Program-made: the position numbers and the translations under genes
Shown here: piece by piece, positions 1 to 64,000 of the stretch
Layout: each line of letters starts with the position of its first letter
How positions within the stretch are numbered: position 1 is the stretch's first letter
The notes under the pieces: generated by a model
What the model was told of the DNA's origin: nothing
The model's database searches: none
Seen by the model: the letters and a program-made list of their open reading frames with translations, nothing else
From: a virus
Lineage: Duplodnaviria > Heunggongvirae > Uroviricota > Caudoviricetes
Virus record (IMG/VR): IMGVR_UViG_3300040801_001810
Span: 166,194 to 230,193 of that record
Length of the DNA: 64,000 bases
Reading direction: 5' to 3' (one strand)

Positions 1-647
1 AGCATAGAATCATCATCAAAGCTAAATAAAGCAATAAGGGCAGCACGACGGATACCGCCAGCCAGAACAGCATCAGCAATATAACACATAATGTTGTGAA
101 CCTCAAGAGTCGTAAGCTGACAACCAACGCCTCTTTCATCTTTTGCATTATCAAAAACCTTTCTTATATTATATATACAATCTTTTAAAGGTTGAGGGCC
201 TGGGGCTTTACCCCCAGAAGTTACTAGCTGTGCTCCCTTTTGACGTATATCTCTATAATCAAATATAGGATCAGACTTATTATAAAAATAGGATTCAACT
301 AATACTTTAATCGCATCAGCCCAACCCTCTATGCTATCACCAATTAGGTAGCGTCTTGTTCTTTTCTTTGGGCCAGTAATATCTGGTAACTTTTCTACAT
401 GATGTGATTGAACACTATAACCGACGCCCGATCCACCTAGTAATAGAAACATTGTTTCGCTAAATGCCGCAGGATCGTCAACTGCTAAATACGAACAATT
501 ATATAATCTATTTGGGGATATTTCAATTGGCTTTCCACCAAACTGTAGTGATCTCATTGATGGTAAAACTTTTTTATCTAATACTTTGGTAAATGCTTTT
601 GCTATTTCTTCCTCTAAGGTAGGATACTTTGTGATGTGCATCATCAT
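1..647 (-). CDS. Ribonucleotide reductase large-subunit-like protein, N-terminal part (gene continues beyond window start)
   Basis: Minus-strand frame open from ATG triplet at 647-639 to position 1 (not in ORF track because it has no stop in the window). Translation MMMHITKY...LPSMRSLQFGG...NRLYNCSYLAVDD...FLLLGGSGVGYSV...TSGGKAPGPQPLKDCIYNIRKVFD...LTTLEVHNIM. Cys-x21-GGxGxG spacing and GG..G.P..Y..F / LEVE-like blocks match the RNR catalytic barrel (E. coli NrdA SSCVLIE...GIGINAGRIRA...GGEAFHTGCIPFYKHF...LEVESLL), with an ~80 aa insertion. Confidence 0.5.
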   Translation of the reverse strand, partial: MMMHITKYPTLEEEIAKAFTKVLDKKVLPSMRSLQFGGKPIEISPNRLYNCSYLAVDDPAAFSETMFLLLGGSGVGYSVQSHHVEKLPDITGPKKRTRRYLIGDSIEGWADAIKVLVESYFYNKSDPIFDYRDIRQKGAQLVTSGGKAPGPQPLKDCIYNIRKVFDNAKDERGVGCQLTTLEVHNIMCYIADAVLAGGIRRAALIALFSFDDDSM

Positions 648-985
648 GTTTCTAACTACTGTATCATCCCAAGTTTCTCTTCGTTTTTGCTGCCCAAGAT
701 ACTTTGCATATTTGCTGTACGTTGTAATGTCTGATAGTATCTTAAGTGATAGGGCGGATTTCTTATCAACGGTATCTAAATTCAATTTTATTTCGCTCCT
801 TATATATTCTAAAAATGACACCTAAACTTATTAAGTGTCATTAATATACTTATCTTGCGCTATGAAAGGCAAGATTTATTTCGATTTTTTTGGTTTTGGG
901 CGAGCTTTCTTTGGAGCTTTTCTAATATTTTGCTTCGTAGTTTTGCCTGAGAACCTCATTAGATCTTCTTTAGTTATAGTCATAA

Positions 986-1189
986 TTATATCCTATCTAC
1001 TGCTATCTCTATAGCTTCTTGTAAAGCATCATAGATTTGAGTGAGTAGCTTATCTTCTTCGTCTTCTTCTAGCTTAGGAATATCTATTTTCTCGTTTAGA
1101 ATATCGATCCATTCTTCTTGATTAGTTTCTAATTCCTTCAGTAGATATTTCTTGATTGGTTTTTTGAATAACTTCACTAGAAATTTCAT
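986..1189 (-). CDS. hypothetical small acidic protein
   Basis: 67-aa ORF overlapping the end of the next ORF; no motif recognised. Confidence 0.25.
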   Translation of the reverse strand: MKFLVKLFKKPIKKYLLKELETNQEEWIDILNEKIDIPKLEEDEEDKLLTQIYDALQEAIEIAVDRI

Positions 1190-1634
1190 TATCTATCTCC
1201 TTGATATTAAATAGCTTTTTAGCGTAACCTAAAACCTCTCTTAGTTCGCTAACCGTCATAAAATCTACATCTTTCCGACCAAATTTATTGATAATACATC
1301 TGCATAATCTAATTTCTTTGGTAATGTGGTCCCAGCCTTCATTACCACGTCCATAGCAGTGGTTACAGCCACTTCTAGGTTTAGGGAATAGTGTTAGATC
1401 ATCATCATTTATCTCTGTCTTATGAGTATCTACGAAGTCTTTCTGGGCCTTCTTAAGATCGGTGAGATTGTTGCTTGCTTCTATAATATTCTTAAGTGCT
1501 TGCTCATCTTTTGCTTTTACCATACTCTTTGACAAAGCATCTACCATCTCTTTAGCGCCAGGAACTTTCATTTGCTCTTCCATAGCTTTTTCAACTTCTA
1601 AACCCATCATATTTGGTATATAATCTGTACTCAT
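1122..1634 (-). CDS. hypothetical protein with C-x2-C...C-x-C zinc-finger-like motif
   Basis: 170-aa ORF. RBS AGAGGAGAAGAGGAA immediately upstream of ATG (rc of 1632-1634). Motif CNHCYGRGNEGWDHITKEIRLCRC. Confidence 0.45.
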   Translation of the reverse strand: MSTDYIPNMMGLEVEKAMEEQMKVPGAKEMVDALSKSMVKAKDEQALKNIIEASNNLTDLKKAQKDFVDTHKTEINDDDLTLFPKPRSGCNHCYGRGNEGWDHITKEIRLCRCIINKFGRKDVDFMTVSELREVLGYAKKLFNIKEIDNEISSEVIQKTNQEISTEGIRN

Positions 1635-1649
1635 TTCCTCTTCTCCTCT

Positions 1650-2141
1650 TTATCTTGGTGTTGTAAGGCACACCCACTTTTTAGGATAGACCTTATCTAG
1701 TAAAATATCCAATTCATTATTACTTTGCTCGTCGAAAATAACATTGTAATTGTCAAATCGTAAAAACCTATGTATCACATCATATTGATAATACAAAAGG
1801 TTATGATAATTTATTCCTAATCTACTTTGAATATAATTTTTATTCGAATCTTTATTAGTTACAACCATTATTGTATTAGGAATGGTTGATGCTAATTTAA
1901 TAGCCAATGATGTCTTTCCCCACTGCCTCGGCTTATATAGTGTAAACCCTCTTTGTTCTCTATCAATATTAGCATCAGTAAAAAATCTTTTTATAATAGC
2001 ATAGCTGTCATTTACATTTAAATTAGCTAATGAATTTACATCTATCCTAGTTGGAAGAACATCTGGTCTATCTCTTAACGAAATCACTCGTCTTCGCTCA
2101 TTACTTGTTCTTCTTTGTAATACTTTAAATAGTTTATGCAT
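1650..2141 (-). CDS. P-loop NTPase (Walker A/B), function unknown
   Basis: Walker A YKPRQWGKTS and Walker B NVIFDEQS in the 163-aa ORF. The Walker A resembles the terminase-type RQxGKT but the protein is too short for a terminase large subunit. Confidence 0.4.
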   Translation of the reverse strand: MHKLFKVLQRRTSNERRRVISLRDRPDVLPTRIDVNSLANLNVNDSYAIIKRFFTDANIDREQRGFTLYKPRQWGKTSLAIKLASTIPNTIMVVTNKDSNKNYIQSRLGINYHNLLYYQYDVIHRFLRFDNYNVIFDEQSNNELDILLDKVYPKKWVCLTTPR

Positions 2142-2707
2142 GTACTAACTCTATCTTCAAGCTTTACTTGAGGCAACTCTATAAATTGTCTTGGTTTAAA
2201 TATGTTAAAGATACCTTTAATTAACATATTATTTTTATCTCTCCATAGAGGATCCAGTTGTTCTTGTGTCCTCACTCCATCGTCTACAGGCTTAAGTTCG
2301 GTACCTAAATGAAATATAATATCATACCTTCTAAAAGGCAAATTAAGTTTAGTCATTTTCTTAAATATATCATTAAATACCATAACATCCTTACTACCTA
2401 TAGTATTTTCAGGATCATACATTAAGTCACAACAATATAAAAAACCTAAGTATATAGGACTGTCAGTAATCATTAGGTCCAACTTATCATTACACACACT
2501 ATCTTCCCACTCTACCTGTTTCTCTAATATTCTGTACTGTTCCATTATACTGGTTATATAGCCATGCTTACTTATGTATCTCCTAGCATACTCTGCTACT
2601 AGTTCTACGTTCTTAAGGTATTCTATTTGTCTGCACTCTGATGCCAATGATCTAGCTAATGTGGTCTTGCCTGCTCCTGGTACACCTGTTATTCCTACTC
2701 TTATCAT
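2084..2707 (-). CDS. AAA_28 / NadR-like P-loop kinase (putative nucleoside or nicotinamide-riboside kinase)
   Basis: N-terminal MIRVGITGVPGAGKTTLARSLA P-loop. Later YDIIFHLGTELKPVDDGVRTQEQL block resembles the C-terminal kinase domain family of NadR (pfam AAA_28-like). Confidence 0.45.
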   Translation of the reverse strand: MIRVGITGVPGAGKTTLARSLASECRQIEYLKNVELVAEYARRYISKHGYITSIMEQYRILEKQVEWEDSVCNDKLDLMITDSPIYLGFLYCCDLMYDPENTIGSKDVMVFNDIFKKMTKLNLPFRRYDIIFHLGTELKPVDDGVRTQEQLDPLWRDKNNMLIKGIFNIFKPRQFIELPQVKLEDRVSTCINYLKYYKEEQVMSEDE

Positions 2708-2997
2708 TTCTTCACCTCACATTTTATTGGGTACTCTCCTGCTTGACCAATTCTTCCTGGGCAAGGTTGTTGTACCTTACCATCGAATGTTTTAGGAGCG
2801 TCGCTTCTATAATAGAAGGTGACTATCATTCTCTCTTCATCAACCTCTATCCTCTCTACATCTCCTTCAGGAAGATCAAATGTCTTACGTAAAACCACGT
2901 CAAGAGCCTGAGATGTAATAGGTACCTTAAATCCATATCTATCCTTACCCCTGGCTTCATTTCCTTCAATATCTTGTAATGTTATCATAATAACCAT
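2704..2997 (-). CDS. hypothetical protein
   Basis: 97-aa ORF, tightly packed with neighbours. Confidence 0.35.
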   Translation of the reverse strand: MVIMITLQDIEGNEARGKDRYGFKVPITSQALDVVLRKTFDLPEGDVERIEVDEERMIVTFYYRSDAPKTFDGKVQQPCPGRIGQAGEYPIKCEVKK

Positions 2998-3215
2998 AAA
3001 CCTTTCTCATTCCAATACTTTATTAGTCCCTGAAATCCTATTATTTCATCACCATTTATAGTAATCAATATTCCACCTGTTCCTCTAGTCTTCTTCATAA
3101 CTTCAGGACTACTTACACCAGAAAATGTATATTTCTGATAATGCCAGTCTAAGAAACTACGAATGGTATCTAACTCTTTATAATGAGAGGCAAAATGTTT
3201 AATTTCAATTTTCAT
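2985..3215 (-). CDS. hypothetical protein
   Basis: 76-aa ORF. Confidence 0.3.
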   Translation of the reverse strand: MKIEIKHFASHYKELDTIRSFLDWHYQKYTFSGVSSPEVMKKTRGTGGILITINGDEIIGFQGLIKYWNEKGLWLL

Positions 3216-3311
3216 ATTATTTATCCGTTGTCGTATATTTACATACTATGCACGTATGACTTCCAAATGTTACTATTAAACTTTTATTTCCACAATGTGG
3301 ACATATTTCCA

Positions 3312-3680
3312 TCATATTAACCTCGCTGCTGAGAATATATCTCCTGATTTATCAGTTGCTCTGATATGAACCATCATATGTTCATTTTGTGGGTGAAGTG
3401 TTACGTTAAAGGTGTCAATTTGAGACCATAAAGAAAGGTTACCATTTATGAATGCATTAAGAGAATAGTTATTAATTTCTCCTATATTATAGCAATCTGC
3501 TAATATATCATTAAGTTTTTTTCTAATGTCCGTATTAGTATGTAGTTCCCCAATGTCTTGATATACTGTGCTAGGACAATCTTCATAATAGTCGCTTGGT
3601 TCGTAGAAATCTAAAAGACTTTGATTCTCTATCTTTGATTCAAATATATGATACGTATTTTCACTACTACATTTAAACAT
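3312..3680 (-). CDS. hypothetical protein
   Basis: 122-aa ORF. Confidence 0.35.
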   Translation of the reverse strand: MFKCSSENTYHIFESKIENQSLLDFYEPSDYYEDCPSTVYQDIGELHTNTDIRKKLNDILADCYNIGEINNYSLNAFINGNLSLWSQIDTFNVTLHPQNEHMMVHIRATDKSGDIFSAARLI

Positions 3681-3682
3681 AT

Positions 3683-4075
3683 TTATTCCTCAAACTTATC
3701 TTTGATACGACACTCATCGCATAGACATTTTATCCAACCATTGTCATTTAAACTACCATGCCTACCACAATATTCACAAATAGTAGCAGAGCGATTTTCA
3801 TATTTAGAAATAATTGATTGAGGAAATTTCCAAGATCCATCTCCATCATATTTAATATAAAATCTTAACATACCAAACTTTTCTTTAACTTGTTGAGCAG
3901 TTATCTGATCAGGACACATTAAATCTAATTCAGTACATAAGTCATTAATTAAAGGCAGCCAACCATTACCGCATTCTATTCCATACCATGCAAATGGAGA
4001 ATTGATTCCTTCTTTACGCTTATTATAATCTTTAAATATAGATGGAAATTTTTTAATCAATTGTTCTTTAGTCAT
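3683..4075 (-). CDS. hypothetical Cys-rich protein
   Basis: 130-aa ORF with CGNGW...CEYCGRHG...CLCDEC cysteine clusters. Confidence 0.4.
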   Translation of the reverse strand: MTKEQLIKKFPSIFKDYNKRKEGINSPFAWYGIECGNGWLPLINDLCTELDLMCPDQITAQQVKEKFGMLRFYIKYDGDGSWKFPQSIISKYENRSATICEYCGRHGSLNDNGWIKCLCDECRIKDKFEE

Positions 4076-4140
4076 ATCTTCTCCTCAGTAGATATAGAAA
4101 GGGACAGTGTTTTAATCTGCCCCTATAATATAGTTTATAT

Positions 4141-5526
4141 TTATCTGTAAGTCAAGACTTTTACTCTATCAATATATTTTTGTCTAAGTCTCCTATCATT
4201 TAATGTTCTTAACTGATTAGGAAGTTTACTTACAGTACCTAATTGCGTTGGAGGAGTATAACTACCAACTTTCTTAGCAGGTTCTGGTATAGGAGGAGCA
4301 GGAGGAACAACAGGGGTTCTACTAATAGACATAGTTCCGTCGCCGTCATCATAGCCATACCAACCAGACATTATAGCGCCATCATAGACACTATGTATAT
4401 TAGCTACTTGTGTGGTCAGATCTGATTCGAAGTATTGAAAGTAATATATATTCCCGCCAGGAGCAACATTACTAACATAAATAGAGTTGCCTATATCAAG
4501 AGGTGTATTAAAATTTAGACTATGACTACCATCTAGATTAGCAGTTTCAGCTGTATCAAGTCTACCATTAATATATATTTTACCAATAGTAGGATCAGTT
4601 GGAAAGCCATCTGACCGAGTATATATACACGTAACTCTATATTCTTCTCCTGGTGTCAGTAGACCAGTAGAAGTTATACTTGGACCATAAGATGCATCAG
4701 CTCTAGCAAAGAATTGAACTTCACGATCACTAGTTATTCTACAACCAAGAACATTATTAGATCCATCATGGCAGCTAAATAAGTATTGTTCGTCTAGTTC
4801 ATACGGAGTATATCTAAAGTATATATCAAATGTTGCGGATGTACCATTTCCATAGTCGCCTAGAGGGGTATTAACAGCAAGGCCGTCATCACTAGCTTGT
4901 TCAAATAGGAATAGACCACTAGTATTATAACCATACCCAGCACCAATATTTCCACTAAAGTTTACTAGATCACCACTAGCATTAGGTCCTCTATATATTG
5001 GAAAGCTTCCAGTATTAAATGCATCGGGAGCTGTACCATTTTTAAGTAAGTTAGGGTATACTCCCCAACGCAGACCATATGTTCCAGACGTTAGATATTC
5101 CCATAAAGTGGCAGCAGCAGGCTCACTACCTACATTCATTGATTTAAATAGCTCATATTTATAATCTATAGCTGTACTAGACAAACCATCAATTTGGCAG
5201 ATAGGTTGAGCGTCCCAAAGATCTTTAAATGAGTATTGTGTAATAGTAGTAGTTGTAGCAGAAACATAGGCATATCCAACACTAAATGTATCTCCACCAA
5301 AGTTAAAATATGCAGAATAAGACCCAACAAACCTAGGGTACATAATTATCCTATTTGTAGACGGATTAGCAATAGATGTGCCATTTTCAGACCATTTAAA
5401 TGTACCTCCATCATCAAATTTAATAAGAGTCATTACATCATCTTCATATAGTCCCATGTAACCAGTCCACCAGGATCCAAGTACAACTTCAATATAATCA
5501 GGGAAATTTACAATATTCTGTGCCAT
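4141..5526 (-). CDS. tail fibre / receptor-binding protein with LamG-like (concanavalin-like) jelly-roll region and Pro-rich C-terminal linker
   Basis: 461 aa, G/Y/T/S-rich. LFSCHDGSNNVLGCRITSDREVQFFARADASY...YRVTCIYTRSDG...IYINGRL is typical LamG/pentraxin-like. C-terminal PVVPPAPPIPEP linker. Confidence 0.5.
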   Translation of the reverse strand: MAQNIVNFPDYIEVVLGSWWTGYMGLYEDDVMTLIKFDDGGTFKWSENGTSIANPSTNRIIMYPRFVGSYSAYFNFGGDTFSVGYAYVSATTTTITQYSFKDLWDAQPICQIDGLSSTAIDYKYELFKSMNVGSEPAAATLWEYLTSGTYGLRWGVYPNLLKNGTAPDAFNTGSFPIYRGPNASGDLVNFSGNIGAGYGYNTSGLFLFEQASDDGLAVNTPLGDYGNGTSATFDIYFRYTPYELDEQYLFSCHDGSNNVLGCRITSDREVQFFARADASYGPSITSTGLLTPGEEYRVTCIYTRSDGFPTDPTIGKIYINGRLDTAETANLDGSHSLNFNTPLDIGNSIYVSNVAPGGNIYYFQYFESDLTTQVANIHSVYDGAIMSGWYGYDDGDGTMSISRTPVVPPAPPIPEPAKKVGSYTPPTQLGTVSKLPNQLRTLNDRRLRQKYIDRVKVLTYR

Positions 5527-6566
5527 TATTTGCCTCCTCTATAATTATAGCAATAGTGACATTCCTCTAGAGTCTTAGAGATATTATCTTTACTACAATA
5601 TATTTTATTTCTAGTTAAGTCACCAATATCAGTAGGGCGAGGTATAGTGTATTGTTCATCAGAAGAAGCAAGATTATCACATACGACTTGTCTTTTTTTA
5701 CCAGTTAATTGTAGCTTATCTCTAACTCCTCTATTATTAATCTTAAGAGATCTATACATACTTGGTCCAATAAATGAATTAGTATTAAATTCAGTATCTA
5801 ACCATTTAATCTTCTCAGGCATATTATCTTTCATTATCTTTTTAATATCTTTAGCAACAGTAGTTACTTTCTTACTCTTAAGTGCTTTAAATATTCTCTC
5901 AGCAAGAGCACCATCCTTAGCCATATTTTCTTTCCATTCATAGTTATCACTGGATCTATATAGTTTATTATCTATTAGTTTAATTGCGTCAGCAATACGA
6001 TCTGTGGAAAGGCCAAGATCAACACATAATTGAGTTAGAACCGTATTAGGATCAGTATAATAATCATCAGTATTAATAAATATCATATTATCCAATATCC
6101 ACTTATTAGTAGATAGCCATACTACAAAATTAGCAGTTCTATTAATATATCTTCCAGGATTCTCAGGACTAAGTTTAAGACTAGTGTTCCAATCATCACC
6201 ATCAGCAATCTTAATATTAGAATCTAGATCTTTACTGGATCTAACTATTTCTTTAGGATTACGTAAGCATACGATTATTTTAGATTTACGCAACATTTCC
6301 TCAGGAACACCTAGTTCCTTATTTTTGCGCTTATGAGGAACTAAGCCACTTAACAGTATCTTAATCACGGCATCATTGCCATAATCAGTAGATGTGCCGT
6401 GCATAACCTCACCTTTTACTTCATAAAATCCGTTAGGATTAAGTTTAGAAGACTTATCCTTCTTACCTCTAGGCCACTTATCACCTATTACATTTAATCC
6501 TAGCTTACCTAGTATCTCCATAGTTAAACTAGTTCTAGATCTTTCTGTTCCACTTACTATTATCAT
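5526..6566 (-). CDS. sulfotransferase-like protein (PAPS-dependent fold) embedded in the tail-fibre module
   Basis: N-terminal MIIVSGTERSRTSL resembles the 5'-PSB loop (RSGTT). IIVCLRNPKEIVRSS resembles the 3'-PB motif (RNP/RDP...S) of sulfotransferases. Confidence 0.4.
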   Translation of the reverse strand: MIIVSGTERSRTSLTMEILGKLGLNVIGDKWPRGKKDKSSKLNPNGFYEVKGEVMHGTSTDYGNDAVIKILLSGLVPHKRKNKELGVPEEMLRKSKIIVCLRNPKEIVRSSKDLDSNIKIADGDDWNTSLKLSPENPGRYINRTANFVVWLSTNKWILDNMIFINTDDYYTDPNTVLTQLCVDLGLSTDRIADAIKLIDNKLYRSSDNYEWKENMAKDGALAERIFKALKSKKVTTVAKDIKKIMKDNMPEKIKWLDTEFNTNSFIGPSMYRSLKINNRGVRDKLQLTGKKRQVVCDNLASSDEQYTIPRPTDIGDLTRNKIYCSKDNISKTLEECHYCYNYRGGK

Positions 6567-6574
6567 TATGTCTC

Positions 6575-9145
6575 CTATTTAAAATTAACTCTTTGTAGAT
6601 TTGAACTGTAAGTATTATTGCCATAAGTAGTATTTACTATAAATTGACATTGATTAATATCAGTTATTCCACTACATATAATATTAACATTACTGGTTCC
6701 ATACTTATTAGTGACTCCGCTGGCAACTAATGTCCAGTAACTATCATAATTAGAATAGACACTATATGGAATCTCTGAGTATATTAACCTATCTCCACTT
6801 AATACTTTTATTTTTAATTTAATTTGATCTGTTGATGATGCTTTATACGGAGAAAGTCTAGTATTAATTAATATTGGCTTAATATCACCTTTACTATATA
6901 TTATATCATCTAACGTCAGTCTAGTCGTTGAATTTCTAATGAAGTACGGATAACTCGAGCCTTCATCTATTCTCCATATATTATCAAAGTCCCAATTTAT
7001 AAATGTGGCCTCTGCCATCATATCAGCGGTACTCTCGCCATTTGCAAGCGGGTCATCGTATACTGATAGGTCTATATCGAAGTAACTATCAGTAACTGTG
7101 CCGTTGGGATGAACACTTCCACAGAATCCACTAGTTAGGTATTCATCAGGAGGAGCTGTAGTAGATAAAGTCCCTGCGCTGTAACAATTAATCATTTCGT
7201 CAGTAGTTTGACTATTGCCGCAGAATCCACCTACTAGATATGAGAAAGCCGTAGAGGTATATACATCTGCTTGAGTATAGCAATTAGAAATTACACATGC
7301 CTTTGAAGTACCTACGAATCCGCCTGTCCTGGCGCTATTACCTATAACTGTACCTTCACTATAGCATTCTCCGACTATACATTCGTCTAAATAGCCACCA
7401 ATTCCACCATTACTCTCATTTACACCACTTACTGTACCAGTAAATATACAACCTGAAATTACACTAGAGGAACCATCGGCAACTATACCACCAGTGTATT
7501 CATAACCTGCCACGTAACTATCTATTACTTTTACGTCAGTAATAGTCGCACCATCACCATGTAAGACTCCTACCTTACCAAATAACCCTACGTATGACTG
7601 ATCTAATCTTTCTATATATAGGCCACTAATTGTAAATCCTTGACCGTCATATGTTCCTATGAATGGATTAGTTGTTCCTATTGGTATGAAGCCGCTTCCA
7701 TTATTCCACGTACTAGTTTCACTTGCATCTATGTCTGCTATTTGAATATATGTACTATTAGGTTCCCAGCCAGGCTCGTTACCGACTCTCTGTAGCTCAT
7801 CTACGTTACTAATATAAACTATACCAGACGTCCAAGCTTGGACGTTAGCTTCTGTCATATACATAGATGTGTAATCAGGTGAACCGAATCTTTGGCGGAG
7901 GCCGTACCCCATTAGCAATTTATTGTCATAACTATCTAAACTAAACCATTGTTCAGCTCCACTCCATGGATCTACACCTGTTACATCTGGATCTAAGTGT
8001 TGACTACCATCATGGAAAGCCCCGCTGCCTTGCTTAAGTGCCAATCTAGCTTCAGGAGTAGACGACCCTCCAACATTACCTCTATATGCAAGGAATAATG
8101 TATCATCTATGTATTTAATACATGGAGCGAATATATAATATGCTCCACCGTATGCATCAGCGATTGCGCCAGTTTCCTTAGTAGATGTCCAACTATCAGT
8201 ATCTTTATCATATGTATTTAGATAAACTCCTGAGTTATTAGATGTGCTGGCAGTTAATGTATCATTAACTCCACATTTTACAAATGTAGGTATATTACTA
8301 CTATTAAGTTCCATATTAGACATATAATACACGTCGTAGTCACGACTACTTGTATCGTAGAAAGGATTATCTATTGTTACTTCTGCTCCAAATCCACTAG
8401 TGTCAGCGTCCCATCTTTTAGACCTTGGATAGGTAAAGTTTCCGCTTTTAGTGATGTAAGTTACTAGAAAATCATCACTGGTGTCATCAACAGGACATGT
8501 AGCAGTAGTTATAGATAATTCATAAGCAGAAAGAGCGCCAGGGGCAGTTATTAAATTACCAGAAGACCAATTAGATACATGATTAGGAGTATTATTAGCT
8601 GATACATATACATTAATCTTTTGACATGTGCCTCCAAATGGATTTACATTATAAATATTTTCAGGATTAATAATGGCCCATTTACCTGAATTAAGTTTAC
8701 ATATATTGGGATGAGCGAAGTATTCATCATCAGTATTTTCATTAATTGTGTGAGCAGCACTTGCAGTAATAGTTCCATCTGGATTAAAACTTCCAGTGGC
8801 AGCTCTTAGGTATGTTGGATATGCACCTGCTGGATAATAGGTAGAGGCAACGAATAAAAGAGTATCATTAACTTCATCATATTTAAATGTATACGCTGCA
8901 CAATTGTATCCATGTATATCTTGAGGTGGGGCACCAGCATATGAAGTAATTAAAGCGGAATCAGCTATTCCACTAAGTCCTTCTACTGTATCAGCTACTC
9001 TATAATATAATGCATTATTTCCATAGACTCCAGTGCCTGAGGTGTAGAATACATAGTACTTGCCATTGCGAACAAGCATATTAGGTCTGGTCTGTATACC
9101 CATTAGACCATTGGTCATATCTGTTGAATAATTAATTAGTGCCAT
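6575..9145 (-). CDS. large tail fibre / tail spike protein with GLUG-type glycine-rich repeats
   Basis: 856 aa. Repeated GLFG / GGIVADG / GGIGGY / GGFVGTS / GGFCGNS / SGFCGS motifs typical of the GLUG repeat seen in phage fibre proteins. Confidence 0.55.
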   Translation of the reverse strand: MALINYSTDMTNGLMGIQTRPNMLVRNGKYYVFYTSGTGVYGNNALYYRVADTVEGLSGIADSALITSYAGAPPQDIHGYNCAAYTFKYDEVNDTLLFVASTYYPAGAYPTYLRAATGSFNPDGTITASAAHTINENTDDEYFAHPNICKLNSGKWAIINPENIYNVNPFGGTCQKINVYVSANNTPNHVSNWSSGNLITAPGALSAYELSITTATCPVDDTSDDFLVTYITKSGNFTYPRSKRWDADTSGFGAEVTIDNPFYDTSSRDYDVYYMSNMELNSSNIPTFVKCGVNDTLTASTSNNSGVYLNTYDKDTDSWTSTKETGAIADAYGGAYYIFAPCIKYIDDTLFLAYRGNVGGSSTPEARLALKQGSGAFHDGSQHLDPDVTGVDPWSGAEQWFSLDSYDNKLLMGYGLRQRFGSPDYTSMYMTEANVQAWTSGIVYISNVDELQRVGNEPGWEPNSTYIQIADIDASETSTWNNGSGFIPIGTTNPFIGTYDGQGFTISGLYIERLDQSYVGLFGKVGVLHGDGATITDVKVIDSYVAGYEYTGGIVADGSSSVISGCIFTGTVSGVNESNGGIGGYLDECIVGECYSEGTVIGNSARTGGFVGTSKACVISNCYTQADVYTSTAFSYLVGGFCGNSQTTDEMINCYSAGTLSTTAPPDEYLTSGFCGSVHPNGTVTDSYFDIDLSVYDDPLANGESTADMMAEATFINWDFDNIWRIDEGSSYPYFIRNSTTRLTLDDIIYSKGDIKPILINTRLSPYKASSTDQIKLKIKVLSGDRLIYSEIPYSVYSNYDSYWTLVASGVTNKYGTSNVNIICSGITDINQCQFIVNTTYGNNTYSSNLQRVNFK

Positions 9146-9214
9146 AGCTCTCCTTCAATGGGTATAGTATAAGTCATAGCTATGTATTTATTGATAGGCA
9201 AACGCCGTGCCAAA

Positions 9215-9733
9215 CTATAGTTTACCTGATTTAATAACTTGTCTTTCATATCCATCGACCCAATATATAAATGTAGTGTACGGCCCATTAATATACTCTT
9301 GCTCAGGATTACTATGATTAAATGGTGTAGTATGACTAAATTCTGTAATTATAGTTTGATTAACTAAGTTATTAAGGTATTGATAGACTTGGTCTACTGA
9401 CATAGCAGATAATGCTGCATCTATGGCATTTAGTAGTTTAGTTGGCTCAGGAGTAGTAGTATTACTATGAATTAGCGTAGTGTCCCAAGTTGCTATAGGT
9501 AATTGTATACCATGCTCACTGTTACCAGTAATTACACAGTTAATTATACTACAATTATTTATTTCAGAATCATTAATATGACTGTTGGTTACGACTGCAT
9601 TATTAATAGGTGTATTTTGTACGTAGTATCCAAAGTGCGGAGAACTGGTACCACTATCCATACCTAATGTATAAGCGACATCGTCAGGCTTTTTATAATT
9701 AGGATCTATAGGTTCTCTTCTTAAATTAAGCAT
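9215..9733 (-). CDS. hypothetical tail-fibre-associated protein
   Basis: 172-aa N/T/S-rich ORF directly upstream (in transcription order) of the large fibre gene. Confidence 0.35.
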   Translation of the reverse strand: MLNLRREPIDPNYKKPDDVAYTLGMDSGTSSPHFGYYVQNTPINNAVVTNSHINDSEINNCSIINCVITGNSEHGIQLPIATWDTTLIHSNTTTPEPTKLLNAIDAALSAMSVDQVYQYLNNLVNQTIITEFSHTTPFNHSNPEQEYINGPYTTFIYWVDGYERQVIKSGKL

Positions 9734-9767
9734 AATTCTCTTTCCATATTATATATAGTATTAAATA

Positions 9768-9841
9768 TGACCCTGGGAGGACTTAAACCTCCAACCACTC
9801 GGTTCGTAACCGAGGACTCTATTCTATTGAGCTACAGGGCC
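9768..9841 (-). tRNA. tRNA-Arg (anticodon ACG)
   Basis: rc reads GGCCCTG-TA-GCTC-AATAGAATA-GAGT-C-CTCGG-TTACGAA-CCGAG-TGGTT-GGAGG-TTTAAGT-CCTCC-CAGGGTC-A. Clean cloverleaf, anticodon ACG. Confidence 0.8.
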
Positions 9842-10035
9842 TAATAAAAATGCATTTCTGTATGATTGCACCAAGAAGGATAATAACCCGTCATAAATAC
9901 TTCATTTTCTTTTATTCTTTTAGGAGCTATTAATATATTGGGAGATAACGCATGTGTGCATCCAGTTAAGGAATCTATATCTTCATTATCTATGATTAAT
10001 ATAATCTTTTTATCTATTGTATTAATTAGTCTCAA
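9841..10035 (-). CDS. hypothetical protein
   Basis: 64-aa ORF. Confidence 0.25.
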   Translation of the reverse strand: MRLINTIDKKIILIIDNEDIDSLTGCTHALSPNILIAPKRIKENEVFMTGYYPSWCNHTEMHFY

Positions 10036-10262
10036 AATATATACACTCCAGAAGTAGCTATATAGTTATCAGAAACATCAAAGATAAAGCCAGATCCATT
10101 AGTTGTAGTAGTTACACTTATATCAAAAAAGTCATACGAACCAGATACCATTAATTCAGCAAAGAACTGGTCGTTATTCATATTAATTAGGCCAGGAGTA
10201 ATTACTGAATCATCCTTTACCGCAGGTGCGACGTAAATATCAGGTCTATCCCTTAATATCAT
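10032..10262 (-). CDS. hypothetical protein
   Basis: 76-aa ORF. Confidence 0.3.
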   Translation of the reverse strand: MILRDRPDIYVAPAVKDDSVITPGLINMNNDQFFAELMVSGSYDFFDISVTTTTNGSGFIFDVSDNYIATSGVYIF

Positions 10263-10518
10263 TTACAGTTACTCCTGAACCTCTATTTATTAATTGAATA
10301 CCTTTTATCTCTATTTGTTTACAAGGATTATCAAGTGTTGGGTCAATAATAATAGTCTCAGTGAAGCCGCATCTATGACATATTCTATGTACAGCTGTAC
10401 TAGCTTTATGATCAACAGTATTGTTCCATCTATCTTTAGTTTCTAAGCTATTATATTCATTATTTAGACTAACCTGCCAGTCGTGCTCAGTGCACTTATT
10501 GTCTCTTAACTTAATCAT
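10246..10518 (-). CDS. hypothetical protein
   Basis: 90-aa ORF with HRICHRCG motif. Confidence 0.3.
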   Translation of the reverse strand: MIKLRDNKCTEHDWQVSLNNEYNSLETKDRWNNTVDHKASTAVHRICHRCGFTETIIIDPTLDNPCKQIEIKGIQLINRGSGVTVNDIKG

Positions 10519-10823
10519 AACATCCTAGCTCCTACATAGTTATCTAGTGGTTCTCTTGCCATTGGTGGGTGGCCTATTTGGTCTCTTTGCTGCTCATATA
10601 GACGTTTAGACCTAACCTGATCGTCTAACATACCCTTAATTCTAGTGTAGACTTCTTTAATATTACCATTCTTAGTGGCGTGAGCTGCTTCCTGAAAGTA
10701 TCCCATAGCACATAATGAATCGTAGTAATAACTGTTATCTAGTTCTATTTTATCTCTTAATTGTATCTTAGCCATATATATAATATAGTTAATTTGTAAC
10801 CTATGAGTCAAGAATCTTATCAC
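10515..10823 (-). CDS. hypothetical protein
   Basis: 102-aa ORF. Likely true start is the internal MAKIQLRD. Confidence 0.35.
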   Translation of the reverse strand: MIRFLTHRLQINYIIYMAKIQLRDKIELDNSYYYDSLCAMGYFQEAAHATKNGNIKEVYTRIKGMLDDQVRSKRLYEQQRDQIGHPPMAREPLDNYVGARML

Positions 10824-11913
10824 TTTTAGTTAGGTTATCCGCTGCCCATAATGGTTGAAGGTTAGTATAATGGCTGGATCTCATGGCTTCTTCTTTATTT
10901 AGTTTCAGATTATCTGTCACTAGATTAAATTTAGACATTGGTACAATGTGGTCTATGTGCCACTCACCATAATTGTCCCAAGTCATACCTTCTTGAAACT
11001 TAGACTCAAAATGTAATTTAAGTTCCTCTGATGTACAACCAACTACTTCTTCTGTTGGGATTTGTATCCTAACCTTAATAGGATTATTAGTTCTTTGTAA
11101 AATATTGATAGTAAAACAGTCTTTTAATCTTCTACGAATATTCCTATAAATTTTTGCTTTAGGATCATTTCTTCGACAATGTTTACATTTACATATATAT
11201 TTAGCCTGTTTGTATTTATTAGGGGCAAATAAATTAGATGAAAGATCCCCAGTCTTATTACATACTGGACATCTTATTATCCTGGTAGGATCAAATATTT
11301 TATTTTTAAGTTGTCTTTGTTCAGCATCACTCTTCTTTTGACATTTCTTGCAAATAGACATCCGTATTCGATATCCACGATATATATCATTCCATGTCAC
11401 TGCCTTTGTATTGGTTGAATGTTTAACTCTAGAGGGACTAAAGTTTAATCGATCAGTAGTTGAACAAGTTGAGCATTTAAGTATTACTGGAAGTTTTACT
11501 TTAGGAACAGCGTTAGTCTTAGGAACAGAGTCGATCCAAAATTGGATATAATCGTTTCTAGCTTGTTTCTTTTGTTCCTCTTGCTCTTCCCAATACTTTT
11601 CCCACTGCTTCTCTTGCCTAGTAACTTTTTTTATTTGGTCTTGTTGTGACTTCCAACGACAACTGTGACAATAGTATTTTTTAATTGACTCAAATTCTGT
11701 TAGTGGTTTTCTTTTATTGCATTTTAAGCATCTCTTCCCATGAAGTTTAATAAATTCTAGACGCTTATTGGTGTAAAGCTTATCCATCTTATAAAATATT
11801 TCACATAAATATTTCCTACCTATACCTAATATAGCAGCTAGTTCGGACGATGTTCTTTCGTCTCGTATATATAGTGTAAGTAAATTACGATATATTTCGT
11901 CAGACACTTTCAT
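10801..11913 (-). CDS. HNH homing endonuclease with N-terminal HTH and multiple CxxC zinc fingers
   Basis: C-terminal GEWHIDHIVPMSKF...NLQPLWAADNLTKSDK is a canonical HNH motif. Several CxxC pairs. N-terminal TSSELAAILGIGRKYL is HTH-like. Confidence 0.65.
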   Translation of the reverse strand: MKVSDEIYRNLLTLYIRDERTSSELAAILGIGRKYLCEIFYKMDKLYTNKRLEFIKLHGKRCLKCNKRKPLTEFESIKKYYCHSCRWKSQQDQIKKVTRQEKQWEKYWEEQEEQKKQARNDYIQFWIDSVPKTNAVPKVKLPVILKCSTCSTTDRLNFSPSRVKHSTNTKAVTWNDIYRGYRIRMSICKKCQKKSDAEQRQLKNKIFDPTRIIRCPVCNKTGDLSSNLFAPNKYKQAKYICKCKHCRRNDPKAKIYRNIRRRLKDCFTINILQRTNNPIKVRIQIPTEEVVGCTSEELKLHFESKFQEGMTWDNYGEWHIDHIVPMSKFNLVTDNLKLNKEEAMRSSHYTNLQPLWAADNLTKSDKILDS

Positions 11914-12180
11914 ACCTACCTCCTAATATAATATACCTAATTTGTACCCTAAATGTCAAGCCTTACGCACGGGGATTTTATAAAAAATTATTTTGAGATT
12001 GGGAAAACAGTTATTAATTTGACTTTATATGGCAAAATTGTTAAAAAATTATTTGAGATTTGAGATTGAAAATATGAATCTTAGAACCAGGTATTATTAT
12101 TAGTAAAAGTTATATATATGAAGTTTCGAGGTCCACCCATCGGTATATATTAAACAATTCACTTAAACAAAGGAGTATGT
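11914..12180. promoter_or_regulatory. divergent control region between minus- and plus-strand gene blocks, with direct repeats AAAAAATTATTT(T)GAGATTG
   Basis: 267-bp AT-rich non-coding gap between divergent genes. Repeat at ~11983-12003 and ~12042-12066. TTGACT and TATAT boxes present. Confidence 0.4.
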
Positions 12181-12456
12181 ATGTCTAACACAACATGCAT
12201 CAAGGCAATCGAGTCTGTATCACACATCACAGAAGGCACAGTTAACAAGCTGTATAACCGCATCAATACACCACAACCATGTAGTGTAGTAGTAGAACCA
12301 ATCAACTATCATCGTATGGGTAGAGTAGTAGAAGCAATAGATGTATTAATCAACAGTACTGTACATGCACTAGATAGAGATGATACAGATGTATATAGCT
12401 ATCACATATGGGGTAATGTATATGTAGTGTACACTAAGGAAGGAGTATCTATATAG
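12181..12456 (+). CDS. hypothetical protein
   Basis: 91-aa ORF preceded by AAGGAG RBS (caaaggagtatgtATG). Confidence 0.45.
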   Translation: MSNTTCIKAIESVSHITEGTVNKLYNRINTPQPCSVVVEPINYHRMGRVVEAIDVLINSTVHALDRDDTDVYSYHIWGNVYVVYTKEGVSI

Positions 12457-12526
12457 TATGTATATAGGCATGTATAAGTATAGTGTATAGTAACAATCAC
12501 AATAACAATAACATAAGGAGTACACA

Positions 12527-12670
12527 ATGTACACATGTAATGAATGTAAAGAACAGGTGATGACTAAGGATAGTAACGATAGGTACACATGCCCACTATG
12601 TAAGCGTGTATACAGGCTAGATAAGCACACTCGTAAGTATGTCATGGTTAAGGCTACTACTACTGAGTGA
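12527..12670 (+). CDS. small zinc-ribbon protein (47 aa)
   Basis: ATG at 12527 after AAGGAG RBS. MYTCNECKEQV...YTCPLCKRVY has CxxC...CxxC. Not in ORF track (<60 aa). Confidence 0.45.
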   Translation: MYTCNECKEQVMTKDSNDRYTCPLCKRVYRLDKHTRKYVMVKATTTE

Positions 12671-12762
12671 CACTCCCTCAATACGGGGCTTCTGTGCTGT
12701 TACCAACTCCCTCGGTACCACAAGGCCCCATACAACTGTCTTATTAACCAATTATAGTACAT

Positions 12763-12773
12763 GCTGCGCTGGC
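12763..12773 (+). promoter_or_regulatory. conserved intergenic motif B (GCTGCGCTGGC), copy 1
   Basis: Flanked by GTACA/TGTAC inverted repeat. ~30 nt upstream of the 12802 start. Confidence 0.4.
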
Positions 12774-12801
12774 TTGTACTACACAAACAAGGAGTTTTAT
12801 C

Positions 12802-12993
12802 ATGGATACACAAACATTATCATATATTAGTTACATTCATACCTCTATATCAAGACCTTTTGGTTTATACATGGATCTAGTTCCTACTCCACCTGAACAA
12901 AAGAAAGAAAAGAAAAAAGAAAATAAGTATCATAAGCAAGCTCAAGCTGCAATTGATGGTAGAATTCAATCTTCTCAAAACCTTTATTTCTAG
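12802..12993 (+). CDS. hypothetical protein
   Basis: 63-aa ORF with RBS acaaggagttttatcATG. Confidence 0.35.
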   Translation: MDTQTLSYISYIHTSISRPFGLYMDLVPTPPEQKKEKKKENKYHKQAQAAIDGRIQSSQNLYF

Positions 12994-13243
12994 GAGACTT
13001 ATCATGAAACTCGCTTGCATGGACATAGTTCTATCATATAACGACTTTATTTATAACAATGTAAGTTATCGAATTGAAGTGTCTTGTTTTAGTTTTACCA
13101 GGGTTCCTACTAATGAGTGGGTAGTAACACGAATAAAGCCTACAGATGGTAGGAAAAGAGAGTTGTGTCCTGTACTACACTCAGATAAATGGAATTCTAT
13201 AGATAATGCTTTTATGGAGGAATGGCTCCCTCTAGATATCTAA
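12953..13243 (+). CDS. hypothetical protein
   Basis: 96-aa ORF. Internal ATG after taggagacttatcATG (13004) is the likelier start. Confidence 0.35.
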   Translation: MMVEFNLLKTFISRRLIMKLACMDIVLSYNDFIYNNVSYRIEVSCFSFTRVPTNEWVVTRIKPTDGRKRELCPVLHSDKWNSIDNAFMEEWLPLDI

Positions 13244-13585
13244 GTTCATGCCTCGCTTCGCTTCGGCACAAGCCTAGTATTTGCTTCGCTTCATACAATG
13301 ATCTCACTGCCGTTCGATAGTATTCCATTCTGTCATACAGCAGGTTTAGTTTCACTTTCACCTGTCAGTCAGGCAAGCTGACTAGTATTGTATTTCTCTC
13401 TCTTCTCTCTCGGTCTCACGCAAAGTACACCAACGCCAATCCCCACTGATGAAATCGTCCTGATTTCGGGATTGTCTTATGGTGTCACCCTTCTGTGAGA
13501 AGTATATAACTGAGAGTCGTATTATAGAAGATCTTAGTAGTAGCTACATGCACGATTAGTCATAGCATCTAGGAACGAATGTTTT

Positions 13586-13600
13586 TAGGTGTTTGTCAGA
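13586..13600 (+). promoter_or_regulatory. conserved intergenic motif A (TAGGTGTTTGTCAGA), copy 1
   Basis: Matches the TA(A)GTGTTNGTCAGA consensus. 32 nt upstream of the 13632 start. Confidence 0.45.
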
Positions 13601-13631
13601 TTTATTCAACTTTATATCCTAGGAGGATATC

Positions 13632-14798
13632 ATGTCACGTAAAGAATTCGTCATAGGTCGTAACAGTGGTCGTAAGTTAGTATTAGAAGGATCTTTAGTT
13701 ATAGGTGCAGTATCTGCCTATACAGATTTTATTATTGATGAGCCTACTGTTGAGTCACGCTGCGCTGGCACTACTGAGGATTTCGGTCCACAACGCTGGA
13801 ATGCACAAGGTGATAAGCTGTCGCAAACTGACGATGATACATGTTGGGTTGATGATAACGGAAATCAGTACTATACAGAGATTGGATCTTATCCTAATGA
13901 GATTATTCTTGATGAAGTGCGTGGATCCTGTGATGCTACAATTGACAGTCCTAAGGCTCGTACATTGCTAAACAGTGATGAACAAGCATGGATGGATGCC
14001 AATGAACATCTTCTTGAGAAACTTTCAGAGGATGATGACACCTGGGCATGTAACGAATATAACGACGAACAGGTTGATTCACATACCAGTTTAGCTAATG
14101 CTAGACATAGTACGAATGCTACTGAGCAGAATAAAGAAGGATATAAGATCTTTGGTACTAACAAGGGTCATGATTCTGCAATATGGGTAGCAGTAAGATA
14201 CTCTAAGCAAGCTACTATCAACATGGTTAAGCGTGTTAAAGAACATCTCAGTACAGATGAACTTGATTACTTGCGCTATATCATACTTGATGACAACATT
14301 TCATTGCCTTCATGTATCCGTACTGTACTCCCTCAGCATAATGCTTACAAATCACTTACATGCTGGCTTAAAACCATCACTACTGGTACGCACTATACAG
14401 CTACTGGTCGTAAGGTTGGATTTACACCATATCCAGCAATGTTTGTCAAAGCACGCAAAGAAATGGAGTTACTCGCACCTAAGCGGGTGCTCCATATCGA
14501 TTACTACCAGCCTACAAAATCCTGCCCAGAAGGTTTCGCTAATATCTGGACAACAAAGGGTGATGTACTCACTGGTACACATCAGATCTGTTTCTTCACA
14601 ACTACTAGCTATCAATCACAGATAGACAGTATCATAAGGAGAGCCAAGGCAGCAGGATACAATATTGTATCAAAGAATGATATGTATAACAACTGTATTG
14701 CCTCAACAGGAAAAACACCAAAGTATACAACAGTACGTACTCTTTGGAACAATCCTATTAGCTATATAGAAGCATCAGTTAAAGTGTTAGTCAGTTAA
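13632..14798 (+). CDS. hypothetical protein (388 aa)
   Basis: Long ORF with RBS ctaggaggatatcATG, preceded by a 390-nt structured leader containing hairpins. Confidence 0.55.
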   Translation: MSRKEFVIGRNSGRKLVLEGSLVIGAVSAYTDFIIDEPTVESRCAGTTEDFGPQRWNAQGDKLSQTDDDTCWVDDNGNQYYTEIGSYPNEIILDEVRGSCDATIDSPKARTLLNSDEQAWMDANEHLLEKLSEDDDTWACNEYNDEQVDSHTSLANARHSTNATEQNKEGYKIFGTNKGHDSAIWVAVRYSKQATINMVKRVKEHLSTDELDYLRYIILDDNISLPSCIRTVLPQHNAYKSLTCWLKTITTGTHYTATGRKVGFTPYPAMFVKARKEMELLAPKRVLHIDYYQPTKSCPEGFANIWTTKGDVLTGTHQICFFTTTSYQSQIDSIIRRAKAAGYNIVSKNDMYNNCIASTGKTPKYTTVRTLWNNPISYIEASVKVLVS

Positions 14799-14897
14799 TT
14801 GGTTCCTTTCATTTGGATGAATTGGTTGGGGAGTATGAGTTAAGTAGATTGGTTCCCTACTAGCTTATACTCCTTTTTTTATTCTAAGGAGATTATC

Positions 14898-15050
14898 ATG
14901 AATAACAACTACAATGAACCCGAACCTGGTTCTGAAGAAGAATACTACTGCGATAATTTTGAATTTTCAGTACAAACAATCAAAGAAGAAGAAGGTCAAA
15001 TAGAAGTAGATAAATGGTTTGCATACCTTGAAACAACTAACAATCGGTAA
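14898..15050 (+). CDS. small acidic hypothetical protein (50 aa)
   Basis: ATG 14898 after taaggagattatc RBS. Stop TAA overlaps the motif A copy at 15048. Confidence 0.4.
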   Translation: MNNNYNEPEPGSEEEYYCDNFEFSVQTIKEEEGQIEVDKWFAYLETTNNR

Positions 15051-15068
15051 GTGTTGGTCAGATAATTG
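15048..15068 (+). promoter_or_regulatory. motif A copy 2 (TAAGTGTTGGTCAGATAATTG)
   Basis: Exact consensus. Confidence 0.45.
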
Positions 15069-15206
15069 AATAGATGGGTTTAAAAGGGTACTGGTAAAAT
15101 AACTAGGCCCTCCCATCACCAATTTTATAACACTTGAATATACTTTTTTACACCTATCAAAGTCAAGTCTAATCACCCAAATACACATACAGTCGCTCAA
15201 ATGCAT

Positions 15207-15227
15207 TAAGTGTTGGTCAGAAAAATG
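15207..15227 (+). promoter_or_regulatory. motif A copy 3 (TAAGTGTTGGTCAGAAAAATG)
   Basis: Exact consensus, 48 nt upstream of the 15275 start. Confidence 0.45.
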
Positions 15228-15274
15228 TCACTTTAGCTATATATCTCTTTCACAACTATCAAAAGGAGTCTATC

Positions 15275-15709
15275 ATGACTACCAATGCACAAGTCTCAGC
15301 CACAGCGAATCGTTTCATGGAAAAGGTTCAGCAGCGTCAGGAAGCTCTTCAGCTCACAGCAGCTCAGAAGCAGGCAAAGATCGACATCGACAAAGAATAC
15401 AAAGACTTCATCGATGTCACAGCAGTTGAACAGCAGGAAATCCAGGATAACTACCAGCTCGCAGTTGTTGCCGCTCAAGAAGTCCTGAAGGAAAGCCTCA
15501 AGGATCTCCACGACAAACGCAAGAATGCCAAAGAGATGCGCATCGAAGAGTATGTCAAAGCAGGTATCGCAAAAGAACACATCCCAGCAACTGATGTAGT
15601 AGCTGTAAAACTCGACAATGCAGCCACAAAGCTCATCGGTGGAGCAGCAAGCTTCTTCAATGATACCAAAGATTATCTCAAGCGTAAGGCCGCAGGTCAG
15701 GTTGGTTGA
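15275..15709 (+). CDS. hypothetical coiled-coil protein, atypically GC-rich codon usage
   Basis: 144-aa ORF with RBS caaaaggagtctatcATG. Gln/Ala/Lys-rich. Local GC clearly above the window average. Confidence 0.5.
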   Translation: MTTNAQVSATANRFMEKVQQRQEALQLTAAQKQAKIDIDKEYKDFIDVTAVEQQEIQDNYQLAVVAAQEVLKESLKDLHDKRKNAKEMRIEEYVKAGIAKEHIPATDVVAVKLDNAATKLIGGAASFFNDTKDYLKRKAAGQVG

Positions 15710-15730
15710 TTGTGTGTGTGTGTCCTCCTA

Positions 15731-15769
15731 AAGGGATTGGGTCTAGAAATAGGCTCAGTCCCTTTTTTT
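15731..15769 (+). terminator. rho-independent terminator
   Basis: AAGGGA...TCCCTT stem followed by TTTTTTTA. Preceded by a (TG)6 run at 15710-15722. Confidence 0.5.
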
Positions 15770-16094
15770 ATGCTTATGAACGGCTTTATGGGTAGGTTGT
15801 GTTGGTTTTAACCTAAATTAGAAGGCACGATGCACATGGCGATTGTAGGTCAGAATGGCCATATTTGAAAAAATCACCGAGAGCGGGAACTTAAAACTAC
15901 CCGTCCATCAACCCGTCCACACTACGGCCCCCGAAGGAGCGAAGCGACTGAGGGGCATAACAAATAAAATAACAAAATAATCACACATATAATAGAAATT
16001 CACAGCTAAAACTACAAATAATACGCATTTATGCGTTAAAACAGTAGGAAAGCCAAGAAATTCACCATATGCGTGAGGAAAATAAAAATTTTAT

Positions 16095-16320
16095 AACAAA
16101 GTACCTAGTACATATAGTATGTATTAACATACCATCATATAACAGGTACACAAACAAAGTACCTAGTAGTCTAGATACATATTAAGTATATAGAATACAT
16201 ATAGGTACACAAACAAAGTACCTAGTACATATAGTATGTAATTACATACAACAGTATACATATATCATAATGATATATTGCTGTGTCCTTCATATAGTAC
16301 ATATAGGTACACAAACTACC
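16095..16320. repeat. iteron-like direct-repeat array (ACAAAGTACCTAGTA x3 and GGTACACAAAC x3; 28-bp perfect repeat at 16096-16123 and 16213-16240)
   Basis: Read directly. Lies in a 560-bp non-coding gap upstream of the 16336 gene. Confidence 0.5.
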
Positions 16321-16335
16321 TATAAGGAGATCATA

Positions 16336-16647
16336 ATGATCACAGTAATAAACAAACGTAATGCTACACCATCCAATGGTATAGTAGTATACATAGGTAG
16401 AGGATCACCACTAGGTAATCCATTTCCAATGAAAAACAATAGTATTCAAGAACGTAACAGAGTATGTGATGAATACGAACAATGGCTAAATAACCATATA
16501 ACATCAAAGACTCCAAGTGTATGTACAGAGCTTAATAGGATATATACATTATCTAAGGATAATAATATATACTTACAATGCTACTGTGCTCCACTTAGAT
16601 GTCATGGTGATTATATTAAGAAGGTTATTAATAATAAAGCCAAGTAA
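16336..16647 (+). CDS. DUF4326-like (NADAR-related) protein
   Basis: MITVINK... after taaggagatcataATG. IVVYIGRGSPLGNPF and LQCYCAPLRCHGDYI match the DUF4326 signature (GRGSPWGNPF ... CHC.P..CH.D). Confidence 0.45.
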   Translation: MITVINKRNATPSNGIVVYIGRGSPLGNPFPMKNNSIQERNRVCDEYEQWLNNHITSKTPSVCTELNRIYTLSKDNNIYLQCYCAPLRCHGDYIKKVINNKAK

Positions 16648-16651
16648 CAGC

Positions 16652-16668
16652 TAAGCTGCGCTGGCTAA
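16652..16668 (+). promoter_or_regulatory. motif B copy 2 (TAAGCTGCGCTGGCTAA)
   Basis: Followed by GCGCTG...CAGCGC hairpin. 36 nt upstream of the 16704 start. Confidence 0.4.
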
Positions 16669-16703
16669 AAGTCATCAGCGCCATCAAATAAAAGGAGCAC
16701 ACA

Positions 16704-16973
16704 ATGCACTTCTTCAAAGGTACCAATAACATAGGTATCCAATTCACTCGTGACAAAGATAGTAAACAGCTATCCATAGCAATAAGAGATGGTAGTCTAC
16801 CAGACAACCTCCCTCTATTTCACAATGTAACCAAGAATGTACAAGTAGATGTATGTATATTCAGAACAATAGAAGACTCAATACCATTAGCACAATGTTA
16901 TCCCTCAGATGAAGAACTAGGAGATATTATATCTCTATTCATTAAAGGTAATACAGTGTTGGGTATTGATTGA
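16704..16973 (+). CDS. hypothetical protein
   Basis: 89-aa ORF with RBS aaaaggagcacacaATG. Confidence 0.45.
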   Translation: MHFFKGTNNIGIQFTRDKDSKQLSIAIRDGSLPDNLPLFHNVTKNVQVDVCIFRTIEDSIPLAQCYPSDEELGDIISLFIKGNTVLGID

Positions 16974-16981
16974 TCAATTAT

Positions 16982-17006
16982 TAAGCTAAACTGCACTGGC
17001 TAATAC
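16982..17006 (+). promoter_or_regulatory. motif B variant copy 3 (TAAGCTAAACTGCACTGGCTAATAC)
   Basis: Variant with CTGCACTGGC. Confidence 0.35.
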
Positions 17007-17027
17007 AATCATAAGGAGAATTAACTC

Positions 17028-17618
17028 ATGAATCCAACTAAAGAAGAATACGCTGTAGACTTCACTCAGTTAAAAACAGTATCACAATTATCATCAAAGA
17101 TAACTAAAATTGTACCACCAGAAGAAATAATAAGGCTAGCAGACGAAGGATATATTACATCATTCAGAATAGCCACTCCAAAAGGACATATTGCATCAGA
17201 TGAATATTTATTCATGCAACCATTACTTCAAACAGAAATACAAGAACGTCTATTAGTAGAAACAAAAGCACCTGAAATATTACATCTTCACACAGGAGAT
17301 AATAGGACATTTAATGTCCCAGAAGAACTTGGACAGATGATACCTGCTATTTATGAAATGGATATATCATATCCACCAGCAGTATATTTCCTTGTGAAAG
17401 ATAATAAAGTAGTATATATAGGTCAAAGCATAAGATTAGCTTCTCGTATATCACAACACTGGCAAGAAAAAGATTTCGATAGAATACTTTATATACCAGT
17501 ACCAAAAGAGAAGTTAAATGTTATAGAAGGAGCATTAATTAATCATTTTAAACCAGAACTTAATTCAACTGTTCCTAAGTTATACAATGAATATCTTAAA
17601 GAAGTATTACTAAGCTAA
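17028..17618 (+). CDS. GIY-YIG domain protein
   Basis: C-terminal VYFLVKDNKVVYIGQSIRLASRISQHW...F matches the GIY-YIG core (Y..xxxGxxYIG..., R, H/Q). RBS cataaggagaattaactcATG. Confidence 0.5.
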   Translation: MNPTKEEYAVDFTQLKTVSQLSSKITKIVPPEEIIRLADEGYITSFRIATPKGHIASDEYLFMQPLLQTEIQERLLVETKAPEILHLHTGDNRTFNVPEELGQMIPAIYEMDISYPPAVYFLVKDNKVVYIGQSIRLASRISQHWQEKDFDRILYIPVPKEKLNVIEGALINHFKPELNSTVPKLYNEYLKEVLLS

Positions 17619-17640
17619 GCTAAGCTAAGCTAAGCTACGC
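17612..17640 (+). repeat. tandem pentanucleotide repeat (TAAGC)x5
   Basis: ctaagctaagctaagctaagctaagctacgc spanning the stop of the GIY-YIG gene, immediately upstream of motif A copy 4. Confidence 0.6.
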
Positions 17641-17661
17641 TAGTGTTAGTCAGAAAAATAC
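17641..17661 (+). promoter_or_regulatory. motif A copy 4 (TAGTGTTAGTCAGAAAAATAC)
   Basis: Consensus with A at the variable position. Confidence 0.45.
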
Positions 17662-17694
17662 AATAATTCACCACATAATACAAGGAGTCACACA

Positions 17695-18006
17695 ATGAAG
17701 AAGCTTATCGTTATCACAGTATTGGCAATATTGGTATCAGCTATAGCTATAGTATCAATCAAAGCCACAACCAAGATAGACCTCCATGAAATGACAAGCA
17801 CACATCATGTATTTGGATACTATCCAACTATCAAACACAGAATAGAAAGAATACCAACAAAGGTATTAGTTATTCCAATTGATTCAACCACAGGTAATTA
17901 CATATATAACCCTTCAAAGGTAACATTTGCTAAGTATTTAGCACTATGTGTAGTAGACACTAACATGTTTAGTGTTAAGGGTTATTATGAGTATACCAAC
18001 AAATAG
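17695..18006 (+). CDS. secreted/membrane-anchored hypothetical protein (N-terminal signal or TM helix)
   Basis: MKKLIVITVLAILVSAIAIVSIKA hydrophobic N-terminus. RBS caaggagtcacacaATG. Confidence 0.45.
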   Translation: MKKLIVITVLAILVSAIAIVSIKATTKIDLHEMTSTHHVFGYYPTIKHRIERIPTKVLVIPIDSTTGNYIYNPSKVTFAKYLALCVVDTNMFSVKGYYEYTNK

Positions 18007-18024
18007 TGTTGGTCAGAATGATAC
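18004..18024 (+). promoter_or_regulatory. motif A copy 5 (TAGTGTTGGTCAGAATGATAC)
   Basis: Exact consensus. Confidence 0.45.
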
Positions 18025-18044
18025 ACAATTAACAAGGACATCCA

Positions 18045-18233
18045 ATGGCATCAGTCATAGTATCACATACAACAATAGCTATGGTTAAAGTAGAATTAGG
18101 TATACCTGATGATTGCTTAACCATATCAGATGAAAACATCAGAGAATTCATAGTATACAATGGTATATATGAACCTGATTTCAAATATTGGAATATGGTA
18201 CAGGAACTATGGGATGATTGGATGAGTAAATAA
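18045..18233 (+). CDS. hypothetical protein
   Basis: 62-aa ORF with RBS aacaaggacatccaATG. Confidence 0.4.
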   Translation: MASVIVSHTTIAMVKVELGIPDDCLTISDENIREFIVYNGIYEPDFKYWNMVQELWDDWMSK

Positions 18234-18248
18234 CAAGTAATAAGACAT

Positions 18249-18259
18249 GCTGCGCTGGC
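18249..18259 (+). promoter_or_regulatory. motif B copy 4 (GCTGCGCTGGC)
   Basis: 17 nt upstream of the 18276 start. CTGC-GCTG-GCAG mini-hairpin. Confidence 0.4.
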
Positions 18260-18275
18260 AGTAAGGAGAGCCAAG

Positions 18276-18551
18276 ATGAACAATGTAATTGGATTTAAAC
18301 AATGTTCTATAAGAACACCAGATTTACAGTGGCATAAAGTATGCACAACTGTACTCAAATCTGAAACAAACAATCGAAAATTCATGATTGTGAGTCAAGG
18401 AGCAAAAGCTACTCTTATCGTCACAGAAGTAGATCAAACATATATTGTTTCATCTATTAGCCAAGCTGATGCTAAGCTTACAGCAGAAAGATTTGAAGCA
18501 ATCATGTGTGAATGCCAAAACATTCCAATGCAAGTAAATCATAAGTGTTAG
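18276..18551 (+). CDS. hypothetical protein
   Basis: 91-aa ORF with RBS gtaaggagagccaagATG. Its TAG stop lies inside motif A copy 6. Confidence 0.45.
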   Translation: MNNVIGFKQCSIRTPDLQWHKVCTTVLKSETNNRKFMIVSQGAKATLIVTEVDQTYIVSSISQADAKLTAERFEAIMCECQNIPMQVNHKC

Positions 18552-18562
18552 TCAGATAATTC
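18542..18562 (+). promoter_or_regulatory. motif A copy 6 (TAAGTGTTAGTCAGATAATTC)
   Basis: Consensus. Confidence 0.45.
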
Positions 18563-18578
18563 ATAAGGAGAATCCGCC

Positions 18579-18752
18579 ATGACAGCACTAGATTCAATCA
18601 AACAAGATCTCAATGAAGTAGAGAGTACAATTAAGATACTCACTACTAATAACAATCATCCTGATGTACTACCAAAATGGATAGAATTAAGAGAACGCCT
18701 TAAATCACAGTACACTCAGTATATAGGAGCACATTGTGAAAGTTCCAATTAA
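18579..18752 (+). CDS. small hypothetical protein (57 aa)
   Basis: ATG 18579 after cataaggagaatccgccATG. Below the ORF-track length cutoff. Confidence 0.4.
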   Translation: MTALDSIKQDLNEVESTIKILTTNNNHPDVLPKWIELRERLKSQYTQYIGAHCESSN

Positions 18753-19071
18753 TACCCCTGGAGGTATAGTTACTCTTGATTGTCTTGAATATACTACTAG
18801 ATTTATCTGTCCAGATAATGAAGTATATATTGTTAACATCGAATTTAATGACATGCTTGAAGGATTTAAAAGACTACAAGCAGGAGCATTAATACAAGAT
18901 GCATTTCCAACATTAGACGCTAATGCAAGAGAAATACTTATCTCTGGCACAGGCCCTAAAGCTTGGGATAAACTATTTCCACCAGAAGAAACACCATACT
19001 CTCCATTCGAAGATCCAATCGAATATCATGAGAGTATTGCAGATATTACTGAAGAAGACAAAATCGAGTAG
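18736..19071 (+). CDS. hypothetical protein
   Basis: 111-aa ORF with GTG start in the track. Overlaps the previous small gene by 17 nt. Confidence 0.4.
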   Translation: MKVPINTPGGIVTLDCLEYTTRFICPDNEVYIVNIEFNDMLEGFKRLQAGALIQDAFPTLDANAREILISGTGPKAWDKLFPPEETPYSPFEDPIEYHESIADITEEDKIE

Positions 19072-19224
19072 CTGATAAGGTACGAGTGACCTACTTGAGG
19101 CTACTACAAATGGGCAGGTACAAGTGGCTATCGAAGCGCATTAGCGTGGAGGTCAGATAATAGAGATGGAGGCATAAGCCCTAGAAGTCTGCTATTATAC
19201 CTGTCCTATATATTTAACTCCTCC

Positions 19225-19602
19225 ATGAATGGAGGTTGGGAGGTTGACATGCTTTGGATATTAATCATTGGTATATCAATGGCAATAATTTCAGGTGGAT
19301 TCTGGGTACTAGAATTCAATGAAGGCTTTCAAGCACTCAGATCAATACCAATGCCACAACGCACATTCAATCCATTCAAAGCGGTATCACAATCTGTGAT
19401 GTATCTATTATCAACCATTGCTGCACTATTCAAGTTTTGGAAACTTGTATTAGATGTAGGAGCTACCATATGGTTAGCTGGAAGCTTTGGCTTCAGTGGT
19501 ATGATAGGAGGTGTAATTGGTTTAACAGTTAGTAATGTTATATCAATATACCTCATATCAATACAACCAAAGGGGGGAGGTCAACGTGTTGCTTTCTCCT
19601 GA
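19225..19602 (+). CDS. small multi-pass membrane protein
   Basis: 125 aa with 3-4 hydrophobic helices (WILIIGISMAIISGGFWVL..., ...LAGSFGFSGMIGGVIGLTVSNVISIYLI). Confidence 0.45.
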   Translation: MNGGWEVDMLWILIIGISMAIISGGFWVLEFNEGFQALRSIPMPQRTFNPFKAVSQSVMYLLSTIAALFKFWKLVLDVGATIWLAGSFGFSGMIGGVIGLTVSNVISIYLISIQPKGGGQRVAFS

Positions 19603-19738
19603 AGTAGTTAAATTCATAGAAGAGGAGAGCCAAGTATCTCAAGAGATACAAGAAGTATTTGAAGAAGAAACTAAACTATCTTCTACTCGCTCTTCTAAAA
19701 AACCATCAATGGACGCTCAAGAAGGAGATCTATCATGA
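19535..19738 (+). CDS. hypothetical acidic protein
   Basis: 67-aa ORF. Start uncertain because it overlaps the membrane-protein gene. Confidence 0.3.
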   Translation: MLYQYTSYQYNQRGEVNVLLSPEVVKFIEEESQVSQEIQEVFEEETKLSSTRSSKKPSMDAQEGDLS

Positions 19739-19959
19739 TACTTGGAAAAGATGTACTCAATGCAGATGATAAGCGAATAAATATAGCTAACAAGGCTTAT
19801 TTTATTCAGATGCTTATCCTTGAAGCTCGAGGTCCCAACTGCTGTATCACAACTGAGGACATGTCAGAAGATGGAGATACATTCACATGCAATAAGTGTG
19901 GACGTAAGTGGGAAGTGGTCACATTTGAGCACAGTACCAAAATGATCTGTGTAGGCTAA
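19735..19959 (+). CDS. hypothetical protein with C-terminal CxxC
   Basis: 74-aa ORF with ATGA start/stop overlap with the previous gene. Confidence 0.4.
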   Translation: MILGKDVLNADDKRINIANKAYFIQMLILEARGPNCCITTEDMSEDGDTFTCNKCGRKWEVVTFEHSTKMICVG

Positions 19960-19964
19960 GACAA

Positions 19965-19976
19965 GTGTTAGTCAGT
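19965..19976 (+). promoter_or_regulatory. motif A copy 7 (GTGTTAGTCAGT variant)
   Basis: AAGTGTTAGTCAGTTCAAT, ~37 nt upstream of the ssb start. Confidence 0.4.
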
Positions 19977-20012
19977 TCAATATATCCACCTTATTACCTT
20001 TGGAGGTAAGAA

Positions 20013-20357
20013 ATGTCTTCAGTTAACAAGGCCATTATCATTGGCAATCTTGGCGCAGAACCTGAACTCAGGAAAACACCAGGAGGAAAGTCAGTAGCTA
20101 ATTTCAATGTAGCTACAAATGAGTCCTACACTGATAGTGATGGACAGAAGCATGAGCATACAGAGTGGCATACAATTGTCACCTGGAACAAGCTCGCAGA
20201 GAACTGCTCGCAGTATCTCAAGAAGGGCAGTAACGTCTACGTTGAAGGACGTATTCGTACACGCACATGGGATGATCAAGAAGGCAACAAGCACTATCGC
20301 CAAGAGATCATCGCCGCAGAGGTCAGATTTCTCGATAAGAAACCATCTGACCAGTAA
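20013..20357 (+). CDS. ssb: single-stranded DNA-binding protein (OB fold)
   Basis: MSSVNKAIIIGNLGAEPELRKTPGGKSVANFNVATNESY...TEWHTIVTWNKLAENCSQYLKKGSNVYVEGRIRTRTWDDQEGNKHYRQEIIAAEV aligns block by block with bacterial/phage SSB. RBS tttggaggtaagaaATG. Confidence 0.85.
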   Translation: MSSVNKAIIIGNLGAEPELRKTPGGKSVANFNVATNESYTDSDGQKHEHTEWHTIVTWNKLAENCSQYLKKGSNVYVEGRIRTRTWDDQEGNKHYRQEIIAAEVRFLDKKPSDQ

Positions 20358-20384
20358 ATGTTGGGTAGGGTTGTGCTCAGCTTA

Positions 20385-20410
20385 CTTTCCAGGTAGAGGT
20401 ACCTGGAAAG
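20385..20410 (+). promoter_or_regulatory. perfect 11-bp-stem hairpin CTTTCCAGGTA-GAGG-TACCTGGAAAG downstream of ssb (no T-run)
   Basis: Read directly. Candidate RNA processing, attenuation or protein-binding site. Confidence 0.4.
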
Positions 20411-20554
20411 TCTGCTGAACACTCCTACTGTACCACTACACCTTAATCACGGTATACACCATGTTAACAACAAAAGATTGGCCGTTTATCGTCCTACTTT
20501 GTGCAATAATACTCGTTGTGTATTCGTGGGAGCTTATATTCAAGGAGGACAGCA

Positions 20555-20845
20555 ATGATCCTACGGTTAGCGGACAGAGCATCCAGTCCAGCAATAGCAA
20601 TGATGCTGTTGGCAGAGTTCCACATCAAGAACGGAACAATGCAACAGAGGGTAACAGCTCGTCAGATACAGCAACGATGGATCGACAGAGCACGGATTCA
20701 TTACTCTCAATTCAGGAGAAAAGAAACAGCTCAGGAAAAGAAATTCAGAGAGAATCTCAATGATCAAATAGCTGAGCGAAAAAAACTCATGAATAGAGTA
20801 TCTCGATATGCAGCTAAACAAAGAGCATTAGCAGGTATACAATGA
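20555..20845 (+). CDS. hypothetical basic protein
   Basis: ATG 20555 preceded by ttcaaggaggacagcaATG (perfect SD), in frame with the track ORF 20516..20845. Overlapping alternative-frame ORF 20461..20763 considered less likely beyond its first ~30 codons. Confidence 0.45.
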   Translation: MILRLADRASSPAIAMMLLAEFHIKNGTMQQRVTARQIQQRWIDRARIHYSQFRRKETAQEKKFRENLNDQIAERKKLMNRVSRYAAKQRALAGIQ

Positions 20846-20919
20846 ATTGGTTATTTGTTCCACCAATAACTATCGTTGTGTATCTATTAACATGTGCAAT
20901 ATATAACCTATGGAGAAAG

Positions 20920-21169
20920 TATGGCTAAGTTAAAGATTAGAAAGAATGATAGCCTACTTACTATCAAGGTTGAAGATAATACACGATTGATACTCAATTT
21001 ACAGTGTATCAATATTGCTCATTATCATTGTACAATGTTTGCAGTACAACAATCACTTCGTGGTATTCAAGGAGACACATCACCTATTACAATTGGAGTA
21101 CAGTATGCCAAGAGTCAAATGTATCAGAACGAAAGCTTATCCAGGAGCACAGACAGACCCAATACTTGA
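20920..21169 (+). CDS. hypothetical protein
   Basis: ATG after ctatggagaaagtATGgct, in frame with the track ORF 20894..21169. Confidence 0.35.
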
Positions 21170-21302
21170 GCGTGGTATGTTCTACGATGTAATCGGTGAA
21201 GAACCATCTCTTGCTGATCCTACTCCAATGCTTATTGTCCAGAGAAAAGGACAACAGATAACTCGACCACGTTGTATGTTTGGTAAAATACTTATTAATT
21301 AA
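21105..21302 (+). CDS. hypothetical protein (overlapping frame)
   Basis: MPRVKCIRTKAYPG... after attggagtacagtATG, in frame with track ORF 21015..21302. Overlap with the preceding call is unresolved. Confidence 0.3.
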   Translation: MPRVKCIRTKAYPGAQTDPILERGMFYDVIGEEPSLADPTPMLIVQRKGQQITRPRCMFGKILIN

Positions 21303-21311
21303 GGATTTATT

Positions 21312-21596
21312 ATGATTAAAAGACTATTTAAATTCATTAAGAATGTAGCTATGGCCGCATTAAATACTCTAAAAGATTTTGTACAGGATATTGTACAGAA
21401 TGCAGAGTCAACTGTGATTCTAATTACTTCGGCAGTTGGTGTCACAGCTATACTCACAGAGTTGCCTTTTCATTATGCTTTACCTGCTATTATCGATGCT
21501 CCTCTAGCAATTCCTGTACTTAGTACATTTATTGTACTAGGACTTATTACTTTGATGCAATATAGGTTCCGTTCTTTTTCTGGTTATCAAGTTTAG
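21312..21596 (+). CDS. small membrane protein
   Basis: 94 aa with two hydrophobic helices. Confidence 0.4.
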   Translation: MIKRLFKFIKNVAMAALNTLKDFVQDIVQNAESTVILITSAVGVTAILTELPFHYALPAIIDAPLAIPVLSTFIVLGLITLMQYRFRSFSGYQV

Positions 21597-21619
21597 AAAG
21601 GATTTGAAGATTAGTATAT

Positions 21620-21925
21620 ATGACTTCGTTTAAACCAAATTCATTAAGAATTCAAAAGTATTCAGCATTTGCTCAAGTAGCAATAATAGGAGTACCAAAA
21701 ATTAATAGATCGTTTAGCTATTACTTTACTCCTAGAGGTAAAAAAACTTTATCAAAGATTCGAAATGCTCTTATTGAACAAAAGAAACCTGTTCAATTTA
21801 TAGCAGTAGAACTTTTAATTAAGAATAATTCAACATTATTTGATGATGAAATGAAACGTATATTTTGTAATATGTCCGCTGATAATTATCGTCAAATAAA
21901 AGTTCGCTATGGGAATAATACTTAG
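21620..21925 (+). CDS. hypothetical protein
   Basis: 101-aa ORF. Confidence 0.4.
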   Translation: MTSFKPNSLRIQKYSAFAQVAIIGVPKINRSFSYYFTPRGKKTLSKIRNALIEQKKPVQFIAVELLIKNNSTLFDDEMKRIFCNMSADNYRQIKVRYGNNT

Positions 21926-21933
21926 GAGGATGA

Positions 21934-22263
21934 ATGAAAGCATCATGCACATGGAGTGAAGCAGAAGATGTATGCATCGAACTTGATGGTACAGAATTAA
22001 TGTTATTTGAACCACCATCAAAGTTTGAAAGATTCAAAGATGGTATAGTTTCAAAAGGACAAATAGCATTGAGTGCTAATGATGCTATTGAGCTTGCATC
22101 ACAATTACAAGCAGCAGCTATAACTGCACAGGAACTTGAAGAAGGATATGCTAAGGCTTGTGATGAAGATGCATTGAAAGATCAAGAAATAGCATTACAT
22201 GAATCAGGGGTATTACGTTATGACGATCATGACCAACACATCAATAGGACTAATCAAGGGTAG
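21934..22263 (+). CDS. hypothetical acidic protein
   Basis: 109-aa ORF with RBS taggaggatgaATG. Confidence 0.45.
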   Translation: MKASCTWSEAEDVCIELDGTELMLFEPPSKFERFKDGIVSKGQIALSANDAIELASQLQAAAITAQELEEGYAKACDEDALKDQEIALHESGVLRYDDHDQHINRTNQG

Positions 22264-23971
22264 AAATACTTTTCTTGATTTTAGTCCTGGACTTGTACAA
22301 TTAGTTAAGCTGCGCTGGCTAAGACGAACAATACATGCAGTTGCAGTAGGAAGGAAAAGTTATGAAGTACTTAAAGGCACAAAAGGGATTACTGATGTGC
22401 TTGGTTCTACTATTGCCAATAGTCTTCTTAGGACTACAACGAATAGGTTTAGAACTCTCACAATCTCAGCACATAGAGCTGCCACTATCAATAATGTTGG
22501 GCTTAGCTTACGTGGGCTGGGTGCTACTCGTCGTATTCCAGTTGGACCGATGCATACAGATAGCAAAGGAAGAGTCGTCAAAGAAATTAGAATTATGTAT
22601 CACGAAGCCAATAGAGCAGGAAAACATCTCGACATCCACATTGGTAGTCAATCGCTCGTTATGCGAATCGATGGCAAACACGTTGCTACAACATTATCCT
22701 ATGGAAAAGATGGTAAACTCACAGAAAGAGCTAAGCGATCTCTTATTCAACATGTTAAACGAGAAATAACTAATAACTCAAGAGTAGTGCACAATCATGA
22801 TCATACAGTAACTAACGCTAGATGCTCATGGCTTGATCCAATTAAAGAAGGATATGGTTCAGGTAAAACTCGTCAAACTGTACTTGTTGATAAAGCAGAA
22901 TTGTATCACCCTCAACTTGAAACATCACAACATTGGTATATTCCAAGCTTATTCCCAAATCAAGGAACATACATACACAAAATATACCCTGGATCTAAAA
23001 CTACCGCACCAATACTTATTTGGGGCAAGCTAATACCAAGGGATGTAAAGTTTGAGGATAGATTACATCTTAAAATGATTCAACCAGAGGATATAACGAA
23101 GTATATCTCAACAATTGACCCATCAACAAACACAAGGAAATATGATGGAGCATCAGCCTATTTCACCACAAATGGTATCGGGTTCAAATTCTTCTCACCA
23201 AGATACTCGAAGGACACAGGACATAGAATTGAGTACACTTACAAGGTACCAGAGTTCTGCTTCCCACCAAATTACTGGTCACGAGGATTACATTCACGAA
23301 TTAGCCAAGCAACAGGGATGGGAGAACTCCTCTTCTGGAAACGAACTACAAGTGGTAAGATACTCCACGCCATGTTCAATATCAGAGGCCCTGAGAATTG
23401 GTGTTGGAATTATATCCCAGCAGCAAGCATCGGAGGAATCTTAAATGGACATTCAGTTCGTTCACGATCCATTATGCCAGAGCTACGGATCTATAGAATT
23501 GACAGTCTCAATGGAACAAGGACGATTAATCTACCCTTCCATGAAAATCGCATTCTCCAGACAAGAGTTGCCTCTTCTAACAACGTCAATGTCAAAGTCG
23601 TGGCTCTCAGCAGCACCAAAAGACGAACCGACTGGGAGGGTTTTGTTGGTGTTCCCTACAACTCAAGCATCATTTCAGGGCTTAAGATCAAATGGTGGGG
23701 AGATACCAATGATTGGAGAGTAATAGCTAATGAACTCAGTCTCTCACCAAAAGGAAATATCCAAGGAACTCTCAGATTTAGAAGTTTGGAATCTGGAAGA
23801 GAATTCAAACTTGGGCCAGGCTCCATTGGTTCATTTGACGAGAACATGCGACTGCTCGATATGTCGCAAACAGCACAGGATCTTGTTGCTAAAGTTCAAT
23901 CTCGAAATGGCCATGAAGGAAGAGCAGCTAAATTAGTTGAATGGCATTTATGTAAGGGAATAGGTATTTGA
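22199..23971 (+). CDS. ATP-dependent (DNA/RNA) ligase-like nucleotidyltransferase; start codon uncertain
   Basis: Motif I RKYDGASAYF (KxDG), motif III-like MGELLFW, motif IV-like WEGFVGVP, motif V-like SGLKIKW in the order typical of covalent nucleotidyltransferases. Long N-terminal extension. Possible true start GTG ~22393 or ATG ~22549. Confidence 0.5.
   Translation: MNQGYYVMTIMTNTSIGLIKGRNTFLDFSPGLVQLVKLRWLRRTIHAVAVGRKSYEVLKGTKGITDVLGSTIANSLLRTTTNRFRTLTISAHRAATINNVGLSLRGLGATRRIPVGPMHTDSKGRVVKEIRIMYHEANRAGKHLDIHIGSQSLVMRIDGKHVATTLSYGKDGKLTERAKRSLIQHVKREITNNSRVVHNHDHTVTNARCSWLDPIKEGYGSGKTRQTVLVDKAELYHPQLETSQHWYIPSLFPNQGTYIHKIYPGSKTTAPILIWGKLIPRDVKFEDRLHLKMIQPEDITKYISTIDPSTNTRKYDGASAYFTTNGIGFKFFSPRYSKDTGHRIEYTYKVPEFCFPPNYWSRGLHSRISQATGMGELLFWKRTTSGKILHAMFNIRGPENWCWNYIPAASIGGILNGHSVRSRSIMPELRIYRIDSLNGTRTINLPFHENRILQTRVASSNNVNVKVVALSSTKRRTDWEGFVGVPYNSSIISGLKIKWWGDTNDWRVIANELSLSPKGNIQGTLRFRSLESGREFKLGPGSIGSFDENMRLLDMSQTAQDLVAKVQSRNGHEGRAAKLVEWHLCKGIGI
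22304..22325 (+). promoter_or_regulatory. motif B copy 5 (TTAAGCTGCGCTGGCTAAGACG)
   Basis: Lies inside the 5' end of the 22199..23971 track ORF. This suggests the true start of that gene is downstream. Confidence 0.35.
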
Positions 23972-24012
23972 CTTTCTCATATTTTCAGTATATACATTAA
24001 AAAAGGACAGCT

Positions 24013-24546
24013 ATGTCTAGAAAAGATAAGTGGATCATATTAATGATAATAATTGCTATATTTGTGGGTATAATTGAGTTATATATGAACTCAAAGAAAC
24101 CATATATAGCAATTCCAGTCAAACCAGATTCTATTCAAGTTGTAATAGATACTATTACATCTAATGGCACATCTATAGTAAAAGAACCAGTGCCTGAACA
24201 TGTTATCACTGAAATTAAGCTACCTACTATAATATCTCTTCCTATAAAGAAAGAAATAAAAGATACTGTTATGAGTTATCATGACTCAATTAATAGTATG
24301 TTTGAACATATTATAGGTGTAGTAGATACACCTAAATCATCACCATGTATTGGTACAACGAATCTAAAAGGTAAGACAGTATGTGTTGGTATGTCAACAA
24401 AAGAAGTATTTAAACTATGGGGGTATCCCAGTATTAGAAAGAAAGCAACCAGAAGATTTCTTGTTCATGAATTATTTATTTACAATGATATTAGGTTGTA
24501 CTTTCATAAGGATACTCTTGCCTTAGTTTCATCACCAATCAGATAA
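24013..24546 (+). CDS. membrane-anchored hypothetical protein
   Basis: 177 aa. N-terminal WIILMIIIAIFVGIIELY TM helix. Confidence 0.45.
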   Translation: MSRKDKWIILMIIIAIFVGIIELYMNSKKPYIAIPVKPDSIQVVIDTITSNGTSIVKEPVPEHVITEIKLPTIISLPIKKEIKDTVMSYHDSINSMFEHIIGVVDTPKSSPCIGTTNLKGKTVCVGMSTKEVFKLWGYPSIRKKATRRFLVHELFIYNDIRLYFHKDTLALVSSPIR

Positions 24547-24624
24547 CTGGTCGCAATTTGCGACCTCAACAAACATACTGTGGTGTATTTATTATTTTCT
24601 ATACAATAGCTATAAGCTATAGAA

Positions 24625-25065
24625 ATGGGTGTGGGTATGAAAATTATTAAAAAACCTAGCACATTTATTCCAGAGAATGAAGATTGCCCAATAAGTAAAA
24701 CATTAACATCTGTTAATTGTGATACTAATAAAGCATACATATTAAATGATGCTGGATTTAAGAAACAATTTGGTAATTATTGGGAAGAAATCAAAAATAC
24801 ATGTACTAAATTTTGTCAAGAAGTAGGAAAGCGTTATCCAAATGGTATATCAGAATATGATTTAGATAAGTATTATTATAATATAATGTGTGTTGTACTT
24901 AATGATACATTAAGAAAAAAAGGAAGAAAAACAATAGAAAGAATCATTAATACTATATTCTGTGGTGATAAATGGGAATCTTTAAGATTAAGATATAAAA
25001 TAGTACTTCTTGGTGAAACACACGGAAATACAAAGATTAAAACACGCAAGGAGAGCCAAGGATAG
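24625..25065 (+). CDS. hypothetical protein
   Basis: 146-aa ORF. Confidence 0.4.
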   Translation: MGVGMKIIKKPSTFIPENEDCPISKTLTSVNCDTNKAYILNDAGFKKQFGNYWEEIKNTCTKFCQEVGKRYPNGISEYDLDKYYYNIMCVVLNDTLRKKGRKTIERIINTIFCGDKWESLRLRYKIVLLGETHGNTKIKTRKESQG

Positions 25066-25120
25066 CCATTGAAACACTTTTATAACTATTTGTGTTATAA
25101 CTCAAAGCAAAGGATGAAAG

Positions 25121-25624
25121 ATGCTTAAACCAAACCTCAGAAAAGAGAAAATCATGGCAGCTAAACCTGAAATTGGTGATCTTGTTGAAGACAAAATCTC
25201 AGGATACAAAGGTATTGTATCTGATATAACAGTATTTGTAGCTGGCTGTGAACGTGTAGGTGTTAAATCACAAGAACTACATGAAGGAAAACTTATCGAT
25301 ACTTGTGTCTTTGATTCTCCAAATCTTAAGGTTATTAAGAGTAAAGTAATTACACCAAAAAAGACTAAGAAACAAAAATATAAACTTGGTGATAAACTTA
25401 AATGTAAACTCACTGGATATACTGGTGTAGCTACATCAATGACAGAAAGTATATCTGGTACTAGACGTTTTGGCATATCACCACAAAAGATTCAAGAAGG
25501 AAAGCCAATAGATGGATATTCTTTCAACGAAGAACTTGTTGAACTTGTTAAAGAAGAAATTCACAAACCAGAAAAAAGATCACGTACTGGTGGAGATCAA
25601 GTAGTACCAAGATCTGCATTCTGA
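25121..25624 (+). CDS. hypothetical protein with internal tandem duplication
   Basis: Two related ~60-aa repeats (GDLVEDKISGYKGIVSDIT...GVKSQELHEGKLID / GDKLKCKLTGYTGVATSMT...GISPQKIQEGKPID). KOW/SH3-like small barrel guess. Confidence 0.45.
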   Translation: MLKPNLRKEKIMAAKPEIGDLVEDKISGYKGIVSDITVFVAGCERVGVKSQELHEGKLIDTCVFDSPNLKVIKSKVITPKKTKKQKYKLGDKLKCKLTGYTGVATSMTESISGTRRFGISPQKIQEGKPIDGYSFNEELVELVKEEIHKPEKRSRTGGDQVVPRSAF

Positions 25625-25636
25625 AGGAGAGCCGTA

Positions 25637-25906
25637 ATGAAACAGTTTCTTATTATTCTTTCTATTTGTTGTGTGTTTGGGTGTCAAGCAACAAACCCAA
25701 CATCAGCGATCATAACTCCTGATACATTGTATACTCCTGCTGTTACATCAGAAGGAGATACAACAGACTTATTCTGGAGATCAATTATAACGCCAACTGA
25801 CACAGCAGTAGCTATTGTTGATAGTACTGATAGTGTATTAGTTGATATACCACAAAAAGACGAAATAGACTGGGATTGTCTGCTTCGAATAACCTGCATC
25901 GAATAG
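25637..25906 (+). CDS. putative lipoprotein
   Basis: MKQFLIILSICCVFGCQA signal peptide with lipobox-like FGC. Confidence 0.4.
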   Translation: MKQFLIILSICCVFGCQATNPTSAIITPDTLYTPAVTSEGDTTDLFWRSIITPTDTAVAIVDSTDSVLVDIPQKDEIDWDCLLRITCIE

Positions 25907-26214
25907 GAGAATTGATGGGTGATTTCAAGGGTACTGTACAGGTAAGGGATACTCTACAGTACACTGATTTTGTGTTTGGGCCACAATCACTGATAACTGG
26001 TAAAGAACTATTGCTAATTGACTTTGACGAAGACACCTGTGATTGCATGTGGAGTTATACTGGTATTGTCAAGATTGACATTCGTGACATTAAGAAAATT
26101 AACCACAATATACTTGTAAATCCCAACAAGTATCTCCATGAAATGAACAACGACGAAACAAGGGAGTTAGTTCAAGAATGGATAGCTAGAAAAACAATAA
26201 GGAAGGAGGAATAA
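25876..26214 (+). CDS. hypothetical protein
   Basis: 112-aa ORF. True start probably the internal ATG (MGDFKG...) after aggagaattgATG. Confidence 0.4.
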   Translation: MSASNNLHRIGELMGDFKGTVQVRDTLQYTDFVFGPQSLITGKELLLIDFDEDTCDCMWSYTGIVKIDIRDIKKINHNILVNPNKYLHEMNNDETRELVQEWIARKTIRKEE

Positions 26215-26286
26215 TGAGACTAGAGGGAAACTAATCCATCATCACACTATAGTACAGGAGGAAAACAAAAATCAAAGGAGTTTAAT

Positions 26287-26655
26287 ATGGACTTCTCGAC
26301 TATTGCTTCAGAACTAAATACAGAGAGAAGAACATCAAAACGTCCTGGCTTTAAAAGAAATAAGCGAGGATTATTGCAGAAAACGATGCGTGCAATGTTG
26401 TCACTCAGGACAGCAGAAGGGATTAAACCGCTTGGAAATGGTTACGTTTGTTACGCAGATCAAGATCCAAGAGAGGATAGACCAGAAGCTGAATTGATAA
26501 GGTCCCATGTCTGGAGACAGGAACAAGTAGGAGAGTTATGGGCCTTTTTCAATGGAAAGACTTTTCCACTTGCTTCGGTCTGTCCTTCAGGATCAAGAAA
26601 CCTCAATAGAGGTTTTATCACACAAGGAGGACAATCAGTTGTCATAGATCTTTAG
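26287..26655 (+). CDS. hypothetical protein, GC-rich codon usage
   Basis: 122-aa ORF with RBS caaaggagtttaatATG. Composition resembles the 15275 gene. Confidence 0.45.
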   Translation: MDFSTIASELNTERRTSKRPGFKRNKRGLLQKTMRAMLSLRTAEGIKPLGNGYVCYADQDPREDRPEAELIRSHVWRQEQVGELWAFFNGKTFPLASVCPSGSRNLNRGFITQGGQSVVIDL

Positions 26656-26671
26656 TGTTTGTCAGATTAGG
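26653..26671 (+). promoter_or_regulatory. motif A copy 8 (TAGTGTTTGTCAGATTAGG)
   Basis: Overlaps the stop codon of the 26287 gene. Confidence 0.45.
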
Positions 26672-26752
26672 GGAATTTCTGGTTAGTTATGAAGGCCAGC
26701 TTGAAGGAGATAAGAACTTAATTCCTCCTTTAATTTTTTTAAAGGATTTATC

Positions 26753-26854
26753 ATGAAATTCATATTTAGTATGTTCAGGACAATAGCAGTTATTGCTGCA
26801 ATTTATGTAGTAGGATTTATTGCAGGAACTGCTGGCGGGCTGATAATAGCTTAG
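26753..26854 (+). CDS. small hydrophobic peptide (33 aa)
   Basis: aaaggatttatcATG. MKFIFSMFRTIAVIAAIYVVGFIAGTAGGLIIA. Confidence 0.3.
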   Translation: MKFIFSMFRTIAVIAAIYVVGFIAGTAGGLIIA

Positions 26855-26862
26855 GAGAAATT

Positions 26863-27474
26863 ATGATTTATGTAGGTATCGGAGCAAGAGTTACACCTAT
26901 CTCAAGACTCAATCTCATGACTGAGATAGGAATGTATCTATCTAGCTATGGATGGATACTAAGAAGTGGTGGAGCAGAAGGTGCTGATACTGCATTTGAG
27001 CAAGGTCATGATACAACTCCAGGTAGTGTAAAGGAAATCTATCTTCCAGTTAAACATTACAGACAACATCCATCTAAACTATATCTTGAGCACGACTCAG
27101 TTGATGATATAGGTGCAGAAAGAATTGGTGGGTATGTTTGGAAGAAAAGAACAGATAGAACATGTGAATGGCAATCATTAAAACCATTCACTAAAGCTAA
27201 CATGGTAAGAGATGTACTCCAAATCCTTGGAAAAGACATAAAAAGTGAGTGCGATGTTGTTATCTGTTGGACACAAGATGGTAAAGCATCGGGCGGTACT
27301 GGCATGGCTATGTGGACAGCTCAGTATATGACTGAGCTTACTGGACGAAGAATTCCAATCATTAATCTTCAAAATGAGTCTCATAGACAAGCTATTAAGA
27401 ATACAATGAAAGGAACTGATCCAAAGTTATTAGTTGAACATATGAAAGGGTATCCAAATGTCGGATTCTGTTGA
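26863..27474 (+). CDS. DprA/Smf-like Rossmann (SLOG-superfamily) protein
   Basis: MIYVGIGARVTPISRLNLMTEIGMYLSSYGWILRSGGAEGADTAFEQG matches the DprA core (hhGSR...SGgA.G.D...H). RBS cttaggagaaattATG. Confidence 0.5.
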   Translation: MIYVGIGARVTPISRLNLMTEIGMYLSSYGWILRSGGAEGADTAFEQGHDTTPGSVKEIYLPVKHYRQHPSKLYLEHDSVDDIGAERIGGYVWKKRTDRTCEWQSLKPFTKANMVRDVLQILGKDIKSECDVVICWTQDGKASGGTGMAMWTAQYMTELTGRRIPIINLQNESHRQAIKNTMKGTDPKLLVEHMKGYPNVGFC

Positions 27475-27658
27475 TTCAATACTGCATTGGATGTCTCTCT
27501 CACCCAAAGAAAGAGAAAAGGAAATCCTTGATAGGGCAGCAATTAATCATGTAATGCTACATGGTTTACCATTTGGATACAATAATGTATCAGATCTTAT
27601 CAATGACATAGACCTCATACATCAAGTACCATGTCTTCCAGATCCAATAATTGTATAA
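27458..27658 (+). CDS. hypothetical protein
   Basis: 66-aa ORF. Confidence 0.3.
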   Translation: MSDSVDSILHWMSLSPKEREKEILDRAAINHVMLHGLPFGYNNVSDLINDIDLIHQVPCLPDPIIV

Positions 27659-27755
27659 ATATCAATAACTTATAATAATTTTCAACTTATCCGTTTAACT
27701 ATAATTTGGGGTAGTAATTCAACCCTAAAATATAGGAAAACTAAGGAGGATAAGA

Positions 27756-28241
27756 ATGATTAAACATACATTTATTATTCTTCTTCTTATACTTCTTTTC
27801 CTAATAGGATGTTCTCCAACAGGACCTGAACTTGAAGGAGATATACAGTATGCAGACGTTGAAGGAACAACTTGGGTAATGAGTGATTCATTTCCAGGAG
27901 CATCTGTTTATAGTAAAAGTTACTTCACATTCAAACACGACACGATAATCTGTCAGATAGATAAGTACAATACTGTAATGGGTTTATACGGCCAGCGTTT
28001 TTTCAAAGGCAATGTAAATTACTTCCGATACTGGAAAGATAACGACGGCGATATATTACTCAGATTTAACTGGACAAGAAAGGAGTATGTTGGAGGAGAT
28101 TGGAATAGACCTGTTGCAGACTATCACGTATCCAGCGACTATTTCCTTTGGAAAATCGAGAATGATAGCCTACACTTTGGATTCATCGATGAAGATGATG
28201 AGGATGCTTGGTATTGGTCATTAACGAGAGGAATACAATGA
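27756..28241 (+). CDS. putative lipoprotein
   Basis: MIKHTFIILLLILLFLIGCSP has a lipobox LIGC. RBS actaaggaggataagaATG. Confidence 0.45.
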   Translation: MIKHTFIILLLILLFLIGCSPTGPELEGDIQYADVEGTTWVMSDSFPGASVYSKSYFTFKHDTIICQIDKYNTVMGLYGQRFFKGNVNYFRYWKDNDGDILLRFNWTRKEYVGGDWNRPVADYHVSSDYFLWKIENDSLHFGFIDEDDEDAWYWSLTRGIQ

Positions 28242-28370
28242 AGAATAAAGGACAAAATCCATTCTGGCTATATGCGGCAGCTTTGATTATTGCTCCTTTA
28301 TTTCCACCAATCTCACCAATTGTATCATTGATCCTCTTCGTAATAGCTATTAATAAAAAGCTTGATTGAA
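28239..28370 (+). CDS. small membrane peptide (43 aa)
   Basis: ATG overlapping the previous stop. Hydrophobic LYAAALIIAPLFPPISPIVSLILFVIAI. Confidence 0.3.
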
Positions 28371-28381
28371 AGGAACACACC

Positions 28382-30376
28382 ATGAATGTTTTCACCTGCG
28401 TTCGTGGCCAACAAAACGGACAACAGTGTGCATTCAAATTACTCAGACGTAATAAAGAATCTGGGGAAATTGAATATTTAGGATGCCAACGCTGTGGCGG
28501 AAAAAAGGGTCACGATGAATACAACATCTATCCTGAACACAGGTCAGATGGATCAGTAGTTAATCAAAATCCAGGAGCTATGTTTCCCACCGATGTAGGA
28601 CCAACAGTAATATGGGAGAATCTATCTGGACATAATCAAAATGGATTAAATTATGATCTGCGAGATTTTCCAGCAGACATACATCCACTATACCATAGAG
28701 AGGATAGAAATATCCCTCTATCAAATAATCTTTCAGGGGATGACACAGGAGAGATATTTGGCGGAAACGAACCATGTCTTGTAGTTCCAGGTTGGAACAT
28801 AGAAACTTTCTACGGTCATGATAGAGTAGAACGATGTTATAAAGGTATCTATGGTAAATATGACTCAAAGACAGATATGGTTCTACCTTTATGTCTTAAG
28901 AGTTATACCAGAGATATTCCAGGTTGGATTGATTATTCAACTAAGACTGAATGGGCTACTCCAAGAGAATTCTTTGTAGAAGGATCAACTGACGCTCAAA
29001 TTGTAGCATTTTGTCATGACTTCTTCGAATCAGCAGATGTAGCTAACAGAATAGCAGAATCAATGATAGCTATACGTGATGGACATTTCGTCAACGTATG
29101 GATATTAATGGCTAATAACTTCGTATCAAACGAAGAGAGAAAGCTATTCATGGAAATAGTATCTCTTAAGACTCGCTCTGCTATTTATAGTAGACATGTT
29201 AACCTTCAAAGTTACTGTGAATTATATACACTGCTTGGAAAAGCAGAATGGTACGAAGAAGGCATTGATGAGAATGGTAAATCAGTCAAGAACTTAAAAA
29301 CTATACCAAGAGAAATGGTTAAGTTGTTTAAGCAAAACTTGATGAATTGGATACTAAATTATCCTCCTCTCAAGGTAGAAGAGTGGTATGATAACTATAC
29401 TACGAATAAAAGATTCTGGTTCGTATGCGAAATGTTAAGGAAAGCCAAGAAGGAGAAAGTACTAAGTAGAACAGCTAAGCTATCAATGTGGCTAGTAAAG
29501 CAATTCATTGATTCTCGTAATGCAAAGAAGGAATTCAACTTATTCGGTGAACAGTATGATTATGCAACTTCACCAAAGGATATACAAGATGAATTCTGTG
29601 AATCAATACTGTTAAGATTGAAAGATGGCCCGCAAGCAATGTATCCTGGAATGATTAAAATAAAAGATATCATTCAGGTTGACAACGACGGACCAGCATG
29701 GTTCATGTTCTGCGAAATACTAAAAGCAGGAAAACGATGGAATATCTCAGAGATTCAAACCACATGGGATTATTTCAAAAGAGCATGGATACATGAAGAT
29801 GCTTCTATATTCTGGGATTGGATTGATTGTATGGAGCAACAACCATATGAAACAGAATATAGTATTTCAAAAGAAGACTTCCTAGCTAAGCTCGAGCGTG
29901 AAGAAGCTAACGCAATTGAATATCCATCAGAGTTTGCAGAAACAATGGAGATAGGTGCTACTGAATTCAATCTTGGAGAAGGAAGTATATCGCCAACAAG
30001 GTCATTTGCTGCTAACTTAATGGAATGCATGATAAGTTCAGATTCATTTGAAGTTCAGCAACGCACCTTAAGTGAAGTATATGATGCACGAGCAAGAATA
30101 AAGAAGTCTCGTGAATGTAATCATGAAACATTCTGGAATGAACTCGTCAGAATAGGTGGACTAAGTGGAGATAAAATTCAACTGAAGACCACGCTATCAG
30201 ATGAAATTCATGAAGAATTGCTTGAATCAAGAGATACAAGATTAGCTAACATGGACAGTACACTTGAGACAGGTCTTGATTCAAACGAGCTTACTACTAT
30301 GTCTGCATTTGACATTTATTCTGGCGAACACGAACAACTCGATGGAGGTAGCGGATCATGGCACGAAGAGGAATAA
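28382..30376 (+). CDS. large hypothetical protein with N-terminal zinc-ribbon
   Basis: 664 aa. N-terminal CVRGQQNGQQC...CQRCGG. Weak Toprim-like FFVEGSTDAQIV, not convincing. Confidence 0.5.
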   Translation: MNVFTCVRGQQNGQQCAFKLLRRNKESGEIEYLGCQRCGGKKGHDEYNIYPEHRSDGSVVNQNPGAMFPTDVGPTVIWENLSGHNQNGLNYDLRDFPADIHPLYHREDRNIPLSNNLSGDDTGEIFGGNEPCLVVPGWNIETFYGHDRVERCYKGIYGKYDSKTDMVLPLCLKSYTRDIPGWIDYSTKTEWATPREFFVEGSTDAQIVAFCHDFFESADVANRIAESMIAIRDGHFVNVWILMANNFVSNEERKLFMEIVSLKTRSAIYSRHVNLQSYCELYTLLGKAEWYEEGIDENGKSVKNLKTIPREMVKLFKQNLMNWILNYPPLKVEEWYDNYTTNKRFWFVCEMLRKAKKEKVLSRTAKLSMWLVKQFIDSRNAKKEFNLFGEQYDYATSPKDIQDEFCESILLRLKDGPQAMYPGMIKIKDIIQVDNDGPAWFMFCEILKAGKRWNISEIQTTWDYFKRAWIHEDASIFWDWIDCMEQQPYETEYSISKEDFLAKLEREEANAIEYPSEFAETMEIGATEFNLGEGSISPTRSFAANLMECMISSDSFEVQQRTLSEVYDARARIKKSRECNHETFWNELVRIGGLSGDKIQLKTTLSDEIHEELLESRDTRLANMDSTLETGLDSNELTTMSAFDIYSGEHEQLDGGSGSWHEEE

Positions 30377-30828
30377 ACATGGTTGGTTACTTCGAAAAAG
30401 GAGTAATCAACTCAGTTAGAAAATGTAAACCAGGCGCTGGTAAAGGATGTTGGGTACGAAATAAACTTGTTGATAGAGAACAAACAGGTGAACCTTCAGT
30501 ACTATGGCAACATCTTATAAGCAATACCATGAGTAAGGAAAGCCTAGTAAAAGTATTAACTAAGGATAGAAGAACACAACTTAGAAGGATTGATACCTTT
30601 GAATCAAACGGGCAATCTGTAAATGTCAGTGACATATATCCATTTAATGGATATTGTTATTGCTTATTCATGGATGATGGGAAGGGACTTACATTGTTTG
30701 AAGTAGCTAGTAAAACAATGAAGGAGCTAAAACTTGCAAGATACGATAAGGAGGGTAATTCAACAATCCCTTTACTTATTGGCGTGGACAGAGACAAAAC
30801 ATCAGTTACAATATTAAATACAATCTAG
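30358..30828 (+). CDS. hypothetical protein
   Basis: 156-aa ORF overlapping the previous stop. Confidence 0.45.
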   Translation: MARRGINMVGYFEKGVINSVRKCKPGAGKGCWVRNKLVDREQTGEPSVLWQHLISNTMSKESLVKVLTKDRRTQLRRIDTFESNGQSVNVSDIYPFNGYCYCLFMDDGKGLTLFEVASKTMKELKLARYDKEGNSTIPLLIGVDRDKTSVTILNTI

Positions 30829-30875
30829 TAACTGATTCTTATCTATTTCTAATCTTACTTAAAGGAGTCTTCATT

Positions 30876-31538
30876 ATGAAGCTTGCAGAAAACATTCCGA
30901 TGGTCGATCAACAGGGAAATGAAGTAACAGGAATCGGTGTCGTAAGTGAAGCAGGTACTTGCGTAGCATCAGCTACTGTAAGAAAGAACCCTTCACTAAG
31001 TTGGTCTCGTCCAAACAGTTCAGGCAATGTATCACGTACAATTGCTTTTGGTGATGTATCGCTTCAGATGTTTCGCCAGACCTCAGAACCAGATGAAAAC
31101 GGTTTTGTTACAGGAGAAATGGTTGAAGATGGAATCATGCTTCGCCATACACCGTTCTACATCATGCAAATCAAAAAGAATAGTGATCCTGATTCACGAG
31201 CAGAAGAACCCTTTATTAATTCAATTGCAGATTATGTATATCGCCAGAATGATAGAGCAAATACTCGCAATCAGAAAATCCCAATGCATATTATTTATGG
31301 TGGTGAGGAAAGAAAAGAACTCATCGTTGCCTCCATTAATAAAGCATGTGAAATCCTCAATGATCTCGACCAAGCAGGCGTAGCAGTACCAACTGCACGA
31401 AAGAACAATCTGTTTGCTCAAGGAGCATCTGCTATCTTGAATATGGTCGGACGTCAGACTTCAGATCAACAAAGTCAAGGAAACAATCAGCAACAGGTAA
31501 GCAACACAATGTCTGCTGATGATGTTATTCCTAACTAA
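30876..31538 (+). CDS. hypothetical protein
   Basis: 220-aa ORF with RBS taaaggagtcttcattATG. Gln-rich C-terminus. Confidence 0.5.
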   Translation: MKLAENIPMVDQQGNEVTGIGVVSEAGTCVASATVRKNPSLSWSRPNSSGNVSRTIAFGDVSLQMFRQTSEPDENGFVTGEMVEDGIMLRHTPFYIMQIKKNSDPDSRAEEPFINSIADYVYRQNDRANTRNQKIPMHIIYGGEERKELIVASINKACEILNDLDQAGVAVPTARKNNLFAQGASAILNMVGRQTSDQQSQGNNQQQVSNTMSADDVIPN

Positions 31539-31569
31539 TAGGTAATGCAGGTGGTGTTCCCAGGTGAAG

Positions 31570-31609
31570 AATAGGGAGTAGGCTGAAAAGTCTATTCCCT
31601 ATTTTTTTG
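31570..31609 (+). terminator. rho-independent terminator
   Basis: AATAGGGA-17nt-TCCCTATT followed by TTTTTTTG. Confidence 0.5.
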
Positions 31610-32076
31610 TGCTCCTATATTGGGCTTTTAGTATTAACATAAATATTTGGGGGTGCGGGGTGGCAACATTAGAAGAACTACAAGCTGAAGCTAAACCATA
31701 TATTGGTACATTAGTATTAAGTATATTTGATGTGGTTCGACTTGAGAATGTAGTTGATGGAGAAGATGATTATTATTGGATATATACTGGACTTAAACAA
31801 AAATATTGGAGTTCGTGTGTAGGAGGATTTATTCCACTTAAAGGTGTACTTCCTGATAAAGACTATGATAGTCTAGTTCATATATTTAATCTTAATTGTA
31901 TACCAGACATAGAAGCGAGAAATAAAATGGAATTACAAGATAAACTCAAAGAAATTGAAGAACAATGGAAAGACGAGAAATTGTGGGAAGAAAAGGAAGA
32001 TGTCTTTGATTTTATGCGTAAACATTTTGATTTTCTACTAGAGAATTCTAAAAAGTTTATAGAAAGGGAATCATGA
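31609..32076 (+). CDS. hypothetical protein
   Basis: 155-aa ORF. Alternative start further in. Confidence 0.4.
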   Translation: MLLYWAFSININIWGCGVATLEELQAEAKPYIGTLVLSIFDVVRLENVVDGEDDYYWIYTGLKQKYWSSCVGGFIPLKGVLPDKDYDSLVHIFNLNCIPDIEARNKMELQDKLKEIEEQWKDEKLWEEKEDVFDFMRKHFDFLLENSKKFIERES

Positions 32077-32435
32077 AAAAAACAATATTTATATTGTTAC
32101 TTGTCACAGCTGTTTCAGCTGGTAAAAGACCTGCTCTTGGTGATTGTGTAATAATTACTAAAGGATTATACACAAATTACATGGGTTGGGTTGTTGGTTC
32201 TGATTGTCATCCAACATCTGATTGTAATTATTATATAATTGATGTATATGCTCCAGGTGGAGGATGTATAGCTAAGAATAGGTTTTATTATGATAATTTA
32301 AGGGAGTGTACTGATGAAGACAGAGATCGGTACAAAAACGCTTCCTCAAATTCAAATAAATCTAAGAATACTTCAAAACTAAGGATGGATACACCAAGCA
32401 AAGCAAATAGTGATTGGATTAATTCCACCTTTTAA
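32073..32435 (+). CDS. secreted hypothetical protein
   Basis: MKKTIFILLLVTAVSAG signal peptide. Confidence 0.45.
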   Translation: MKKTIFILLLVTAVSAGKRPALGDCVIITKGLYTNYMGWVVGSDCHPTSDCNYYIIDVYAPGGGCIAKNRFYYDNLRECTDEDRDRYKNASSNSNKSKNTSKLRMDTPSKANSDWINSTF

Positions 32436-32454
32436 TACTCATACTTAATGGAGG

Positions 32455-33228
32455 TTGACAATGGCAGAGAAGGGAAAACTTCACGCCGTGCTCGCTGTCT
32501 ATGATGACAGAAAAAAGACCATGGCAAAAATTCTTGGTGAGACTATGAAGACACTCACCAGTCGACAGACTCACTTTATGGGAAGTTCAAAGACTTATCA
32601 AGCATTTGATGATAAAGATAAGGATATTCCCCGCAGTGAAATCAAACATGTAGTAACTACTGTTGGTGAGAAAGTAGATTACTTCGAAGACAGAGCTTCT
32701 AACTTTATTGATGTTGTACATCAAAAGGAAGTTGCCAACTGTGAAGCAAAAGGCACAATCACTATTGAGCGTGACGGGGAATCACCAATCGTTGTAGCTG
32801 AGAATGTACCAGTACAAGAACTTGTTCAACTCGAGAACTTGTTTGTACAATTCCGTTCACAGGTATACAATAACATCCCAACTCTGGATCCAAATAAGAA
32901 GTGGGATGAAGACGAGAATAATCCTGGTCATTACAGGACAGAAGCGTATAATACTGTTCGTACACGTAATCAGCCCAGAGTTATTCAGTTGGCTCCTGCT
33001 ACTAAGGAACACAAAGAACAAGCACAGATTGTCAATGAAGATATCCCTGTTGGTGAGTACACAATGGTTGATTTTTCAACGTGTATTAGTCCAAAGGATA
33101 AAGCAGACAAACTTGAGAAGATAGATGAACTCATTGAAGCAATTAAGAAGGCTCGCTCAAAGGCGAATCAGACTGAAGCTCCCAATGAGAAGATAGCTCA
33201 TAAGCTATTTAAGTTCATCAACAGCTAG
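32455..33228 (+). CDS. hypothetical protein
   Basis: 257-aa ORF with RBS aatggaggttgacaATG. Confidence 0.5.
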   Translation: MTMAEKGKLHAVLAVYDDRKKTMAKILGETMKTLTSRQTHFMGSSKTYQAFDDKDKDIPRSEIKHVVTTVGEKVDYFEDRASNFIDVVHQKEVANCEAKGTITIERDGESPIVVAENVPVQELVQLENLFVQFRSQVYNNIPTLDPNKKWDEDENNPGHYRTEAYNTVRTRNQPRVIQLAPATKEHKEQAQIVNEDIPVGEYTMVDFSTCISPKDKADKLEKIDELIEAIKKARSKANQTEAPNEKIAHKLFKFINS

Positions 33229-33447
33229 ATTATTACTGTCGAAGTACAGTTAATAATAAACGGACATATGCTAATGCTCATGTTGATATTTATACTGAAA
33301 GGGATAACAGACGACAGGCACCCGTTCATACTATCGCATGTCCAATGCTTATGTGAGTACAACCTTTAACAGTTATGATTGCTAACCTAAATACCAACAC
33401 AAGATGTGATTTATCCTATCACAAGATTTTCGGTATTTAAATCTTCC

Positions 33448-33548
33448 TGGGCCACGGGTTCGAATCCCGTCACTGTCCCCAAGGCATCTGCGTGCAGGTG
33501 CTCTGAGACAGTGTAACTCAGCGGTAGAGTACAAGGTATGATACTAAA
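33448..33548 (+). ncRNA. anomalous tRNA-like element. The 3' half (T-arm GGGTTCGAATCCC, acceptor CACTGTC, C, encoded CCA) lies UPSTREAM of the matching 5' half (GACAGTG-TA-ACTC-AGCGGTA-GAGT). This is consistent with a circularly permuted tRNA gene or two tRNA fragments.
   Basis: Read directly. ACGGG-TTCGAAT-CCCGT-CACTGTC-C-CCA at 33454-33481. GACAGTG (exact complement of the acceptor 3' strand) plus a canonical D-arm at 33507-33531. No acceptor 5' strand found upstream. Confidence 0.3.
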
Positions 33549-33687
33549 CTAGCAGTCGAATAACTGTCGGGATACTACTCTTTATTAGCTCTTAAATGAG
33601 CAATCTACTATTAATAGATAATAAACCTGATTGGGGGGTGCGGCGTGGTAAGTCGCATCCTCCTTCTTTTTCCTTAAGGATTTACTA

Positions 33688-34005
33688 TTGAGATTTATAG
33701 CTATTATCAGTATCATTATAGGTATTATTGTTAGTACCTCTAACGGGGCTGATAAACCAGACTCAGTTAAACGTAAAGCATGTGATGGAAAACAAACAGT
33801 TTGGCAACTTAATAATGAAAATACTTATATAGTTGCTGACTGTGAAGGAAATATCTGGTGGCTTAAAACATATGATACATCAAAAACTGCATCTATAATT
33901 CAAGAACAACTATTATATAATGCTAAAGATATATGTACAGCACAGCAAATAATTAAAGATACTCTAGAGCAACATAATCTTAAATCTAAACAATGGTTTG
34001 ATTAA
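33688..34005 (+). CDS. secreted hypothetical protein
   Basis: TTG start in track. Hydrophobic N-terminus IAIISIIIGIIVSTSNGA. Confidence 0.35.
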   Translation: MRFIAIISIIIGIIVSTSNGADKPDSVKRKACDGKQTVWQLNNENTYIVADCEGNIWWLKTYDTSKTASIIQEQLLYNAKDICTAQQIIKDTLEQHNLKSKQWFD

Positions 34006-34022
34006 CCATAGAAAGGAATCAT

Positions 34023-34241
34023 ATGTACATTCTTTACCCAGTAGGACTCGGAGTATTTATCCTAATCTTACTCTGGGTAGCATTTAAATTTTTGGTAAGG
34101 ACATTTCCAAATGAAATGAAGATCTTTATCAAAACAGATGAGATTAAATCATCAGAACTACTTGCTAAGAAAATTAGCAAAGTCGATCCAGCCAAAGCTA
34201 AGCAAAATAATCTTAAAATTAAAAAATTCGTAAAGGAGTAG
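34023..34241 (+). CDS. small membrane protein
   Basis: 72 aa with one TM helix. Confidence 0.4.
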   Translation: MYILYPVGLGVFILILLWVAFKFLVRTFPNEMKIFIKTDEIKSSELLAKKISKVDPAKAKQNNLKIKKFVKE

Positions 34242-34243
34242 CA

Positions 34244-35434
34244 ATGTCTACAAAATTCAAGGTAACTCTTGGAATTATTATTGTTATTTTGATAACAATT
34301 ATCGCACTTGGAAACAACATTGTCAGTTGGAATGATGCTGGTCAAACTCTTGTAACTCAGTATCCAAATGGTAAAATAAAGGTTGTTCTCACACCTGGAC
34401 CATACTGGCAAGCATTTGGTCAAGAATTTGAGTACAATCATTATGCAACAATCGGATTTGGTACACAAAAAGGTGATCGTTCAGCGGATATCGCTGCTGT
34501 ACCAGTAATCTTTAATGATGCTTCGACAGCAGGAATATCACTTCTTGCTCGTGTTCAAATGCCTCAAGATGAAGTGAAGATGAGTAAAATTAAACAACAG
34601 TTTGTAAATGGATACACTCATTTCCTTACAGCAGGTGCAGTACCAGTAATTGAGAACATTGTTAAGATTTCAGCTAACCTTAGATCTTCACAAGAAGCTT
34701 TCCAGACAATGTCTCAGTTCAAGACAGATATTGAAACTCAACTTCGAGACGGTCAATATGTTACCAAAGCAGTAGAAAAATGGGTAACTAAAGCTACTGG
34801 TGATAGTGAACGAGTAAAGCTTACAGAGATCGTATATGCAGAAGATGGAGTAACCCCATTGACTACTACACATGATCTTAAGGAAATGGGATGTAAAGTA
34901 ACTATTCAAGTTCTTGAAGTTCCAGATTTTGATCAACGCACAAAAGACATGATTGCTCAACGTAAAGAACAGTCATTGCAAACAGAAGTTCGTAAGCAAG
35001 AAGCAATTCGTGCTGAACAAGAAGCCATCACAGCAGAAGCATCAGGTAAAGCTGAAGCAATGAAGGTTAAGTGGGAACAAGAAAAAGAGAAAGCCAAAGA
35101 AGTTACAATGGCTGAAAAACGTAAGGAAGTAGCTAAGCTTGATATGGAATCAGCAGCATTTAAAAAGAAGGCTGACATTCTTGAAGGTGAAGGTATTGCC
35201 GCAAAGAAGAAACTTATCATGCAAGCTGATGGTGCTCTTGAGCTTAAGCTTAAAGCAGCTGTTGAGATTAATAAGAATTATGCAACAGCAATTCAGAATT
35301 TCCAAGGAAATCTTGTGCCTCAGTATATTAGCGGAAACGCAGATGGAAAATCATCTTCAGCAATGGATCTAATTGAGATGCTGAAGATTAAGACAGCAAA
35401 AGATCTTTCTCTTGATATGTCTACAAAGAAATAA
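34244..35434 (+). CDS. SPFH/band-7 (HflK/flotillin-like) membrane protein with C-terminal coiled coil
   Basis: N-terminal TM helix, ~180-aa globular region, then EA-rich heptad region (AEQEAITAEASGKAEAMKVKWEQEKEKAKE...) typical of SPFH family architecture. Confidence 0.45.
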   Translation: MSTKFKVTLGIIIVILITIIALGNNIVSWNDAGQTLVTQYPNGKIKVVLTPGPYWQAFGQEFEYNHYATIGFGTQKGDRSADIAAVPVIFNDASTAGISLLARVQMPQDEVKMSKIKQQFVNGYTHFLTAGAVPVIENIVKISANLRSSQEAFQTMSQFKTDIETQLRDGQYVTKAVEKWVTKATGDSERVKLTEIVYAEDGVTPLTTTHDLKEMGCKVTIQVLEVPDFDQRTKDMIAQRKEQSLQTEVRKQEAIRAEQEAITAEASGKAEAMKVKWEQEKEKAKEVTMAEKRKEVAKLDMESAAFKKKADILEGEGIAAKKKLIMQADGALELKLKAAVEINKNYATAIQNFQGNLVPQYISGNADGKSSSAMDLIEMLKIKTAKDLSLDMSTKK

Positions 35435-35444
35435 CAAGAGCTAA

Positions 35445-35792
35445 GTGGTGCAGCAGCTGCAAAAGGGTAGGATTAAGTTCCTACCCTTTTTTTATTTGGA
35501 GAATAACATGTTTTGGACAATACTTTTATTAATTGTAGGAGCAGGTTTAATAGCTCTTGCTATATGGGCTTCAAGTGAATACGAAGAAGAATTAGCAGCA
35601 CTTTTAGGAATAACAGCATTAGCATGTATTTTAATAGGACTCGGTCTATTGTTTAGTGGAAAAAAAGAATCATCAGTTACGAATACTAAGACAGAAGTAA
35701 TAGTTGATACAACCAAAACTTCTGTCTCTAATATAGATACAACAAAAGAAGAGAAAGATCGATGGCACGATAATAAGGAGTGGATGGAATGA
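35445..35792 (+). CDS. small membrane protein
   Basis: 115 aa with two TM helices. The internal ATG at ~35508 (after the terminator) is the likelier start. Confidence 0.4.
   Translation: MVQQLQKGRIKFLPFFYLENNMFWTILLLIVGAGLIALAIWASSEYEEELAALLGITALACILIGLGLLFSGKKESSVTNTKTEVIVDTTKTSVSNIDTTKEEKDRWHDNKEWME
35461..35496 (+). terminator. rho-independent terminator
   Basis: AAAGGGTAGG-ATTAAGTT-CCTACCCTTT followed by TTTTTAT. Confidence 0.55.
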
Positions 35793-36142
35793 TTGCTTGG
35801 ATACTAACGCTTCAATGGTGGTGGATAGTAGCCATAGTATTAACTATAATCCTATGGCTTATATTTGGTACTAATATTTATATTAGTAATAGAACATCAT
35901 ATAATAAAAAGCCATGGTTAGCAGCATTAATATATGCAGTTTTCTGTGGATTTCTTGGAGCAGCATCTATACCATTTGGAATAATATCTGCTGGTTATGG
36001 TATCCATTGGTTAAATGTAACTGATGGTGGAGAGAAACCCTATACAGCACCAGTAGTATCAAATAAACGTGACACTTTAATTGTAAAAGACACAGTTATA
36101 CTCAAAGAAGAAACTAAATCAAAAACTTGGATGGATAATTAA
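35780..36142 (+). CDS. membrane protein
   Basis: 120 aa with 3 TM helices. Confidence 0.45.
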   Translation: MDGMIAWILTLQWWWIVAIVLTIILWLIFGTNIYISNRTSYNKKPWLAALIYAVFCGFLGAASIPFGIISAGYGIHWLNVTDGGEKPYTAPVVSNKRDTLIVKDTVILKEETKSKTWMDN

Positions 36143-36162
36143 CAATAAACCAGGAGAATGAA

Positions 36163-36921
36163 ATGAGTGACGAACAGTTGGTATCAACCGTAACTGCAAG
36201 CGGATTCAACTTTGGTCATGTACCAATCAATGATGATCTTAGCGACACTGAGTATATGATTGGAATGATAGCTGTTGATGCTTCTTCCTCTGTATCTTCA
36301 TTTGAAAAGGAAATGGAAGATTGTCTTTGTGATATTACAAAGATGAATCAAAAACTTCAGACTGCTAATAAAATTATGCAACGTGTTACGAAGTTTGGAA
36401 GCAACATATCTGAAATCCATGGTCTTCAACAGATAGCGAATCTTGATGCATCCACAGCATATAAAGGAAAAGTAAAACCAAGAGGAATGACTGCATTATA
36501 CGATGCAACTATGGATGCAATCGAATCATCAGAACAATTCTGTCGAGATCTTGTTGATAATGATTATGATGCAACTGCTTGTATTTTCATTATTACAGAT
36601 GGAGAAGAAAATAATTCAATCAAAGTTCGTGACCCAAAGATTATTAAAGATAAACTTGATAGTCTTCGAAAAGATGAAAAAGCATTTACTTCTCCTCCCA
36701 TCGTTGTACTAATTGGTGTTAATATTCAAGATAAATATGTCAAAGACTGTCTTGATTCTTTTTCAAAAGAAGCAGGTCTTGACAAATTCGTAGCAATTGA
36801 AGATGCTACTCCTTCCAGTCTCGGGAAGATTGCTGGACTCATTTCTCAGAGTTTCTCAAGCAAGTCCCAGAATGTTACTTCACAGAACATTCAGCAGACA
36901 CTCAGCCAAGTTACAATCTAA
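36163..36921 (+). CDS. von Willebrand factor type A (vWA) domain protein (TerY-like)
   Basis: MIDAS motif IAVDASSSVS (DxSxS), TALYDATMDAI, and ACIFIITDGEEN (DG) in correct order. RBS accaggagaatgaaATG. Confidence 0.6.
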   Translation: MSDEQLVSTVTASGFNFGHVPINDDLSDTEYMIGMIAVDASSSVSSFEKEMEDCLCDITKMNQKLQTANKIMQRVTKFGSNISEIHGLQQIANLDASTAYKGKVKPRGMTALYDATMDAIESSEQFCRDLVDNDYDATACIFIITDGEENNSIKVRDPKIIKDKLDSLRKDEKAFTSPPIVVLIGVNIQDKYVKDCLDSFSKEAGLDKFVAIEDATPSSLGKIAGLISQSFSSKSQNVTSQNIQQTLSQVTI

Positions 36922-36988
36922 AGCACGGACTTATCCTTTCACCGTGCTTGATAGGGGCGACAATTAAGATAATATATCTTGTCGCCCC
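36922..36988 (+). terminator. tandem hairpins (AGCACGG...CCGTGCT; GGGGCGACAA...TTGTCGCCCC) downstream of the vWA gene
   Basis: Read directly. The second hairpin is followed by CTTTACCCC rather than a T-run, so this may be a stabiliser or processing site. Confidence 0.4.
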
Positions 36989-37190
36989 GCCTTTACCCCT
37001 TAGATTCTTGGAGAAGCAATGATTATATTTTTACTACTATGGATAGCCATAGGACTAGCTTCTCTTTGTTATTGGATTACCAAACTTCAATTAGTAATTA
37101 AAAGATTTAGATCTATAACTATAGCAGCTATAGCTGGACCATTCACTAATTTTATAATTTGGTATTTACATACAACCGAGAGAGATAAAG

Positions 37191-38033
37191 ATGTTTAAAA
37201 CCGATTCATTCTTTTCTATTGGAGCATCTCATGATATATGTCAGGATTATTCCAGCGCATTAAGTACTGTAGAAGAAAATCCAAAAGGTATGATATTTAT
37301 ATCAGATGGATGTTCTATGATTGCTACTAATGATAATCATTGTGTTCCTCATCCTTCTAGTGATATAGCAGCTAGATTAGTTATACTGGCAGCTATGGCT
37401 TCAATGCTTGACTGTAAGTATATAACACAAGCAGTAGATCAAATGAAGGGTATACTTAAAGGATTTACAGAAGCTACGACTTTTGGTATGCTTGACGCTA
37501 CTCTTATTGGAGTGCGTTGGATTAATAAACCAGAAATACTATGGATCGGTGATGGAGCTATTTTAGTTGAAACCGAAAGAGAATATATTATTAAGTATCG
37601 AACATTCTCTCCAAATATGCCAGTCTATTGTTCTTACTTGGTTAAATATTTCCAAGGTGAAAAATATATTAAAACTGGCGTAGAAATGACCACCAATACA
37701 ATCATACTTGATAAGACATGGGATGTTATAGCTAGTGGTAATAAAGTAGAAAAGCTTAAGACGCTGGAAGATTCAATGTTCATAGATGCAGAAGAAGATA
37801 CAACTCATGATATAATATCTATCAGTGCTTTTTCTGACGGTATAGAAGATATATTATTGCCTTCAAAAGATAGGATGCCTATCATTGATGCTATTAAGAC
37901 TTTAGTATCATTTAAGCATACAAGTGGATTATTTGTACGTAGACGCATGAAAGCTCAGCTTAGACGTTGGGCAAGCGAAGGTATCTTCCCCAATGATGAC
38001 TTATCTATGGCAACCATAATACACAACGTCTAA
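37191..38033 (+). CDS. PP2C-family Ser/Thr phosphatase-like protein
   Basis: FSIGASHDICQDYS ... MIFISDGCSMIATND resembles the PP2C acidic metal-binding motifs (..D.G.....ED.. / ..V.DGMGG..). Divergent. Confidence 0.45.
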   Translation: MFKTDSFFSIGASHDICQDYSSALSTVEENPKGMIFISDGCSMIATNDNHCVPHPSSDIAARLVILAAMASMLDCKYITQAVDQMKGILKGFTEATTFGMLDATLIGVRWINKPEILWIGDGAILVETEREYIIKYRTFSPNMPVYCSYLVKYFQGEKYIKTGVEMTTNTIILDKTWDVIASGNKVEKLKTLEDSMFIDAEEDTTHDIISISAFSDGIEDILLPSKDRMPIIDAIKTLVSFKHTSGLFVRRRMKAQLRRWASEGIFPNDDLSMATIIHNV

Positions 38034-38092
38034 AGTATGACATTAAAACGTCATACATTTATCTTGTTGTAAATTATGTTTCAAAAGAAATT

Positions 38093-38323
38093 ATGATGAA
38101 ATTACTACTCAGAGAACGACCAAATAAACCAGTTAATCCAAAAGCTTATATTAACCATAGTTTTACATCTGATCAGAAGAAAATTATTTGGAACTGGTTT
38201 TATGAAAACGAAAGAAAACGAGCAGTAATATCCAAGGATACAATCATAAATTTGTTTCAACGGGCTAAGACTAAGAAAAAACCACAAATTGGAGCAAGTA
38301 TTATACTTCCAGGAAAAGAATGA
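38093..38323 (+). CDS. hypothetical basic protein
   Basis: 76-aa ORF. Confidence 0.35.
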   Translation: MMKLLLRERPNKPVNPKAYINHSFTSDQKKIIWNWFYENERKRAVISKDTIINLFQRAKTKKKPQIGASIILPGKE

Positions 38324-38473
38324 TGTTAGTAATATGTGATAATTATAAAACATGCAAAATGCGTCATGAATGTGGTGGAGCTAAACCACATGAAAGATGT
38401 AGTGAGTGTGGTAATTGCCCATTTGGGAAAGGCGTAGAATGTAATGAATACATTATATCAAAAGATAAAAAAT
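38321..38473 (+). CDS. small Cys-rich protein (~50 aa)
   Basis: MMLVICDNYKTCKMRHECGGAKPHERCSECGNCPFGKGVECNEY. Below track cutoff. Overlaps the next gene start. Confidence 0.3.
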
Positions 38474-38893
38474 GATATCATACGAGCAATGAAAGAACAC
38501 GCATTATTAGTAAGAAATGTTCTAAGATGCCTAGATGCTGAAATTCAACTGAAAGCTAAGGAAACTAAACAAGCTATCAATGATGATATGGTGATACAAG
38601 CAATAAAGCGAAATATCAAACAACGAAAAGCATCTATTATTGAGTTTGATAAGGGAAATAGAAATGATTTATCTAAGAAAGAAGAACTAGAAATAGTAGT
38701 ACTTCAACATTACTTGCCAGAAATGATGAATAAGGAAACAATTACATTAGCTGTAGAAGAAGCTATTAAGAATGTTGGGGCCATTACTTCTAAAGATATG
38801 GGCAAAGTAATGGGCGCATTAAAAGATCTTAAATCAAAAGCAGACATGAAATTAGTAAATCAAATAGTAAAAGAAAAACTTCAGTCAAACTAA
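38444..38893 (+). CDS. GatB/YqeY domain protein
   Basis: LYQKIKNDIIRAMKEHALLVRNVLRCLDAEIQ...SKKEELEIVVLQHYLPEMMNKETITLAVEEAIKNVGAITSKDMGKVMGALKDLKSKADMKLVNQIVKEKL matches the YqeY family pattern (..YLP..ms.eEl...v.e.i...ga....mGkvMg.....g.adg..v...v...L). Confidence 0.55.
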   Translation: MNTLYQKIKNDIIRAMKEHALLVRNVLRCLDAEIQLKAKETKQAINDDMVIQAIKRNIKQRKASIIEFDKGNRNDLSKKEELEIVVLQHYLPEMMNKETITLAVEEAIKNVGAITSKDMGKVMGALKDLKSKADMKLVNQIVKEKLQSN

Positions 38894-38909
38894 TTCTGAG
38901 GAGGATAAG

Positions 38910-39758
38910 ATGGCAAAAGTTGGATTGATCATTATCGATGGTCAAAAGGATTTCTGTGAAGGAGGCAAACTGGCTGTTACAGGAGGTAACGAATGTCTCG
39001 AAAAAGTATCAGATATGATTGATAGAATTGGAGATAAACTCTACAATATCGACCTAACATTTGATGCGCATCACCAACATCATATTGCTCATAGTTGTAT
39101 GTGGGTAGATAATGATGGCAATAATCCACCACCATTTACACTTATGACCCCTGCTGATGTCATTGGCACAGGAGCACAATATAGAGCAGCTAATATTGGA
39201 TACATGGCTACTCAGGAGAAATACATCCAAGAACTTGCGAAACGTAATGACTCAAGAGAAGCAATGGGACTTCTTCGTATTGAGCATTGTATTTGGCCTG
39301 AACATTGTCTTATTGGTACCGATGGTATGTCTCTTAATGAAAGGCTTCTTCAGTCAATCATGGCATGGGAGCTTAAAAAGAAGAGACCAACAAATAAGAC
39401 AACTAAAGGATCATTTATGTTTGCTGAGCATTTCTCAGTATTCAAGGCAGAGGTGCCAAATGATCTAGATCCAGCAACAAAGACAAATATGCATCTGATT
39501 AATAACTTGTCCAGTCTTGACATGTTGGCATGGGCTGGTCTTGCAAAAGATTATTGTCTCATGAATAGTTTCATTGATTTCATTCTCGAACTGAGTGGTG
39601 GAGATCAAAAGATTGCTGAAGATATTTCAAAGAAAATGGTATTTATCGAAGACGGTACCGCTTCTGTTGGTGCAGTACCTGCGCTTGCTGACAAGTTTGA
39701 TGAATTCCTTACTAAGTGGGGAGTTGAACGAGTTAAAGCAGAGGACTTTCTAAAATAA
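38910..39758 (+). CDS. pncA: nicotinamidase (isochorismatase-family, PncA-like)
   Basis: N-terminal GLIIIDGQKDFCEGGKLAVTGG equals the PncA signature (hhhhD.QNDFc.gG.LaV.g.). Later HCIWPEHCLIGTDG supplies the catalytic Cys region. RBS ctgaggaggataagATG. Confidence 0.65.
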   Translation: MAKVGLIIIDGQKDFCEGGKLAVTGGNECLEKVSDMIDRIGDKLYNIDLTFDAHHQHHIAHSCMWVDNDGNNPPPFTLMTPADVIGTGAQYRAANIGYMATQEKYIQELAKRNDSREAMGLLRIEHCIWPEHCLIGTDGMSLNERLLQSIMAWELKKKRPTNKTTKGSFMFAEHFSVFKAEVPNDLDPATKTNMHLINNLSSLDMLAWAGLAKDYCLMNSFIDFILELSGGDQKIAEDISKKMVFIEDGTASVGAVPALADKFDEFLTKWGVERVKAEDFLK

Positions 39759-39776
39759 TACGGAGAGGGAGGGGAA

Positions 39777-39815
39777 TAAAGGAGGGTAGTAGGATGACCC
39801 TCCTCCCCACTTTTA
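39777..39815 (+). terminator. hairpin GGAGGGT-AGTAGGATG-ACCCTCC followed by TCCCCACTTTTATT (terminator-like) overlapping the kinase track start
   Basis: Read directly. Suggests the kinase initiates at the ATG at 39818. Confidence 0.35.
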
Positions 39816-41488
39816 TTATGAAGATTACATTGAAAAATAAGAATCAATTCTTTACGCTAAAGCAAACAGATTATGTTGCAGGTGGTGGTGAAGGAAAAGT
39901 ATATCGTAGAGGATCAGTAGCATTTAAGATATACCATGATCCAAAGAAAATGATTCCTCTAGATAAGATAAATGCTCTTTGTAAACTTACACCAAAGAAT
40001 GTGCTAGCTCCTAGAGATATTTGTTTAAATAATCGTGATATACCAGTTGGTTTCACAATGGATTATGTAAGCGATACCGTATTTCTATGTTGGCTATTTA
40101 ATAGAGGATGGAGAATACAAAATAATGTAACTCCAGATATGATTACCAAACTCATCAATAAGATGAGAGAAACAACCATTACTCTTCATAATGAAAAATG
40201 TGTAGTAGGTGATTATAATGAAATGCAATTCCTCACAAATAAATCGTTTTCTGATGTTTACTTCTGTGATACTGATTCTTATCAAATTGGTAGGTTTGGC
40301 TGTACTGCTATTATGGATACTGTTAGAGACAGGATTCTTCCATTTGGTCAATTTAACGAAGGTAGCGATTGGTTTGCATTCGCAGTAGTTACTAGCCAAC
40401 TATTTACAGGCGTTCATCCTTATAAGGGAAGACACCCTGATTATACAAAAAGAGAAGTAAATCAACTTAAGCTTATGGATGAGAATATATCTATCTTCAA
40501 TCCATTAGTTACAATGCCTAAGCAAGCGCAGCCTCTCAATTCAATTCCACATAATATTAGAGATTGGTATGAAGAAGTACTTGAGCGTAAGTGGAGAGAC
40601 ATACCTCCTAAAATAGGAACTGGTGTACAATTTATTGTTATGCCAACAAGAGTATTATCATCTACAGATACATTTGAAGTAAAAGAAGCATTATCAATAC
40701 CAGAATTAATTAGAAAAATATGCCTAGTTAATGGCAAGCTATATATAGTTGGAGAAAATACACTCTATTTAAACGATAGAGCAATAACTAGTTTACCATT
40801 ATCAAGTGAACATTTTGTAGTTAAGTGTGAAGGAGATTTTAACCATATTAGATGTGAACAATATGGTAAAAATTTACATTTTTATCACTTACCAAATCCA
40901 AATCAAGAGATTTATTCGTGTTTAGCACATCATGTTACAACATATGATGGTGAATTATATATTATAAGAGATGGAAGTGCAATAAAATGCACTTTTAAGA
41001 AAATGTTCGGGAAAGTTATGTGTGATGAACAAAAAGTAGGAGATGTATTTACTCCTACTGTTAAAGCTTTTCCTGGTGTATTTGTTCAAGATATATTAGG
41101 TATACCATGGATTGGTGTACCAAATAACAATAGCTTTAATAATATACAGCTAAGTAAATTAATATATCATCGTATTATTGATGCTAAATATGAAGGCGGT
41201 ATATGCTTACTAATAACTGAGCATAAAGGTAAAACATATAGAACTATTGTATCTAATGATGGAGTCATTTCAGAAGAATGTGATAGTACAGAAAGAGCCA
41301 ACTTTACTACAGTTGGTTCAGTAGCCGCTATTATCATTGGAGACGAAGAACTAAGACTTAGAGTTGATGTTGGTACTAAGGTTATTCAAACTCCTCCTTT
41401 TGATAGTTCAATGACAATGTGTAGTGATGGAGCTAGAGTATTAGTTATTAATGGTAAGAAACTTTTACATATTTCAACAAAGCATTAA
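39794..41488 (+). CDS. eukaryotic-like Ser/Thr protein kinase (likely start 39818)
   Basis: Gly-rich loop AGGGEGKVYRRGS followed by VAFKIY (VAxK lysine). FCDTDSYQIG in the DFG-equivalent position. ~270-aa C-terminal extension of unknown function. Confidence 0.55.
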   Translation: MTLLPTFIMKITLKNKNQFFTLKQTDYVAGGGEGKVYRRGSVAFKIYHDPKKMIPLDKINALCKLTPKNVLAPRDICLNNRDIPVGFTMDYVSDTVFLCWLFNRGWRIQNNVTPDMITKLINKMRETTITLHNEKCVVGDYNEMQFLTNKSFSDVYFCDTDSYQIGRFGCTAIMDTVRDRILPFGQFNEGSDWFAFAVVTSQLFTGVHPYKGRHPDYTKREVNQLKLMDENISIFNPLVTMPKQAQPLNSIPHNIRDWYEEVLERKWRDIPPKIGTGVQFIVMPTRVLSSTDTFEVKEALSIPELIRKICLVNGKLYIVGENTLYLNDRAITSLPLSSEHFVVKCEGDFNHIRCEQYGKNLHFYHLPNPNQEIYSCLAHHVTTYDGELYIIRDGSAIKCTFKKMFGKVMCDEQKVGDVFTPTVKAFPGVFVQDILGIPWIGVPNNNSFNNIQLSKLIYHRIIDAKYEGGICLLITEHKGKTYRTIVSNDGVISEECDSTERANFTTVGSVAAIIIGDEELRLRVDVGTKVIQTPPFDSSMTMCSDGARVLVINGKKLLHISTKH

Positions 41489-41491
41489 ATT

Positions 41492-41683
41492 ATGTTAGAT
41501 AAAATAATATTAACATCTGTATTAACAGCAATAATATGTATATCAGGTGGAGCAATTGGTGGTTCGATGGATAGAAGCGGAATCGACATTCCTGAATGGT
41601 GGTCATTAACTACAATGTATGGATTTTTAATAAGTCTAGTAACATTTATCGTGTGTATATATATTAACATTTGGATTAACTAA
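41492..41683 (+). CDS. small membrane protein
   Basis: 63 aa with two hydrophobic helices. Confidence 0.4.
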   Translation: MLDKIILTSVLTAIICISGGAIGGSMDRSGIDIPEWWSLTTMYGFLISLVTFIVCIYINIWIN

Positions 41684-41685
41684 TT

Positions 41686-42855
41686 ATGATTATCAAAAGC
41701 AAACTAGATATTGACCTTTATAAATTTAAAATGTTATATTTTCTATGGGCAACAGATCAATTAAATATTCCAGTAGTATATAGATTCTTTAATAGAACTC
41801 CTATTAAATTAGAACAATATGTATCTATGTCTGAAGTTCAAATGGAACTATCTCATTTTAGAAATAATTTTTATTCTGCTAAAGAACTTGATTATTTATG
41901 TACTTTATTTGAACCAGCATTTGTAGAATTTCTACATGCACAAAAAATTAGTAATGCAAAAGTAATACCAAAAACACATGGTTTTGGATTTGATATTGAA
42001 GGAACATATAGTAATGTTATACTTCATGAAACAGCTTTATTGTCTATAATTAATGAACTCTATTGTAAAAGAATACTAGAAGTAATTGATCCAGAAATTG
42101 AAGAACACTATAGAAAAACAAATTTAGCTAACTCTATAGATATGATTAAGAATACTAATATTCGCTTTGTTGAATTTGGTACAAGAAGAAGATTTAGTGC
42201 AGATTGGCAAGCTGAAGTATTAGGTCGTATTAGAAATCATATACCAGACAATTTAATTGGTACTAGTAATGTATATTTAGCTATGATGCAAGATGTTACT
42301 CCTATTGGAACAATTGCTCATGAAATGCATTCATTTTATGCTGCAACACAACCAACAGAAATACATAGCCAAAGTACTTTAGTAAAAGAATATACACGTA
42401 TATTTCCAGAAACATTCTTTCTAACAGATACATTCGGAACACAAGATTTTCTTGATAATTGTTGTGAAGAAGATGAACATCTATATGGATTAAGACAAGA
42501 TAGTGGATCCACAACAGCATGGATGAATGCACTTGAAGCAAAATTTCCAAGTTCATTACCAAGACCAAAAATAATGTTTAGTGATGGATTAACAGCTCCT
42601 AAAATAATTTCATTATATGATAATTATAGTTCAAGATGGCAATGTAATTTTGGTTGGGGAACTAATCTTACCAATAATGGAATAATTAAACCATTAAGTA
42701 TTGTAATGAAACTATGGAAAGCTGATAAGAAATATTGTATCAAACTAAGTGATAACCCAAATAAAGCTGTTGGACATCCTAAAGAAGTTGAAAAATATAA
42801 ATGGATATTTAACTATAATAAAAATATTACACATAAAACAAAGGTGGTTTATTAA
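41686..42855 (+). CDS. pncB: nicotinate phosphoribosyltransferase
   Basis: DLYKFKM (E. coli DAYKLHM), VEFGTRRRFS (E. coli MDFGTRRRFS), GTIAHEM (GTQAHEW), LRQDSGS (LRHDSGD), KLSDNPNKAVGHPKEV (KLSDSPGKTICHDKAF) line up along the whole length. Confidence 0.85.
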   Translation: MIIKSKLDIDLYKFKMLYFLWATDQLNIPVVYRFFNRTPIKLEQYVSMSEVQMELSHFRNNFYSAKELDYLCTLFEPAFVEFLHAQKISNAKVIPKTHGFGFDIEGTYSNVILHETALLSIINELYCKRILEVIDPEIEEHYRKTNLANSIDMIKNTNIRFVEFGTRRRFSADWQAEVLGRIRNHIPDNLIGTSNVYLAMMQDVTPIGTIAHEMHSFYAATQPTEIHSQSTLVKEYTRIFPETFFLTDTFGTQDFLDNCCEEDEHLYGLRQDSGSTTAWMNALEAKFPSSLPRPKIMFSDGLTAPKIISLYDNYSSRWQCNFGWGTNLTNNGIIKPLSIVMKLWKADKKYCIKLSDNPNKAVGHPKEVEKYKWIFNYNKNITHKTKVVY

Positions 42856-43103
42856 TGCCTAAGTATAAAATTACTGCTTCAGGAAAAGCTGTAGAAAATG
42901 CAGCAAAAGAAGTAGGAGATATGTTCAAAGAACTATTTAAAGATCTTCCACTACAATTAGAAGAAGTTGGTATTTCTCTTACAATTAATACTGAAAAAGA
43001 ATTTTCAGAAGAAGATATAACAACATTTACTTCTATTCTTGAAAAAGAAGCATTGGGACTTAAAGATCTAATTGAAACTAAAGTTACTGTGGAGAAATTA
43101 TGA
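42855..43103 (+). CDS. hypothetical protein between pncB and nadE
   Basis: 82-aa ORF with ATGA overlaps on both sides. Confidence 0.45.
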   Translation: MPKYKITASGKAVENAAKEVGDMFKELFKDLPLQLEEVGISLTINTEKEFSEEDITTFTSILEKEALGLKDLIETKVTVEKL

Positions 43104-43993
43104 ATTTACCAGTAGATCCTTACTTTGTAGAAAAAAATATTAAGCGTCAAACATGCAGTTATATAAGAAAACATAATATTAAATCATTGGTATTAGGTAT
43201 ATCTGGTGGACTTGATAGTGCTGTTGTTGCTTCTTTAATGGCTGGGGTTGCAGCAGAAGAATCAATACCACTTATTGGTATATCTCTTCCAAGCGATTCT
43301 AACCAAGATGAAGAAATAGCTAGAGCAGATGCAGTAGGGAAAGAATATTGTACTAAGTTTACTACATATGAAATTGATAATGATTTTGTAGAAGTATCAG
43401 ATAGTATTTACTTAATACTATCAAAAATTTTAGATGGAGAATTAACCGATTGGGAACAAAAGATTTTAGCTGGTAATATTAAAGCTAGATTAAGAATGAT
43501 TCTACTATTTGCTACAGCTGGTGCTACCAAAGGTATGGTACTATCTACTGATAATAAAACAGAAGAAATGCTTGGATTCTGGACACTTCATGGAGATGTA
43601 GGTAATTTTGGTCCTATACAAAATCTATGGAAATCAGAAGTATATGAACTTGCAAGATCTATATATGATCAAAGAGGAGTACAAGCATTAAAGGATTGTA
43701 TAGATGCTACTCCTACAGATGGACTAGGAATCACAAGTAGCGATCTAGATCAAATAGGTGTAGATAGTTATGATGAAGCTGATCGAAGAATACAAAACTA
43801 TATTAAACTAGCTACTAATCTTTTTGACGTTAAATCATTCTTTGATCAAGCAAAAGCTGTACAACAGATATGCGATTTACCTATTAATGATCCAGTTATT
43901 AATCGTATGGTTAATAGTGAATTTAAACGCAAAGATCCATATAACATACCAAGAGATCAACTATTTATTAAACCTAATCAAAGAATAGAATAG
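43100..43993 (+). CDS. nadE: NH3-dependent NAD+ synthetase
   Basis: KSLVLGISGGLDSAV (PP-loop SGGxDS; E. coli SLVLGISGGQDS), NIKARLRMILLFA (NEKARERM), VLSTDNKTEEMLGFWTLHGDVGNFGPIQ ([27 protein letters not shown]). Confidence 0.85.
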   Translation: MNLPVDPYFVEKNIKRQTCSYIRKHNIKSLVLGISGGLDSAVVASLMAGVAAEESIPLIGISLPSDSNQDEEIARADAVGKEYCTKFTTYEIDNDFVEVSDSIYLILSKILDGELTDWEQKILAGNIKARLRMILLFATAGATKGMVLSTDNKTEEMLGFWTLHGDVGNFGPIQNLWKSEVYELARSIYDQRGVQALKDCIDATPTDGLGITSSDLDQIGVDSYDEADRRIQNYIKLATNLFDVKSFFDQAKAVQQICDLPINDPVINRMVNSEFKRKDPYNIPRDQLFIKPNQRIE

Positions 43994-44021
43994 AATACTA
44001 TACTATTGATTAATAAGTTAC

Positions 44022-44097
44022 TGGGGTATAGTTCAGTGGCTAGAACGCCAGGTTTTGAGCCTGGATGTCGGGGGTTCAAATCCCTCTACCCCTTCCA
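44022..44097 (+). tRNA. tRNA-Gln (anticodon TTG), CCA encoded
   Basis: TGGGGTA-TA-GTTC-AGTGGCTA-GAAC-G-CCAGG-TTTTGAG-CCTGG-ATGTC-GGGGG-TTCAAAT-CCCTC-TACCCCT-T-CCA. U1:U72 mismatch at the top of the acceptor stem. Confidence 0.75.
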
Positions 44098-44103
44098 TTT
44101 ATT

Positions 44104-44676
44104 ATGAAAACAAAACTACTTACAAATATAAAAGAAGTAAAAGATGCTGCTCTTGATACAGTAGGATTAAAATCTACTAAAGAAGCTACATCTGATTGGC
44201 TTTATCAAATACTTTATGCTGAACATTCTCCTATCAGAAATATTATTATTAAAAGTACCTGGGAGAAAATTAAATATTGGGTAAGCGTTCACCTAACGAG
44301 ACACAAAATCGGAATAGAGCATTTTGTAAAGACACAGAGATCAGATAGAACTGGAGTAGATAGAGATAATCTACCTCAAGGAGCTGAAGTTCAGCACAGT
44401 ATAGTAGCTAATGCTCAAGCTATAATTAATATATCTCGTAAAAGAATGTGTAAACAAGCTTCTAAAGAAACAAGATTAGCTTGGCAAGAATTTTTAAAAA
44501 GTTTTTATTATGAATTACCAGAATTAAACTTTGTATGTGTTCCAGAATGTATGTACAGAGGATTTTGTCCTGAAATCAAATGTTGTGGTTATGTAAATAG
44601 TAATGATTACAAAGAACTCAGACAAGAATATATAGATAAATGTAAGGAGCTTCAATGCAAGCAAGACCATTTATAA
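44104..44676 (+). CDS. divergent ThyX-like (flavin-dependent thymidylate-synthase-like) protein, uncertain
   Basis: AEHSPIRNIIIKST...VHLTRHKIGIEHFVKTQRSDR loosely follows the ThyX pattern EH..f.F......SR...HQLVRHR..S..QeSQRY, but RHK replaces RHR and the SQRY tyrosine is absent. Confidence 0.3.
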   Translation: MKTKLLTNIKEVKDAALDTVGLKSTKEATSDWLYQILYAEHSPIRNIIIKSTWEKIKYWVSVHLTRHKIGIEHFVKTQRSDRTGVDRDNLPQGAEVQHSIVANAQAIINISRKRMCKQASKETRLAWQEFLKSFYYELPELNFVCVPECMYRGFCPEIKCCGYVNSNDYKELRQEYIDKCKELQCKQDHL

Positions 44677-44966
44677 AAGTAAACAATGGAAATATATTTA
44701 GAGATGTAGATGGAACAACTTATGTTAAAACTCCTAAATCAGCTACATCATCAGAAGGAATTTTTACTAATTGTGTAGTCTTAATAACTAATTCTAAAGA
44801 TCTCTCAAGAGGAGATCTAGTTAAAAAAGTAAAAGATGTCTACTGCGAAGTTATCGATGCAGCAGAAATAATTCAGCTCCAAGGAGATGAATCTTTGCAA
44901 GAAGCAAATAAAAGTATAATTCGAGGCGATAATGAGACAAGTTCGATTATCGAGGATAGAGACTAA
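44655..44966 (+). CDS. hypothetical protein
   Basis: 103-aa ORF. Confidence 0.4.
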   Translation: MQARPFIKVNNGNIFRDVDGTTYVKTPKSATSSEGIFTNCVVLITNSKDLSRGDLVKKVKDVYCEVIDAAEIIQLQGDESLQEANKSIIRGDNETSSIIEDRD

Positions 44967-45333
44967 TCCTAAACACGGAACATTTGGTGTATTGGTTGTA
45001 GATGGAGAAGCATTTTGTGTAACTCTTGAACCTTATTCTAGAAATAACGTAACATCTATATCAAGTATTAATGCTGGACAATACCTATGTACTGTAGTAG
45101 ATTCTCCACGATGGGGACACACATATACAGTTACTAATGTAGAAGGAAGAGATCTTATTAGAATACATGCTGGAAATATAGATGATAATACAGAAGGATG
45201 TATTATTATAGCTCAGTATTTCGGTAAGCTGCGTGGAAATAGAGCTGTACTTAACTCAGGAAATACACATAAAGCATTCATGAAATTAATGAATGATGAG
45301 CCATTTATATTAACAATTACTGAAAATTATTAA
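44932..45333 (+). CDS. hypothetical protein (possible His/Cys hydrolase-like small domain)
   Basis: 133 aa. IRIHAGNIDDNTEGCIII has a HxG...GC arrangement. Family not identified. Confidence 0.4.
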   Translation: MRQVRLSRIETNPKHGTFGVLVVDGEAFCVTLEPYSRNNVTSISSINAGQYLCTVVDSPRWGHTYTVTNVEGRDLIRIHAGNIDDNTEGCIIIAQYFGKLRGNRAVLNSGNTHKAFMKLMNDEPFILTITENY

Positions 45334-45348
45334 CTATACTATACAAAC

Positions 45349-45423
45349 CTGCGTGTAGCTCAGCTTGGTCAGAGTTCTGGTCTTGGAGTCCAGATGTCGG
45401 GGGTTCAAATCCCTCTGCGCAGA
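45349..45423 (+). tRNA. tRNA-Pro (anticodon TGG)
   Basis: CTGCGTG-TA-GCTC-AGCTTGGTCA-GAGT-T-CTGGT-CTTGGAG-TCCAG-ATGTC-GGGGG-TTCAAAT-CCCTC-TGCGCAG-A. Confidence 0.7.
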
Positions 45424-45427
45424 AATA

Positions 45428-45502
45428 CGGGATATAACTCAGTCTGGTCAGAGTGCTCGGTTTGGGGCCGAGTTGCCGCTGGTTCGAATCCAGCTATCCC
45501 GA
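45428..45502 (+). tRNA. second tRNA with anticodon TGG (Pro), different sequence
   Basis: CGGGATA-TA-ACTC-AGTCTGGTCA-GAGT-G-CTCGG-TTTGGGG-CCGAG-TTGCC-GCTGG-TTCGAAT-CCAGC-TATCCCG-A. Confidence 0.7.
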
Positions 45503-45508
45503 TAATAA

Positions 45509-45540
45509 GGAGATCACTTAAGTGTGGTCTCCTTTTTTAT
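45509..45540 (+). terminator. rho-independent terminator after the tRNA pair
   Basis: GGAGATCAC-TTAAGT-GTGGTCTCC followed by TTTTTTAT. Confidence 0.55.
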
Positions 45541-45551
45541 TTGAGGATTCC

Positions 45552-46853
45552 ATGAAAAAGAAATTAGTATTAGAAAAATATAATCATAATCCTTGTGGAG
45601 AAATAATGGAACCTAATAAAGAAAGTACTCTATATTCGTTTGCTATATATAATGGAAAAGATTTTACTGTAAGAAGCACAACAAATGATATAACATTAGC
45701 AAATTCTTTTGGCGGAACAAGAATAGAAAAAGAAAAAAGAGATAATAATGTTAATTACATGGACCTAATAGAACCAGTAATTCAAGAAGTAATTAGACAA
45801 CATATTAAGAATACACTTAGTAAATATGGAAAAGATTTAATAATAAAATATGGAACAGATAATCCTCTTGGAAAAGAAATAGGACAAGATAATGAAACAT
45901 TAGATAATCAAATAAATGATTTTTTAGATGGTCAATGGAATATTAAAAAATGGATTGTTATGAGCAGAAAATTTTGGCTTGAACCAAAATCAACTGAAGT
46001 ATCCTTTGAGCAAGCTTTACGTCAATTACGTATATCAAGAATACCAATGCTAATGCCAATAGCAGATATATATACTCATCATATAGAAGATAAAGATACT
46101 TCTTTTTATAGAAGACGAGGATATGCATCAGAATCACAAATAATTAATATTATACGAGACGGTCATCAAAATGATGATTATACATTAAGATTCATTAGAT
46201 ATGTTCATCCTATTACTCAACGATTAGTATTAACTGCATACAGTTTAGATGAATCAATACAAAATATAGATATATATAATGGAAAACCTATTAGTAGATC
46301 TATTAGAGAATTAATAGATTCAAATAAATTAGTAGCTTATTATGATTGGTATAAAGGAACAACAATTCGCCAAGGAGGACTATTTAGACTTCAATTGGTA
46401 CCAACAAGATCAGCAAAAGTTCCAACTAGAAAAAAGCTACAGAAAAAACGTGATGCTAAAATGTATCAAAGTGATATGCGTATTGTTGAAGATATAGTTG
46501 AAAAAGCTACCACTAGATTTTTAAAGACACGAATTCCAAAAATAGATAATAGTTTATTTAAGTTTAATTTTACTTATAACTATAGAACATATAGTTGCGC
46601 ATATAATAAAACTGTAACAACTATAAGTGAAAATCTTGCAATCTTTTTAAGTAAACTTCAAACTGAAAGAGGATATAAAGGACTATTATCAGAAATAAAA
46701 AAAGACATATTGTCTAATAATTTTATGAAAAGACAAAACATATTTCTAAAACATAAAGATCCAGATGTTAAATTTATGGGTGAATTTTTAGAATCAATCA
46801 AACCAAAAGGAGCAAGAAATGAATGTACCAAATCTGCCAGTAGCATCAAATGA
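45552..46853 (+). CDS. hypothetical protein (434 aa)
   Basis: ATG at 45552 (MKKKLVLEKY) after the terminator, in frame with track ORF 45522..46853. Confidence 0.5.
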   Translation: MKKKLVLEKYNHNPCGEIMEPNKESTLYSFAIYNGKDFTVRSTTNDITLANSFGGTRIEKEKRDNNVNYMDLIEPVIQEVIRQHIKNTLSKYGKDLIIKYGTDNPLGKEIGQDNETLDNQINDFLDGQWNIKKWIVMSRKFWLEPKSTEVSFEQALRQLRISRIPMLMPIADIYTHHIEDKDTSFYRRRGYASESQIINIIRDGHQNDDYTLRFIRYVHPITQRLVLTAYSLDESIQNIDIYNGKPISRSIRELIDSNKLVAYYDWYKGTTIRQGGLFRLQLVPTRSAKVPTRKKLQKKRDAKMYQSDMRIVEDIVEKATTRFLKTRIPKIDNSLFKFNFTYNYRTYSCAYNKTVTTISENLAIFLSKLQTERGYKGLLSEIKKDILSNNFMKRQNIFLKHKDPDVKFMGEFLESIKPKGARNECTKSASSIK

Positions 46854-47517
46854 ACAAATGAATAGAGAAGGAAATGCTCTTGTAGTACAAAGTGTTCAGC
46901 AACAACTTGGAATGAGTTCCGATGAAATTGCTAATGCTCGAGTAGCAGCGGTAGAAAATCATTTGCTTAAACTCCAAGATAGTATTTCAGACGAAATTTC
47001 AGGAATTGATTCATTAATAAAGGAAAAGAAAAAAGATCTTCATTTCAAAGATGATGAATGGAAATCAAAAGCAAAAGATGAATTTGAAGACAAATTTACA
47101 AAAGAACTAACAAAAGTATCTTTTGGAACAAAATTGGCTATTACTGTTAACTCATATAAAGTTACAAAAAAGGATAGCTCTACTGATCATGATCAAATCG
47201 AGCTTATTGCTTATCTAGCTAATATTGATGCCAAAAGTAGAGGATATGGTTCTGATGGAGTTAATATTGGAGCTAGCAAAGTAAAAATTCCAGCTACTGA
47301 TAAGAAAATTATTATTAAGCTTACTAAAGAAATTGAACCTTTGATTAGTAAAAAAGAAGAACTTCAACAAAAGCTTCTTAAAATTAGCGGAAAGCTAGCT
47401 AACCTTGATAGAGAAGAACGACAAGCTAAAGCATTGCTAGTTGCTTCAAAGGTTAACTCCTATGAAGGAGGAGCAGAATTTATGGAAGTAATCACTGGAA
47501 ATATGCCAGAGATTTAA
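46819..47517 (+). CDS. hypothetical coiled-coil protein
   Basis: 232-aa ORF. Confidence 0.45.
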   Translation: MNVPNLPVASNEQMNREGNALVVQSVQQQLGMSSDEIANARVAAVENHLLKLQDSISDEISGIDSLIKEKKKDLHFKDDEWKSKAKDEFEDKFTKELTKVSFGTKLAITVNSYKVTKKDSSTDHDQIELIAYLANIDAKSRGYGSDGVNIGASKVKIPATDKKIIIKLTKEIEPLISKKEELQQKLLKISGKLANLDREERQAKALLVASKVNSYEGGAEFMEVITGNMPEI

Positions 47518-47535
47518 TATTATAAAATCTAATAA

Positions 47536-47612
47536 GTACACTTCGTCTAATGCTCGGAAGGACGTCTAAGCACTTAAGCTCTACTTAGATATGTTGGTTC
47601 GAATCCAACAGT
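47536..47612 (+). pseudogene. degenerate tRNA-like element (good T-arm GTTGG-TTCGAAT-CCAAC and acceptor 3' strand, but imperfect acceptor 5' strand and 13-nt loops on the D- and anticodon-like arms)
   Basis: Read directly: GTACACT-TC-CGTC-(13)-GACG-T-CTAAG-(CACTTAAGCTCTA)-CTTAG-ATAT-GTTGG-TTCGAAT-CCAAC-AGTGGTC-T. Only 5/7 acceptor pairs. Confidence 0.3.
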
Positions 47613-47649
47613 GGTCTTATTAGTATAAATATATAATTAAGGACAAGAA

Positions 47650-47958
47650 ATGAAAAATAAAGGATTTACTTTAATTGAAGTCATAGTAGTAGCTATAATT
47701 ATATTAGTATTGGTATCAGTAGCTATTCCTATATTTCAAGGATATAAACAACTAGATGACACCATTACAATTGTTAATGGTAGAATCCAAAGTACTTCAA
47801 AAGAAGAAGTCATTGATAATACTGCAAAGTTTCTACATGATATTAAGAGCACTAAGAAACAGCTTAAACAAAAGCTGGATTCACTTGATGCAATTGAAAA
47901 CTTAGTAGCACCAACAGTAATAGAAACAGTATTTGTTAAGGATGATTGGGCAAGATGA
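47650..47958 (+). CDS. type IV pilin/pseudopilin-like protein (prepilin-type N-terminal domain)
   Basis: MKNKGFTLIEVIVVAIIILVLVSVAIPIF is a textbook class-III prepilin leader (G|FTLIE) followed by the hydrophobic alpha1 helix. Confidence 0.55.
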   Translation: MKNKGFTLIEVIVVAIIILVLVSVAIPIFQGYKQLDDTITIVNGRIQSTSKEEVIDNTAKFLHDIKSTKKQLKQKLDSLDAIENLVAPTVIETVFVKDDWAR

Positions 47959-48227
47959 AGAATAGATTAGAATTAGAAAGTTTTATAGAAATTGAATTTA
48001 AACTTTCTCCGACACAATATGTAGTTCAGCAAAATGGAAAAGGCATAGATATCTATGTTTATATAGCTATTAATAATACTCTTGTTCGAGTACGATTAAA
48101 TTCTCCTTATATGAATCATCTTACAGAACAAAGTGTTGGTTTAGCTATCAGTGGTGCTCTTGAAAAAATCAACTATGACTATAACAATGTTCAACAACCT
48201 GAAAATAATGTTGACATTTATCATTAA
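47946..48227 (+). CDS. hypothetical protein
   Basis: 93-aa ORF overlapping the pilin-like gene's end. Confidence 0.4.
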   Translation: MGKMKNRLELESFIEIEFKLSPTQYVVQQNGKGIDIYVYIAINNTLVRVRLNSPYMNHLTEQSVGLAISGALEKINYDYNNVQQPENNVDIYH

Positions 48228-48249
48228 ATAGACTATATTATATACACAT

Positions 48250-48326
48250 GCCGTTGTAACTCAGTTGGTCAGAGTAGCTGATTTGTAATCAGCCTGTCGG
48301 AGGTTCGACTCCTCTCAACGGCTCCA
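48250..48326 (+). tRNA. tRNA-Thr (anticodon TGT), CCA encoded
   Basis: GCCGTTG-TA-ACTC-AGTTGGTCA-GAGT-A-GCTGA-TTTGTAA-TCAGC-CTGTC-GGAGG-TTCGACT-CCTCT-CAACGGC-T-CCA. Confidence 0.8.
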
Positions 48327-48437
48327 TAAATTAAGGATTAACAATGTTCACATTAACTTACACATGTAAATGGTATAGAGTAGTCAAGAGATTATATCTC
48401 CTGGGGTGAACTTGTATTATCTAGTAACGTATACATA

Positions 48438-48466
48438 GGCAACCCCAAAAAGGTTGCCTTTTTTAT
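48438..48466 (+). terminator. rho-independent terminator
   Basis: GGCAACC-CCAAAAA-GGTTGCC followed by TTTTTTAT. Then TTGACA ... TATTAT promoter-like boxes before the 48507 gene. Confidence 0.55.
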
Positions 48467-48506
48467 TGCTCTTTGACATTATTAACAGACTAAGAACATA
48501 TTATAT

Positions 48507-49322
48507 ATGAAAAATAAGATTAAAGATATACTCACTATCTTAGAAAAAAAGCATGAAGTACAGATACTTTATGCTTGTGAATCAGGTAGTAGAGCATGGG
48601 GATTTGATTCAAAAGATAGTGATTGGGATATACGTTTTGTATATTTAAAAAGACCAAAAAATTACCTAACTGTATTCCCAAACGAACAATTGCATATAGA
48701 TCATAATAATAGTGAAGTATGTAAGAAATTTCTTGATTATGATTTAGATTTTGTCGGTTGGGATGTTAAAAAAGTATTATATCAGTTTAGTAAGGGAAAT
48801 CCAGATATGATTTCCTGGTTCTTCTCTCCAATAGTGTATAAATGTAATGATAATTTTCTTGGAACACTAAGAGTGCTTGGTAGTGAATTTTTTAAGAAAA
48901 AAGCAGCCTATTATCATTATATGCATATGGCTCAGAAAAATTACAATCAATACATAGCTAATCCTGAGACTAATAATATAAGAATTAAAAAGTACTTATA
49001 TGTTATACGCCCAATATTAGCGTGTATGTGGATTGAAACTTATGGTACTGAGCCACCAATGATAGTAGAAAATATTTATAATGATAGAGTTATTAATAAA
49101 TCATTATGTGATATGATGGTTTATATTCCTATAATTGAGTTAATTGCTGCTAAGAAAGCAGGAATTGAATTAGGCGAAGGCCCAAGAAGACCAATGTTAG
49201 ATGGATTTTGTGAAGGAATGATGAAGCATTATAAGACAATAGCTGATATAACTATTGTTAGTGAACCAGATTATAATAAACTTGATGACCTATTTAAACA
49301 TATTGTATCATTATACAACTAA
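48507..49322 (+). CDS. RlaP-type (pfam10127-like) nucleotidyltransferase
   Basis: LYACESGSRAWGFDSKDSDWDIRFVY matches the pol-beta-superfamily NTase signature (GS...G......SDxD) of the RlaP family associated with RNA repair/ligase operons. Confidence 0.5.
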   Translation: MKNKIKDILTILEKKHEVQILYACESGSRAWGFDSKDSDWDIRFVYLKRPKNYLTVFPNEQLHIDHNNSEVCKKFLDYDLDFVGWDVKKVLYQFSKGNPDMISWFFSPIVYKCNDNFLGTLRVLGSEFFKKKAAYYHYMHMAQKNYNQYIANPETNNIRIKKYLYVIRPILACMWIETYGTEPPMIVENIYNDRVINKSLCDMMVYIPIIELIAAKKAGIELGEGPRRPMLDGFCEGMMKHYKTIADITIVSEPDYNKLDDLFKHIVSLYN

Positions 49323-49332
49323 GGAGAAGAAC

Positions 49333-49779
49333 ATGCAGATGCCACTTTATTTTCATGTTAGAGGAGAAACAAATCTAGTAATTGATCAAGAGAAAAAGGA
49401 AATTGTTGATGTTGAAGTATCCCCAACAATTACTTTTTGTGTAGATAAATTTAACGACGAAACATTAACTGTTGGATATGCCGTTGTTCACGGAAATGAT
49501 CAATTCAATAAGAAAATTGGAAGAAACATAGCTAATGGGAGAATGAATAGTCTTCCTTATCTCAAAGCTTCCGATAATACACGAATTCATGTTGATGTTA
49601 AGAGACAACTTCCTGCTATTATTCATAGGGCAGCATGGATACTCAAGATGCAAGGCGAAATAAAGGCAATTATATCAAGTAATGTAAAGAATTCAAAAGT
49701 GAGATCATATACAGAAATTAAACAACATATTCCTACTGATACTGAAGTAAGTAATATGATTATGCATGACGACGTTTAA
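49333..49779 (+). CDS. hypothetical protein
   Basis: ATG 49333 after ctaaggagaagaacATG, in frame with track ORF 49255..49779. Confidence 0.45.
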   Translation: MQMPLYFHVRGETNLVIDQEKKEIVDVEVSPTITFCVDKFNDETLTVGYAVVHGNDQFNKKIGRNIANGRMNSLPYLKASDNTRIHVDVKRQLPAIIHRAAWILKMQGEIKAIISSNVKNSKVRSYTEIKQHIPTDTEVSNMIMHDDV

Positions 49780-49780
49780 T

Positions 49781-49866
49781 GGGCTAGAGGCAGATACGGT
49801 TAGCTGCGGCGGACTGTAAATCCGTTCCCTCTGGGTGTGTAGGTTCGAATCCTACCTAGCCCACCA
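49781..49866 (+). tRNA. tRNA-Tyr (anticodon GTA), type II with long variable arm, CCA encoded
   Basis: GGGCTAG-AG-GCAG-ATACGGTTAG-CTGC-G-GCGGA-CTGTAAA-TCCGT-TCCCTCTGGGTGT-GTAGG-TTCGAAT-CCTAC-CTAGCCC-A-CCA. Confidence 0.8.
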
Positions 49867-50060
49867 ATTTTAAGCATACTGAGAATAGGACTCAAGTGCG
49901 ACCACTAGTGAGGATAAAGGTAAATCCTATTTGAACTTTATCCAATAAAACTGCCCCGCTTGTCCTGTACCTATCTAGTGATCGTGGGATGTTATAATAA
50001 CAATTGTATAACATGAATCAGGACAGTATGCTTAATTAATTTTAACTACTGGAGGAAACA

Positions 50061-50231
50061 ATGAAGGTAGACAGACAAATGAGCGCATTAGAAAGACGCA
50101 CTAATGATCTTGAAATGTGGAAATTAAAGCTCAATGAAGAAAAAGATTCAGAAAAAAAAGAACAAATCAAGAAAAAGATAAAGATCTGTGAAACAGATAT
50201 AAATGGTTTAAAAAAGAACCTCAAAATTTAA
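50061..50231 (+). CDS. small Lys-rich coiled-coil protein (56 aa)
   Basis: ctactggaggaaacaATG. Below track cutoff. The minus-strand track ORF 50042..50224 is its antisense artefact. Confidence 0.4.
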   Translation: MKVDRQMSALERRTNDLEMWKLKLNEEKDSEKKEQIKKKIKICETDINGLKKNLKI

Positions 50232-50309
50232 GGCTCCATAGCCAAGTGGAATTTAAGGCTCTCGGTTGCAACCCGAGGATCGTGGGTTCGAATCCCTCTG
50301 GGGCCTCCA
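50232..50309 (+). tRNA. tRNA-Cys (anticodon GCA), CCA encoded
   Basis: GGCTCCA-TA-GCC-AAGTGGAATTTAA-GGC-T-CTCGG-TTGCAAC-CCGAG-...-TTCGAAT-...-TGGGGCC-T-CCA. Long D-loop. Confidence 0.7.
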
Positions 50310-50328
50310 CTTTAAAAGGATATAAACA

Positions 50329-50634
50329 GTGAAGGTTGGAACATTAGTTAAGTTAAAATGCGAATGCCTTGGAAATCCACCTGGAACTGTAGGAGTTTGC
50401 TATGAAGAATATGATCTAGGCGGAGATCATGGATCATCATTTATATTTGAAAATGGAAATTACGATGGATTTTCAATTGAAGACCAAAGATTATTTCTAG
50501 AAAGGATAGGACACTATCCATTAACATATGTATTTACTAATGTAATGAAACTAAGTGAAGATTATAATAACAAAGTCTTTGAAGGAGCATTACATATATT
50601 TGGAAGAGAAGGCGATAAGCCATGTGGTTCATAG
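50329..50634 (+). CDS. hypothetical protein
   Basis: 101-aa ORF with GTG start in the track. Confidence 0.4.
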   Translation: MKVGTLVKLKCECLGNPPGTVGVCYEEYDLGGDHGSSFIFENGNYDGFSIEDQRLFLERIGHYPLTYVFTNVMKLSEDYNNKVFEGALHIFGREGDKPCGS

Positions 50635-51236
50635 GTGATATTCATGGATTATTCTATGAATATAAAACATTAATAGCTAAAATGAATGAAAGTATTCAAT
50701 TAGGTGATTTTGGAATTGGATTTCCAAAGATATATCAAATGGATAAAGAAGATATTCAGCCATTATATACTTGGTGTCAAGTACCAACTCAACATAGATT
50801 TATTCGTGGTAATCATGATAATCCTTTAGTTTGTAAGGATAGTCTAAATTACTTAGGTGATTTTGGTTTATATAAAGAAAAGATATTTTACGTTTCTGGA
50901 GCTTGGTCAATAGATCAAGAGTGGAGAACGCCTGGAGTATCTTGGTGGGAAGGAGAACAACTAGGTCCAAAGGAATGCTATGATTGCTTCGACAAATATG
51001 TGGAATGCAAACCTGAAATAGTTGTTTCTCATGAATGTCCTCTAAGTTTAGTAAGTATGATGGGATTTAATCCTCCGTATCCTTCAAGAACAAATCAGTT
51101 GCTTGAAATGATGTTTAACGCTCATCAACCAAAATGGTGGTTATTTGGACACTTCCATCAGTCTTGGGATAAAATTATACTTGGGACTCACTTTAAATGC
51201 TTAAACTCACTAGAAATATTTGAGTTAAAATTATGA
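50622..51236 (+). CDS. calcineurin-like metallophosphoesterase
   Basis: MWFIGDIHG (GDxHG), LGDFGIG (GDxx), RGNHDN (GNH[DE]) in canonical order. Confidence 0.6.
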   Translation: MWFIGDIHGLFYEYKTLIAKMNESIQLGDFGIGFPKIYQMDKEDIQPLYTWCQVPTQHRFIRGNHDNPLVCKDSLNYLGDFGLYKEKIFYVSGAWSIDQEWRTPGVSWWEGEQLGPKECYDCFDKYVECKPEIVVSHECPLSLVSMMGFNPPYPSRTNQLLEMMFNAHQPKWWLFGHFHQSWDKIILGTHFKCLNSLEIFELKL

Positions 51237-51493
51237 TAGCTATTATTATTAAACGAGATTTTGAATTTTCAAGAACTAATAAACTTAAGGAAGTAGCAGA
51301 GTTTCTTCAAGTAATATTATTAAAATTAAATGAACTAAAAGATTTATCTGATAGAAAAGTTAGAGAAGTAATTTCAAAAGAAATTGAAACTCTAAAAAAG
51401 CAAAGTAAATCAAACATGTCCATTTACGATAAATCAACTATCAACTTTAATATAGCTATTCTTAGAAAGTATTTATCTAAAAGATTGAAGTAA
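51233..51493 (+). CDS. hypothetical protein
   Basis: 86-aa ORF. Confidence 0.4.
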   Translation: MIAIIIKRDFEFSRTNKLKEVAEFLQVILLKLNELKDLSDRKVREVISKEIETLKKQSKSNMSIYDKSTINFNIAILRKYLSKRLK

Positions 51494-51499
51494 CACTTT

Positions 51500-51580
51500 A
51501 GGGTAGTAGGATAATTGGTAATCCAGCGGTCTCCAAAACCGTGCCGAGAGGCTTTGGGGGTTCGAGTCCCTCCTACCCTG
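51500..51580 (+). tRNA. tRNA-Trp (anticodon CCA) with atypical 13-nt variable arm
   Basis: AGGGTAG-TA-GGAT-AATTGGTA-ATCC-A-GCGGT-CTCCAAA-ACCGT-GCCGAGAGGCTTT-GGGGG-TTCGAGT-CCCTC-CTACCCT-G. Anticodon stem-loop and T-arm closely resemble E. coli tRNA-Trp, with G73. Confidence 0.65.
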
Positions 51581-51594
51581 TAAAGGATAAACTA

Positions 51595-52020
51595 ATGAAT
51601 ACTAGAAATCTGATTAAAAAAGTAGCCAAATATAAAAAAGTATTCGGAGAAGATAAAGATGTACTTATTATTGATACAGATGGAGTAAAGTATCATATCA
51701 ATAATACAGAAAGTACAAAAACATCATTTATAATTCATATTGATTCACAAGCTAAAGCTCCAATTACATGTCCTATATGTAAAAAGGGAAAAGCTTATTG
51801 GTTCAATGAATTTGGAACATATGTATGTACAAAGTGCAACCAATCAGTAGAATCCCAGGGTGGCTTCCAAGATTCATTAGAGTTTGGAAGACAAAAAAGA
51901 AGAATAAAAAGAGAACCACCATCTCTAGAAGATGTAATAATTCCAAGCAAGGAGATAGCTTATGGGAGGAAATCCAGAGCTATCTTACTGCGTCACTTAG
52001 ATGAAATAACGGGTCCATAA
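51595..52020 (+). CDS. zinc-ribbon protein
   Basis: ATG 51595 after taaaggataaactaATG. The track start at 51541 would overlap the tRNA. CPICKKG...CTKC. Confidence 0.45.
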   Translation: MNTRNLIKKVAKYKKVFGEDKDVLIIDTDGVKYHINNTESTKTSFIIHIDSQAKAPITCPICKKGKAYWFNEFGTYVCTKCNQSVESQGGFQDSLEFGRQKRRIKREPPSLEDVIIPSKEIAYGRKSRAILLRHLDEITGP

Positions 52021-52086
52021 TTCAGTAGGTAGAATAACTCCCTTTTAAGGAGTAGGTCGCAGGTTCGATCCCTGCTGGACCCACCA
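52011..52086 (+). tRNA. tRNA-Lys (anticodon TTT), CCA encoded
   Basis: GGGTCCA-TA-ATTC-AGTAGGTA-GAAT-A-ACTCC-CTTTTAA-GGAGT-AGGTC-GCAGG-TTCGATC-CCTGC-TGGACCC-A-CCA. Confidence 0.8.
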
Positions 52087-52100
52087 TTTTTTGGAGAATC

Positions 52101-52451
52101 ATGGAAAAACCAAAGATTAATGATTTAATTACAAACATACTTATAATTATTGTATGTACTTGTAGTATTATATTATGTAATCAGTTATTCCAAAATGTAA
52201 AACATATTAACGAGTTATCTCTTTTGGTTAAACAACAAGAGAAGCTATCAGCTGCAAGACAAGGTTATTTGAATAGACGAATAGATCTAGTTGATCTAGC
52301 AGCAAGAGACGCAACCATTACAGCTAATTCGGCTTGGGATCAAGCTGATAAAACTCGCACAGATGATAGTTGGATGGAAGGTCGAACAACAGAGGAAATA
52401 GACTCAATATGGAACGATCACGCAGTCAACAAAACGCCGCTACCAGAATAG
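52101..52451 (+). CDS. membrane-anchored hypothetical protein
   Basis: 116 aa with N-terminal TM helix. Confidence 0.45.
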   Translation: MEKPKINDLITNILIIIVCTCSIILCNQLFQNVKHINELSLLVKQQEKLSAARQGYLNRRIDLVDLAARDATITANSAWDQADKTRTDDSWMEGRTTEEIDSIWNDHAVNKTPLPE

Positions 52452-53758
52452 TAGAAATACTACAAATAGCTGGATACGAAGCAGTATTTGCGGGTGGTTG
52501 TGTTCGTGATATGATCATGGGAAAGGAACCAGAAGATTATGACATTGCAACCAATGCAACCCCAGATAAAGTCAAAGATATTTTTCCTGGATCCGATCTC
52601 GTTGGTGAATCCTTCGGGGTCGTCATTGTCAAGATCAAAGATCTCGGCTATAGTTTCGAAGTTGCGACATATCGTCAAGATGGAGAATATAAAGATGGTC
52701 GTAGGCCAGAGGATGTTAAGTTCGTACTTTCCAAAGAAGAAGACGCAGCAAGACGAGACTTCACAATAAATGCAATGTTCTATGATCCTATTAGTAAACA
52801 AATATATGATTACTTTGATGGACAAAAAGATCTTAAACAAGGATTAATTAGATTTGTTGGAGATCCTAATAAACGAATCAAAGAAGATAAACTTAGAATG
52901 CTTAGAGCTATTAGGTTCGCAGCTAGATTTAGTTTTGATTTTGATACATTGTCATTTGAATCTATTAAGTATCATGCTCCTTCTATATTAGATATAGCTA
53001 ATGAAAGAATTGGTATTGAATTCAATAAAGCATTTGAACAATGTGATGCAAGAGGCAGAAGAAGCTTTATATCAGCTATGTATGATAGTGCTCTACTCGA
53101 AGTATTACTTCCTGAAGTTATAGCTATGATAGGTTGCGAGCAATCTCCAGAACATCATCCTGAAGGAGATGTATGGATACATACTTTACAAGTATTGTTC
53201 TATCTTCCAGACGATGCAAGTGCTGAATTATGTTGGGCTGGTCTATTACATGATGTAGGTAAACCTCCTATGCAAGTATGGGATCCAGTAGATGTTCGTT
53301 GGAGATTTAATAGCCATGATAGTACTGGTCAGACCATGACCAAGAATATACTTGAGCGATTTAAGTATAGTAATGACTTCATAGAACATGTTGCCAATTT
53401 AGTTGGCGGACACATGAAGTTTATATTCGTGAGACAAATGCGTCTATCTAAATTTAAAAGATTTCTAGCTCAAGATCGTTTTGGTGATCATCTTCATCTA
53501 CATAGAGCTGATTGTCTATCTAGTCATGGCAAGCTAACCAATTGGGAAATATGTATAGCTGAAGCAGAAAAGCTTATGGATGAAGGTATACAAGTAGATA
53601 AACTTCCAGATAGATTAGTTAATGGTAATGATTTAATAGAACTAGGATTTAATCCTAGTCCAGAATTTAAACCAATACTAGAAAATGCATTAGATATGCA
53701 ATTAGAAGGATCAACTAGAGAAGAAATATTAGAAGTAATTAAAAATTTGCCCCGTTAG
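52370..53758 (+). CDS. cca: CCA-adding tRNA nucleotidyltransferase with HD domain
   Basis: Head domain AVFAGGCVRDMIMGKEPEDYDIATNATP (GGxVRD...DxD). HD motif GLLHDVGK. A probable real start is near 52411. Confidence 0.75.
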   Translation: MDGRSNNRGNRLNMERSRSQQNAATRIVEILQIAGYEAVFAGGCVRDMIMGKEPEDYDIATNATPDKVKDIFPGSDLVGESFGVVIVKIKDLGYSFEVATYRQDGEYKDGRRPEDVKFVLSKEEDAARRDFTINAMFYDPISKQIYDYFDGQKDLKQGLIRFVGDPNKRIKEDKLRMLRAIRFAARFSFDFDTLSFESIKYHAPSILDIANERIGIEFNKAFEQCDARGRRSFISAMYDSALLEVLLPEVIAMIGCEQSPEHHPEGDVWIHTLQVLFYLPDDASAELCWAGLLHDVGKPPMQVWDPVDVRWRFNSHDSTGQTMTKNILERFKYSNDFIEHVANLVGGHMKFIFVRQMRLSKFKRFLAQDRFGDHLHLHRADCLSSHGKLTNWEICIAEAEKLMDEGIQVDKLPDRLVNGNDLIELGFNPSPEFKPILENALDMQLEGSTREEILEVIKNLPR

Positions 53759-53823
53759 CTCAGACAGGTTAGAGCACCTGGTTTACATCCAGGGTGTCGG
53801 TGGTTCGAATCCATCACGGGGTA
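53749..53823 (+). tRNA. tRNA-Val (anticodon TAC)
   Basis: GCCCCGT-TA-GCTC-AGACAGGTTA-GAGC-A-CCTGG-TTTACAT-CCAGG-GTGTC-GGTGG-TTCGAAT-CCATC-ACGGGGT-A. Overlaps the last codons of cca. Confidence 0.8.
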
Positions 53824-53833
53824 CTAAACCATT

Positions 53834-54088
53834 ATGAAAAAATTTGCAACTGGTACAATAGTCAAAAGCAAAGATAAAATATACATAATCATCGATGAAA
53901 AAAGGATGATACCAATTGACTCAACTAATTGTACAAGGTGGATTCGAGAAGATGATAATATAGAATTTATAGCCGAAAATGTGTGGTATTTTATACAGAA
54001 CACTATTGAAAAGGCAACTACAATACTTGATAAACCTGAAAAAGTTGTTAAAGTACCAAAGAAAGTAAATATGAGGAAATCATGGTAA
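53834..54088 (+). CDS. hypothetical protein
   Basis: 84-aa ORF. Confidence 0.4.
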   Translation: MKKFATGTIVKSKDKIYIIIDEKRMIPIDSTNCTRWIREDDNIEFIAENVWYFIQNTIEKATTILDKPEKVVKVPKKVNMRKSW

Positions 54089-54282
54089 GAACTTGGACAG
54101 TAGAAGGTTCTGAAGATGCTATCAAACAACTAGCTAAATTATTTGGTAAAGCAAGAATACAAGAAAAAGATGGAACCAAAGAAATACTTGAATATCAATG
54201 GTGGAACGGACCTAACTCTTATATTCGTATCATAGATAAAGAAGAAGGTGAATCATATTTTACCAAAGCGGCTACGGAGTAA
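54082..54282 (+). CDS. hypothetical protein
   Basis: 66-aa ORF. Confidence 0.35.
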   Translation: MVRTWTVEGSEDAIKQLAKLFGKARIQEKDGTKEILEYQWWNGPNSYIRIIDKEEGESYFTKAATE

Positions 54283-54284
54283 AT

Positions 54285-54776
54285 ATGTCTCAATTAGTTA
54301 TATATGAAGGTGTATTTGATCCTCCTCATCTAGGACACTATTTAGTTGTACAAAATATTATTGAATCTACTGGAGCACATGTATTAGTTTGTCCTTCAAC
54401 TGATGAAGCAACAAAACAAATAAGTAAAAAAGATAAAGCATCTGACTATAAAACTAGATTAGCTATGTGTCAGCTTGGATTTCCAAATGCTATAGTATAC
54501 AAACATAAAAATTTATACACTATTGATTTACTGCATGAAATACATGCTCATTTTGCATTTTTAAAATTAAGTCTAACATATGGTCCAGATTGGTCAATTG
54601 AAAAGTATCATCAAGCAGATGATGTAAGAACTCTTGCTGCATTTATTAAGGCAGAATCAAAAGTAGATATAAGATCTACAACAATTAGAAATAGAATTAC
54701 TAAAGGTTTACCAATAAAAGGTTTAGTTCTTCAAGAAGTAGAAACATTTTTAGATGGATCCACTATATATGGCTGA
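54285..54776 (+). CDS. nadD: nicotinate/nicotinamide mononucleotide adenylyltransferase (NadD-like)
   Basis: YEGVFDPPHLGHY (E. coli NadD GGTFDPVHYGH) and IRSTTIRNRI (NadD ISATIIRERL). Confidence 0.7.
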   Translation: MSQLVIYEGVFDPPHLGHYLVVQNIIESTGAHVLVCPSTDEATKQISKKDKASDYKTRLAMCQLGFPNAIVYKHKNLYTIDLLHEIHAHFAFLKLSLTYGPDWSIEKYHQADDVRTLAAFIKAESKVDIRSTTIRNRITKGLPIKGLVLQEVETFLDGSTIYG

Positions 54777-54996
54777 AATACTTGGGGTACTTGCTGCAAT
54801 ATTGTCAATATTATCAATGTATTTAATTGGTCCTAAAAAAATGAAGTCTGGCTTTCTAGTGGGCCTATGTTCTAATGTAATCTGGATACTATATGTGATT
54901 AAACTACAAAGTGGGCTTGGCTTACTAATAACATCATTAGTTATTGGTGTGTTTAATATACAGGGATATTTACGCTGGAGGAAAGATGCCTTATAA
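54754..54996 (+). CDS. short PnuC-like membrane protein (possible nicotinamide riboside transporter fragment)
   Basis: 80 aa with two TM helices and W/N/Y-rich loops reminiscent of PnuC. Far shorter than canonical PnuC. Confidence 0.25.
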   Translation: MDPLYMAEILGVLAAILSILSMYLIGPKKMKSGFLVGLCSNVIWILYVIKLQSGLGLLITSLVIGVFNIQGYLRWRKDAL

Positions 54997-55207
54997 TCAT
55001 TTTTATGTTGATGCTAATCTAATAACAGTAAATAATAAAAAAGTACATCCAAGATATATTTTATCATTAGAACCAGGAAAAATTAAAGAAGCAGAAAATC
55101 ATTCAGTCGATATTATTGTACGCAGCATTAAAACTGGAAAGAAACTAAAGAAGAAACAATTGCTTAAAAAGGTAATAAAGTACATATGTTCACGATCACT
55201 AAAGTAG
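54944..55207 (+). CDS. hypothetical protein
   Basis: 87-aa ORF. Confidence 0.3.
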   Translation: MVCLIYRDIYAGGKMPYNHFYVDANLITVNNKKVHPRYILSLEPGKIKEAENHSVDIIVRSIKTGKKLKKKQLLKKVIKYICSRSLK

Positions 55208-55425
55208 CATGGCTAAATGGCGGACGTGTCGGAGTAGTACAAGTTCGTGATCATACAATGAATATAAATAAGTATTATATTCATGGAGCTGGTGATCTTG
55301 AGCTAACAACAGAAGACTTCGATGCTACTAAAGCTGCTAGATGGGGAAGTAGACTTAAAGAAGAAATTGCATTAGCTATATTAAATGAATATGGAACATC
55401 AATAGAGATTAATTATACTTTATGA
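55186..55425 (+). CDS. hypothetical protein
   Basis: 79-aa ORF. Confidence 0.35.
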   Translation: MFTITKVAWLNGGRVGVVQVRDHTMNINKYYIHGAGDLELTTEDFDATKAARWGSRLKEEIALAILNEYGTSIEINYTL

Positions 55426-55658
55426 TAAATTTAAGACAAACAAAAGAAACAATCAGTGATTTAACTCATCAGGAAAAACAAATATTCAAATGCGCACTTA
55501 GATGGTACAAAGCATATGATGATTCTAATCCTGACGTAGGAATGGGTCCAGGATATCATTCATTAGTTAATACTATTGCTGAAGGTAGTCAAATTACTTT
55601 GTCAGAAAAAGATAAAGAATACTTCGTTAATTGGTTAAGATCAAATTCAAGTTATTAA
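55422..55658 (+). CDS. hypothetical protein
   Basis: 78-aa ORF. Confidence 0.35.
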   Translation: MINLRQTKETISDLTHQEKQIFKCALRWYKAYDDSNPDVGMGPGYHSLVNTIAEGSQITLSEKDKEYFVNWLRSNSSY

Positions 55659-55671
55659 GGATATAACTATA

Positions 55672-56040
55672 ATGAAGGCAATAAAGAAGATAACAGATAT
55701 AGCTGATTGGAAAAATCCAGTATTAAAACAAATAATGGAAAGACGATCAACAGCAAAATCTTTAAGTTTAGTATTATGGTTAGTAACTCTAATAGTAATT
55801 ATAATGTGTTATTTACTAGTAAATTCTGCTTCTAGTATAGCTAAAGAAATTGGCGAACAAACAAAAACAGATACATTATATATTAGAGATACTATTACTG
55901 TAACTATAACTAAGGAACAATGTCCTTATTGTAATGCGTTTCTTCCTTGGGCAGTTAATCATCAACCAAAGAAATGTCCAAGTTGTAATAATTATTTAGT
56001 TAAGCCACAAGGTGAAACAAAAATATTTGTATTAAGATAA
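55672..56040 (+). CDS. membrane protein with C-terminal zinc ribbon
   Basis: TM helix LSLVLWLVTLIVIIMCYLLV. CPYC...CPSC. Confidence 0.4.
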   Translation: MKAIKKITDIADWKNPVLKQIMERRSTAKSLSLVLWLVTLIVIIMCYLLVNSASSIAKEIGEQTKTDTLYIRDTITVTITKEQCPYCNAFLPWAVNHQPKKCPSCNNYLVKPQGETKIFVLR

Positions 56041-56042
56041 TT

Positions 56043-56414
56043 ATGAACGAACAAGAATTTAAACAGCAAATAATAACAAACTTTATTGCTACTTACTGTG
56101 CAATAAATTATGACGATATGTGTGCTAGAAATAAAGATCTAGAAAACTATATTTTAATAGAAGACGCAGAATATGTAGCTAATAAAGCCTGGGAAAATTG
56201 GATAAAACTTAAGGATAATAATATGAAACATGCATCTATTACATTTGATTGGAGATCTGGACCTATACCAAAAGATAAGCAACAAGTAGTAGAAGTAACA
56301 TCAGATTTAGCAGAACTAGTGGAAAATGGAAACGCAGTAATGTTGACTTTAGATAGTGATAATAGACTAGTAGTCTATACTGATGATATCAAATGGAGAT
56401 TTAAACAAAGATAA
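56043..56414 (+). CDS. hypothetical protein
   Basis: 123-aa ORF. Confidence 0.4.
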   Translation: MNEQEFKQQIITNFIATYCAINYDDMCARNKDLENYILIEDAEYVANKAWENWIKLKDNNMKHASITFDWRSGPIPKDKQQVVEVTSDLAELVENGNAVMLTLDSDNRLVVYTDDIKWRFKQR

Positions 56415-56419
56415 ATTAT

Positions 56420-56495
56420 GCCCCTGTAGCTCAGTTGGATTTAGAGCAGAAACCTTCTAAGTTTCAGGTCGTTCGTTCGAGTCGAACCAGGGGTA
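56420..56495 (+). tRNA. tRNA-Arg (anticodon TCT)
   Basis: GCCCCTG-TA-GCTC-AGTTGGATTTA-GAGC-A-GAAAC-CTTCTAA-GTTTC-AGGTC-GTTCG-TTCGAGT-CGAAC-CAGGGGT-A. Confidence 0.8.
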
Positions 56496-56514
56496 CTTTA
56501 ATTTAGGAGAACAA

Positions 56515-56724
56515 ATGCCAAAAGAATTTATTCTTACTCTCATCATCTATATATCTATTGGTGTCGGAATATCTACAATTATTGGTGGAATAATAGGCGG
56601 AGTAGCTACAGCATCATGGTTGCTGTTTATAATTCTAGCAATTATAGGTTCTATATCTATAGCTATAGGAGCAGCACTAGATGAAAACAAAACATCTGTT
56701 CTTCGTCATTGGGATTCAAAATGA
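56515..56724 (+). CDS. small membrane protein
   Basis: 69 aa with two TM helices. Confidence 0.4.
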   Translation: MPKEFILTLIIYISIGVGISTIIGGIIGGVATASWLLFIILAIIGSISIAIGAALDENKTSVLRHWDSK

Positions 56725-56921
56725 TAATTTTAAAATGTAAATGTTGTAGTAAACCTTTAGGTGAAATCTCAAAAGGAAAATTAAAGAAAAATACAGTAGT
56801 TATTTGTAAAGAATGCTACGATATTATAGAAATAAAAGAAACAGCAAACAAATTAAATAATATAAATTCAAATAATAGTTTTCCAGACATTTTCAAAGAT
56901 ATATTTAAAGGTAAACTATGA
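56709..56921 (+). CDS. small zinc-ribbon protein
   Basis: CKCC...CKEC. Confidence 0.35.
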   Translation: MGFKMIILKCKCCSKPLGEISKGKLKKNTVVICKECYDIIEIKETANKLNNINSNNSFPDIFKDIFKGKL

Positions 56922-57244
56922 AAAAGATTATTAAGTTCTTAACTAGAAGCTATAGAAAAGATAGAATAGCTAAGAAAATTCTATCAAGAGTTAAAAATGC
57001 TCCTAAGTATAATCCTATTAAAGGAACAAAATTACAAACAGAGCTTAATATTATTAATAATTCAGTTGAGCGATTTGATCCAATATCTGGTGTAAAAATT
57101 AATACTTTCTATCCAATTACAGTATATCTTGGTGATGCAATGAAGTTTGGAGTTTGGCCATATTATAAAATATATCGTAATGGAACAATTGTTAAAATGC
57201 GGGGATATCAAGAACAACCAACACCTATGCCTTGTCCAAGGTAG
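56918..57244 (+). CDS. hypothetical protein
   Basis: 108-aa ORF. Confidence 0.4.
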   Translation: MKKIIKFLTRSYRKDRIAKKILSRVKNAPKYNPIKGTKLQTELNIINNSVERFDPISGVKINTFYPITVYLGDAMKFGVWPYYKIYRNGTIVKMRGYQEQPTPMPCPR

Positions 57245-57684
57245 GAGATATAATGTCATTATATGCTATTCGCTTAAAAGGTACAAATAAATTTATTGCG
57301 TACTATTCAGAATATTCAGATCATGTGAAAGAATCTGGTATACCATTTACTCTTGATGATATAAATGAAAATATTGTTACATATGATACTTGTACTTTAT
57401 TAAAGTCTCGTTTAACTACTCAGTTAAATAAAACTGATCGTTTTATATCTAATCAACTTAGAGAAAAATATGGGCTTACTCAATATCAAAAAATTCCAGA
57501 AAAATTACAGGAAGAATACTATAAAGAAAAAGAAGAGAAAACTGAAGAATTAAGAAAATATCTATTAGAAAATTTCGAAATATGTAAATTAGACTTCGTG
57601 GTATCAGGAGTAATTAGTGCAGAAAATTATACTAAGATACCTGGCGCACAAATGGAACAAAAATTAAATGTTAAACATGCGTAA
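57232..57684 (+). CDS. hypothetical protein
   Basis: 150-aa ORF. Confidence 0.4.
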   Translation: MSKVGDIMSLYAIRLKGTNKFIAYYSEYSDHVKESGIPFTLDDINENIVTYDTCTLLKSRLTTQLNKTDRFISNQLREKYGLTQYQKIPEKLQEEYYKEKEEKTEELRKYLLENFEICKLDFVVSGVISAENYTKIPGAQMEQKLNVKHA

Positions 57685-57976
57685 ACCAATTCAAAAACTC
57701 CCTGAACGCTTTCTTAGGTATCAAGGAGTTGTCTATATCCCAGGACATGCTCACGGCGATGATAGTCACAAAGATTGTGAATATGGATTTGTTAGCGTAG
57801 TAAACGAAAGATTTGTCTTTGTTAAGTTTTCTAAGCAATTAGGTAACTTAGGTTGGGAAGAAACTACATCACAAGCATGTGATCCTAGAGACTTAAAGAA
57901 AATTAATCTTTGGTGGGGTGATCCAGATATATTAGATAGACTCGAATCATATATTATACAGAATAGGAATATATAA
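57668..57976 (+). CDS. hypothetical protein
   Basis: 102-aa ORF. Confidence 0.4.
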   Translation: MLNMRKPIQKLPERFLRYQGVVYIPGHAHGDDSHKDCEYGFVSVVNERFVFVKFSKQLGNLGWEETTSQACDPRDLKKINLWWGDPDILDRLESYIIQNRNI

Positions 57977-58197
57977 TGTTTATAGAATTTAAAGACATTG
58001 ATGGAAATACACATCTTCTTCCTAAGACAACTATACACTGGATAACTGATAATACATCAGATTACAAAGATAATAAAAAGGTTAAGTCAGTAGTAACAAT
58101 AATTATAAATAAAACAAAAATTCAACTTCCTTCGCCAGAGACAATTAAATCTTTTTCTGGTAAACTAATTAAGGAAGATAAAGAAAAGGCACTTTGA
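57976..58197 (+). CDS. hypothetical protein
   Basis: 73-aa ORF. Confidence 0.35.
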   Translation: MFIEFKDIDGNTHLLPKTTIHWITDNTSDYKDNKKVKSVVTIIINKTKIQLPSPETIKSFSGKLIKEDKEKAL

Positions 58198-58431
58198 CCG
58201 ACGATGGGTTAAGGAAAGTTATGAATGCTGCGGCTCAGACTATATGTAATGCGGCGGAACTAATTAGCTAGAACTTAACAGACGGAGCGGATGAAAGCGG
58301 TAAAAATATAGTAATTCCGTGTAGATAAGCTCTTCCATAAAATAGACTGGAAAATCCTACCAGCACTTGGTGACTACTACGCAGTCGGTTATGGTAAAGA
58401 GGGGTCTCAGAAATGAGGCCCCTACTTTTTA
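58198..58431 (+). ncRNA. candidate small non-coding RNA ending in a rho-independent terminator
   Basis: 235-bp ORF-free, GC-richer segment with multiple local stems, ending in AGGGGTCTC-AGAAAT-GAGGCCCCT + ACTTTTTAT (58400-58431). Confidence 0.3.
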
Positions 58432-58443
58432 TAAGGACTAATT

Positions 58444-58977
58444 ATGAAAACAGTAAAACAAATGTTATCCGATGTTAAAGCTAGTTGTATGTGTTTATCT
58501 AAAAATAAACGACGTAGAACAGATTCAAGGAATAAACCAGAAATAGATCGAAAAGTTAGATTTGTTAACGGTATATCTCTACACTATGCTAAACATCTTA
58601 ATATGACCCAACAAGAAGTATTACATATATTTGAGGAAAATAGAAGCTATTGGGCAATGAATTATTATCAGCCAGCGAATTTTCCTAGAATATCAGAAAA
58701 AAATGTAATAGTGCTAGATGATTCGGCTGACTTTCTAAAACAATTCCCAAGTAAACAGTATATATGTCCAGCTTGCGAAGGTATATCTAGTAAACCAATG
58801 GAATGTACTTCAGGTATAATCAGAAATAATAAAGAATGTGATTGGAAATCTTATGGATTGTTTGGTTGCCTAGGTAAAGGAGTAACAATCATATATAGAT
58901 CAAACCCAAGACCAGTTACGATATTCAGACCTAAGGAATTAGATGGAAAAGATAATTGGGACATCGACAATAGTTAA
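58444..58977 (+). CDS. hypothetical protein
   Basis: 177-aa ORF with RBS after the terminator. Confidence 0.45.
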   Translation: MKTVKQMLSDVKASCMCLSKNKRRRTDSRNKPEIDRKVRFVNGISLHYAKHLNMTQQEVLHIFEENRSYWAMNYYQPANFPRISEKNVIVLDDSADFLKQFPSKQYICPACEGISSKPMECTSGIIRNNKECDWKSYGLFGCLGKGVTIIYRSNPRPVTIFRPKELDGKDNWDIDNS

Positions 58978-59857
58978 TGGAGATTCATTAACAGACATAG
59001 CTAAACAGAATTTCTGTTCATATGATTTAGTAACATTAGATCCTCCATTTATCAAGGATCCAGAAGAAGTAATTAAATGGATAGATCATGCAGTTCGAAT
59101 AATGAAGACTAACGGTAATTTAGTAGTATTTGGAAGGTCAGAATATATCGCAAACATTCATGCTTTAATATATAGTAAGATAACTTCTGACAAAAAATAC
59201 AATTTATACTCTGGTCTTAAGTTAATGGATTGGGTTATTACTCCACAGCGTTGTTGTAATAAAACAATATATTCGGCATTATATAGTGAAACTATGACTC
59301 TAGCTTTTTATACTAAAGATCCAGCTAATCGTAAGTTCTATGCAAATACTGATCTAAATATTAAAAATCCTGGAAGAGTATTTTCAGCAGAAAAAGCAGG
59401 AGTATTAACTAATTTATGGAATGGAGTTAAACATACTGCTGGTAGACATGGTAAGTTTAAAGAAATAGAAGAACTAAAAGGACAATCGTTAAACCATAAA
59501 TACTCTACTTCTTGGCATATAATAAAGCAACTACTTTATTGTACTGTACAAGAAGGAGATAGTGTTTATGACGCATTTGGTGGTGCTGGAACGGTTCCAG
59601 CCCTCTGTTCTCAATACAATGTAAATTGTAGGAGCGTTGAATCTGAATACGATAATTTCAGAATAATGGAAGAACTTTGTCTAAGAAAAACAAAAAAGAA
59701 CAAGAAGTTAGCTTCTATATTTAAGGATCTTGTTCATAAGACAAAAGACCCCTATACTAATACGGAGGAAAATGATGGCAGGAAGAAAAATGAGAAGTCG
59801 CAAGACCAATTCTCACAATTCAAAGAGAGCAAGGTACAGGTCGGAGAAACATACTGA
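58943..59857 (+). CDS. DNA methyltransferase (beta-class N6-adenine/N4-cytosine type)
   Basis: Motif IV LDPPF (DPPY/F) precedes motif I FGGAGTVPALC (FxGxG), the beta-class order. Confidence 0.55.
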   Translation: MEKIIGTSTIVNGDSLTDIAKQNFCSYDLVTLDPPFIKDPEEVIKWIDHAVRIMKTNGNLVVFGRSEYIANIHALIYSKITSDKKYNLYSGLKLMDWVITPQRCCNKTIYSALYSETMTLAFYTKDPANRKFYANTDLNIKNPGRVFSAEKAGVLTNLWNGVKHTAGRHGKFKEIEELKGQSLNHKYSTSWHIIKQLLYCTVQEGDSVYDAFGGAGTVPALCSQYNVNCRSVESEYDNFRIMEELCLRKTKKNKKLASIFKDLVHKTKDPYTNTEENDGRKKNEKSQDQFSQFKESKVQVGETY

Positions 59858-60215
59858 AAATAATGCCGAACGTCGGGCACAAACACATCAACGTAGGTTG
59901 GAGAAACAGGCAGAACTTAAAGAAAAAAGATTGCAGCTTCAGGATGAAGTATGTAATATCCTGAAAGTAAAAATCGGTGGTCTTAAAAAGATAATAGGAA
60001 CACCAAACATTAAAAGACTTACGGCTGTAAAAGAAAATAAGTATTTAAGTACTGAATGGTTCTTAGCAAGACAAGCAAAACAACTGGAAGTTAAAGATGC
60101 TAAGAAAACTGTCCATCATAAGAAAAGATCTTCGAATAAGAAGCTATCATTACGTAGAGAAACGAAGAAATCAGACAAAACGATTTCTAATGGATCAGAT
60201 AGAAGAGATCAATAG
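59772..60215 (+). CDS. highly basic (Arg/Lys-rich) hypothetical protein
   Basis: ATG 59772 after acggaggaaaATG, in frame with track ORF 59730..60215. Confidence 0.35.
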   Translation: MMAGRKMRSRKTNSHNSKRARYRSEKHTENNAERRAQTHQRRLEKQAELKEKRLQLQDEVCNILKVKIGGLKKIIGTPNIKRLTAVKENKYLSTEWFLARQAKQLEVKDAKKTVHHKKRSSNKKLSLRRETKKSDKTISNGSDRRDQ

Positions 60216-60420
60216 ATACAAATGGATCGAAAGTCAGAAAGTAGGCAGAGATCTAGGCGACGCTGCAATGTTAGAATGGATCCAGAAGTACGCCAAAATA
60301 TATAGAGAAAACTGGGAAAAAATACACGGAAAAATAATCGAGGAATGTGATGGAATCTGTAATTCAAGTAGTACGGGGAGACAATCTAGATTGCAAAAAC
60401 AAAAAGTGTGTTTTTTGTAG
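60190..60420 (+). CDS. hypothetical protein
   Basis: ATG 60190 (MDQIEEINRYKW...) in frame with track ORF 60097..60420. Overlaps neighbours. Confidence 0.3.
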   Translation: MDQIEEINRYKWIESQKVGRDLGDAAMLEWIQKYAKIYRENWEKIHGKIIEECDGICNSSSTGRQSRLQKQKVCFL

Positions 60421-61015
60421 TAAACCAGCAGTAGATCTATTTGGTGTGACATCGGGTAGAAAATATGATGGTGTCGTAATCAAAAGTTTTAACATATGTA
60501 AAGAACACAGAGATAAAATCAATGCATTGCTATCAGGAAAGTTTGATATTGATGAAATATATCTTGAACAATACAAAATTACTCGTGCAAAGAAAATAAA
60601 TATGAGAAGATTACCACCATTAAGAATAGCAGAAACCAAAAATAGAAAGACATATAAAACATGCCAATTTACTGGTTGTGAAAATAAATTTTGGGGAATA
60701 GCAGTACAAAAGTATTGTACAGATCCAAGATGCAAAGAGTTACGAAAAATCCGTTTTGCAGCTAAGGGTAGAAGAAAGATGTTTGATGCTTCTGTATCAA
60801 ATATTATAATTGAAAGAAAATCAGCTGGTTCTAAGTTAAAAAATAACCAGGTATTAACCATTCGATGTCGAGCAAAAGATATAAATGGTTGTCGATGTAA
60901 GGAAACTTTTACTATATTATATAGTAAGAATAGAAAAGTATATCCAATGTTCTGTGAGGAACACAGATCAGCATATAAAAGACTAAGGTACAATCAAAGA
61001 GGAACAGATGCCTAG
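60347..61015 (+). CDS. Cys-rich (multi zinc-finger) hypothetical protein
   Basis: 222 aa with CKNKKCVFC, CKEH, CQFTGC, CTDPRC, CRCKETF, CEEH clusters. RBS aatcgaggaatgtgATG. Confidence 0.45.
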   Translation: MMESVIQVVRGDNLDCKNKKCVFCSKPAVDLFGVTSGRKYDGVVIKSFNICKEHRDKINALLSGKFDIDEIYLEQYKITRAKKINMRRLPPLRIAETKNRKTYKTCQFTGCENKFWGIAVQKYCTDPRCKELRKIRFAAKGRRKMFDASVSNIIIERKSAGSKLKNNQVLTIRCRAKDINGCRCKETFTILYSKNRKVYPMFCEEHRSAYKRLRYNQRGTDA

Positions 61016-61160
61016 GATATCTATTGAAGAGATTGAAGAATTGAAACTAGAAGACGAAGAATATAATAATGATGATATACATCATGATAAAAATAAAAAG
61101 AAAGAACTAAAGAAAAATAAGGAAAAATTAAGAAAATTTAAAAAAGATTTGTGGTATTAA

Positions 61161-61528
61161 TGGGGTTGTACAGGTTTTCGACGTAATACGGACGAAAAGT
61201 AGTAGCATGTAGTGGTATAGCAAGGTTGGCCACTTTAAAAGCCTTCTAACAATAATAAACGGCGAAGAAACTACTGAGGAGTTCTATCCTCTAGCTAAAG
61301 CTGCCTAATTAAAGGTCAGCGAAGGAATAAGCGTACTCCACTAAGCTTATTCCTAACTCAGTGGGCCAATGGATGAAGTGTAAGATTCCTGACCTGCCTA
61401 GGAAAGACTAGGTTGACTATGCTAAGGAAAGACTGAGCAGGGTTGTTAGCCGCCTTAAAGACTAACTAAACATGTAGAAGCTCTTGTAGTGGTTATTGCG
61501 GACAGGGGTTCGATTCCCCTCAACTCCA
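61161..61528 (+). ncRNA. ssrA: tmRNA (SsrA), standard one-piece
   Basis: 5' GGGGTTGTACAGGTTTTCGACG (tmRNA 5' consensus GGGG.UG...GGuUUCGAC). Internal frame ...GAA ACT ACT GAG GAG TTC TAT CCT CTA GCT AAA GCT GCC TAA (tag ...EFYPLAKAA*). 3' GGACAGGGGTTCGATTCCCCTCAACTCC-A with acceptor complementary to the 5' end. Confidence 0.75.
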
Positions 61529-61665
61529 TTAATATCATAATAGCTAGATAGGACACCAAAACCAGCAGTTGTTCACGGAAACTGCATTATCAAAAACGGT
61601 AACGCTGTATATGGTCAGCAGCAACTTATCTAGCTTTTTTATTTAAGAATAAAAAAAGGAAAAGT

Positions 61666-61803
61666 ATGGACGAATACATAAAAGAATTACTTGAAGATGC
61701 TGTATGTACTGATGGAGCACATCATAAACAATGGTACCTTGAACAAATAGCAGAAACATTAAATATAGATTTACCTGAACATGAAGAAGGCATTGCGCCA
61801 TAA
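61666..61803 (+). CDS. small hypothetical protein (45 aa)
   Basis: aaaaggaaaagtATG. Below track cutoff. Confidence 0.3.
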   Translation: MDEYIKELLEDAVCTDGAHHKQWYLEQIAETLNIDLPEHEEGIAP

Positions 61804-61815
61804 TAAGGAGAAAGT

Positions 61816-62031
61816 ATGGATAAATTATTAATTGCATTATTTGCATTAGTTGGAATAATTGTACTAGCAGCAGTAATTGGACTTGCAATGGCATTTCCTA
61901 TTATGTGGTGTTGGAATTATGCAATAGTAAGTATATTTGGTCTTCCAGCTATTACTTGGGGTAAAGCTTGGTGTCTAAGTTTCTTAGCTAATTGTTTAAT
62001 CAAAAGTACACTAACCACAAATAATAGTTAA
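61816..62031 (+). CDS. small membrane protein
   Basis: 71 aa with two TM helices. RBS ataaggagaaagtATG. Confidence 0.45.
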   Translation: MDKLLIALFALVGIIVLAAVIGLAMAFPIMWCWNYAIVSIFGLPAITWGKAWCLSFLANCLIKSTLTTNNS

Positions 62032-62032
62032 T

Positions 62033-62671
62033 ATGAACATAAAAAAAGAATATATAGAATGTAACTGTAACTCAGTTCTATGTTCTCATAAAAATGATCC
62101 CTGCTGTAGAGTATGTACTGAGGTAGTTCGAACAACAGATTATGATAAAATAGATATATTCTTTATGGGTATGGGTGCTGGCAAGGATGAAGACATAAAC
62201 ATAAATCCTAATAATATTCACCATCAACCATTTTTTGGTAGATCTGGAAGCTATTTAAGATCAATGCTAAAATGGATGTGGGATACAGGGGAATGTTTTA
62301 ATATAGCTTTATCTAATAATGTAAGATGTCATCCAAAGAATCATTATGGTAAAGATAGAGAACCAACAACTGATGAAATAAAAATGTGTATACCTTGGGT
62401 TATTAATGACATCAATAGTCTAAATCCAAGAATAGTTATGCCTTTAGGAAAAAATGCAACTCTTTCTTTACTTCATGAGCCATCCGAATCATCTATGGGA
62501 AAACTAAGAGCAATTAAGATGAGAACGGTAAAAATTGGAGACAGACCATTTACAGTAATACCAACATATCACCCTAGCTATTTATGTAGAACTTATGGAA
62601 CATTTAAACCATTAGAATCTAATGATTTTGATAATAGAGTAATTTCGGATATTAGGCGAGCGTTTGCGTAA
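62033..62671 (+). CDS. uracil-DNA glycosylase superfamily protein (family 4-like, Cys-rich N-terminus)
   Basis: CNCNSVLCSHKNDPCCRVC cluster, then FFMGMGAGKDED (family-4 GEAPGxxE position), FFGRSG (FVGxAG), ALSNNVRCHP (N..kCrPP), and C-terminal YHPSYL (HPS). Confidence 0.5.
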   Translation: MNIKKEYIECNCNSVLCSHKNDPCCRVCTEVVRTTDYDKIDIFFMGMGAGKDEDININPNNIHHQPFFGRSGSYLRSMLKWMWDTGECFNIALSNNVRCHPKNHYGKDREPTTDEIKMCIPWVINDINSLNPRIVMPLGKNATLSLLHEPSESSMGKLRAIKMRTVKIGDRPFTVIPTYHPSYLCRTYGTFKPLESNDFDNRVISDIRRAFA

Positions 62672-62743
62672 GAATGCTCTTCTATGTTATTGTTGGGGAC
62701 GGGTGCTTGAGATAGGCATCCGTCCTTTAATTAAGGAAATAAA

Positions 62744-63097
62744 ATGAAAAAGAAACTTGCTGAATGGATTTGGAATGAATTTGCTAAAAGAGAAGTAATG
62801 CGAGAATCGAAAGAATTATCGGAAAAACAAGCACGATTAATGATACAAGATCTTGTCAAACTTATTATTAAAAGCGGCGAATTTCAGCTAAATAGAGACC
62901 ATTGGTCATTTTTATCAAATAACTCAGTTAGACACGATCTTGCTTCGGCCTTTCAACAAGCCATGGATAGAAGAATTGATATCATATTCAAACAATACGA
63001 AGAAGGTATCAAAAACAAAATCGAATCATATATTTCGTCAGAGGAATTTATTGATAAGATAATTAATAGAATAAATACAAAGCAACTAGCAAAATGA
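62744..63097 (+). CDS. hypothetical protein
   Basis: 117-aa ORF after a hairpin at 62696-62732. Confidence 0.4.
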   Translation: MKKKLAEWIWNEFAKREVMRESKELSEKQARLMIQDLVKLIIKSGEFQLNRDHWSFLSNNSVRHDLASAFQQAMDRRIDIIFKQYEEGIKNKIESYISSEEFIDKIINRINTKQLAK

Positions 63098-63417
63098 AAC
63101 GATTGTGGAAAAAAGGCGATATAATAGTTCCTAGATTGAATAAATGTCCCGTTAGTAAAAGCGTAATAACTATATTAGAAGTTAAACGTGGCAAATATGA
63201 AATAAGGGACGAAAAAAATAAAAAAGAGTTAATTGAAGCGCATTATTTAGATTGCGGATATATAAATGAAGATGGTAATAGAGTTACTGACTGGGTTAAA
63301 CAAGGAGAATTAGATGAACAGCAAAAAAAGAACACCACTGGAAACAACAAATCAAGTAAAAAGAAAACAAGGAAGACTGAGACAAACAGCAATATATCGG
63401 AAACCAGTAATAATTGA
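63094..63417 (+). CDS. hypothetical protein
   Basis: 107-aa ORF. Confidence 0.4.
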   Translation: MKRLWKKGDIIVPRLNKCPVSKSVITILEVKRGKYEIRDEKNKKELIEAHYLDCGYINEDGNRVTDWVKQGELDEQQKKNTTGNNKSSKKKTRKTETNSNISETSNN

Positions 63418-63583
63418 CTTATACGGAAATGATCCACAAGAACTACAAGCAGTAGCTGCTCATATTCGTAAACAATCATGTAGTCATGAGCTAGTTATTA
63501 ATGGCAAAGATGGTCGTAGAGTAAGTGTTGCTCACGGAGCATCGGTTAAACCAAGAAAAGTATTTGATGGACTTGTTGGATAA
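63314..63583 (+). CDS. hypothetical protein (overlapping frame)
   Basis: 89-aa ORF overlapping the previous ORF by ~100 nt. One of the two may be mis-called. Confidence 0.3.
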   Translation: MNSKKRTPLETTNQVKRKQGRLRQTAIYRKPVIIDLYGNDPQELQAVAAHIRKQSCSHELVINGKDGRRVSVAHGASVKPRKVFDGLVG

Positions 63584-63589
63584 TATTTT

Positions 63590-63683
63590 TAGGGCGGCGC
63601 TAATCGTGTTGAATAATTAAGGCTATGAGACCGAAGCGTAGGGTCTGCTAACACGAGCTGTAGGACCTGTTTCCGCCCTATAT
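63590..63683 (+). ncRNA. long imperfect hairpin / structured element (AGGGCGG...CCGCCCT closing stem with nested CGTGTT/AACACG and AGACC/GGTCT stems)
   Basis: Read directly. Immediately upstream of the suppressor-like tRNA. Confidence 0.3.
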
Positions 63684-63687
63684 TTTT

Positions 63688-63780
63688 AGGGAGATGGTGG
63701 AATTAGTAGACACGCACCCGTCTAAGGGTGTGTCTCCTTGGCCAGGAGACGTGTAGGTTCAAGTCCTACTCTCCCTACCA
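63688..63780 (+). tRNA. type-II (long variable arm) tRNA with CUA-containing, non-7-nt anticodon loop; candidate amber-suppressor or frameshift-suppressor tRNA
   Basis: AGGGAGA-T-G-GTG-GAATTAGTAGA-CAC-G-CACCC-GTCTAA-GGGTG-T-[GTCTCC-TTGGCCA-GGAGAC]-GT-GTAGG-TTCAAGT-CCTAC-TCTCCCT-A-CCA. The anticodon stem-loop can be drawn as a 5-bp stem + 6-nt loop GTCTAA, or as GCACC/GGTGT + 8-nt loop CGTCTAAG. T-arm nearly identical to the tRNA-Tyr at 49781. Confidence 0.5.
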
Positions 63781-64000
63781 ATTTTGGCTGGAAGATTTAA
63801 AATTAGCAACTCGGCTAAGAGGCCATGGGAAATCCTTGCAGGGTCATAGGTACAGCAAAGACTGCAATTTTACTTCGTGGTTGACGAACCAACAGCCAAT
63901 TCATTTTAGTAGCACTGCTCCAACCATGGAAAGGGTGCCAGAGTTAGCATCTACGGATAGCTACCGAGATAGATAAAGATTCTGCCTAGTTCTTGAAATC

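Follow-up and report, generated by a model that had tools for sequence, protein, structure and literature searches.

The stretch of DNA analysed here, a 64-kb window, is part of a novel phage of about 230 kb that belongs to a large uncultured clade, within which a hallmark protein has 107 homologues, their contigs measuring 190–250 kb and coming from many environments. Between 13.6 and 26.7 kb the window holds nine copies of a short motif, motif A (GTGTTNGTCAGA), all on the plus strand, with GTGTT cores starting at 13589, 14784, 15051, 15210, 17643, 18006, 18545, 19965 and 26655. A preliminary description had listed eight of these, each of which is real and is found where it was placed, its numbers referring to a TA(A) prefix and not to the GTGTT core; the ninth, at 14784, had been missed. 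The copies are dense just past a divergent junction and the last precedes a DprA-like gene, while none occurs in the 37 kb that follow or in L089. The distribution of motif A is class-specific and conserved.

Motif copies and their neighbours

All features described below lie on the plus strand, and related loci are designated by L numbers. The first copy (TAG GTGTTTGTCAGA, 13586–13600) is followed after 31 nt by the ATG of a 388-aa gene and has orthologues at 334 in L002, 1745 in L003 and 1463 in L085. A conserved non-coding RNA-like element lies directly 5' of it. The second copy (AAA GTGTTAGTCAGT, 14781–14795) is embedded in the final codons of that gene's 388-aa ORF (13632–14798), upstream of a canonical intrinsic-terminator-like hairpin at 14829–14881 (18-bp stem at 14829–14874 plus U7; MFE −31.9 kcal/mol, z = −2.7) that itself stands 16 nt 5' of a 50-aa ORF. 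Its orthologues are found in frame before a TAA (L002, 1533), with the motif's own TGA serving as the stop codon (L003, 2928) and past the stop (L085, 2698), an assortment showing constraint on the nucleic acid and not on the protein. The 50-aa ORF ends on the TAA of the third copy (TAA GTGTTGGTCAGA, 15048–15062), and what follows is no gene; it is a conserved hairpin (15073–15117), possibly a short RNA or 5' leader, whose stem reads GAUGGG/CCCAUC here and, by compensatory change, GAUGAG/CUCAUC in L002. Beyond this hairpin the fourth copy (TAA GTGTTGGTCAGA, 15207–15221; orthologue at 1614 in L002) precedes by 53 nt the ATG of a 144-aa gene (15275–15709), whose unit is closed by a strong intrinsic terminator at 15730–15772 (16 pairs, then a T-run). 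The unit from 14885 to 15775 accordingly has a canonical terminator on each side, and the only conserved candidate signals inside it are two motif copies.

Farther downstream, the fifth copy (CTA GTGTTAGTCAGA, 17640–17654) lies 40 nt before the ATG at 17695, with a (TAAGC)5 repeat on its 5' side. The sixth (ATA GTGTTGGTCAGA, 18003–18017) overlaps the TAG stop of the ORF at 17695–18006 and is followed after 27 nt by the ATG at 18045, and the seventh (TAA GTGTTAGTCAGA, 18542–18556) contains the TAG stop of the ORF at 18276–18551 and precedes the ATG at 18579 by 22 nt. The eighth (CAA GTGTTAGTCAGT, 19962–19976) precedes the SSB gene (20013–20357), with 36 nt to its ATG, and an orthologue, TAA GTGTAAGTCAAT, occupies the position upstream of SSB in L090 (791). 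The ninth (TTA GTGTTTGTCAGA, 26652–26666), with a counterpart at the matching place in L090 (7641), overlaps the TAG stop of the ORF at 26287–26655; between it and the DprA-like gene come first a weak T-run hairpin and then an ORF of 33 codons.

These placements bear on several features previously ascribed to the motif. A position 25–95 nt before a start codon applies to six of the eight copies originally listed, the exceptions being 15048, which has a hairpin and then the next motif copy downstream, and 26653, with about 100 nt to the 33-codon ORF. Many copies do touch or cover the stop codon of the gene before them, and the TA(A/G) prefix often is that stop; the prefix also occurs away from any ORF end (at 13589, at the orthologues of this copy and at 5186 in L085), which makes it part of the element and not merely a borrowed stop codon.

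A scan of the window allowing at most one mismatch to GTGTTNGTCAGA returns 10 matches against 0.89 expected, a number reached by none of 100 shuffles. The tenth match, GTGTTCGCCAGA at 30320 on the minus strand, scores below 10 bits and looks like chance; a weight matrix built from the nine copies gives these 26–32 bits and nothing else above 10 bits on either strand. At three mismatches the count equals the chance expectation (62 vs 61.9), so that no halo of degenerate copies surrounds the strong ones. Strong copies occur only on the plus strand and only at gene boundaries, as the preliminary description had maintained, the newly found copy at 14784 meeting its boundary from inside the 388-aa ORF. 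With a padded intergenic fraction of 27%, the probability of nine out of nine is 0.27^9, or about 7e-6.

The full element is a single block of about 16 nt, TTAAGTGTTNGTCAGA, with a T-purine step 5–6 nt beyond it. Across 21 aligned copies from four sequences, information content is limited to positions −4 to +12, and no second conserved block appears to 40 nt upstream (no −35-like element) or downstream to +42. T occupies the fifth base past the block in 21 of 32 copies (P ~3e-5) and a purine the sixth in 26 of 32 (P ~1e-3), both values to be read with the copies not being fully independent. The distance from motif end to start codon is 19–57 nt in 14 of the 21 copies from the four sequences, and the gap to the Shine-Dalgarno sequence is at least 9 nt. 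The motif is not palindromic.

Conservation and co-evolution in related phages

Metagenomic relatives keep the motif at orthologous sites between flanks that have diverged, with amino acid identities of 75% for L002, 55% for L003 and 31% for L085. Its sequence changes by lineage, with the version GTGTATGTCAAA in L085 and L090 and AAATTTATGTCTGA in L095. In the window, L002 and L003 together, the core reads GTCAGA in 14 of 15 copies and GTCTGA in the other, and in L085 and L090 it is GTCAAA or GTCAAT in all nine; TTATGTC(T/A)GA occurs 8 times in L095 against 0.31 expected. Altogether 32 copies align as AARTKTWNGTCWRA, with GTC invariant in 32 of 32. Concerted, lineage-specific change of this kind is the pattern of co-evolving polymerase/promoter pairs, such as those of T7, T3 and SP6.

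The relatives also show how the motif is placed with respect to terminators, filling the gap from a canonical terminator to the next ribosome-binding site. In L002 the motif at 2178 directly adjoins a terminator with a 13-bp stem and U6 and leaves 19 nt to the ATG; in L095 a terminator precedes the motif at 6415, with the ATG 26 nt on, and a second terminator lies 140 nt 5' of the motif at 5511. Between some terminators and the next ribosome-binding site, the motif is the only conserved sequence.

The motif is real, confined to gene boundaries, and both conserved and co-evolving in related phages. The comparisons show that it is a nucleic-acid signal under selection, specific to one strand and linked to the starts of genes. 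The earlier proposal of either a promoter or an RNA processing signal holds to that extent, and the choice between its two halves is one of weight.

Candidate readers and comparison with known systems

Scans of about 75 ORFs with Pfam and PHROGs detect no RNA polymerase or sigma factor gene in the 64 kb of the approximately 230-kb genome that the window covers, and within the same 64 kb no T7-type RNA polymerase (RNA_pol PF00940; motif C, HDS) is found. Signatures of the beta-prime DFDGD type and of T7 motif C were likewise not found in the window or the clade loci, nor were split beta/beta-prime-like subunits in the window or in the roughly 0.45 Mb that the clade loci span about the early region. 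The early region of one relative encodes a 64-aa protein with a match to Sigma70_r4, a helix-turn-helix fold.

Among characterised signals, the promoters of the T7 group (T7, T3, SP6, K11) offer an architectural parallel. They too are contiguous, asymmetric blocks of about 16–23 bp with an A/T-rich 5' end (TAATA in T7, TTAA in motif A), a lineage-variable internal stretch and A/T-rich bases before the start, and they are repeated before many genes on the coding strand, in some cases without a preceding terminator and possibly with 5' hairpins in the transcript. The T7-like arrangement of one block of about 17–23 bp at the start fits motif A, with information from −4 to +12 and the T-purine step, the putative start, at +17/+18. 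Unlike the T7 group, motif A has no conserved G-rich initiation sequence and no sequence similarity to those promoters, and it belongs to a jumbo phage, not a 40-kb podovirus, with no T7-like polymerase gene found in the window.

The core recalls a different class, that of ECF sigma-factor promoters, whose −10 element has a GTC or CGT core. The E. coli sigma-E −10 consensus is TGTCAAA, and the variant in L085 and L090 contains exactly this; more generally, the invariant GTC of motif A is followed by A-R-A, and the candidate start lies 5–6 nt past the hexamer. The −10 element of ECF sigma factors is G−12 T C−10, with the C flipped out by sigma-E (PMC7598289). In motif A, by contrast, the conserved AAGTGT abuts the core, there is no information from −5 to −40 in the 21 copies where ECF promoters require a GGAAC-type −35 element 16–17 bp upstream, and no ECF or other sigma gene was found in the window.

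The early motifs of the phiKZ and AR9 virion RNA polymerases are computable upstream of early operons, lie near −10 and are phage-specific (PMC7598289). Motif A resembles them in position and repetition and in its similar density among small genes near one end of a gene block. It differs in composition, theirs being A/T-rich and about 10 nt long and motif A having 5–6 G/C in 12 bases around a GTGT..GTC core, and, as noted above, neither split subunits nor the DFDGD signature were found in the window or the clade loci.

T4 MotA/AsiA middle promoters, a case of the sigma appropriation earlier suggested for motif A, likewise have a phage-specific box before delayed-early genes; in them the MotA box at −30 is paired with a sigma-70 −10 element 11–13 bp downstream. 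No such −10 element is conserved here, and motif-to-ATG distances of 19–22 nt leave no room for one, so that motif A does not fit a MotA-dependent middle promoter. Nor does it fit a host sigma-70 promoter (TTGACA, 16–18 bp, TATAAT), for want of bipartite conservation, for a gap that shrinks to 19 nt and for a count of sigma-70-like matches in the region of 52 against 69 in shuffled sequence.

Promoter and alternative readings

With moderate confidence, and from sequence patterns, we read motif A as a promoter peculiar to the phage, made of a single block whose GTC core resembles a −10 element, and served by a phage-directed polymerase. The promoter would be a contiguous stretch of about 16 bp, TTAA-GTGTTN-GTCAGA, driving the early or else the delayed-early genes of the phage as one temporal class. 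Transcription would probably start at the purine after the conserved T, 5–6 nt 3' of the block, a spacing at which the invariant GTC would cover roughly −11 to −9, much as a −10 element does. The reader may be a phage-encoded polymerase or a host polymerase retargeted by a phage factor; an unmodified host enzyme of the sigma-70 type would not be expected to recognise the motif. Promoter action on DNA, the start position and the nature of the polymerase are inferred. The promoter reading is favoured by the single block of about 16 nt, the T-purine step, the order of terminator, motif and ribosome-binding site in the relatives and the length of the recognised stretch; we know of no ribonuclease with so long a recognition sequence. 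Counting against a promoter, copy 14784 lies upstream of the canonical terminator and copy 26655 upstream of the weak T-run hairpin, where any transcript initiated would run straight into a terminator, unless the polymerase disregards such signals. Contig ends from related samples, considered as possible transcript 5' ends, are uninformative owing to selection bias.

The failure to find a polymerase or sigma gene in the window, together with the copy that faces a canonical terminator, makes RNA processing the main rival, although we consider it unlikely. In polycistronic early transcripts the motif would then be cleaved or bound by a sequence-specific ribonuclease or RNA-binding protein of phage or host, which would cut at cistron boundaries or remove 3' terminator hairpins and so time mRNA decay, in analogy with T7 RNase III sites and T4 RegB. 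Strict sense-strand placement at cistron boundaries, often over the upstream stop, where the signal would be ribosome-free, suits such a signal as well as it does a promoter, and the location of 14784 between stop and terminator and of 26655 between stop and weak hairpin would be that of a 3' UTR. The conserved hairpin stands between two copies spaced by 159 nt (by 81 nt in L002), and cutting at both might free it as a small RNA. The window is rich in genes of RNA metabolism (CCA-adding enzyme, RlaP, tmRNA, tRNAs). Yet a linear stretch of 12–16 nt with no conserved structure is longer than any ribonuclease site known to us: RegB recognises GGAG, MazF and ToxN 3–7 nt, and RNase III and Cas6 hairpins. 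A site of the RNase III or Cas6 type was rejected, there being no conserved stem-loop; hairpins lie 3' of only about one third of the copies and share neither sequence nor distance. Moreover, no conserved complementary partner was found, the T-purine step is typical of start sites, and directly 3' of canonical terminators in L002 and L095 read-through RNA would be scant. The order of stop, motif and terminator at 14784, and weakly at 26655, resembles the cro-nutR-tR1 order of lambda, and a hairpin 3' of some copies gives a boxA-plus-boxB-like appearance, as expected if a nut- or put-like RNA or DNA motif loaded a factor that lets polymerase pass early-region terminators. We judge this highly improbable: most copies lack a downstream hairpin or terminator, nine copies in 13 kb far exceed the need of a processive antiterminator, and copies 3' of terminators make no sense in such a role. 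Lambda nut and T7 RNase III sites do resemble motif A in lying just past stops and sometimes before a terminator or hairpin, but they are defined by hairpins (boxB, the RNase III stem) and motif A is linear; a lambda-type nut site was rejected on the number of copies and on a boxB-like hairpin mostly absent and otherwise at variable distance.

Two further proposals address DNA. The motif could serve mainly as a crossover point for small gene cassettes, since the window has, relative to L002, about 270 bp of additional sequence, comprising the terminator and the 50-aa ORF, whose ends are copies 14784 and 15051, each followed by TAATTG, and gene content between copies varies among the window, L002 and L085. 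We give this little credence: microhomology comes with any repeated promoter, as reported in like kind for T4 early-promoter stem-loops, and is better seen as a consequence, while a cassette boundary leaves the fixed orientation, start-codon distance and concerted sequence change unexplained and no recombinase is associated with the motif. Equally hard to credit is an operator at which a phage repressor or activator would act on host-type promoters. A weak −10-hexamer likeness follows some copies (GATAAT at 15061 and 18555) and the 64-aa protein might supply the regulator, but the motif lacks a palindrome and a −35 or −10 partner conserved at a fixed distance, sigma-70-like matches are fewer than in shuffled sequence, and the shortest motif-to-ATG gaps are too small for a downstream promoter.

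Beyond the promoter reading as such, it is conceivable, if doubtful, that the AARTKTWNGTCWRA family is the promoter of a transcription apparatus with no recognisable relative, given that around the early region of this widespread clade of phages of about 200–250 kb neither a polymerase nor a sigma factor nor a known appropriator is found. Such an apparatus might read a −10-like GTC without a −35 partner and run through host-type intrinsic terminators, and the order of motif, terminator and gene would be a switch between host and phage polymerase. Equally, the family might be the target of a ribonuclease with an unprecedented linear specificity of 12–16 nt.

For phages beyond the reach of culture, phage-specific promoters are the way into the programme of gene expression. 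Here one short motif marks the early or delayed-early class of a large, wholly uncultured jumbo-phage clade, and with its help the early regions of related metagenomic contigs can be annotated. To judge from the invariant GTC core, the recognition module is sigma-like or else novel. The lineage versions are a natural set of specificity variants, and such polymerase/promoter pairs would be useful expression tools if they prove orthogonal.

Distribution and anatomy of motif A

In a novel clade of jumbo phages, motif A, a repeat of about 16 nt that precedes genes of the early region, functions as a signal in early gene expression. With one mismatch or none, its core, GTGTTNGTCAGA, has 10 matches in the window against 0.89 expected, a count reached by none of 100 shuffles, and nine of these matches lie on the plus strand between 13,589 and 26,666. 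A weight matrix built from the nine motif A copies gives them 26-32 bits and everything else, on both strands, 10 bits or fewer; with three mismatches allowed, the core is found as often as chance predicts (62 versus 61.9). The set of copies is thus sharply bounded, unlike the tail that a composition effect would leave. All nine (core starts 13589, 14784, 15051, 15210, 17643, 18006, 18545, 19965 and 26655) sit at gene boundaries.

The eight copies listed in the preliminary description, which placed them by their TA(A) prefix, are all present; the list was incomplete, the copy at 14784 having been overlooked. Its placement of the copies shortly upstream of a start codon holds for six of the eight (37-68 nt from the motif start) and fails at 15051 and 26655, where, as at 14784, a hairpin comes first downstream. 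The overlap with stop codons that it reported is real, in that TA(A/G) doubles as a stop, and is only part of the picture: the prefix also occurs away from any ORF end (in the copy at 13589, in the three orthologues of that copy, and at 5186 in the related locus L085), so TA(A/G) belongs to motif A and its use as a stop codon is secondary.

When 21 copies (the window plus three relatives) are aligned, a single, non-palindromic information block emerges, T T A A G T G T (T/A) N G T C A (G/A) A, which occupies -4 to +12, with no conserved base beyond it to 40 nt upstream or to +42, save a weak T at +17. The motif end lies 19-57 nt from the start codon in 14 of the 21 copies, and the Shine-Dalgarno sequence is at least 9 nt from the motif in every case. 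The genes point leftward as far as 11,913 and rightward from 12,181 on. Motif A spans the rightward block's first 14.5 kb, where small ORFs with strong Shine-Dalgarno sequences are numerous; a weight-matrix scan found none in the following 37 kb of the window. Searches of the searchable literature with the motif strings returned unrelated primer sequences only. Just before the copy at 17643, a (TAAGC)5 microsatellite (17610-17637) separates it from a GIY-YIG endonuclease-like gene (17028-17618).

The window itself is a piece of a novel jumbo phage. Megablast and blastn against 50,697 phage records gave no nucleotide relatives, tblastn of its 590-aa protein (22199-23971) against phage records gave no match, and its closest protein matches are remote. 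It carries a tmRNA (61162-61531; Rfam, 122 bits), 11 Rfam-confirmed tRNA genes between 9768 and 56496 (12 by ARAGORN), and genes for a CCA-adding enzyme (52370-53758), RlaP (48507-49322), YqeY (38444-38893), NAPRTase (41686-42855), NAD synthase (43100-43993), an SSB and a DprA-like protein.

Some features of the early region stand apart from motif A. In the divergent intergenic region (11914-12180), the leftward genes have a sigma-70-like promoter close to consensus (TTGACA, 18 nt, TATATT), and AAAAATTATTTGAGATT occurs twice. Four motif-less genes open the rightward block; one of them, a 47-aa zinc-ribbon ORF (12527-12670), is 77% identical in DNA to L085, a conservation far above that of its neighbours, and its product is a candidate immediate-early regulator. 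Beyond a terminator at 15730, a non-coding stretch (16090-16335) contains tandem repeats (GGTACACAAACAAAGTACCTAGTA ... TATAGTA) that yield three sigma-70-like matches (TACACA, 18 nt, TATAGT or CATAAT), which may be host-type early promoters. The sequence TACACAAAC is also found ahead of Shine-Dalgarno sequences at 12780 and 16308.

Related phages and lineage-specific boxes

Homologues of the 388-aa protein (gene 13632-14798) led to loci L002 (75% identity), L003 (55%) and L085/L086 (31%). In L002 and L003, motif A is exact at orthologous sites while its intergenic surroundings have diverged. Where the 388-aa gene ends, the motif copy precedes TAA in frame in both the window and L002, supplies the TGA stop in L003 (GTGTTAGTCTGA) and lies past the stop in L085; because it is kept in frame, as a stop or after one, the constraint is on nucleic acid and not on protein. 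L085 carries six copies of a GTGT(A/G/T)NGTCAAA variant in 6.8 kb, against 0.01 expected, and L090, a 24.6-kb contig from the same sample, adds three. One of these, GTGTAAGTCAAT, is directly upstream of the SSB gene and orthologous to the window copy at 19965 (GTGTTAGTCAGT; SSB at 20013-20357), and another precedes the DprA-like region, its counterpart in the window being 26655. A further locus, L089, is limited to sequence downstream of the 664-aa gene and lacks the motif, as does the window there. Anchoring on SSB retrieved 80 IMG/VR loci, unrelated temperate-phage-like contigs in which the motif is absent, and the 664-aa and DprA-like proteins retrieved no loci as search anchors.

The same relatives share a structured non-coding element directly upstream of the first motif A copy (13290-13530, core 13395-13530), almost invariant in the window, L002, L003 and L085 next to a protein of 31-75% identity. 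RNAalifold predicts 57 pairs, 21 with compensatory changes (e.g. AAUCCC/GGGAUU to AGGCCC/GGGCCU). The element has no Rfam match, its covariance model, run on 30 sources, found it in the window only, and a search of viral, metagenome and genome collections for its core as a DNA pattern gave no matches; we consider it a candidate for a new phage ncRNA. One arm of an internal hairpin (13367-13383) resembles motif A (CTGTTAGTCAGA in L085). Pairing of the first motif copy with the 5' part of the ncRNA, as proposed by RNAalifold, was rejected, showing no covariation and being disrupted in L003. A second motif, GCTGCGCTGGC, G/C-rich in an A/T-rich genome, has five exact copies against 0.04 expected, all on the plus strand (12763, 13759, 16655, 18249 and 22309). 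Three lie in intergenic gaps closed by a Shine-Dalgarno sequence, which follows 4 to about 25 nt downstream, and two lie within coding sequence, the intragenic copy being kept in L002; an RNA element and a Chi-like site are both possibilities.

A large clade of uncultured phages has the 590-aa protein as a hallmark, its 107 homologues lying on contigs of 190-250 kb. The protein has no Pfam or PDB match; K-x-D-G, E-G-x-V and K-x-K motifs in its alignment suggest that it may be an ATP-dependent ligase-like nucleotidyltransferase. Three contigs encoding it sit in public MAGs labelled Bathyarchaeia, Omnitrophota and Iamiaceae, probably through binning error.

Motif A proper is absent from 61 further clade loci (L094-L154) retrieved with the 590-aa alignment. 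One 228-kb phage among them (L095/L134, 42% identity) has eight coding-strand copies of TTATGTC(T/A)GA against 0.31 expected, seven of them within 2 kb just past a 412-aa gene with weak similarity to the 388-aa gene. When 32 copies from four lineages are aligned at their GTC, the shared pattern is A A R T K T W N G T C W R A, in which T-5, T-3, G0, T1 and C2 never vary. A sister lineage without motif A (L084/L091) uses a TAAACATTTCA box likewise: its copies (L084 10958-11864 and 13490; L091 6719 and 6767) follow stop codons and precede start codons by 14-40 nt, two of them ahead of the SSB gene. This box appears to be an analogous signal of different sequence. Since these lineage-specific boxes are used alike, the kind of signal is old and clade-wide, its sequence changing in concert within each lineage.

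Promoter reading and its rivals

On balance, motif A is probably a phage-specific single-block promoter. Such was one of two readings in the preliminary description, the other being an RNA processing signal, and the former is favoured here because motif A is one asymmetric block, lies on the coding strand at a short and variable distance before start codons, is confined to one gene block and has a lineage-specific sequence. Further support comes from the bases that follow: base 5 after the block is T in 21 of the 32 copies (P about 3e-5) and base 6 a purine in 26 (P about 1e-3), the copies behind both values being related. A pyrimidine-purine step is usual at transcription start sites, and a start at this T-purine step would place GTC at about -11 to -9. 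The order of terminator, motif and gene also supports a promoter. In L002, a 13-bp stem with U6 abuts the motif at 2178, with an ATG 19 nt beyond the motif, and in L095 the motif at 6415 comes after a terminator and 26 nt ahead of an ATG; no other promoter site is available to the genes behind. Likewise, the window unit 14885-15775, flanked on each side by a canonical terminator, contains two motif copies as its sole conserved signals.

Copies that precede terminators bear on the principal rival, an RNA cleavage or binding site. The copy at 14784 is followed 33 nt on by an 18-bp hairpin with U7 (14829-14881) and then a 50-aa ORF (14898-15050), while the hairpin behind 26655 is weak and has a T-run. 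A promoter facing a terminator requires a polymerase that ignores terminators or an arrangement akin to an attenuator. Under any model, expression of the 50-aa ORF needs read-through, only 16 nt separating the U-run from its ATG. An RNA site accounts for these copies and for the location at stop codons, and would account for release of the conserved hairpin between 15051 and 15210 (15073-15117; L002 1556-1598), an ORF-free structure with compensatory base changes and possibly a short phage RNA (about 80-160 nt). Harder to reconcile with an RNA site are the copies right behind terminators, the start-like T-purine step and a linear specificity of 12-16 nt, and we regard this rival as unlikely. 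A nut-like antitermination site would suit one or two copies only and is very improbable.

Slighter still is the chance that the motif is primarily a recombination boundary, a role that is real as a by-product. A cassette of about 270 bp, comprising the terminator and the 50-aa ORF (window 14796-15062), is extra relative to L002 (1545-1560), and its ends are exactly the copies 14784 and 15051, each then followed by TAATTG; the repeats therefore act as crossover points for gene gain and loss. Equally little probability is given to an operator for a regulator of host-type promoters, for which there is no conserved partner element. The 19-57 nt before each gene are too short for another promoter, which rules out a sequence-specific terminator. 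A mini-ORF (GTG TTG GTC AGA TAA) was rejected, its lengths varying from 4 to more than 30 codons with no Shine-Dalgarno sequence ahead. The contig L088, equivalent to 13621-14850, begins 21 nt past the motif and ends within the terminator; these ends were discarded as evidence of transcript ends and are uninformative, since contigs were selected for encoding the whole protein and one of 1.2 kb that does so must end near the gene boundaries.

Candidate readers of motif A

The sigma-E -10 consensus is TGTCAAA, the exact form present in the L085 variant. Motif A likewise has a GTC core followed by A-R-A, and G-12 T C-10 has been noted for the -10 element of ECF sigma factors (PMC7598289). ECF promoters are defined by a -35 element, which motif A lacks, so this likeness is a hint and not family membership; it hints that the core may be read by a sigma-2-like module or something convergent.

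Pfam and PHROGs identified no polymerase or sigma gene among about 75 ORFs of this 64-kb window of a genome of about 230 kb, and regular expressions for polymerase catalytic signatures found none in the window or clade loci. PDB sequence searches with the 590-, 664- and 564-aa proteins gave no polymerase or sigma match, nor did Foldseek against the PDB find a fold match for a mediocre AlphaFold model (pLDDT 61) of the 664-aa protein. A 64-aa protein with a Sigma70_r4 match, encoded in the early region of one relative and not seen in the window, is a lead as a candidate reader. Any real novelty would lie in the polymerase or factor that reads motif A.

What the first reader, a model, noticed from the sequence alone, without database searches (positions are those of the whole stretch)
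33448..33548. Apparent circularly permuted or split tRNA gene: 3' half with encoded CCA lies upstream of its own 5' half
A perfect T-arm (ACGGG-TTCGAAT-CCCGT), acceptor 3' strand CACTGTC, discriminator C and CCA end at 33481. The exactly complementary acceptor 5' strand GACAGTG, followed by TA and a canonical D-arm (ACTC-AGCGGTA-GAGT), starts 25 nt downstream at 33507. No acceptor 5' strand exists upstream. This is the arrangement of permuted tRNA genes known from a red alga and some archaea, not from phages. Alternative readings are two independent tRNA fragments or a tRNA-like regulatory RNA. The remaining anticodon region is non-canonical.
Basis: seen in the sequence. Interest (0 to 1): 0.65.

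Follow-up and report, generated by a model that had tools for sequence, protein, structure and literature searches.

The report
Phage tRNA-shaped RNA beside DUF7873
The "back-to-front tRNA" is real, but it is not a tRNA gene: it is the tRNA-shaped head of a structured non-coding RNA of the bacterial Y-RNA-like (YrlA) type, and here it belongs to a large, apparently undescribed group that sits next to an unknown protein (DUF7873) instead of next to Ro60.

Summary
A perfect T-arm, a 7-nt acceptor 3' strand and C+CCA end at 33481. The exact complement follows at 33507, then U8-A9 and a canonical D-arm. No pairing partner lies upstream.

It is not a decoding tRNA. There is no anticodon loop. The "anticodon stem" (33445-49/33532-36) continues into a long stem made by the RNA's two ends, and the 25-nt "spacer" is a hairpin that closes the acceptor arm. 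This is the YrlA design, described in the literature as a circularly permuted tRNA with a closed acceptor stem.

The best Rfam hit is YrlA, but below threshold (34 bits, cut-off 69). No Ro60/TROVE gene is nearby. Instead the RNA lies about 200 nt downstream of a DUF7873 gene.

That pairing recurs widely: 82 of 84 phage loci and about 70 of 80 bacterial loci. All four helices and the 15-48 Levitt pair covary.

Phage copies usually keep a 7-bp acceptor stem followed by encoded NCCA (40 of 51). Bacterial copies do so much less often (18 of 77). This suggests RNase P cleavage into a two-piece tRNA mimic, but that step is inferred. The function is unknown.

Verdict: a new variant of a known kind, of moderate interest.

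The parts
32455..33228 (+). DUF7873 protein gene, the conserved upstream neighbour of the RNA. The database protein P0001 starts at the ATG at 32461 and is 255 aa.
   Evidence: Pfam PF25283, 212 bits. The identical protein sits on a 230-kb JGI contig. The AF2 model has pLDDT 93 but no informative fold match.
33229..33257 (+). Hairpin directly after the stop codon: AUUAUUACUGU-CGAAGU-ACAGUUAAUAAU. A hairpin occupies the same place in L085, with a different loop.
   Evidence: Sequence and alignment A4. Its role was not tested.
33262..33343 (+). Upstream stem-loop domain closed by GGACAU/AUGUCC. The closing sequences are conserved in the 54%-identity relative L085. It may be part of the same transcript.
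   Evidence: This is a prediction only.
33355..33384 (+). 5' strand of the long terminal stem: GAGUA 33355-59, CAGUUAU 33370-76, UUGCUA 33379-84.
   Evidence: MFE fold and duplex fold (z = -2.2) pair it with 33550-33580. L085 forms the equivalent helix with different sequence.
33389..33445 (+). Predicted branch hairpins inserted in the 5' strand: UGUGAU/AUCACA, and either AAAUACC/GGUAUUU or AAGAUUU/AAAUCUU.
   Evidence: The alternative folds were not resolved.
33445..33453 (+). Closing-stem strand UCCUG (equivalent to tRNA nt 39-43), followed by the 4-nt variable loop GGCC. The last C is position 48 of the Levitt pair.
   Evidence: Pairs with 33532-36 at 4 of 5 positions. The family helix is 71% paired and all 5 pairs show double changes. 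The 15-48 pair is G-C in 43, A-U in 7 and mismatched in 1 of 51.
33454..33470 (+). T-arm: ACGGG-UUCGAAU-CCCGU.
   Evidence: G53, T54, T55, C56, A58 and C61 are invariant in 51 homologues.
33471..33481 (+). Acceptor 3' strand CACUGUC, discriminator C and encoded CCA.
   Evidence: Seven of 7 pairs with 33507-13. NCCA is present in 40 of 51 phage homologues.
33482..33506 (+). Spacer that closes the acceptor arm as a hairpin (GGCAUCUG / CAGGUGCU). If RNase P cleaves at 33506/33507, it would serve as both 3' trailer and 5' leader.
   Evidence: Spacer length varies from 4 to 67 nt across homologues. Cleavage is inferred, not shown.
33507..33515 (+). Acceptor 5' strand GACAGUG, then U8 and A9.
   Evidence: U8 is invariant in 51 of 51. 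All 7 acceptor pairs show compensatory changes.
33516..33530 (+). D-arm ACUC-AGCGGUA-GAGU, with A14, G15, G18, G19 and A21.
33531..33549 (+). Nucleotide 26, the closing-stem strand CAAGG (nt 27-31 equivalent), then the internal-loop sequence UAUGAUACUAAAC. A motif of the type UYAGNCUAAA recurs in homologues.
33550..33580 (+). 3' strand of the long terminal stem: UAGCAG, bulge UCGA, AUAACUG, then UACUC.
   Evidence: In a 7-member subfamily a 12-bp long-range helix covaries at 9 pairs.
33588..33618 (+). Two small hairpins: GCUC-UUAAAU-GAGC (conserved in L085) and UCUAC-UAUUAAU-AGA.
33633..33673 (+). Intrinsic terminator (12-bp GC-rich stem plus a U-run), conserved in L085. This is the likely 3' end of the primary transcript.
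34244..35792 (+). Context genes: an SPFH/Band-7-type protein (34244-35434) and an NfeD-like membrane protein (35445-35792).
   Evidence: The syntenic L085 orthologue hits Pfam Band_7 at 27.1 bits (cut-off 23.6). Window 35445-35792 hits NfeD_membrane at 25.2 bits (cut-off 26). The window protein itself has no Pfam hit.

Best explanation
The finding is the tRNA-like head of a structured non-coding RNA. The core with its terminal stem spans about 33355-33580. The RNA is probably transcribed together with, or just after, the upstream DUF7873 gene and ends at the terminator at 33633-33673.

Its design is that of YrlA-type bacterial Y RNAs. The two ends of the RNA pair into a long stem with internal loops. 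That stem leads into a 5-bp helix equivalent to the anticodon stem. On top sit a T-arm, an acceptor arm closed into a hairpin, and a D-arm. All the nucleotides that build the tRNA elbow are kept. There is no anticodon loop, so the RNA cannot decode.

Shown here: the structure, its covariation, and its near-obligate linkage to DUF7873 in phages and bacteria.

Inferred:
(1) The RNA folds into an L-shape and is recognised by tRNA enzymes.
(2) In the phage subfamily, the exact 7-bp acceptor stem and the encoded NCCA make it an RNase P substrate. Cleavage at 33506/33507 followed by 3' trimming of the spacer would give a nicked, two-piece tRNA mimic with a free CCA end. Mycobacterium smegmatis YrlA sets the precedent.
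(3) DUF7873 is its protein partner or functional companion, taking the place of Ro60.
(4) The particle acts as a tRNA mimic in phage-host conflict over tRNAs, for example as a decoy or adaptor for factors that bind the acceptor end or the elbow. It might instead act as a cofactor in RNA repair.

Steps 3 and 4 are the weakest.
For: - Rfam: the best hit is YrlA, matched over the full model, E = 3.9e-5. The same sub-threshold YrlA hit appears downstream of DUF7873 in Rhizobium, Klebsiella and Gordonia phages.
- RNAalifold on 51 sequences recovers the closing stem, T-arm, acceptor arm and D-arm. Nineteen of 20 pairs show compensatory changes.
- Pair counting gives 93% paired and a covariation score of 0.86, against 0.22 for shuffles and 0.09-0.20 for slid controls.
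- U8, A14, G18, G19, T54, T55, C56 and A58 are invariant or nearly so, and the 15-48 Levitt pair covaries.
- Linkage to DUF7873: hits of at least 40 bits lie 100-300 nt downstream on the same strand in 82 of 84 phage loci and about 70 of 80 bacterial loci.
- An unbiased pattern scan of viral contigs gave 12 units with full acceptor complementarity. Nine of them have DUF7873 upstream. None of 117 tandem-tRNA junctions does.
- Long terminal stem: seen in the window and in L085. A 12-bp helix covaries in a subfamily.
- NCCA follows the acceptor strand in 40 of 51 phage units; chance would give about 1 in 64.
- The window also encodes a CCA-adding enzyme, RlaP, 11 tRNAs and a tmRNA.
Against: - The match to Rfam YrlA is far below the gathering score (34 vs 69 bits).
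- The Ro60-binding motif is not on the 5' strand.
- There are no expression data, so the transcript ends and any processing are unproven.
- DUF7873 has a near-neutral pI (median 6.9) and no recognisable RNA-binding fold. Direct binding is therefore only guilt by association.
- Three of 12 units found without bias have no DUF7873 nearby.
- Bacterial copies mostly have a short closed loop, and only 18 of 77 have NCCA. Two-piece processing therefore cannot be general.
- My regular expression required perfect T-arm, acceptor and D-arm pairing, so the 100% pairing in those helices is partly by construction. The variety of pair types and the closing stem are not.
Confidence: 0.75

Rival explanations
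1. It is an ordinary Ro60-binding Y RNA (a true YrlA). Its Ro60/Rsr partner would be encoded elsewhere in the 230-kb phage genome or by the host, and DUF7873 would be an incidental neighbour.
For: - YrlA is the best Rfam hit and the module order is identical.
- The terminal stem carries a bulge containing CGAA (33556-60).
- CGAA in a stem bulge is the motif used to recognise phage Y RNA-like molecules (PMC12135203).
- YrlA is occasionally found next to Band-7 proteins, and an SPFH/Band-7-type gene lies 570 nt downstream.
Against: - No TROVE domain was found in any tested window ORF, in bacterial neighbours, or in the complete Gordonia phage Ziko genome.
- The conserved neighbour in more than 150 loci is DUF7873.
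- The score is half the Rfam cut-off, and none of 11 bacterial loci reaches it.
- In the window the motif is on the 3' strand, not the 5' strand. CGAA occurs on either strand in under a third of the 71 units.
Confidence: 0.12
2. It is a processing or regulatory element of the DUF7873 mRNA. A tRNA-like structure in the 3' UTR would direct RNase P or exonuclease processing, or autoregulation, and would have no independent function in trans.
For: - It always lies downstream of DUF7873 on the same strand.
- No sigma-70-like promoter was found between the gene and the RNA in the window.
- A terminator follows the RNA.
Against: - Strict conservation of the elbow nucleotides and of a long terminal stem points to a stable folded RNA rather than a simple cleavage signal.
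- Many loci carry two tandem units.
- Klebsiella phage FBKp24 has an annotated promoter between the gene and the RNA.
- Some units occur without DUF7873.
Confidence: 0.08
3. It is a genuine circularly permuted or split tRNA gene whose halves are joined, through a circular intermediate or trans-ligation, into a decoding tRNA.
For: - The 3' half lies upstream of the 5' half.
- The acceptor strands are perfectly complementary and CCA is encoded.
- The phage encodes RNA-repair-type enzymes: RlaP and a CCA-adding enzyme.
Against: - No anticodon loop exists in the window or in any of about 150 homologues. The helix equivalent to the anticodon stem opens into a long two-stranded stem.
- No conserved aminoacylation identity elements are seen. 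The discriminator and pairs 1-72 to 3-70 vary freely.
- Bacteria and phages lack the splicing endonuclease pathway used for permuted tRNAs. This last point rests on general knowledge.
Confidence: 0.02
4. It is a two-piece (permuted) tmRNA-like gene.
For: The order is permuted, with T-arm, acceptor strand and CCA. There are weak partial hits to beta_tmRNA (23 bits) and tmRNA_permuted (13 bits).
Against: - The hits cover only the T-arm and acceptor stem and are far below the cut-offs (84 and 47 bits).
- G3:U70 is absent in 51 of 51 homologues.
- The D-arm is canonical, unlike in tmRNA.
- ARAGORN calls no tag reading frame or tmRNA here.
- The window already has a standard tmRNA at 61162-61531 (122 bits).
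Confidence: 0.01
5. It is a chance juxtaposition: the junction of two degraded tRNA genes, or an att-site remnant.
For: Tandem tRNA junctions do give weak hits to the same model, for example window 45385-45468 at 24.8 bits. Chen et al. flagged this class of false positive.
Against: - Acceptor complementarity is 7/7 and covaries across 51 homologues.
- Only 12 of 129 pattern matches in viral contigs show such complementarity, and 9 of those have DUF7873 upstream.
- No tRNA remnants flank the element.
Confidence: 0.01

Closest known systems
YrlA (Y RNA-like A; Rfam RF02553), the tRNA-mimicking Y RNA of bacteria and some phages
   Same: - Same module order: terminal stem, helix like an anticodon stem, variable loop, T-arm, closed acceptor stem-loop, D-arm.
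- Conserved elbow nucleotides and Levitt-pair covariation.
- Occurs in phages.
- M. smegmatis YrlA also has a 7-bp acceptor stem, is cut by RNase P and acquires CCA.
   Different: - Not next to Ro60/Rsr. Its conserved neighbour is DUF7873.
- Scores half the Rfam cut-off.
- The GNCGAAN0-1G motif is absent from the 5' strand.
- Phage members encode NCCA after an exact 7-bp acceptor stem, with a spacer of 4-67 nt. Typical YrlA has a 6-bp stem closed by a tiny loop.
[quoted passage not shown]
   Same: A tRNA-like non-coding RNA encoded beside an SPFH/Band-7 protein in RNA-repair contexts. In the window an SPFH-type gene lies 570 nt downstream of the RNA.
   Different: - b7a-tRNA is described as strongly resembling an authentic tRNA and as sitting beside RtcB.
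- No RtcB is seen in the window.
- The Band-7 neighbour was seen only in the window and its close relative L085. It was not seen in the four annotated phage loci, nor as a conserved cluster in the bacterial loci.
- The original paper could not be read.
Circularly permuted tRNA genes of Cyanidioschyzon merolae and some other algae and archaea
   Same: The 3' half (T-arm and acceptor 3' strand) is encoded upstream of the 5' half (acceptor 5' strand and D-arm).
   Different: Those genes reconstitute a full tRNA with an anticodon loop, through a circular intermediate made by the splicing endonuclease and ligase. Here there is no anticodon loop and no evidence of joining.
Two-piece tmRNA (permuted ssrA of alpha-proteobacteria, some beta-proteobacteria and cyanobacteria)
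   Same: Permuted order, an encoded CCA, and processing of one precursor into two base-paired pieces. This serves as the model for the processing proposed here.
   Different: There is no G3:U70, no tag reading frame and no pseudoknots, and the D-arm is canonical.

Membership tests
YrlA / bacterial Y RNA (Rfam RF02553) | tRNA-like module in the order T-arm, acceptor-like stem-loop, D-arm, with conserved tertiary-contact nucleotides | tested here: met
   U8, A14, G18, G19, T54, T55, C56 and A58 are conserved. The 15-48 pair is G-C in 43 and A-U in 7 of 51.
YrlA / bacterial Y RNA (Rfam RF02553) | The 5' and 3' ends pair into a stem that carries the protein-binding site | tested here: met
   Window 33355-84 pairs with 33550-80. 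L085 forms an equivalent helix. In a subfamily, a 12-bp helix has 9 covarying pairs.
YrlA / bacterial Y RNA (Rfam RF02553) | Ro60-binding motif GNCGAAN0-1G on the 5' strand of the stem | tested here: not met
   The motif is absent from the 5' strand in the window. GUCGAAU lies on the 3' strand (33555-61). Across 71 units CGAA occurs in 19 on the 5' side and 22 on the 3' side.
YrlA / bacterial Y RNA (Rfam RF02553) | Encoded next to a Ro60/Rsr (TROVE-domain) gene | tested here: not met
   No TROVE domain in 20 of the window's 28 ORFs of 200 aa or more, including all of 300 aa or more, in the bacterial neighbours tested, or in the complete Gordonia phage Ziko genome. The rest of the 230-kb contig was not visible.
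YrlA / bacterial Y RNA (Rfam RF02553) | Reaches the Rfam gathering score (69 bits) | tested here: not met
   34.1 bits in the window, 31-38 bits in three phages, and no hit at gathering score in 11 bacterial loci.
YrlA / bacterial Y RNA (Rfam RF02553) | Binds Ro60 and is modified by TruB and DusA | not testable with these tools
   This needs immunoprecipitation and modification mapping.
Circularly permuted tRNA gene (C. merolae type) | The 3' half is encoded upstream of the 5' half, with complementary acceptor strands | tested here: met
Circularly permuted tRNA gene (C. merolae type) | The halves reconstitute a complete cloverleaf with a 7-nt anticodon loop | tested here: not met
   The closing stem opens into a two-stranded internal loop and a long stem in the window and its homologues.
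Circularly permuted tRNA gene (C. merolae type) | Bulge-helix-bulge motif and a circular RNA intermediate | not tested
   I did not search for a BHB motif. A circular intermediate needs RT-PCR.
Two-piece (permuted) tmRNA | G3:U70 alanine identity pair in the acceptor stem | tested here: not met
   Pair 3-70 is G-C, C-G, U-A or A-U in 50 of 51 and never G-U. In the window it is C-G.
Two-piece (permuted) tmRNA | Tag reading frame and pseudoknots, and a model score above the cut-off | tested here: not met
   ARAGORN makes no call here. tmRNA_permuted scores 13 bits against a cut-off of 47, and beta_tmRNA 23 against 84.
[quoted passage not shown] | Encoded beside a Band-7/SPFH protein and RtcB | tested here: inconclusive
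   An SPFH-type gene lies downstream, identified through the L085 orthologue (Band_7, 27.1 bits). No RtcB was seen in the window. The defining paper is not held.

The most novel reading that the evidence does not exclude
DUF7873 and this RNA form a Ro60-independent tRNA-mimic particle that is widespread in phages and mobile elements. In phages the RNA would be cut by host RNase P and trimmed into a two-piece "nicked tRNA" with a free CCA end. That end would then be charged, modified, or attacked in place of real tRNAs. It could, for example, act as a decoy for defence toxins that target the acceptor end, or as a cofactor for the phage's tRNA repair enzymes. This would be a new class of phage counter-defence or RNA-repair cofactor. 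It would also name a protein partner for the long-unexplained tRNA-like domain of Y-like RNAs.
Probability: 0.25. Interest if true: 0.75.

Novelty: new variant of a known kind. Interest (0 to 1): 0.5.

Why it matters
YrlA-type RNAs are known tRNA mimics, but the factor that reads their tRNA-like domain is still unknown. All described members were found by looking beside Ro60.

The RNA in this window shows that the same design exists in a much larger setting without an adjacent Ro60 gene. The DUF7873 family has about 2,200-2,600 clusters at 50% identity. Its members occur in phages of Proteobacteria, Actinobacteria, Bacteroidota and cyanobacteria, and in bacterial chromosomes of more than 500 species.

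This gives three things:
- a candidate protein partner that can be tested at once;
- cultured model phages in which to test it (Klebsiella FBKp24, Gordonia Ziko/Ronaldo, Rhizobium RHph_TM30, Vibrio K479);
- a clear contrast between phage and bacterial copies (NCCA in 78% vs 23%) that points to processing by RNase P.

There is also a practical gain. These elements are being mis-annotated as odd tRNAs or as small proteins.

Tried and rejected
- Megablast of the 2-kb region against phage genomes found nothing.
- An exact search for the T-arm plus acceptor 22-mer in viral contigs found nothing.
- A single-sequence locus search with DUF7873 failed. An alignment-based search was needed.
- The top 150 DUF7873 relatives are all about 245-275 aa and match over essentially their whole length, so no domain fusion gives a hint.
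- Clustering of neighbour genes in 80 bacterial loci found no conserved partner other than DUF7873. High-GC shadow ORFs made this noisy.
- A single universal sequence motif on the terminal stem was sought by k-mer enrichment and not found. Only subfamily motifs appeared: GAAAG, UUAAACG, CUCAAUGAAAG.
- The duplex-energy test of flank pairing across all units was only weakly significant (median z = -1.8).
- Burroughs and Aravind 2016 and the 2020 Ro60 review could not be read.
- I considered and rejected a tmRNA, a tandem-tRNA junction, an att remnant and a decoding permuted tRNA (see rivals).

Full report
**1. The observation**

- T-arm ACGGG-TTCGAAT-CCCGT, 33454-33470
- acceptor 3' strand CACTGTC, 33471-33477
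- discriminator C and CCA, 33478-33481
- 25-nt spacer
- perfectly complementary strand GACAGTG, 33507-33513
- TA, then a canonical D-arm ACTC-AGCGGTA-GAGT, 33516-33530

No 7-mer in the 150 nt upstream pairs with the acceptor 3' strand at 6/7 or better. ARAGORN and the Rfam tRNA model call nothing here, although they find 11 ordinary tRNAs and a tmRNA elsewhere in the window. A scan for the full arrangement finds it only once in the 64 kb, on either strand.

The spacer is itself a hairpin that continues the acceptor helix. In the primary transcript, therefore, the acceptor arm is closed.

**2. What it resembles**

I ran an E-value scan of Rfam over 2 kb. The best match is YrlA (Y RNA-like), across the whole model at 33430-33562, E = 3.9e-5. 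The score is only 34 bits against a curated cut-off of 69. The tmRNA models match only the T-arm and acceptor stem, and weakly.

YrlA RNAs have exactly this order: terminal stem, T-arm, closed acceptor-like stem, D-arm.
- Chen et al. 2014 found them beside Ro60 in more than 250 bacteria and phages. They showed that M. smegmatis YrlA, which has a 7-bp acceptor stem, is cut by RNase P and then receives CCA (PMC4201824).

**3. Neighbourhood**

No Ro60/TROVE protein is encoded in the window. I tested 20 of its 28 ORFs of 200 aa or more, including every one of 300 aa or more.

The gene ending about 200 nt upstream of the tRNA-like core (32455-33228) is a strong match to Pfam DUF7873 (212 bits). Relatives of this protein occur in 90 deposited phage genomes: Vibrio, Prevotella, Rhizobium, Gordonia, Klebsiella/Serratia jumbo phages, Arthrobacter, Pseudanabaena and Ralstonia.

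In four of them that are unrelated to each other, a YrlA-like or permuted T-arm/acceptor element lies 170-300 nt downstream of the DUF7873 gene.

**4. Family-level evidence**

- An alignment-based search of IMG/VR returned 80 more loci.
- A strict pattern scan found the permuted unit on the gene strand in 70 of 84 loci and in none on the opposite strand.
- RNAalifold on 51 units recovers a 4-bp closing stem, the T-arm, the 7-bp acceptor stem and the D-arm. Nineteen of 20 pairs have compensatory changes.
- Explicit pair counting gives 93% paired cells and a covariation score of 0.86. Shuffles give 0.22 and slid registers give 0.09-0.20.
- The closing stem was not part of my selection. It is 71% paired, and all five pairs show double changes.
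- U8 and A14 are invariant. G18, G19, A21, G53, T54, T55, C56, A58 and C61 are invariant or nearly so. The 15-48 Levitt pair is G-C in 43, A-U in 7 and mismatched in 1.
- A covariance model built from these units (R1) scores the window element at 74 bits. It finds a hit of at least 40 bits just downstream of DUF7873 in 82 of 84 phage loci. The weak hits (15-30 bits) are junctions of tandem tRNAs.

Two caveats apply. My regular expression required perfect T-arm, acceptor and D-arm pairing, so the 100% pairing in those helices is partly by construction. The window sequence was also in the training set of R1.

**5. No anticodon arm, but a terminal stem**

After the closing stem the chain does not turn back. 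When the core is replaced by a tetraloop, the flanks of most units fold into a long interrupted helix.

In the window, 33355-33384 pairs with 33550-33580 (GAGUA/UACUC, CAGUUAU/AUAACUG, UUGCUA/UAGCAG), with a UCGA bulge on the 3' strand. The 54%-identity syntenic relative L085 forms the equivalent helix with different sequence. It also shares the terminator and several flanking blocks.

In a 7-member subfamily, RNAalifold finds a 12-bp long-range helix in which 9 pairs covary. Across all units the duplex-energy test is only modest (median z = -1.8). No single sequence motif is universal.

**6. Reach beyond phages, and specificity of the link**

- DUF7873 is also found in more than 536 bacterial species, including Streptomyces, Nocardia, Nonomuraea, Glycomyces, Planctomycetota and Cytophagales. 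It often lies beside tRNA genes or a recombinase.
- About 70 of 80 bacterial loci carry one or two units directly downstream.
- No other neighbour gene is conserved. No TROVE domain was seen. None of 11 bacterial loci reaches the YrlA cut-off.
- The DUF7873 family has about 2,200-2,600 clusters at 50% identity. The 150 best hits are all about 245-275 aa and match over essentially their whole length.
- An unbiased pattern scan of viral contigs gave 129 matches. Of these, 117 were ordinary tandem-tRNA junctions, none with DUF7873. Twelve had 7/7 acceptor complementarity, and 9 of those have DUF7873 within 700 nt upstream.
- The complete genome of Gordonia phage Ziko carries the module, has no protein annotated as Ro, and the three large ORFs I tested with Pfam show no TROVE domain.

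**7. The CCA**

NCCA follows the acceptor strand in 40 of 51 phage units. Spacers range from 4 to 67 nt, and many are hairpins. In bacterial chromosomal units the acceptor hairpin is mostly closed by a 6-8-nt loop, and only 18 of 77 have NCCA.

Bacterial RNase P uses the 7-bp acceptor/T-arm stack and the RCCA end (established knowledge). M. smegmatis YrlA is processed in just this way.

I therefore infer that the phage RNAs are cut at the -1/+1 bond (33506/33507) and trimmed back to CCA. The two pieces would stay paired. This is not shown. The window also encodes a CCA-adding enzyme and an RlaP nucleotidyltransferase.

**8. The protein**

The AlphaFold model of DUF7873 is confident (pLDDT 93). 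It has no informative structural neighbour, no match in PHROGs, PADLOC or NCBIfam, and a near-neutral pI. That it binds the RNA is only an inference from gene linkage.

**9. Band-7 context**

The 396-aa gene 570 nt downstream (34244-35434) is an SPFH/Band-7-type protein, identified through its L085 orthologue. An NfeD-like membrane protein follows it.

The YrlA structure paper relays a prediction by Burroughs and Aravind. They describe a Band-7-associated tRNA-like RNA in RNA-repair operons and note that YrlA occasionally sits next to Band-7. I could not read the original paper. I saw this adjacency only in the window and L085. I therefore treat it as a lead, not as a defining feature.

**10. 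Verdict**

The interpretation as a permuted tRNA gene is right about topology and wrong about kind.

The element is a YrlA-like tRNA mimic. It fails three membership criteria of YrlA proper: Ro60 adjacency, the 5'-strand motif, and the Rfam score. It belongs instead to a large DUF7873-linked group. I could not find this group described, either in Rfam 15 or in the searchable literature.

I rate it a new variant of a known kind, with interest 0.5.

Noticed in passing
window 61162-61531 (+): A genuine one-piece tmRNA gene in this phage-like sequence: Rfam tmRNA at 122 bits, and an ARAGORN tag peptide GEETTEEFYPLAKAA. ARAGORN's overlapping "permuted tmRNA" call at 61438-61894 is probably an artefact that reuses the same T-arm.
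   Followed up: partly
window 44022-56496 (+), 9768-9841 (-), 63688-63780 (+): Eleven tRNA genes, including a tandem tRNA-Pro pair, plus an ARAGORN "tRNA-???" with a 2-nt anticodon at 63688-63780. RlaP (48507-49322) and a CCA-adding enzyme with an HD domain (52370-53758) are interspersed among them. This looks like a tRNA supply and repair region.
   Followed up: partly
window 36163-41488 (+): Possible vWA-like (36163-36921, DxSxS motif seen by eye, no Pfam hit), PP2C-like (37191-38033, weak Pfam hit, E = 0.004) and kinase-like (39794-41488, glycine-loop motif seen by eye) genes in a row. The arrangement is reminiscent of a TerY-P-type triad. In Candidatus Uabimicrobium (L129) a Ser/Thr kinase sits directly upstream of DUF7873.
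   Followed up: no
window 38910-43993 (+): An NAD salvage cluster. NAPRTase at 41686-42855 is a strong Pfam hit. The flanking ORFs look like a nicotinamidase/isochorismatase and an NAD synthetase by eye, but I did not test them.
   Followed up: no
window 33229-33343 (+): Between the DUF7873 stop codon and the RNA core lie two further elements. One is a perfect hairpin with the loop CGAAGU (33229-33257). The other is an 80-nt stem-loop closed by GGACAU/AUGUCC, whose closing sequences are conserved in L085. This could be a second RNA domain or a second small RNA, analogous to YrlB.
   Followed up: partly
L002 5015-5094 (Klebsiella phage vB_KpM_FBKp24, NC_061421 46041-46120): The annotated "tRNA-Sup-TTA" overlaps the closing stem, T-arm and acceptor 3' strand of a YrlA-like unit (R1 hit 5052-5159, 65.8 bits). 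It is probably a mis-call rather than a suppressor tRNA.
   Followed up: partly
L003 / L289 (Gordonia phage Ziko, MK919478 61389-61598): The annotated hypothetical CDS 126 lies over the two tandem tRNA-like units (R1 hits at L003 4889-4974 and 5038-5150). It is likely a spurious ORF call on an RNA gene.
   Followed up: partly
L027, L048, L060, L067, L072, L076-78, L084 and most actinobacterial loci (e.g. L098 6697-6782 and 6841-6923): Many loci carry two tandem units about 150 nt apart. One often has a long, type-II-like D-arm (GCGG-AAUUGGUAG-ACGC or GCCC-AAUGGCAG-AGGC), and its 3' flank carries UUAAACGG. This suggests two paralogous RNA classes per locus.
   Followed up: no
L189 2763, L193 2731, L224 2009 (viral contigs): Three permuted tRNA-like units with 7/7 acceptor pairing and NCCA have no detectable DUF7873 within 2.5 kb upstream (HMM search at E up to 10). 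The RNA can therefore occur without the adjacent protein gene.
   Followed up: partly
L089 7201-7274, L114 6911-6983, L096 5664-5829, L151 3758-5965: In bacterial genomes the DUF7873-RNA module often sits beside ordinary tRNA genes, and in one Streptomyces beside a large serine recombinase. This fits carriage on integrative elements or prophages.
   Followed up: no

Follow-up and report, generated by a model that had tools for sequence, protein, structure and literature searches.

We consider it probable, at roughly 60%, that the 64 kb stretch of viral DNA analysed here (the window) encodes a module made up of a PncA-like nicotinamidase, a TerY/YegL-like vWA protein, a PphC-like PP2C phosphatase and a YegI-like kinase fused to a β-propeller, with a nicotinate phosphoribosyltransferase (NAPRTase) and an NAD synthetase directly downstream, and that this module represents a subfamily of the TerY-P triads partnered with Preiss-Handler NAD+ salvage. 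Our analysis establishes the domain identities, the propeller fold, the retention of residues that are essential in E. coli YegI and PphC, and a recurrent linkage to NAD genes across huge phages and MAGs assigned to several bacterial phyla.

A phage-borne trio of vWA protein, PP2C phosphatase and Ser/Thr kinase had been proposed from the sequence alone, and the proposal is borne out in both respects. The three ORFs lie on the + strand at the proposed positions (Table 1), the quoted motifs are present, and the profiles of homologues, hhalign and AF2 agree on the families; the order vWA-PP2C-kinase is that of the window and of most of the 168 related loci. The setting is phage-like and rich in tRNAs, with 12 typed tRNA genes, one untyped ARAGORN call and two tmRNA-like calls in the 64 kb, the kinase gene lies in a large-phage region of auxiliary metabolic genes and tRNAs, and relatives are located on IMG/VR viral contigs and on huge-phage records of 460-595 kb.

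Table 1. Features of the window discussed in the text, with the evidence for each assignment
Feature	Position	Strand	Evidence
SPFH-like protein gene	34244-35434		30% identity to crAss001 SPFH/band7-annotated protein
TerY/YegL-like vWA protein, 252 aa	36163-36921	+	MIDAS columns, PF00092 in homologues, hhalign to YegL
Small predicted membrane ORF, 59 aa, between vWA and PP2C genes	37019-37198	+	Pairwise BLASTP to L001
PP2C-like (PphC-type, PF13672) Ser/Thr phosphatase, 280 aa	37191-38033	+	PF13672 in homologues, invariant Asp, hhalign to PphC
YqeY/GatB-like protein	38444-38893	+	PF09424 (3.5e-37)
Nicotinamidase (PncA-like, isochorismatase superfamily), 282 aa	38910-39758	+	PRK11609, PDB matches, motifs
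YegI-type Hanks Ser/Thr kinase domain, residues 1-270 of the 564-aa protein (39794-41488)	39794-40603	+	Conservation, hhalign, AF2/Foldseek
7-bladed β-propeller, residues 294-564 of the kinase protein	40673-41488	+	AF2, Foldseek
Nicotinate phosphoribosyltransferase (PncB, NAPRTase)	41686-42855	+	PF04095 (4e-37), PF17767 (1.1e-16)
NAD synthetase (NadE)	43100-43993	+	PF02540 (1.6e-39)

Domain composition of the three proteins

Precomputed labels of the triad homologues mostly read 'hypothetical protein', and single-sequence Pfam scans give neither the vWA protein nor the kinase a family. The SPFH-like protein encoded upstream likewise has no Pfam or NCBIfam match, and the PP2C-like sequence matches PF13672 only under the 24-bit cut-off (E=0.0043, 17.1 bits). 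Several of the Pfam profiles named in the sequence-only reading for the triad are, on the other hand, carried by homologues: PF00092 by 6 of 20 vWA homologues (PF13519 is also found among the homologues), PF13672 by eight of the ten phosphatase homologues, and PF00069 by about 40 of 120 kinase homologues among the matches listed.

The vWA protein displays the motifs VDASSSV (D39, S41 and S43) and TDGEEN (T145-N150), and its five MIDAS positions (D39, S41, S43, T110 and D146) are invariant in an alignment of 20 sequences, a conservation that holds over 122 non-redundant homologues. Its Ser-rich C-terminal tail is also conserved (S228, S230 and S232) and falls within the region aligned to E. coli YegL, a remote homologue (hhalign probability 79.6%, E 1.5e-5, 178 columns). 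Two vWA homologues bear the JGI label 'YegL'. The phosphatase has the motif IFISDGCS, and D19, D39, G40, D121, D216, G217, D269 and D270 are invariant among 14 sequences; the metal-binding acidic residues are thus kept (D19, D39, D216, D269 and D270). Its similarity to PphC is remote (hhalign probability 83.6%, E 8e-6), and in this alignment D39 is equivalent to D46 of PphC, a catalytic residue that has been mutated (bioRxiv 10.1101/303594).

The kinase is more readily aligned with its E. coli counterpart YegI (hhalign probability 98.3%, E 1.2e-14). Beyond the motifs AGGGEGKV and VAFKIY, residues G31, G32, K45, H132, D140, N142, D159, D161 and D192 are fully or almost fully conserved in sets of 26, 115 and 155 sequences. 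The key sites are K45, D140-x-N142 and D159-T-D161, the last being a DxD in place of DFG; both catalytic aspartates to which the sequence-only reading had tied its kinase assignment, those of HRD (D140) and DFG (D159), therefore have equivalents. K45, D140 and D161 align with YegI K39, D141 and D161, mutation of which abolishes autophosphorylation. In the AF2 model (pLDDT 94.4) the N-terminal half resembles the kinase domains of BRAF, IRAK4, GSK3 and CDK (Foldseek probability 1.0, E~1e-7). The C-terminal half forms a 7-bladed propeller of 28 strands (pLDDT 95.7), which Foldseek matches to the propellers of BamB, Vps18, CNH and PALB2 at TM scores of about 0.45-0.5. Among 1.84 billion representatives, this domain is confined, apart from fragments, to the C-terminal end of proteins about 560 aa long, and is found only fused to the kinase family of the window. 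It is presumed to be a sensor or docking domain.

NAD salvage genes and other neighbours

The protein encoded between the phosphatase and kinase genes matches NCBIfam PRK11609 at 1.2e-12, under the equivalog cut-off, and its sequence matches in the PDB are all nicotinamidases or pyrazinamidases (best, 3pl1 at 1.3e-7). The Asp-Lys-Cys triad, the metal motif D-x-H...H and WPxHC are each at least 90% conserved among 58 homologues. By these sequence criteria, the protein is a true homologue of nicotinamidases.

In about 150 loci of phages and bacteria the triad lies beside a nicotinamidase and other genes of NAD+ recycling. Of 80 viral loci from IMG/VR, all 80 have PP2C, 72 vWA, 69 PncA-like, 27 PncB, 26 NadE and 18 NMNAT genes, and in 75 at least one NAD-salvage gene lies no more than 8 kb from the kinase. 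Synteny among related phages is partly due to shared ancestry; although the kinases share only 27-44% identity with the query and gene orders differ, these loci are not independent samples. A second census of 80 loci from bacterial and archaeal assemblies, nearly all of them MAGs and many on short contigs, found a PncA-like gene in 55, NrtR in 24 and PncB in 17, the NrtR-type regulator (NUDIX plus winged helix) directly adjoining the cassette in each of the 24. Pfam searches on the neighbours show triads of Armatimonadota, Spirochaetota and Acidobacteriota to be flanked by NAD synthase, NAPRTase, a protein of the isochorismatase family and NrtR (NUDIX and NrtR_WHD), and the same cassette, in the same gene order and under an NrtR regulator, is present in complete chromosome assemblies (MAGs) of Capsulimonadaceae and also in other bacteria.

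The commonest order is PncA-vWA-PP2C-kinase, often interleaved with PncB, NadE or NMNAT, and NAD genes recur inside the triad itself, as in PncA-vWA-PncB-PP2C-NMNAT-kinase (five loci); the window departs from the commonest order in the site of its nicotinamidase gene, which is not 5' of the vWA gene. The earlier description of the NAD genes as insertions into the triad must therefore be revised: the nicotinamidase and other NAD genes are conserved partners of this subfamily in phages and bacteria, and the nicotinamidase ranks as a fourth conserved member of the module. L001, L003 and L089, to which the window phage is most closely related, have PncB and NadE, and a nicotinamidase was not found in the flanks retrieved for them. 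Two phage NMNAT queries did not find a NaMN adenylyltransferase in the 64 kb window, so that the pathway would have to draw on the host's enzyme or on a gene outside the window.

Other neighbours do not share this linkage. The SPFH-like protein (E 7e-18 to the crAss001 protein, which its depositors call an SPFH-domain/band7-family protein) also matches phrog_11908, a family of unassigned function, and is plausibly an SPFH protein by sequence. It had been noted, together with several small membrane proteins, upstream of the triad; this neighbourhood is not conserved, as an SPFH gene is near the triad in just 3 of the 168 loci, a search of all 168 recovered none of the window's small ORFs elsewhere, and a terminator-like hairpin parts the SPFH gene from the genes downstream. 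Its position beside the triad is incidental. The 59-aa ORF between the vWA and PP2C genes is 31% identical to the ORF at the same position in L001 (pairwise BLASTP, E 3e-6), and its membership in the module is doubtful. The YqeY/GatB-like gene is a passenger outside the conserved module, with an equivalent near the kinase in only one of the 80 viral loci.

Relation to known systems and alternative explanations

The E. coli YegL-PphC-YegI set comprises the same three families in the same order. GGEG-x-VY, KIYH, a D-x-N catalytic loop and DxD for DFG are found in both YegI and the window kinase, neither of which has the Glu of motif III or the Asn of motif VI, while YegL and the window vWA protein have in common the MIDAS site and the Ser-rich tail; the likeness to YegL and PphC is remote, at about 80% hhalign probability. 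PphC is known to dephosphorylate YegI. YegI, at 648 aa, differs in crossing the membrane twice and in its C-terminal half, whereas the window kinase is soluble and ends in a propeller. Neither a nicotinamidase nor any other NAD gene lies in the E. coli yegLKI locus, which makes the NAD link specific to the triad subfamily of the window.

TerY-P triads, which are thought to act as a phosphorylation switch, resemble the window module in that those of the Ter/CoCoNuT loci and of the TerY-P defence system are likewise modular vWA, PP2C and Ser/Thr kinase cassettes joined to varied gene sets. The TerY-P kinases described end in a zinc ribbon (classical type) or an OB fold (defence type; Gao et al. 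2020), and the triads described accompany DNA/RNA restriction and tellurite-resistance genes, whereas in the window subfamily the kinase ends in a β-propeller and the conserved neighbours are PncA, PncB, NadE, NMNAT and NrtR. The TerY-P architecture seen in the sequence-only reading thus stands as to families and order, by hhalign against the E. coli set, and does not extend to the C-terminus of the kinase.

Clustered NAD+ synthesis genes in a large phage are not unprecedented, as Preiss-Handler clusters (pncB, nadD and nadE) have been reported in jumbo phages (PMC11662467). Phage rebuilding of NAD+ counters NAD+-depleting defences, and NAD+ supply is an established battleground between phage and host. 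An assignment of the window to the known pathways NARP1 (Adps and Namat), NARP2 (Nampt and Nmnat) or NARP3 (PnuC and a NadR-like enzyme) was considered and rejected, since it encodes PncA, PncB and NadE of the Preiss-Handler route; NARP1-3 have neither a nicotinamidase nor a kinase/phosphatase/vWA switch. Known NrtR regulons consist of NAD enzymes and transporters. We found no mention of such a switch in the literature on NAD genes of jumbo phages and phage NAD+ reconstitution, no account of vWA-PP2C-kinase genes in NrtR regulons, and none of such a triad tied to NAD salvage, which suggests that the link of a TerY-P-type switch to Preiss-Handler salvage is new.

One alternative to a working switch is that the module is degenerate in the window phage, the kinase being a pseudokinase scaffold whose clade has lost the αC Glu and the catalytic-loop Asn. 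A61 and Q145 indeed take the place of the canonical Glu of motif III and Asn of motif VI. Across the family these positions are Glu in 60-90% and Asn in at least 90% of sequences, against Ala and Gln in the window clade, so that the activity of these kinases may be reduced or altered. However, E. coli YegI is active with Asp and Ser at the two positions and DSD for DFG, the Lys, catalytic Asp and DxD essential in YegI are all retained, and the full-length protein is 45-52% identical within the clade and free of frameshifts; we regard a pseudokinase as very unlikely.

A classical TerY-P anti-phage defence used for superinfection exclusion, in which the triad would sense a rival phage and set off a defence response, would suit a huge phage, as huge phages carry defence-like systems. 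The composition and order of the triad match TerY-P, and TerC and a vWA-TerF-like gene lie 1-5 kb 5' of the triad in one relative (L003, the only one with ter-type neighbours). TerY-P-like modules are also reported to act as stand-alone defence systems in bacteria (Gao et al. 2020). The propeller in place of an OB fold or zinc ribbon, and a neighbourhood of NAD-salvage enzymes and NrtR with no conserved nuclease or other effector, nevertheless render this explanation quite unlikely; PADLOC gave no match on the window, but it misses the E. coli triad as well, so that this result carries no weight either way. The kinase could instead serve host take-over by phosphorylating host proteins such as factors of transcription, translation or RNA decay, with the phosphatase and vWA protein as accessories and the NAD genes merely sharing the auxiliary region in which the kinase gene lies. 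Phage Ser/Thr kinases that act on host proteins are established, T7 gp0.7 being an example, but the presence of the same cassette in bacteria under NrtR points to a self-contained regulatory module of cells that phages have acquired, and the pairing of the kinase with its cognate phosphatase in all 80 viral loci suggests reversible regulation and not one-way host shut-off. We thus consider host take-over unlikely.

A possible role in NAD+ metabolism

Given the recurrent nicotinamidase and NAD+ recycling neighbours, the vWA-PP2C-kinase set most likely controls or senses NAD+ salvage, and NAD metabolism could be either the output or the input of the switch. The kinase, which like YegI probably depends on Mn2+/Mg2+, would form a reversible switch together with the phosphatase, with the propeller perhaps taking the input from a protein partner or an NAD-related metabolite and the vWA protein acting as an adaptor or phospho-acceptor via its MIDAS site and invariant Ser-rich tail. 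The output would tune the flux from nicotinamide through nicotinate and NaMN to NAD+. Such tuning would secure the NAD+ supply during infection, and the phage could rebuild NAD+ from the nicotinamide freed by NAD+-cleaving host defences. More tentatively, the four-gene module might be a sensor-regulated NAD+ rebuilding device, whose propeller would detect NAD+ breakdown (ADP-ribose, nicotinamide, nicotinate or the state of a salvage enzyme) and whose switch would turn on nicotinamidase-driven Preiss-Handler salvage. Were this so, it would provide huge phages with an inducible answer to immunity that depletes NAD+, and bacteria with a layer of post-translational control of NAD homeostasis, under NrtR, that had gone unrecognised. 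The NAD link also sharpens the earlier suggestion of sensing or countering abortive infection into a more specific hypothesis.

TerY-P-type triads are widespread, yet we know of no physiological role for E. coli YegL-PphC-YegI and of no identified inputs or outputs of such triads. A consistent and biochemically simple partner, nicotinamidase-based NAD+ salvage, offers a concrete place to seek the substrate and signal of the switch. NAD+ depletion and reconstitution are a central theme of the conflict between phages and bacteria, and regulation of a Preiss-Handler route in huge phages would bring to this theme both a new pathway and its first layer of signalling.

Triad proteins and their E. 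coli counterparts

The motifs from which the sequence-only reading assigned a vWA protein, a PP2C phosphatase and a Ser/Thr kinase are all found in ORFs of the window, within a run of ORFs that lie in one direction on the + strand between 34.2 and 44.0 kb. Profile searches with the single sequences mostly failed to recover these assignments, but they were regained through homologues. Pfam did not match the vWA, kinase or SPFH-like proteins, PF13672 scored 17 bits on the phosphatase, under its 24-bit cut-off, and NCBIfam and PADLOC added nothing for the triad proteins. PADLOC matched no component, and since the E. coli triad YegL, PphC and YegI, used as a control, was also unmatched, this result is uninformative on TerY-P. 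Searches against PDB, by sequence and by profile, were uninformative: the kinase profile found kinase subdomain IX only and the PP2C profile nothing, and the phycobilisome-linker matches of the vWA profile were spurious.

The window kinase has 353 homologues, nearly all of 555-570 aa and aligning end to end, with PF00069 in about 40 of the 120 listed; the homologue alignments show little or no variation at G31, G32, K45, H132, D140, N142, D159, D161 and D192. An AlphaFold model from 115 sequences (pLDDT 94.4, pTM 0.91) has an N-terminal half similar to the kinase domains of BRAF, IRAK4, GSK3 and CDK (Foldseek probability 1.0, E~1e-7). Several of the 47 vWA homologues carry PF00092/PF13519 and two are named YegL by JGI; at the sequence level the MIDAS site of the vWA protein is intact, its positions D39, S41, S43, T110 and D146 being invariant in the alignment, as is a C-terminal Ser-rich tail (S228-x-S230-x-S232). 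PF13672 is found in 8 of 10 phosphatase homologues, and D19, D39-G40, D121, D216-G217 and D269-D270 are invariant in their alignment.

Kinase residues 294-564, modelled alone with AlphaFold (pLDDT 95.7), are predicted to form 28 β-strands arranged as seven four-stranded blades. This β-propeller takes the place of the C-terminal zinc ribbon of described TerY-P kinases and of the C-terminal OB fold of the defence-system kinases of Gao et al., TerY-P being defined here after PMC11090510, a second-hand account relative to the original description by Anantharaman et al. 2012. Foldseek matched the propeller only to generic propellers (BamB, Vps18, CNH, PALB2 WD40; TM about 0.45-0.5), and in a search of 1.84 billion representative proteins (258 clusters at E<=1e-3) it was confined to the C-terminus of ~560-aa kinases or fragments thereof. 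BFVD has one full-length analogue, which comes from a metagenomic contig of Myoviridae. A direct link to ter genes was seen once, in a related phage contig (k141_2421730, 229 kb), in which genes for a vWA-TerF-like protein and a TerC membrane protein (3304-4002 and 5885-6895) lie 1-5 kb upstream of the triad; the window has none.

In E. coli K-12, yegL (vWA), pphC (PP2C) and yegI (kinase) have the same gene order as the window triad. Profiles from the homologue alignments matched the kinase to YegI (98.3%, E 1.2e-14, 26% identity, 247 columns), the vWA protein to YegL (79.6%, E 1.5e-5, with the Ser-rich tail within the alignment) and the phosphatase to PphC (83.6%, E 8e-6). YegI prefers Mn2+ and is an active kinase even with no motif III Glu, no motif VI Asn and a DSD triplet where DFG is canonical; the mutations K39D, D141N and DSD-to-DSG/DFG abolish its activity (Rajagopalan and Dworkin, bioRxiv 10.1101/819920). 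The essential positions align with K45, D140 and D159-T160-D161 of the window kinase, so HRD/DFG equivalents are present and the earlier kinase assignment stands. The two positions that are non-canonical in YegI are A61 and Q145 in the window kinase. Across the clade that it forms with homologues P0002-P0014, Ala occupies the αC Glu and Gln the catalytic-loop Asn position, and more distant family members keep Glu and Asn; the replacement is a clade-specific change at the periphery of the active site. YegI is dephosphorylated by PphC, and D39 of the window phosphatase falls opposite the catalytic D46 of PphC, the residue mutated in bioRxiv 10.1101/303594. As judged by alignment, the kinase and phosphatase keep every residue proven essential in the characterised E. 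coli homologues.

Linkage of the triad to NAD salvage genes

In the first kinase contexts, taken from contigs 143-509 kb long, NAPRTase and NAD synthase come after the vWA, PP2C and kinase genes in some, and an NMNAT-like gene, a PARP or a Macro domain lies beside the triad in others. With one genome sampled per GTDB species, the full-length kinase is found in MAGs assigned to Armatimonadota (including complete chromosome assemblies of Capsulimonadaceae MAGs), Acidobacteriota, Desulfobacterales, Myxococcota, Spirochaetota and others. Pfam searches on the neighbours at three bacterial loci found an isochorismatase-family gene immediately 5' of the vWA gene, and NAD synthase, NAPRTase and NrtR (NUDIX plus NrtR winged helix) near the triad. 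A census with HMMs from the homologue alignments was then run against six-frame ORFs of all loci.

Occurrence of triad and NAD genes at loci with a kinase homologue; many genome loci are on short contigs
Gene	IMG/VR loci	Genome loci
PP2C	80/80	56/80
vWA	72/80	60/80
Nicotinamidase (PncA)	69/80	55/80
PncB (NAPRTase)	27/80	17/80
NadE (NAD synthase)	26/80	5/80
NMNAT	18/80	1/80
NrtR-like/NUDIX	15/80	24/80
At least one NAD gene within 8 kb	75/80	58/80

The orders seen most often are PncA-vWA-PP2C-kinase (23 viral and 11 genomic loci) and NrtR-PncA-vWA-PP2C-kinase (13 genomic loci), and NAD genes often lie within the triad, as in PncA-vWA-PncB-PP2C-NMNAT-kinase and PncA-vWA-PP2C-PncB-NadE-kinase. The window order, vWA-PP2C-(YqeY)-PncA-kinase-PncB-NadE, had been read as NAD salvage genes inserted into the triad; it is instead one permutation of a recurrent linkage, with no insertion event. 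YqeY, found near the kinase in one of the 80 viral loci, is the sole true passenger gene in this arrangement. The 282-aa window protein is a credible nicotinamidase homologue: its PDB sequence matches are nicotinamidases/pyrazinamidases only (best M. tuberculosis PncA, E 1.3e-7), and among 58 family members both the motifs with the catalytic Asp, Lys and Cys and those that bind metal show conservation of 90% or more. The vWA, PP2C, propeller kinase and nicotinamidase are strongly linked to Preiss-Handler genes in an association that has been rearranged repeatedly yet preserved, and in bacteria NrtR, a regulator of NAD genes, is also part of the linkage. NAD genes are missing from the yegLKI locus of E. 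coli, so their link to the triad belongs to the propeller-kinase subfamily.

Some bacterial occurrences are mis-binned phage, because MAG contig JALNZI010000006.1 and IMGVR_UViG_3300035208_001008, which IMG/VR classes as viral, are one and the same contig of 92,863 bp. It was deposited within a 'Candidatus Omnitrophota' MAG, another contig of which (L012) also carries the triad cassette.

Neighbouring genes and genome setting

Features of the window in and around the triad
Feature	Position	Strand	Remark
257-aa protein	32455-33228		full-length DUF7873 match (PF25283, 1.5e-62), just upstream of the studied region
Membrane-anchored protein, 396 aa	34244-35434	+	SPFH-like
Two small hydrophobic (membrane) ORFs	35445-36142	+	
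Hairpin, strong	35461-35490		directly 3' of SPFH-like gene; 12-bp stem, then T run
vWA protein, 252 aa	36163-36921	+	
Hydrophobic ORF, 59 aa	37019-37198	+	
PP2C-like protein, 280 aa	37191-38033	+	
Hairpin, weaker, terminator-like	38035-38056		just 3' of PP2C gene
Two small ORFs after PP2C gene; small membrane ORFs	38093-38475	+	
YqeY protein	38444-38893	+	
Nicotinamidase-like protein, 282 aa	38910-39758	+	
Kinase, 564 aa	39794-41488	+	
63-aa ORF after kinase; small membrane ORF	41492-41683	+	
NAPRTase	41686-42855	+	
82-aa ORF		+	between NAPRTase and NAD synthase
NAD synthase	43100-43993	+	
tRNA-Gln	44022-44097		
ThyX-like ORF	44065-44676		PF02511, 2.8e-6, C-terminal part only, 53 residues
Typed tRNA array	44022-56496 and 9768-9841		
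Tandem tRNA-Pro(TGG) pair	45349-45502		
tRNA nucleotidyltransferase	52370-53758		phrog_2244, 5.7e-73
Two overlapping tmRNA-like calls	61162-61894		ARAGORN
Untyped tRNA call	63688-63780		ARAGORN

The SPFH/band-7 label given earlier to the protein beside the triad is plausible, because a crAss001 protein labelled so by its depositors shares 30% identity with it (E 7e-18); Pfam and an exact-sequence look-up returned nothing for it. Its membership of the system does not hold: just 3 of 168 loci have a homologue close to the kinase, similar-sized upstream ORFs in two related loci (L005 and L006) are unrelated, and a terminator-like hairpin follows the gene, such sites in total being no more frequent in the window than in shuffled sequence. 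The small membrane ORFs have no homologue in any related locus, a weak pairwise match of the 59-aa ORF being the sole exception. A sigma-70 promoter scan performed no better than on shuffled sequence.

The window is AT-rich (G+C ~30-40%); INPHARED phages gave no nucleotide match to it, and tblastn with the kinase matched three huge-phage records and one fragment only. ARAGORN called 12 typed tRNA genes, one untyped and two tmRNA-like. The listed start of the ThyX-like ORF falls within tRNA-Gln, and the true start is probably further downstream. In related loci of some huge phages and bacteria (L005, 13795-15150; L006, 10183-10695; four genome loci), genes for PARP-like proteins (WGR plus PARP catalytic) and Macro domains recur a few kb from the cassette; their functions are the consumption of NAD+ and the processing of ADP-ribose. 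On a 144-kb contig of a related phage, a LAGLIDADG endonuclease gene lies between two RtcB ORFs of 171 and 231 aa (12287-14404), an arrangement that suggests that the gene for this RNA ligase has taken up an insertion of intron or intein type.

A candidate switch on NAD+ salvage

The propeller-kinase triad is most likely a switch tied to Preiss-Handler NAD+ salvage flux. A TerY-P defence system serving superinfection exclusion is less likely, because the modelled kinase has neither OB fold nor zinc ribbon, no effector is conserved nearby, and the context is one of NAD genes. A kinase directed at the host during take-over fits poorly with the presence of this cassette on chromosomes of bacteria and with a cognate phosphatase that is obligate, and the YegI precedent argues against a pseudokinase.

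In the proposed salvage switch, the kinase and phosphatase would act reversibly, the propeller may offer an input or docking surface, and the vWA protein, by way of its MIDAS site and Ser-rich tail, may serve as adaptor or accept the phosphate. The result would be a tuning of flux from nicotinamide through nicotinate and NaMN to NAD+. NrtR repressors are released by ADP-ribose, a cleavage product of NAD+, so the bacterial cassette would belong to a response to NAD+ consumption. In phages it may secure NAD+ for replication, or rebuild NAD+ once host NADase defences fire, which is the established logic of the NAD+ reconstitution pathways NARP1-3.

The triad type, NAD-gene clusters in jumbo phages (clustered Preiss-Handler genes are on record in PMC11662467) and NAD+ rebuilding as counter-defence are already known. 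In the searchable literature outside the original TerY-P description, which may have an earlier mention, we found neither the propeller-fused kinase subfamily nor its systematic coupling to nicotinamidase and NAD salvage; the works covered include the CoCoNuT paper, the papers on NARP and on NAD-jumbo phages, and the survey of viral NAD+/ADPr systems by the Aravind group. In a field that is currently active, the NAD link gives bacterial signalling triads of this otherwise orphan class an output that can be tested.
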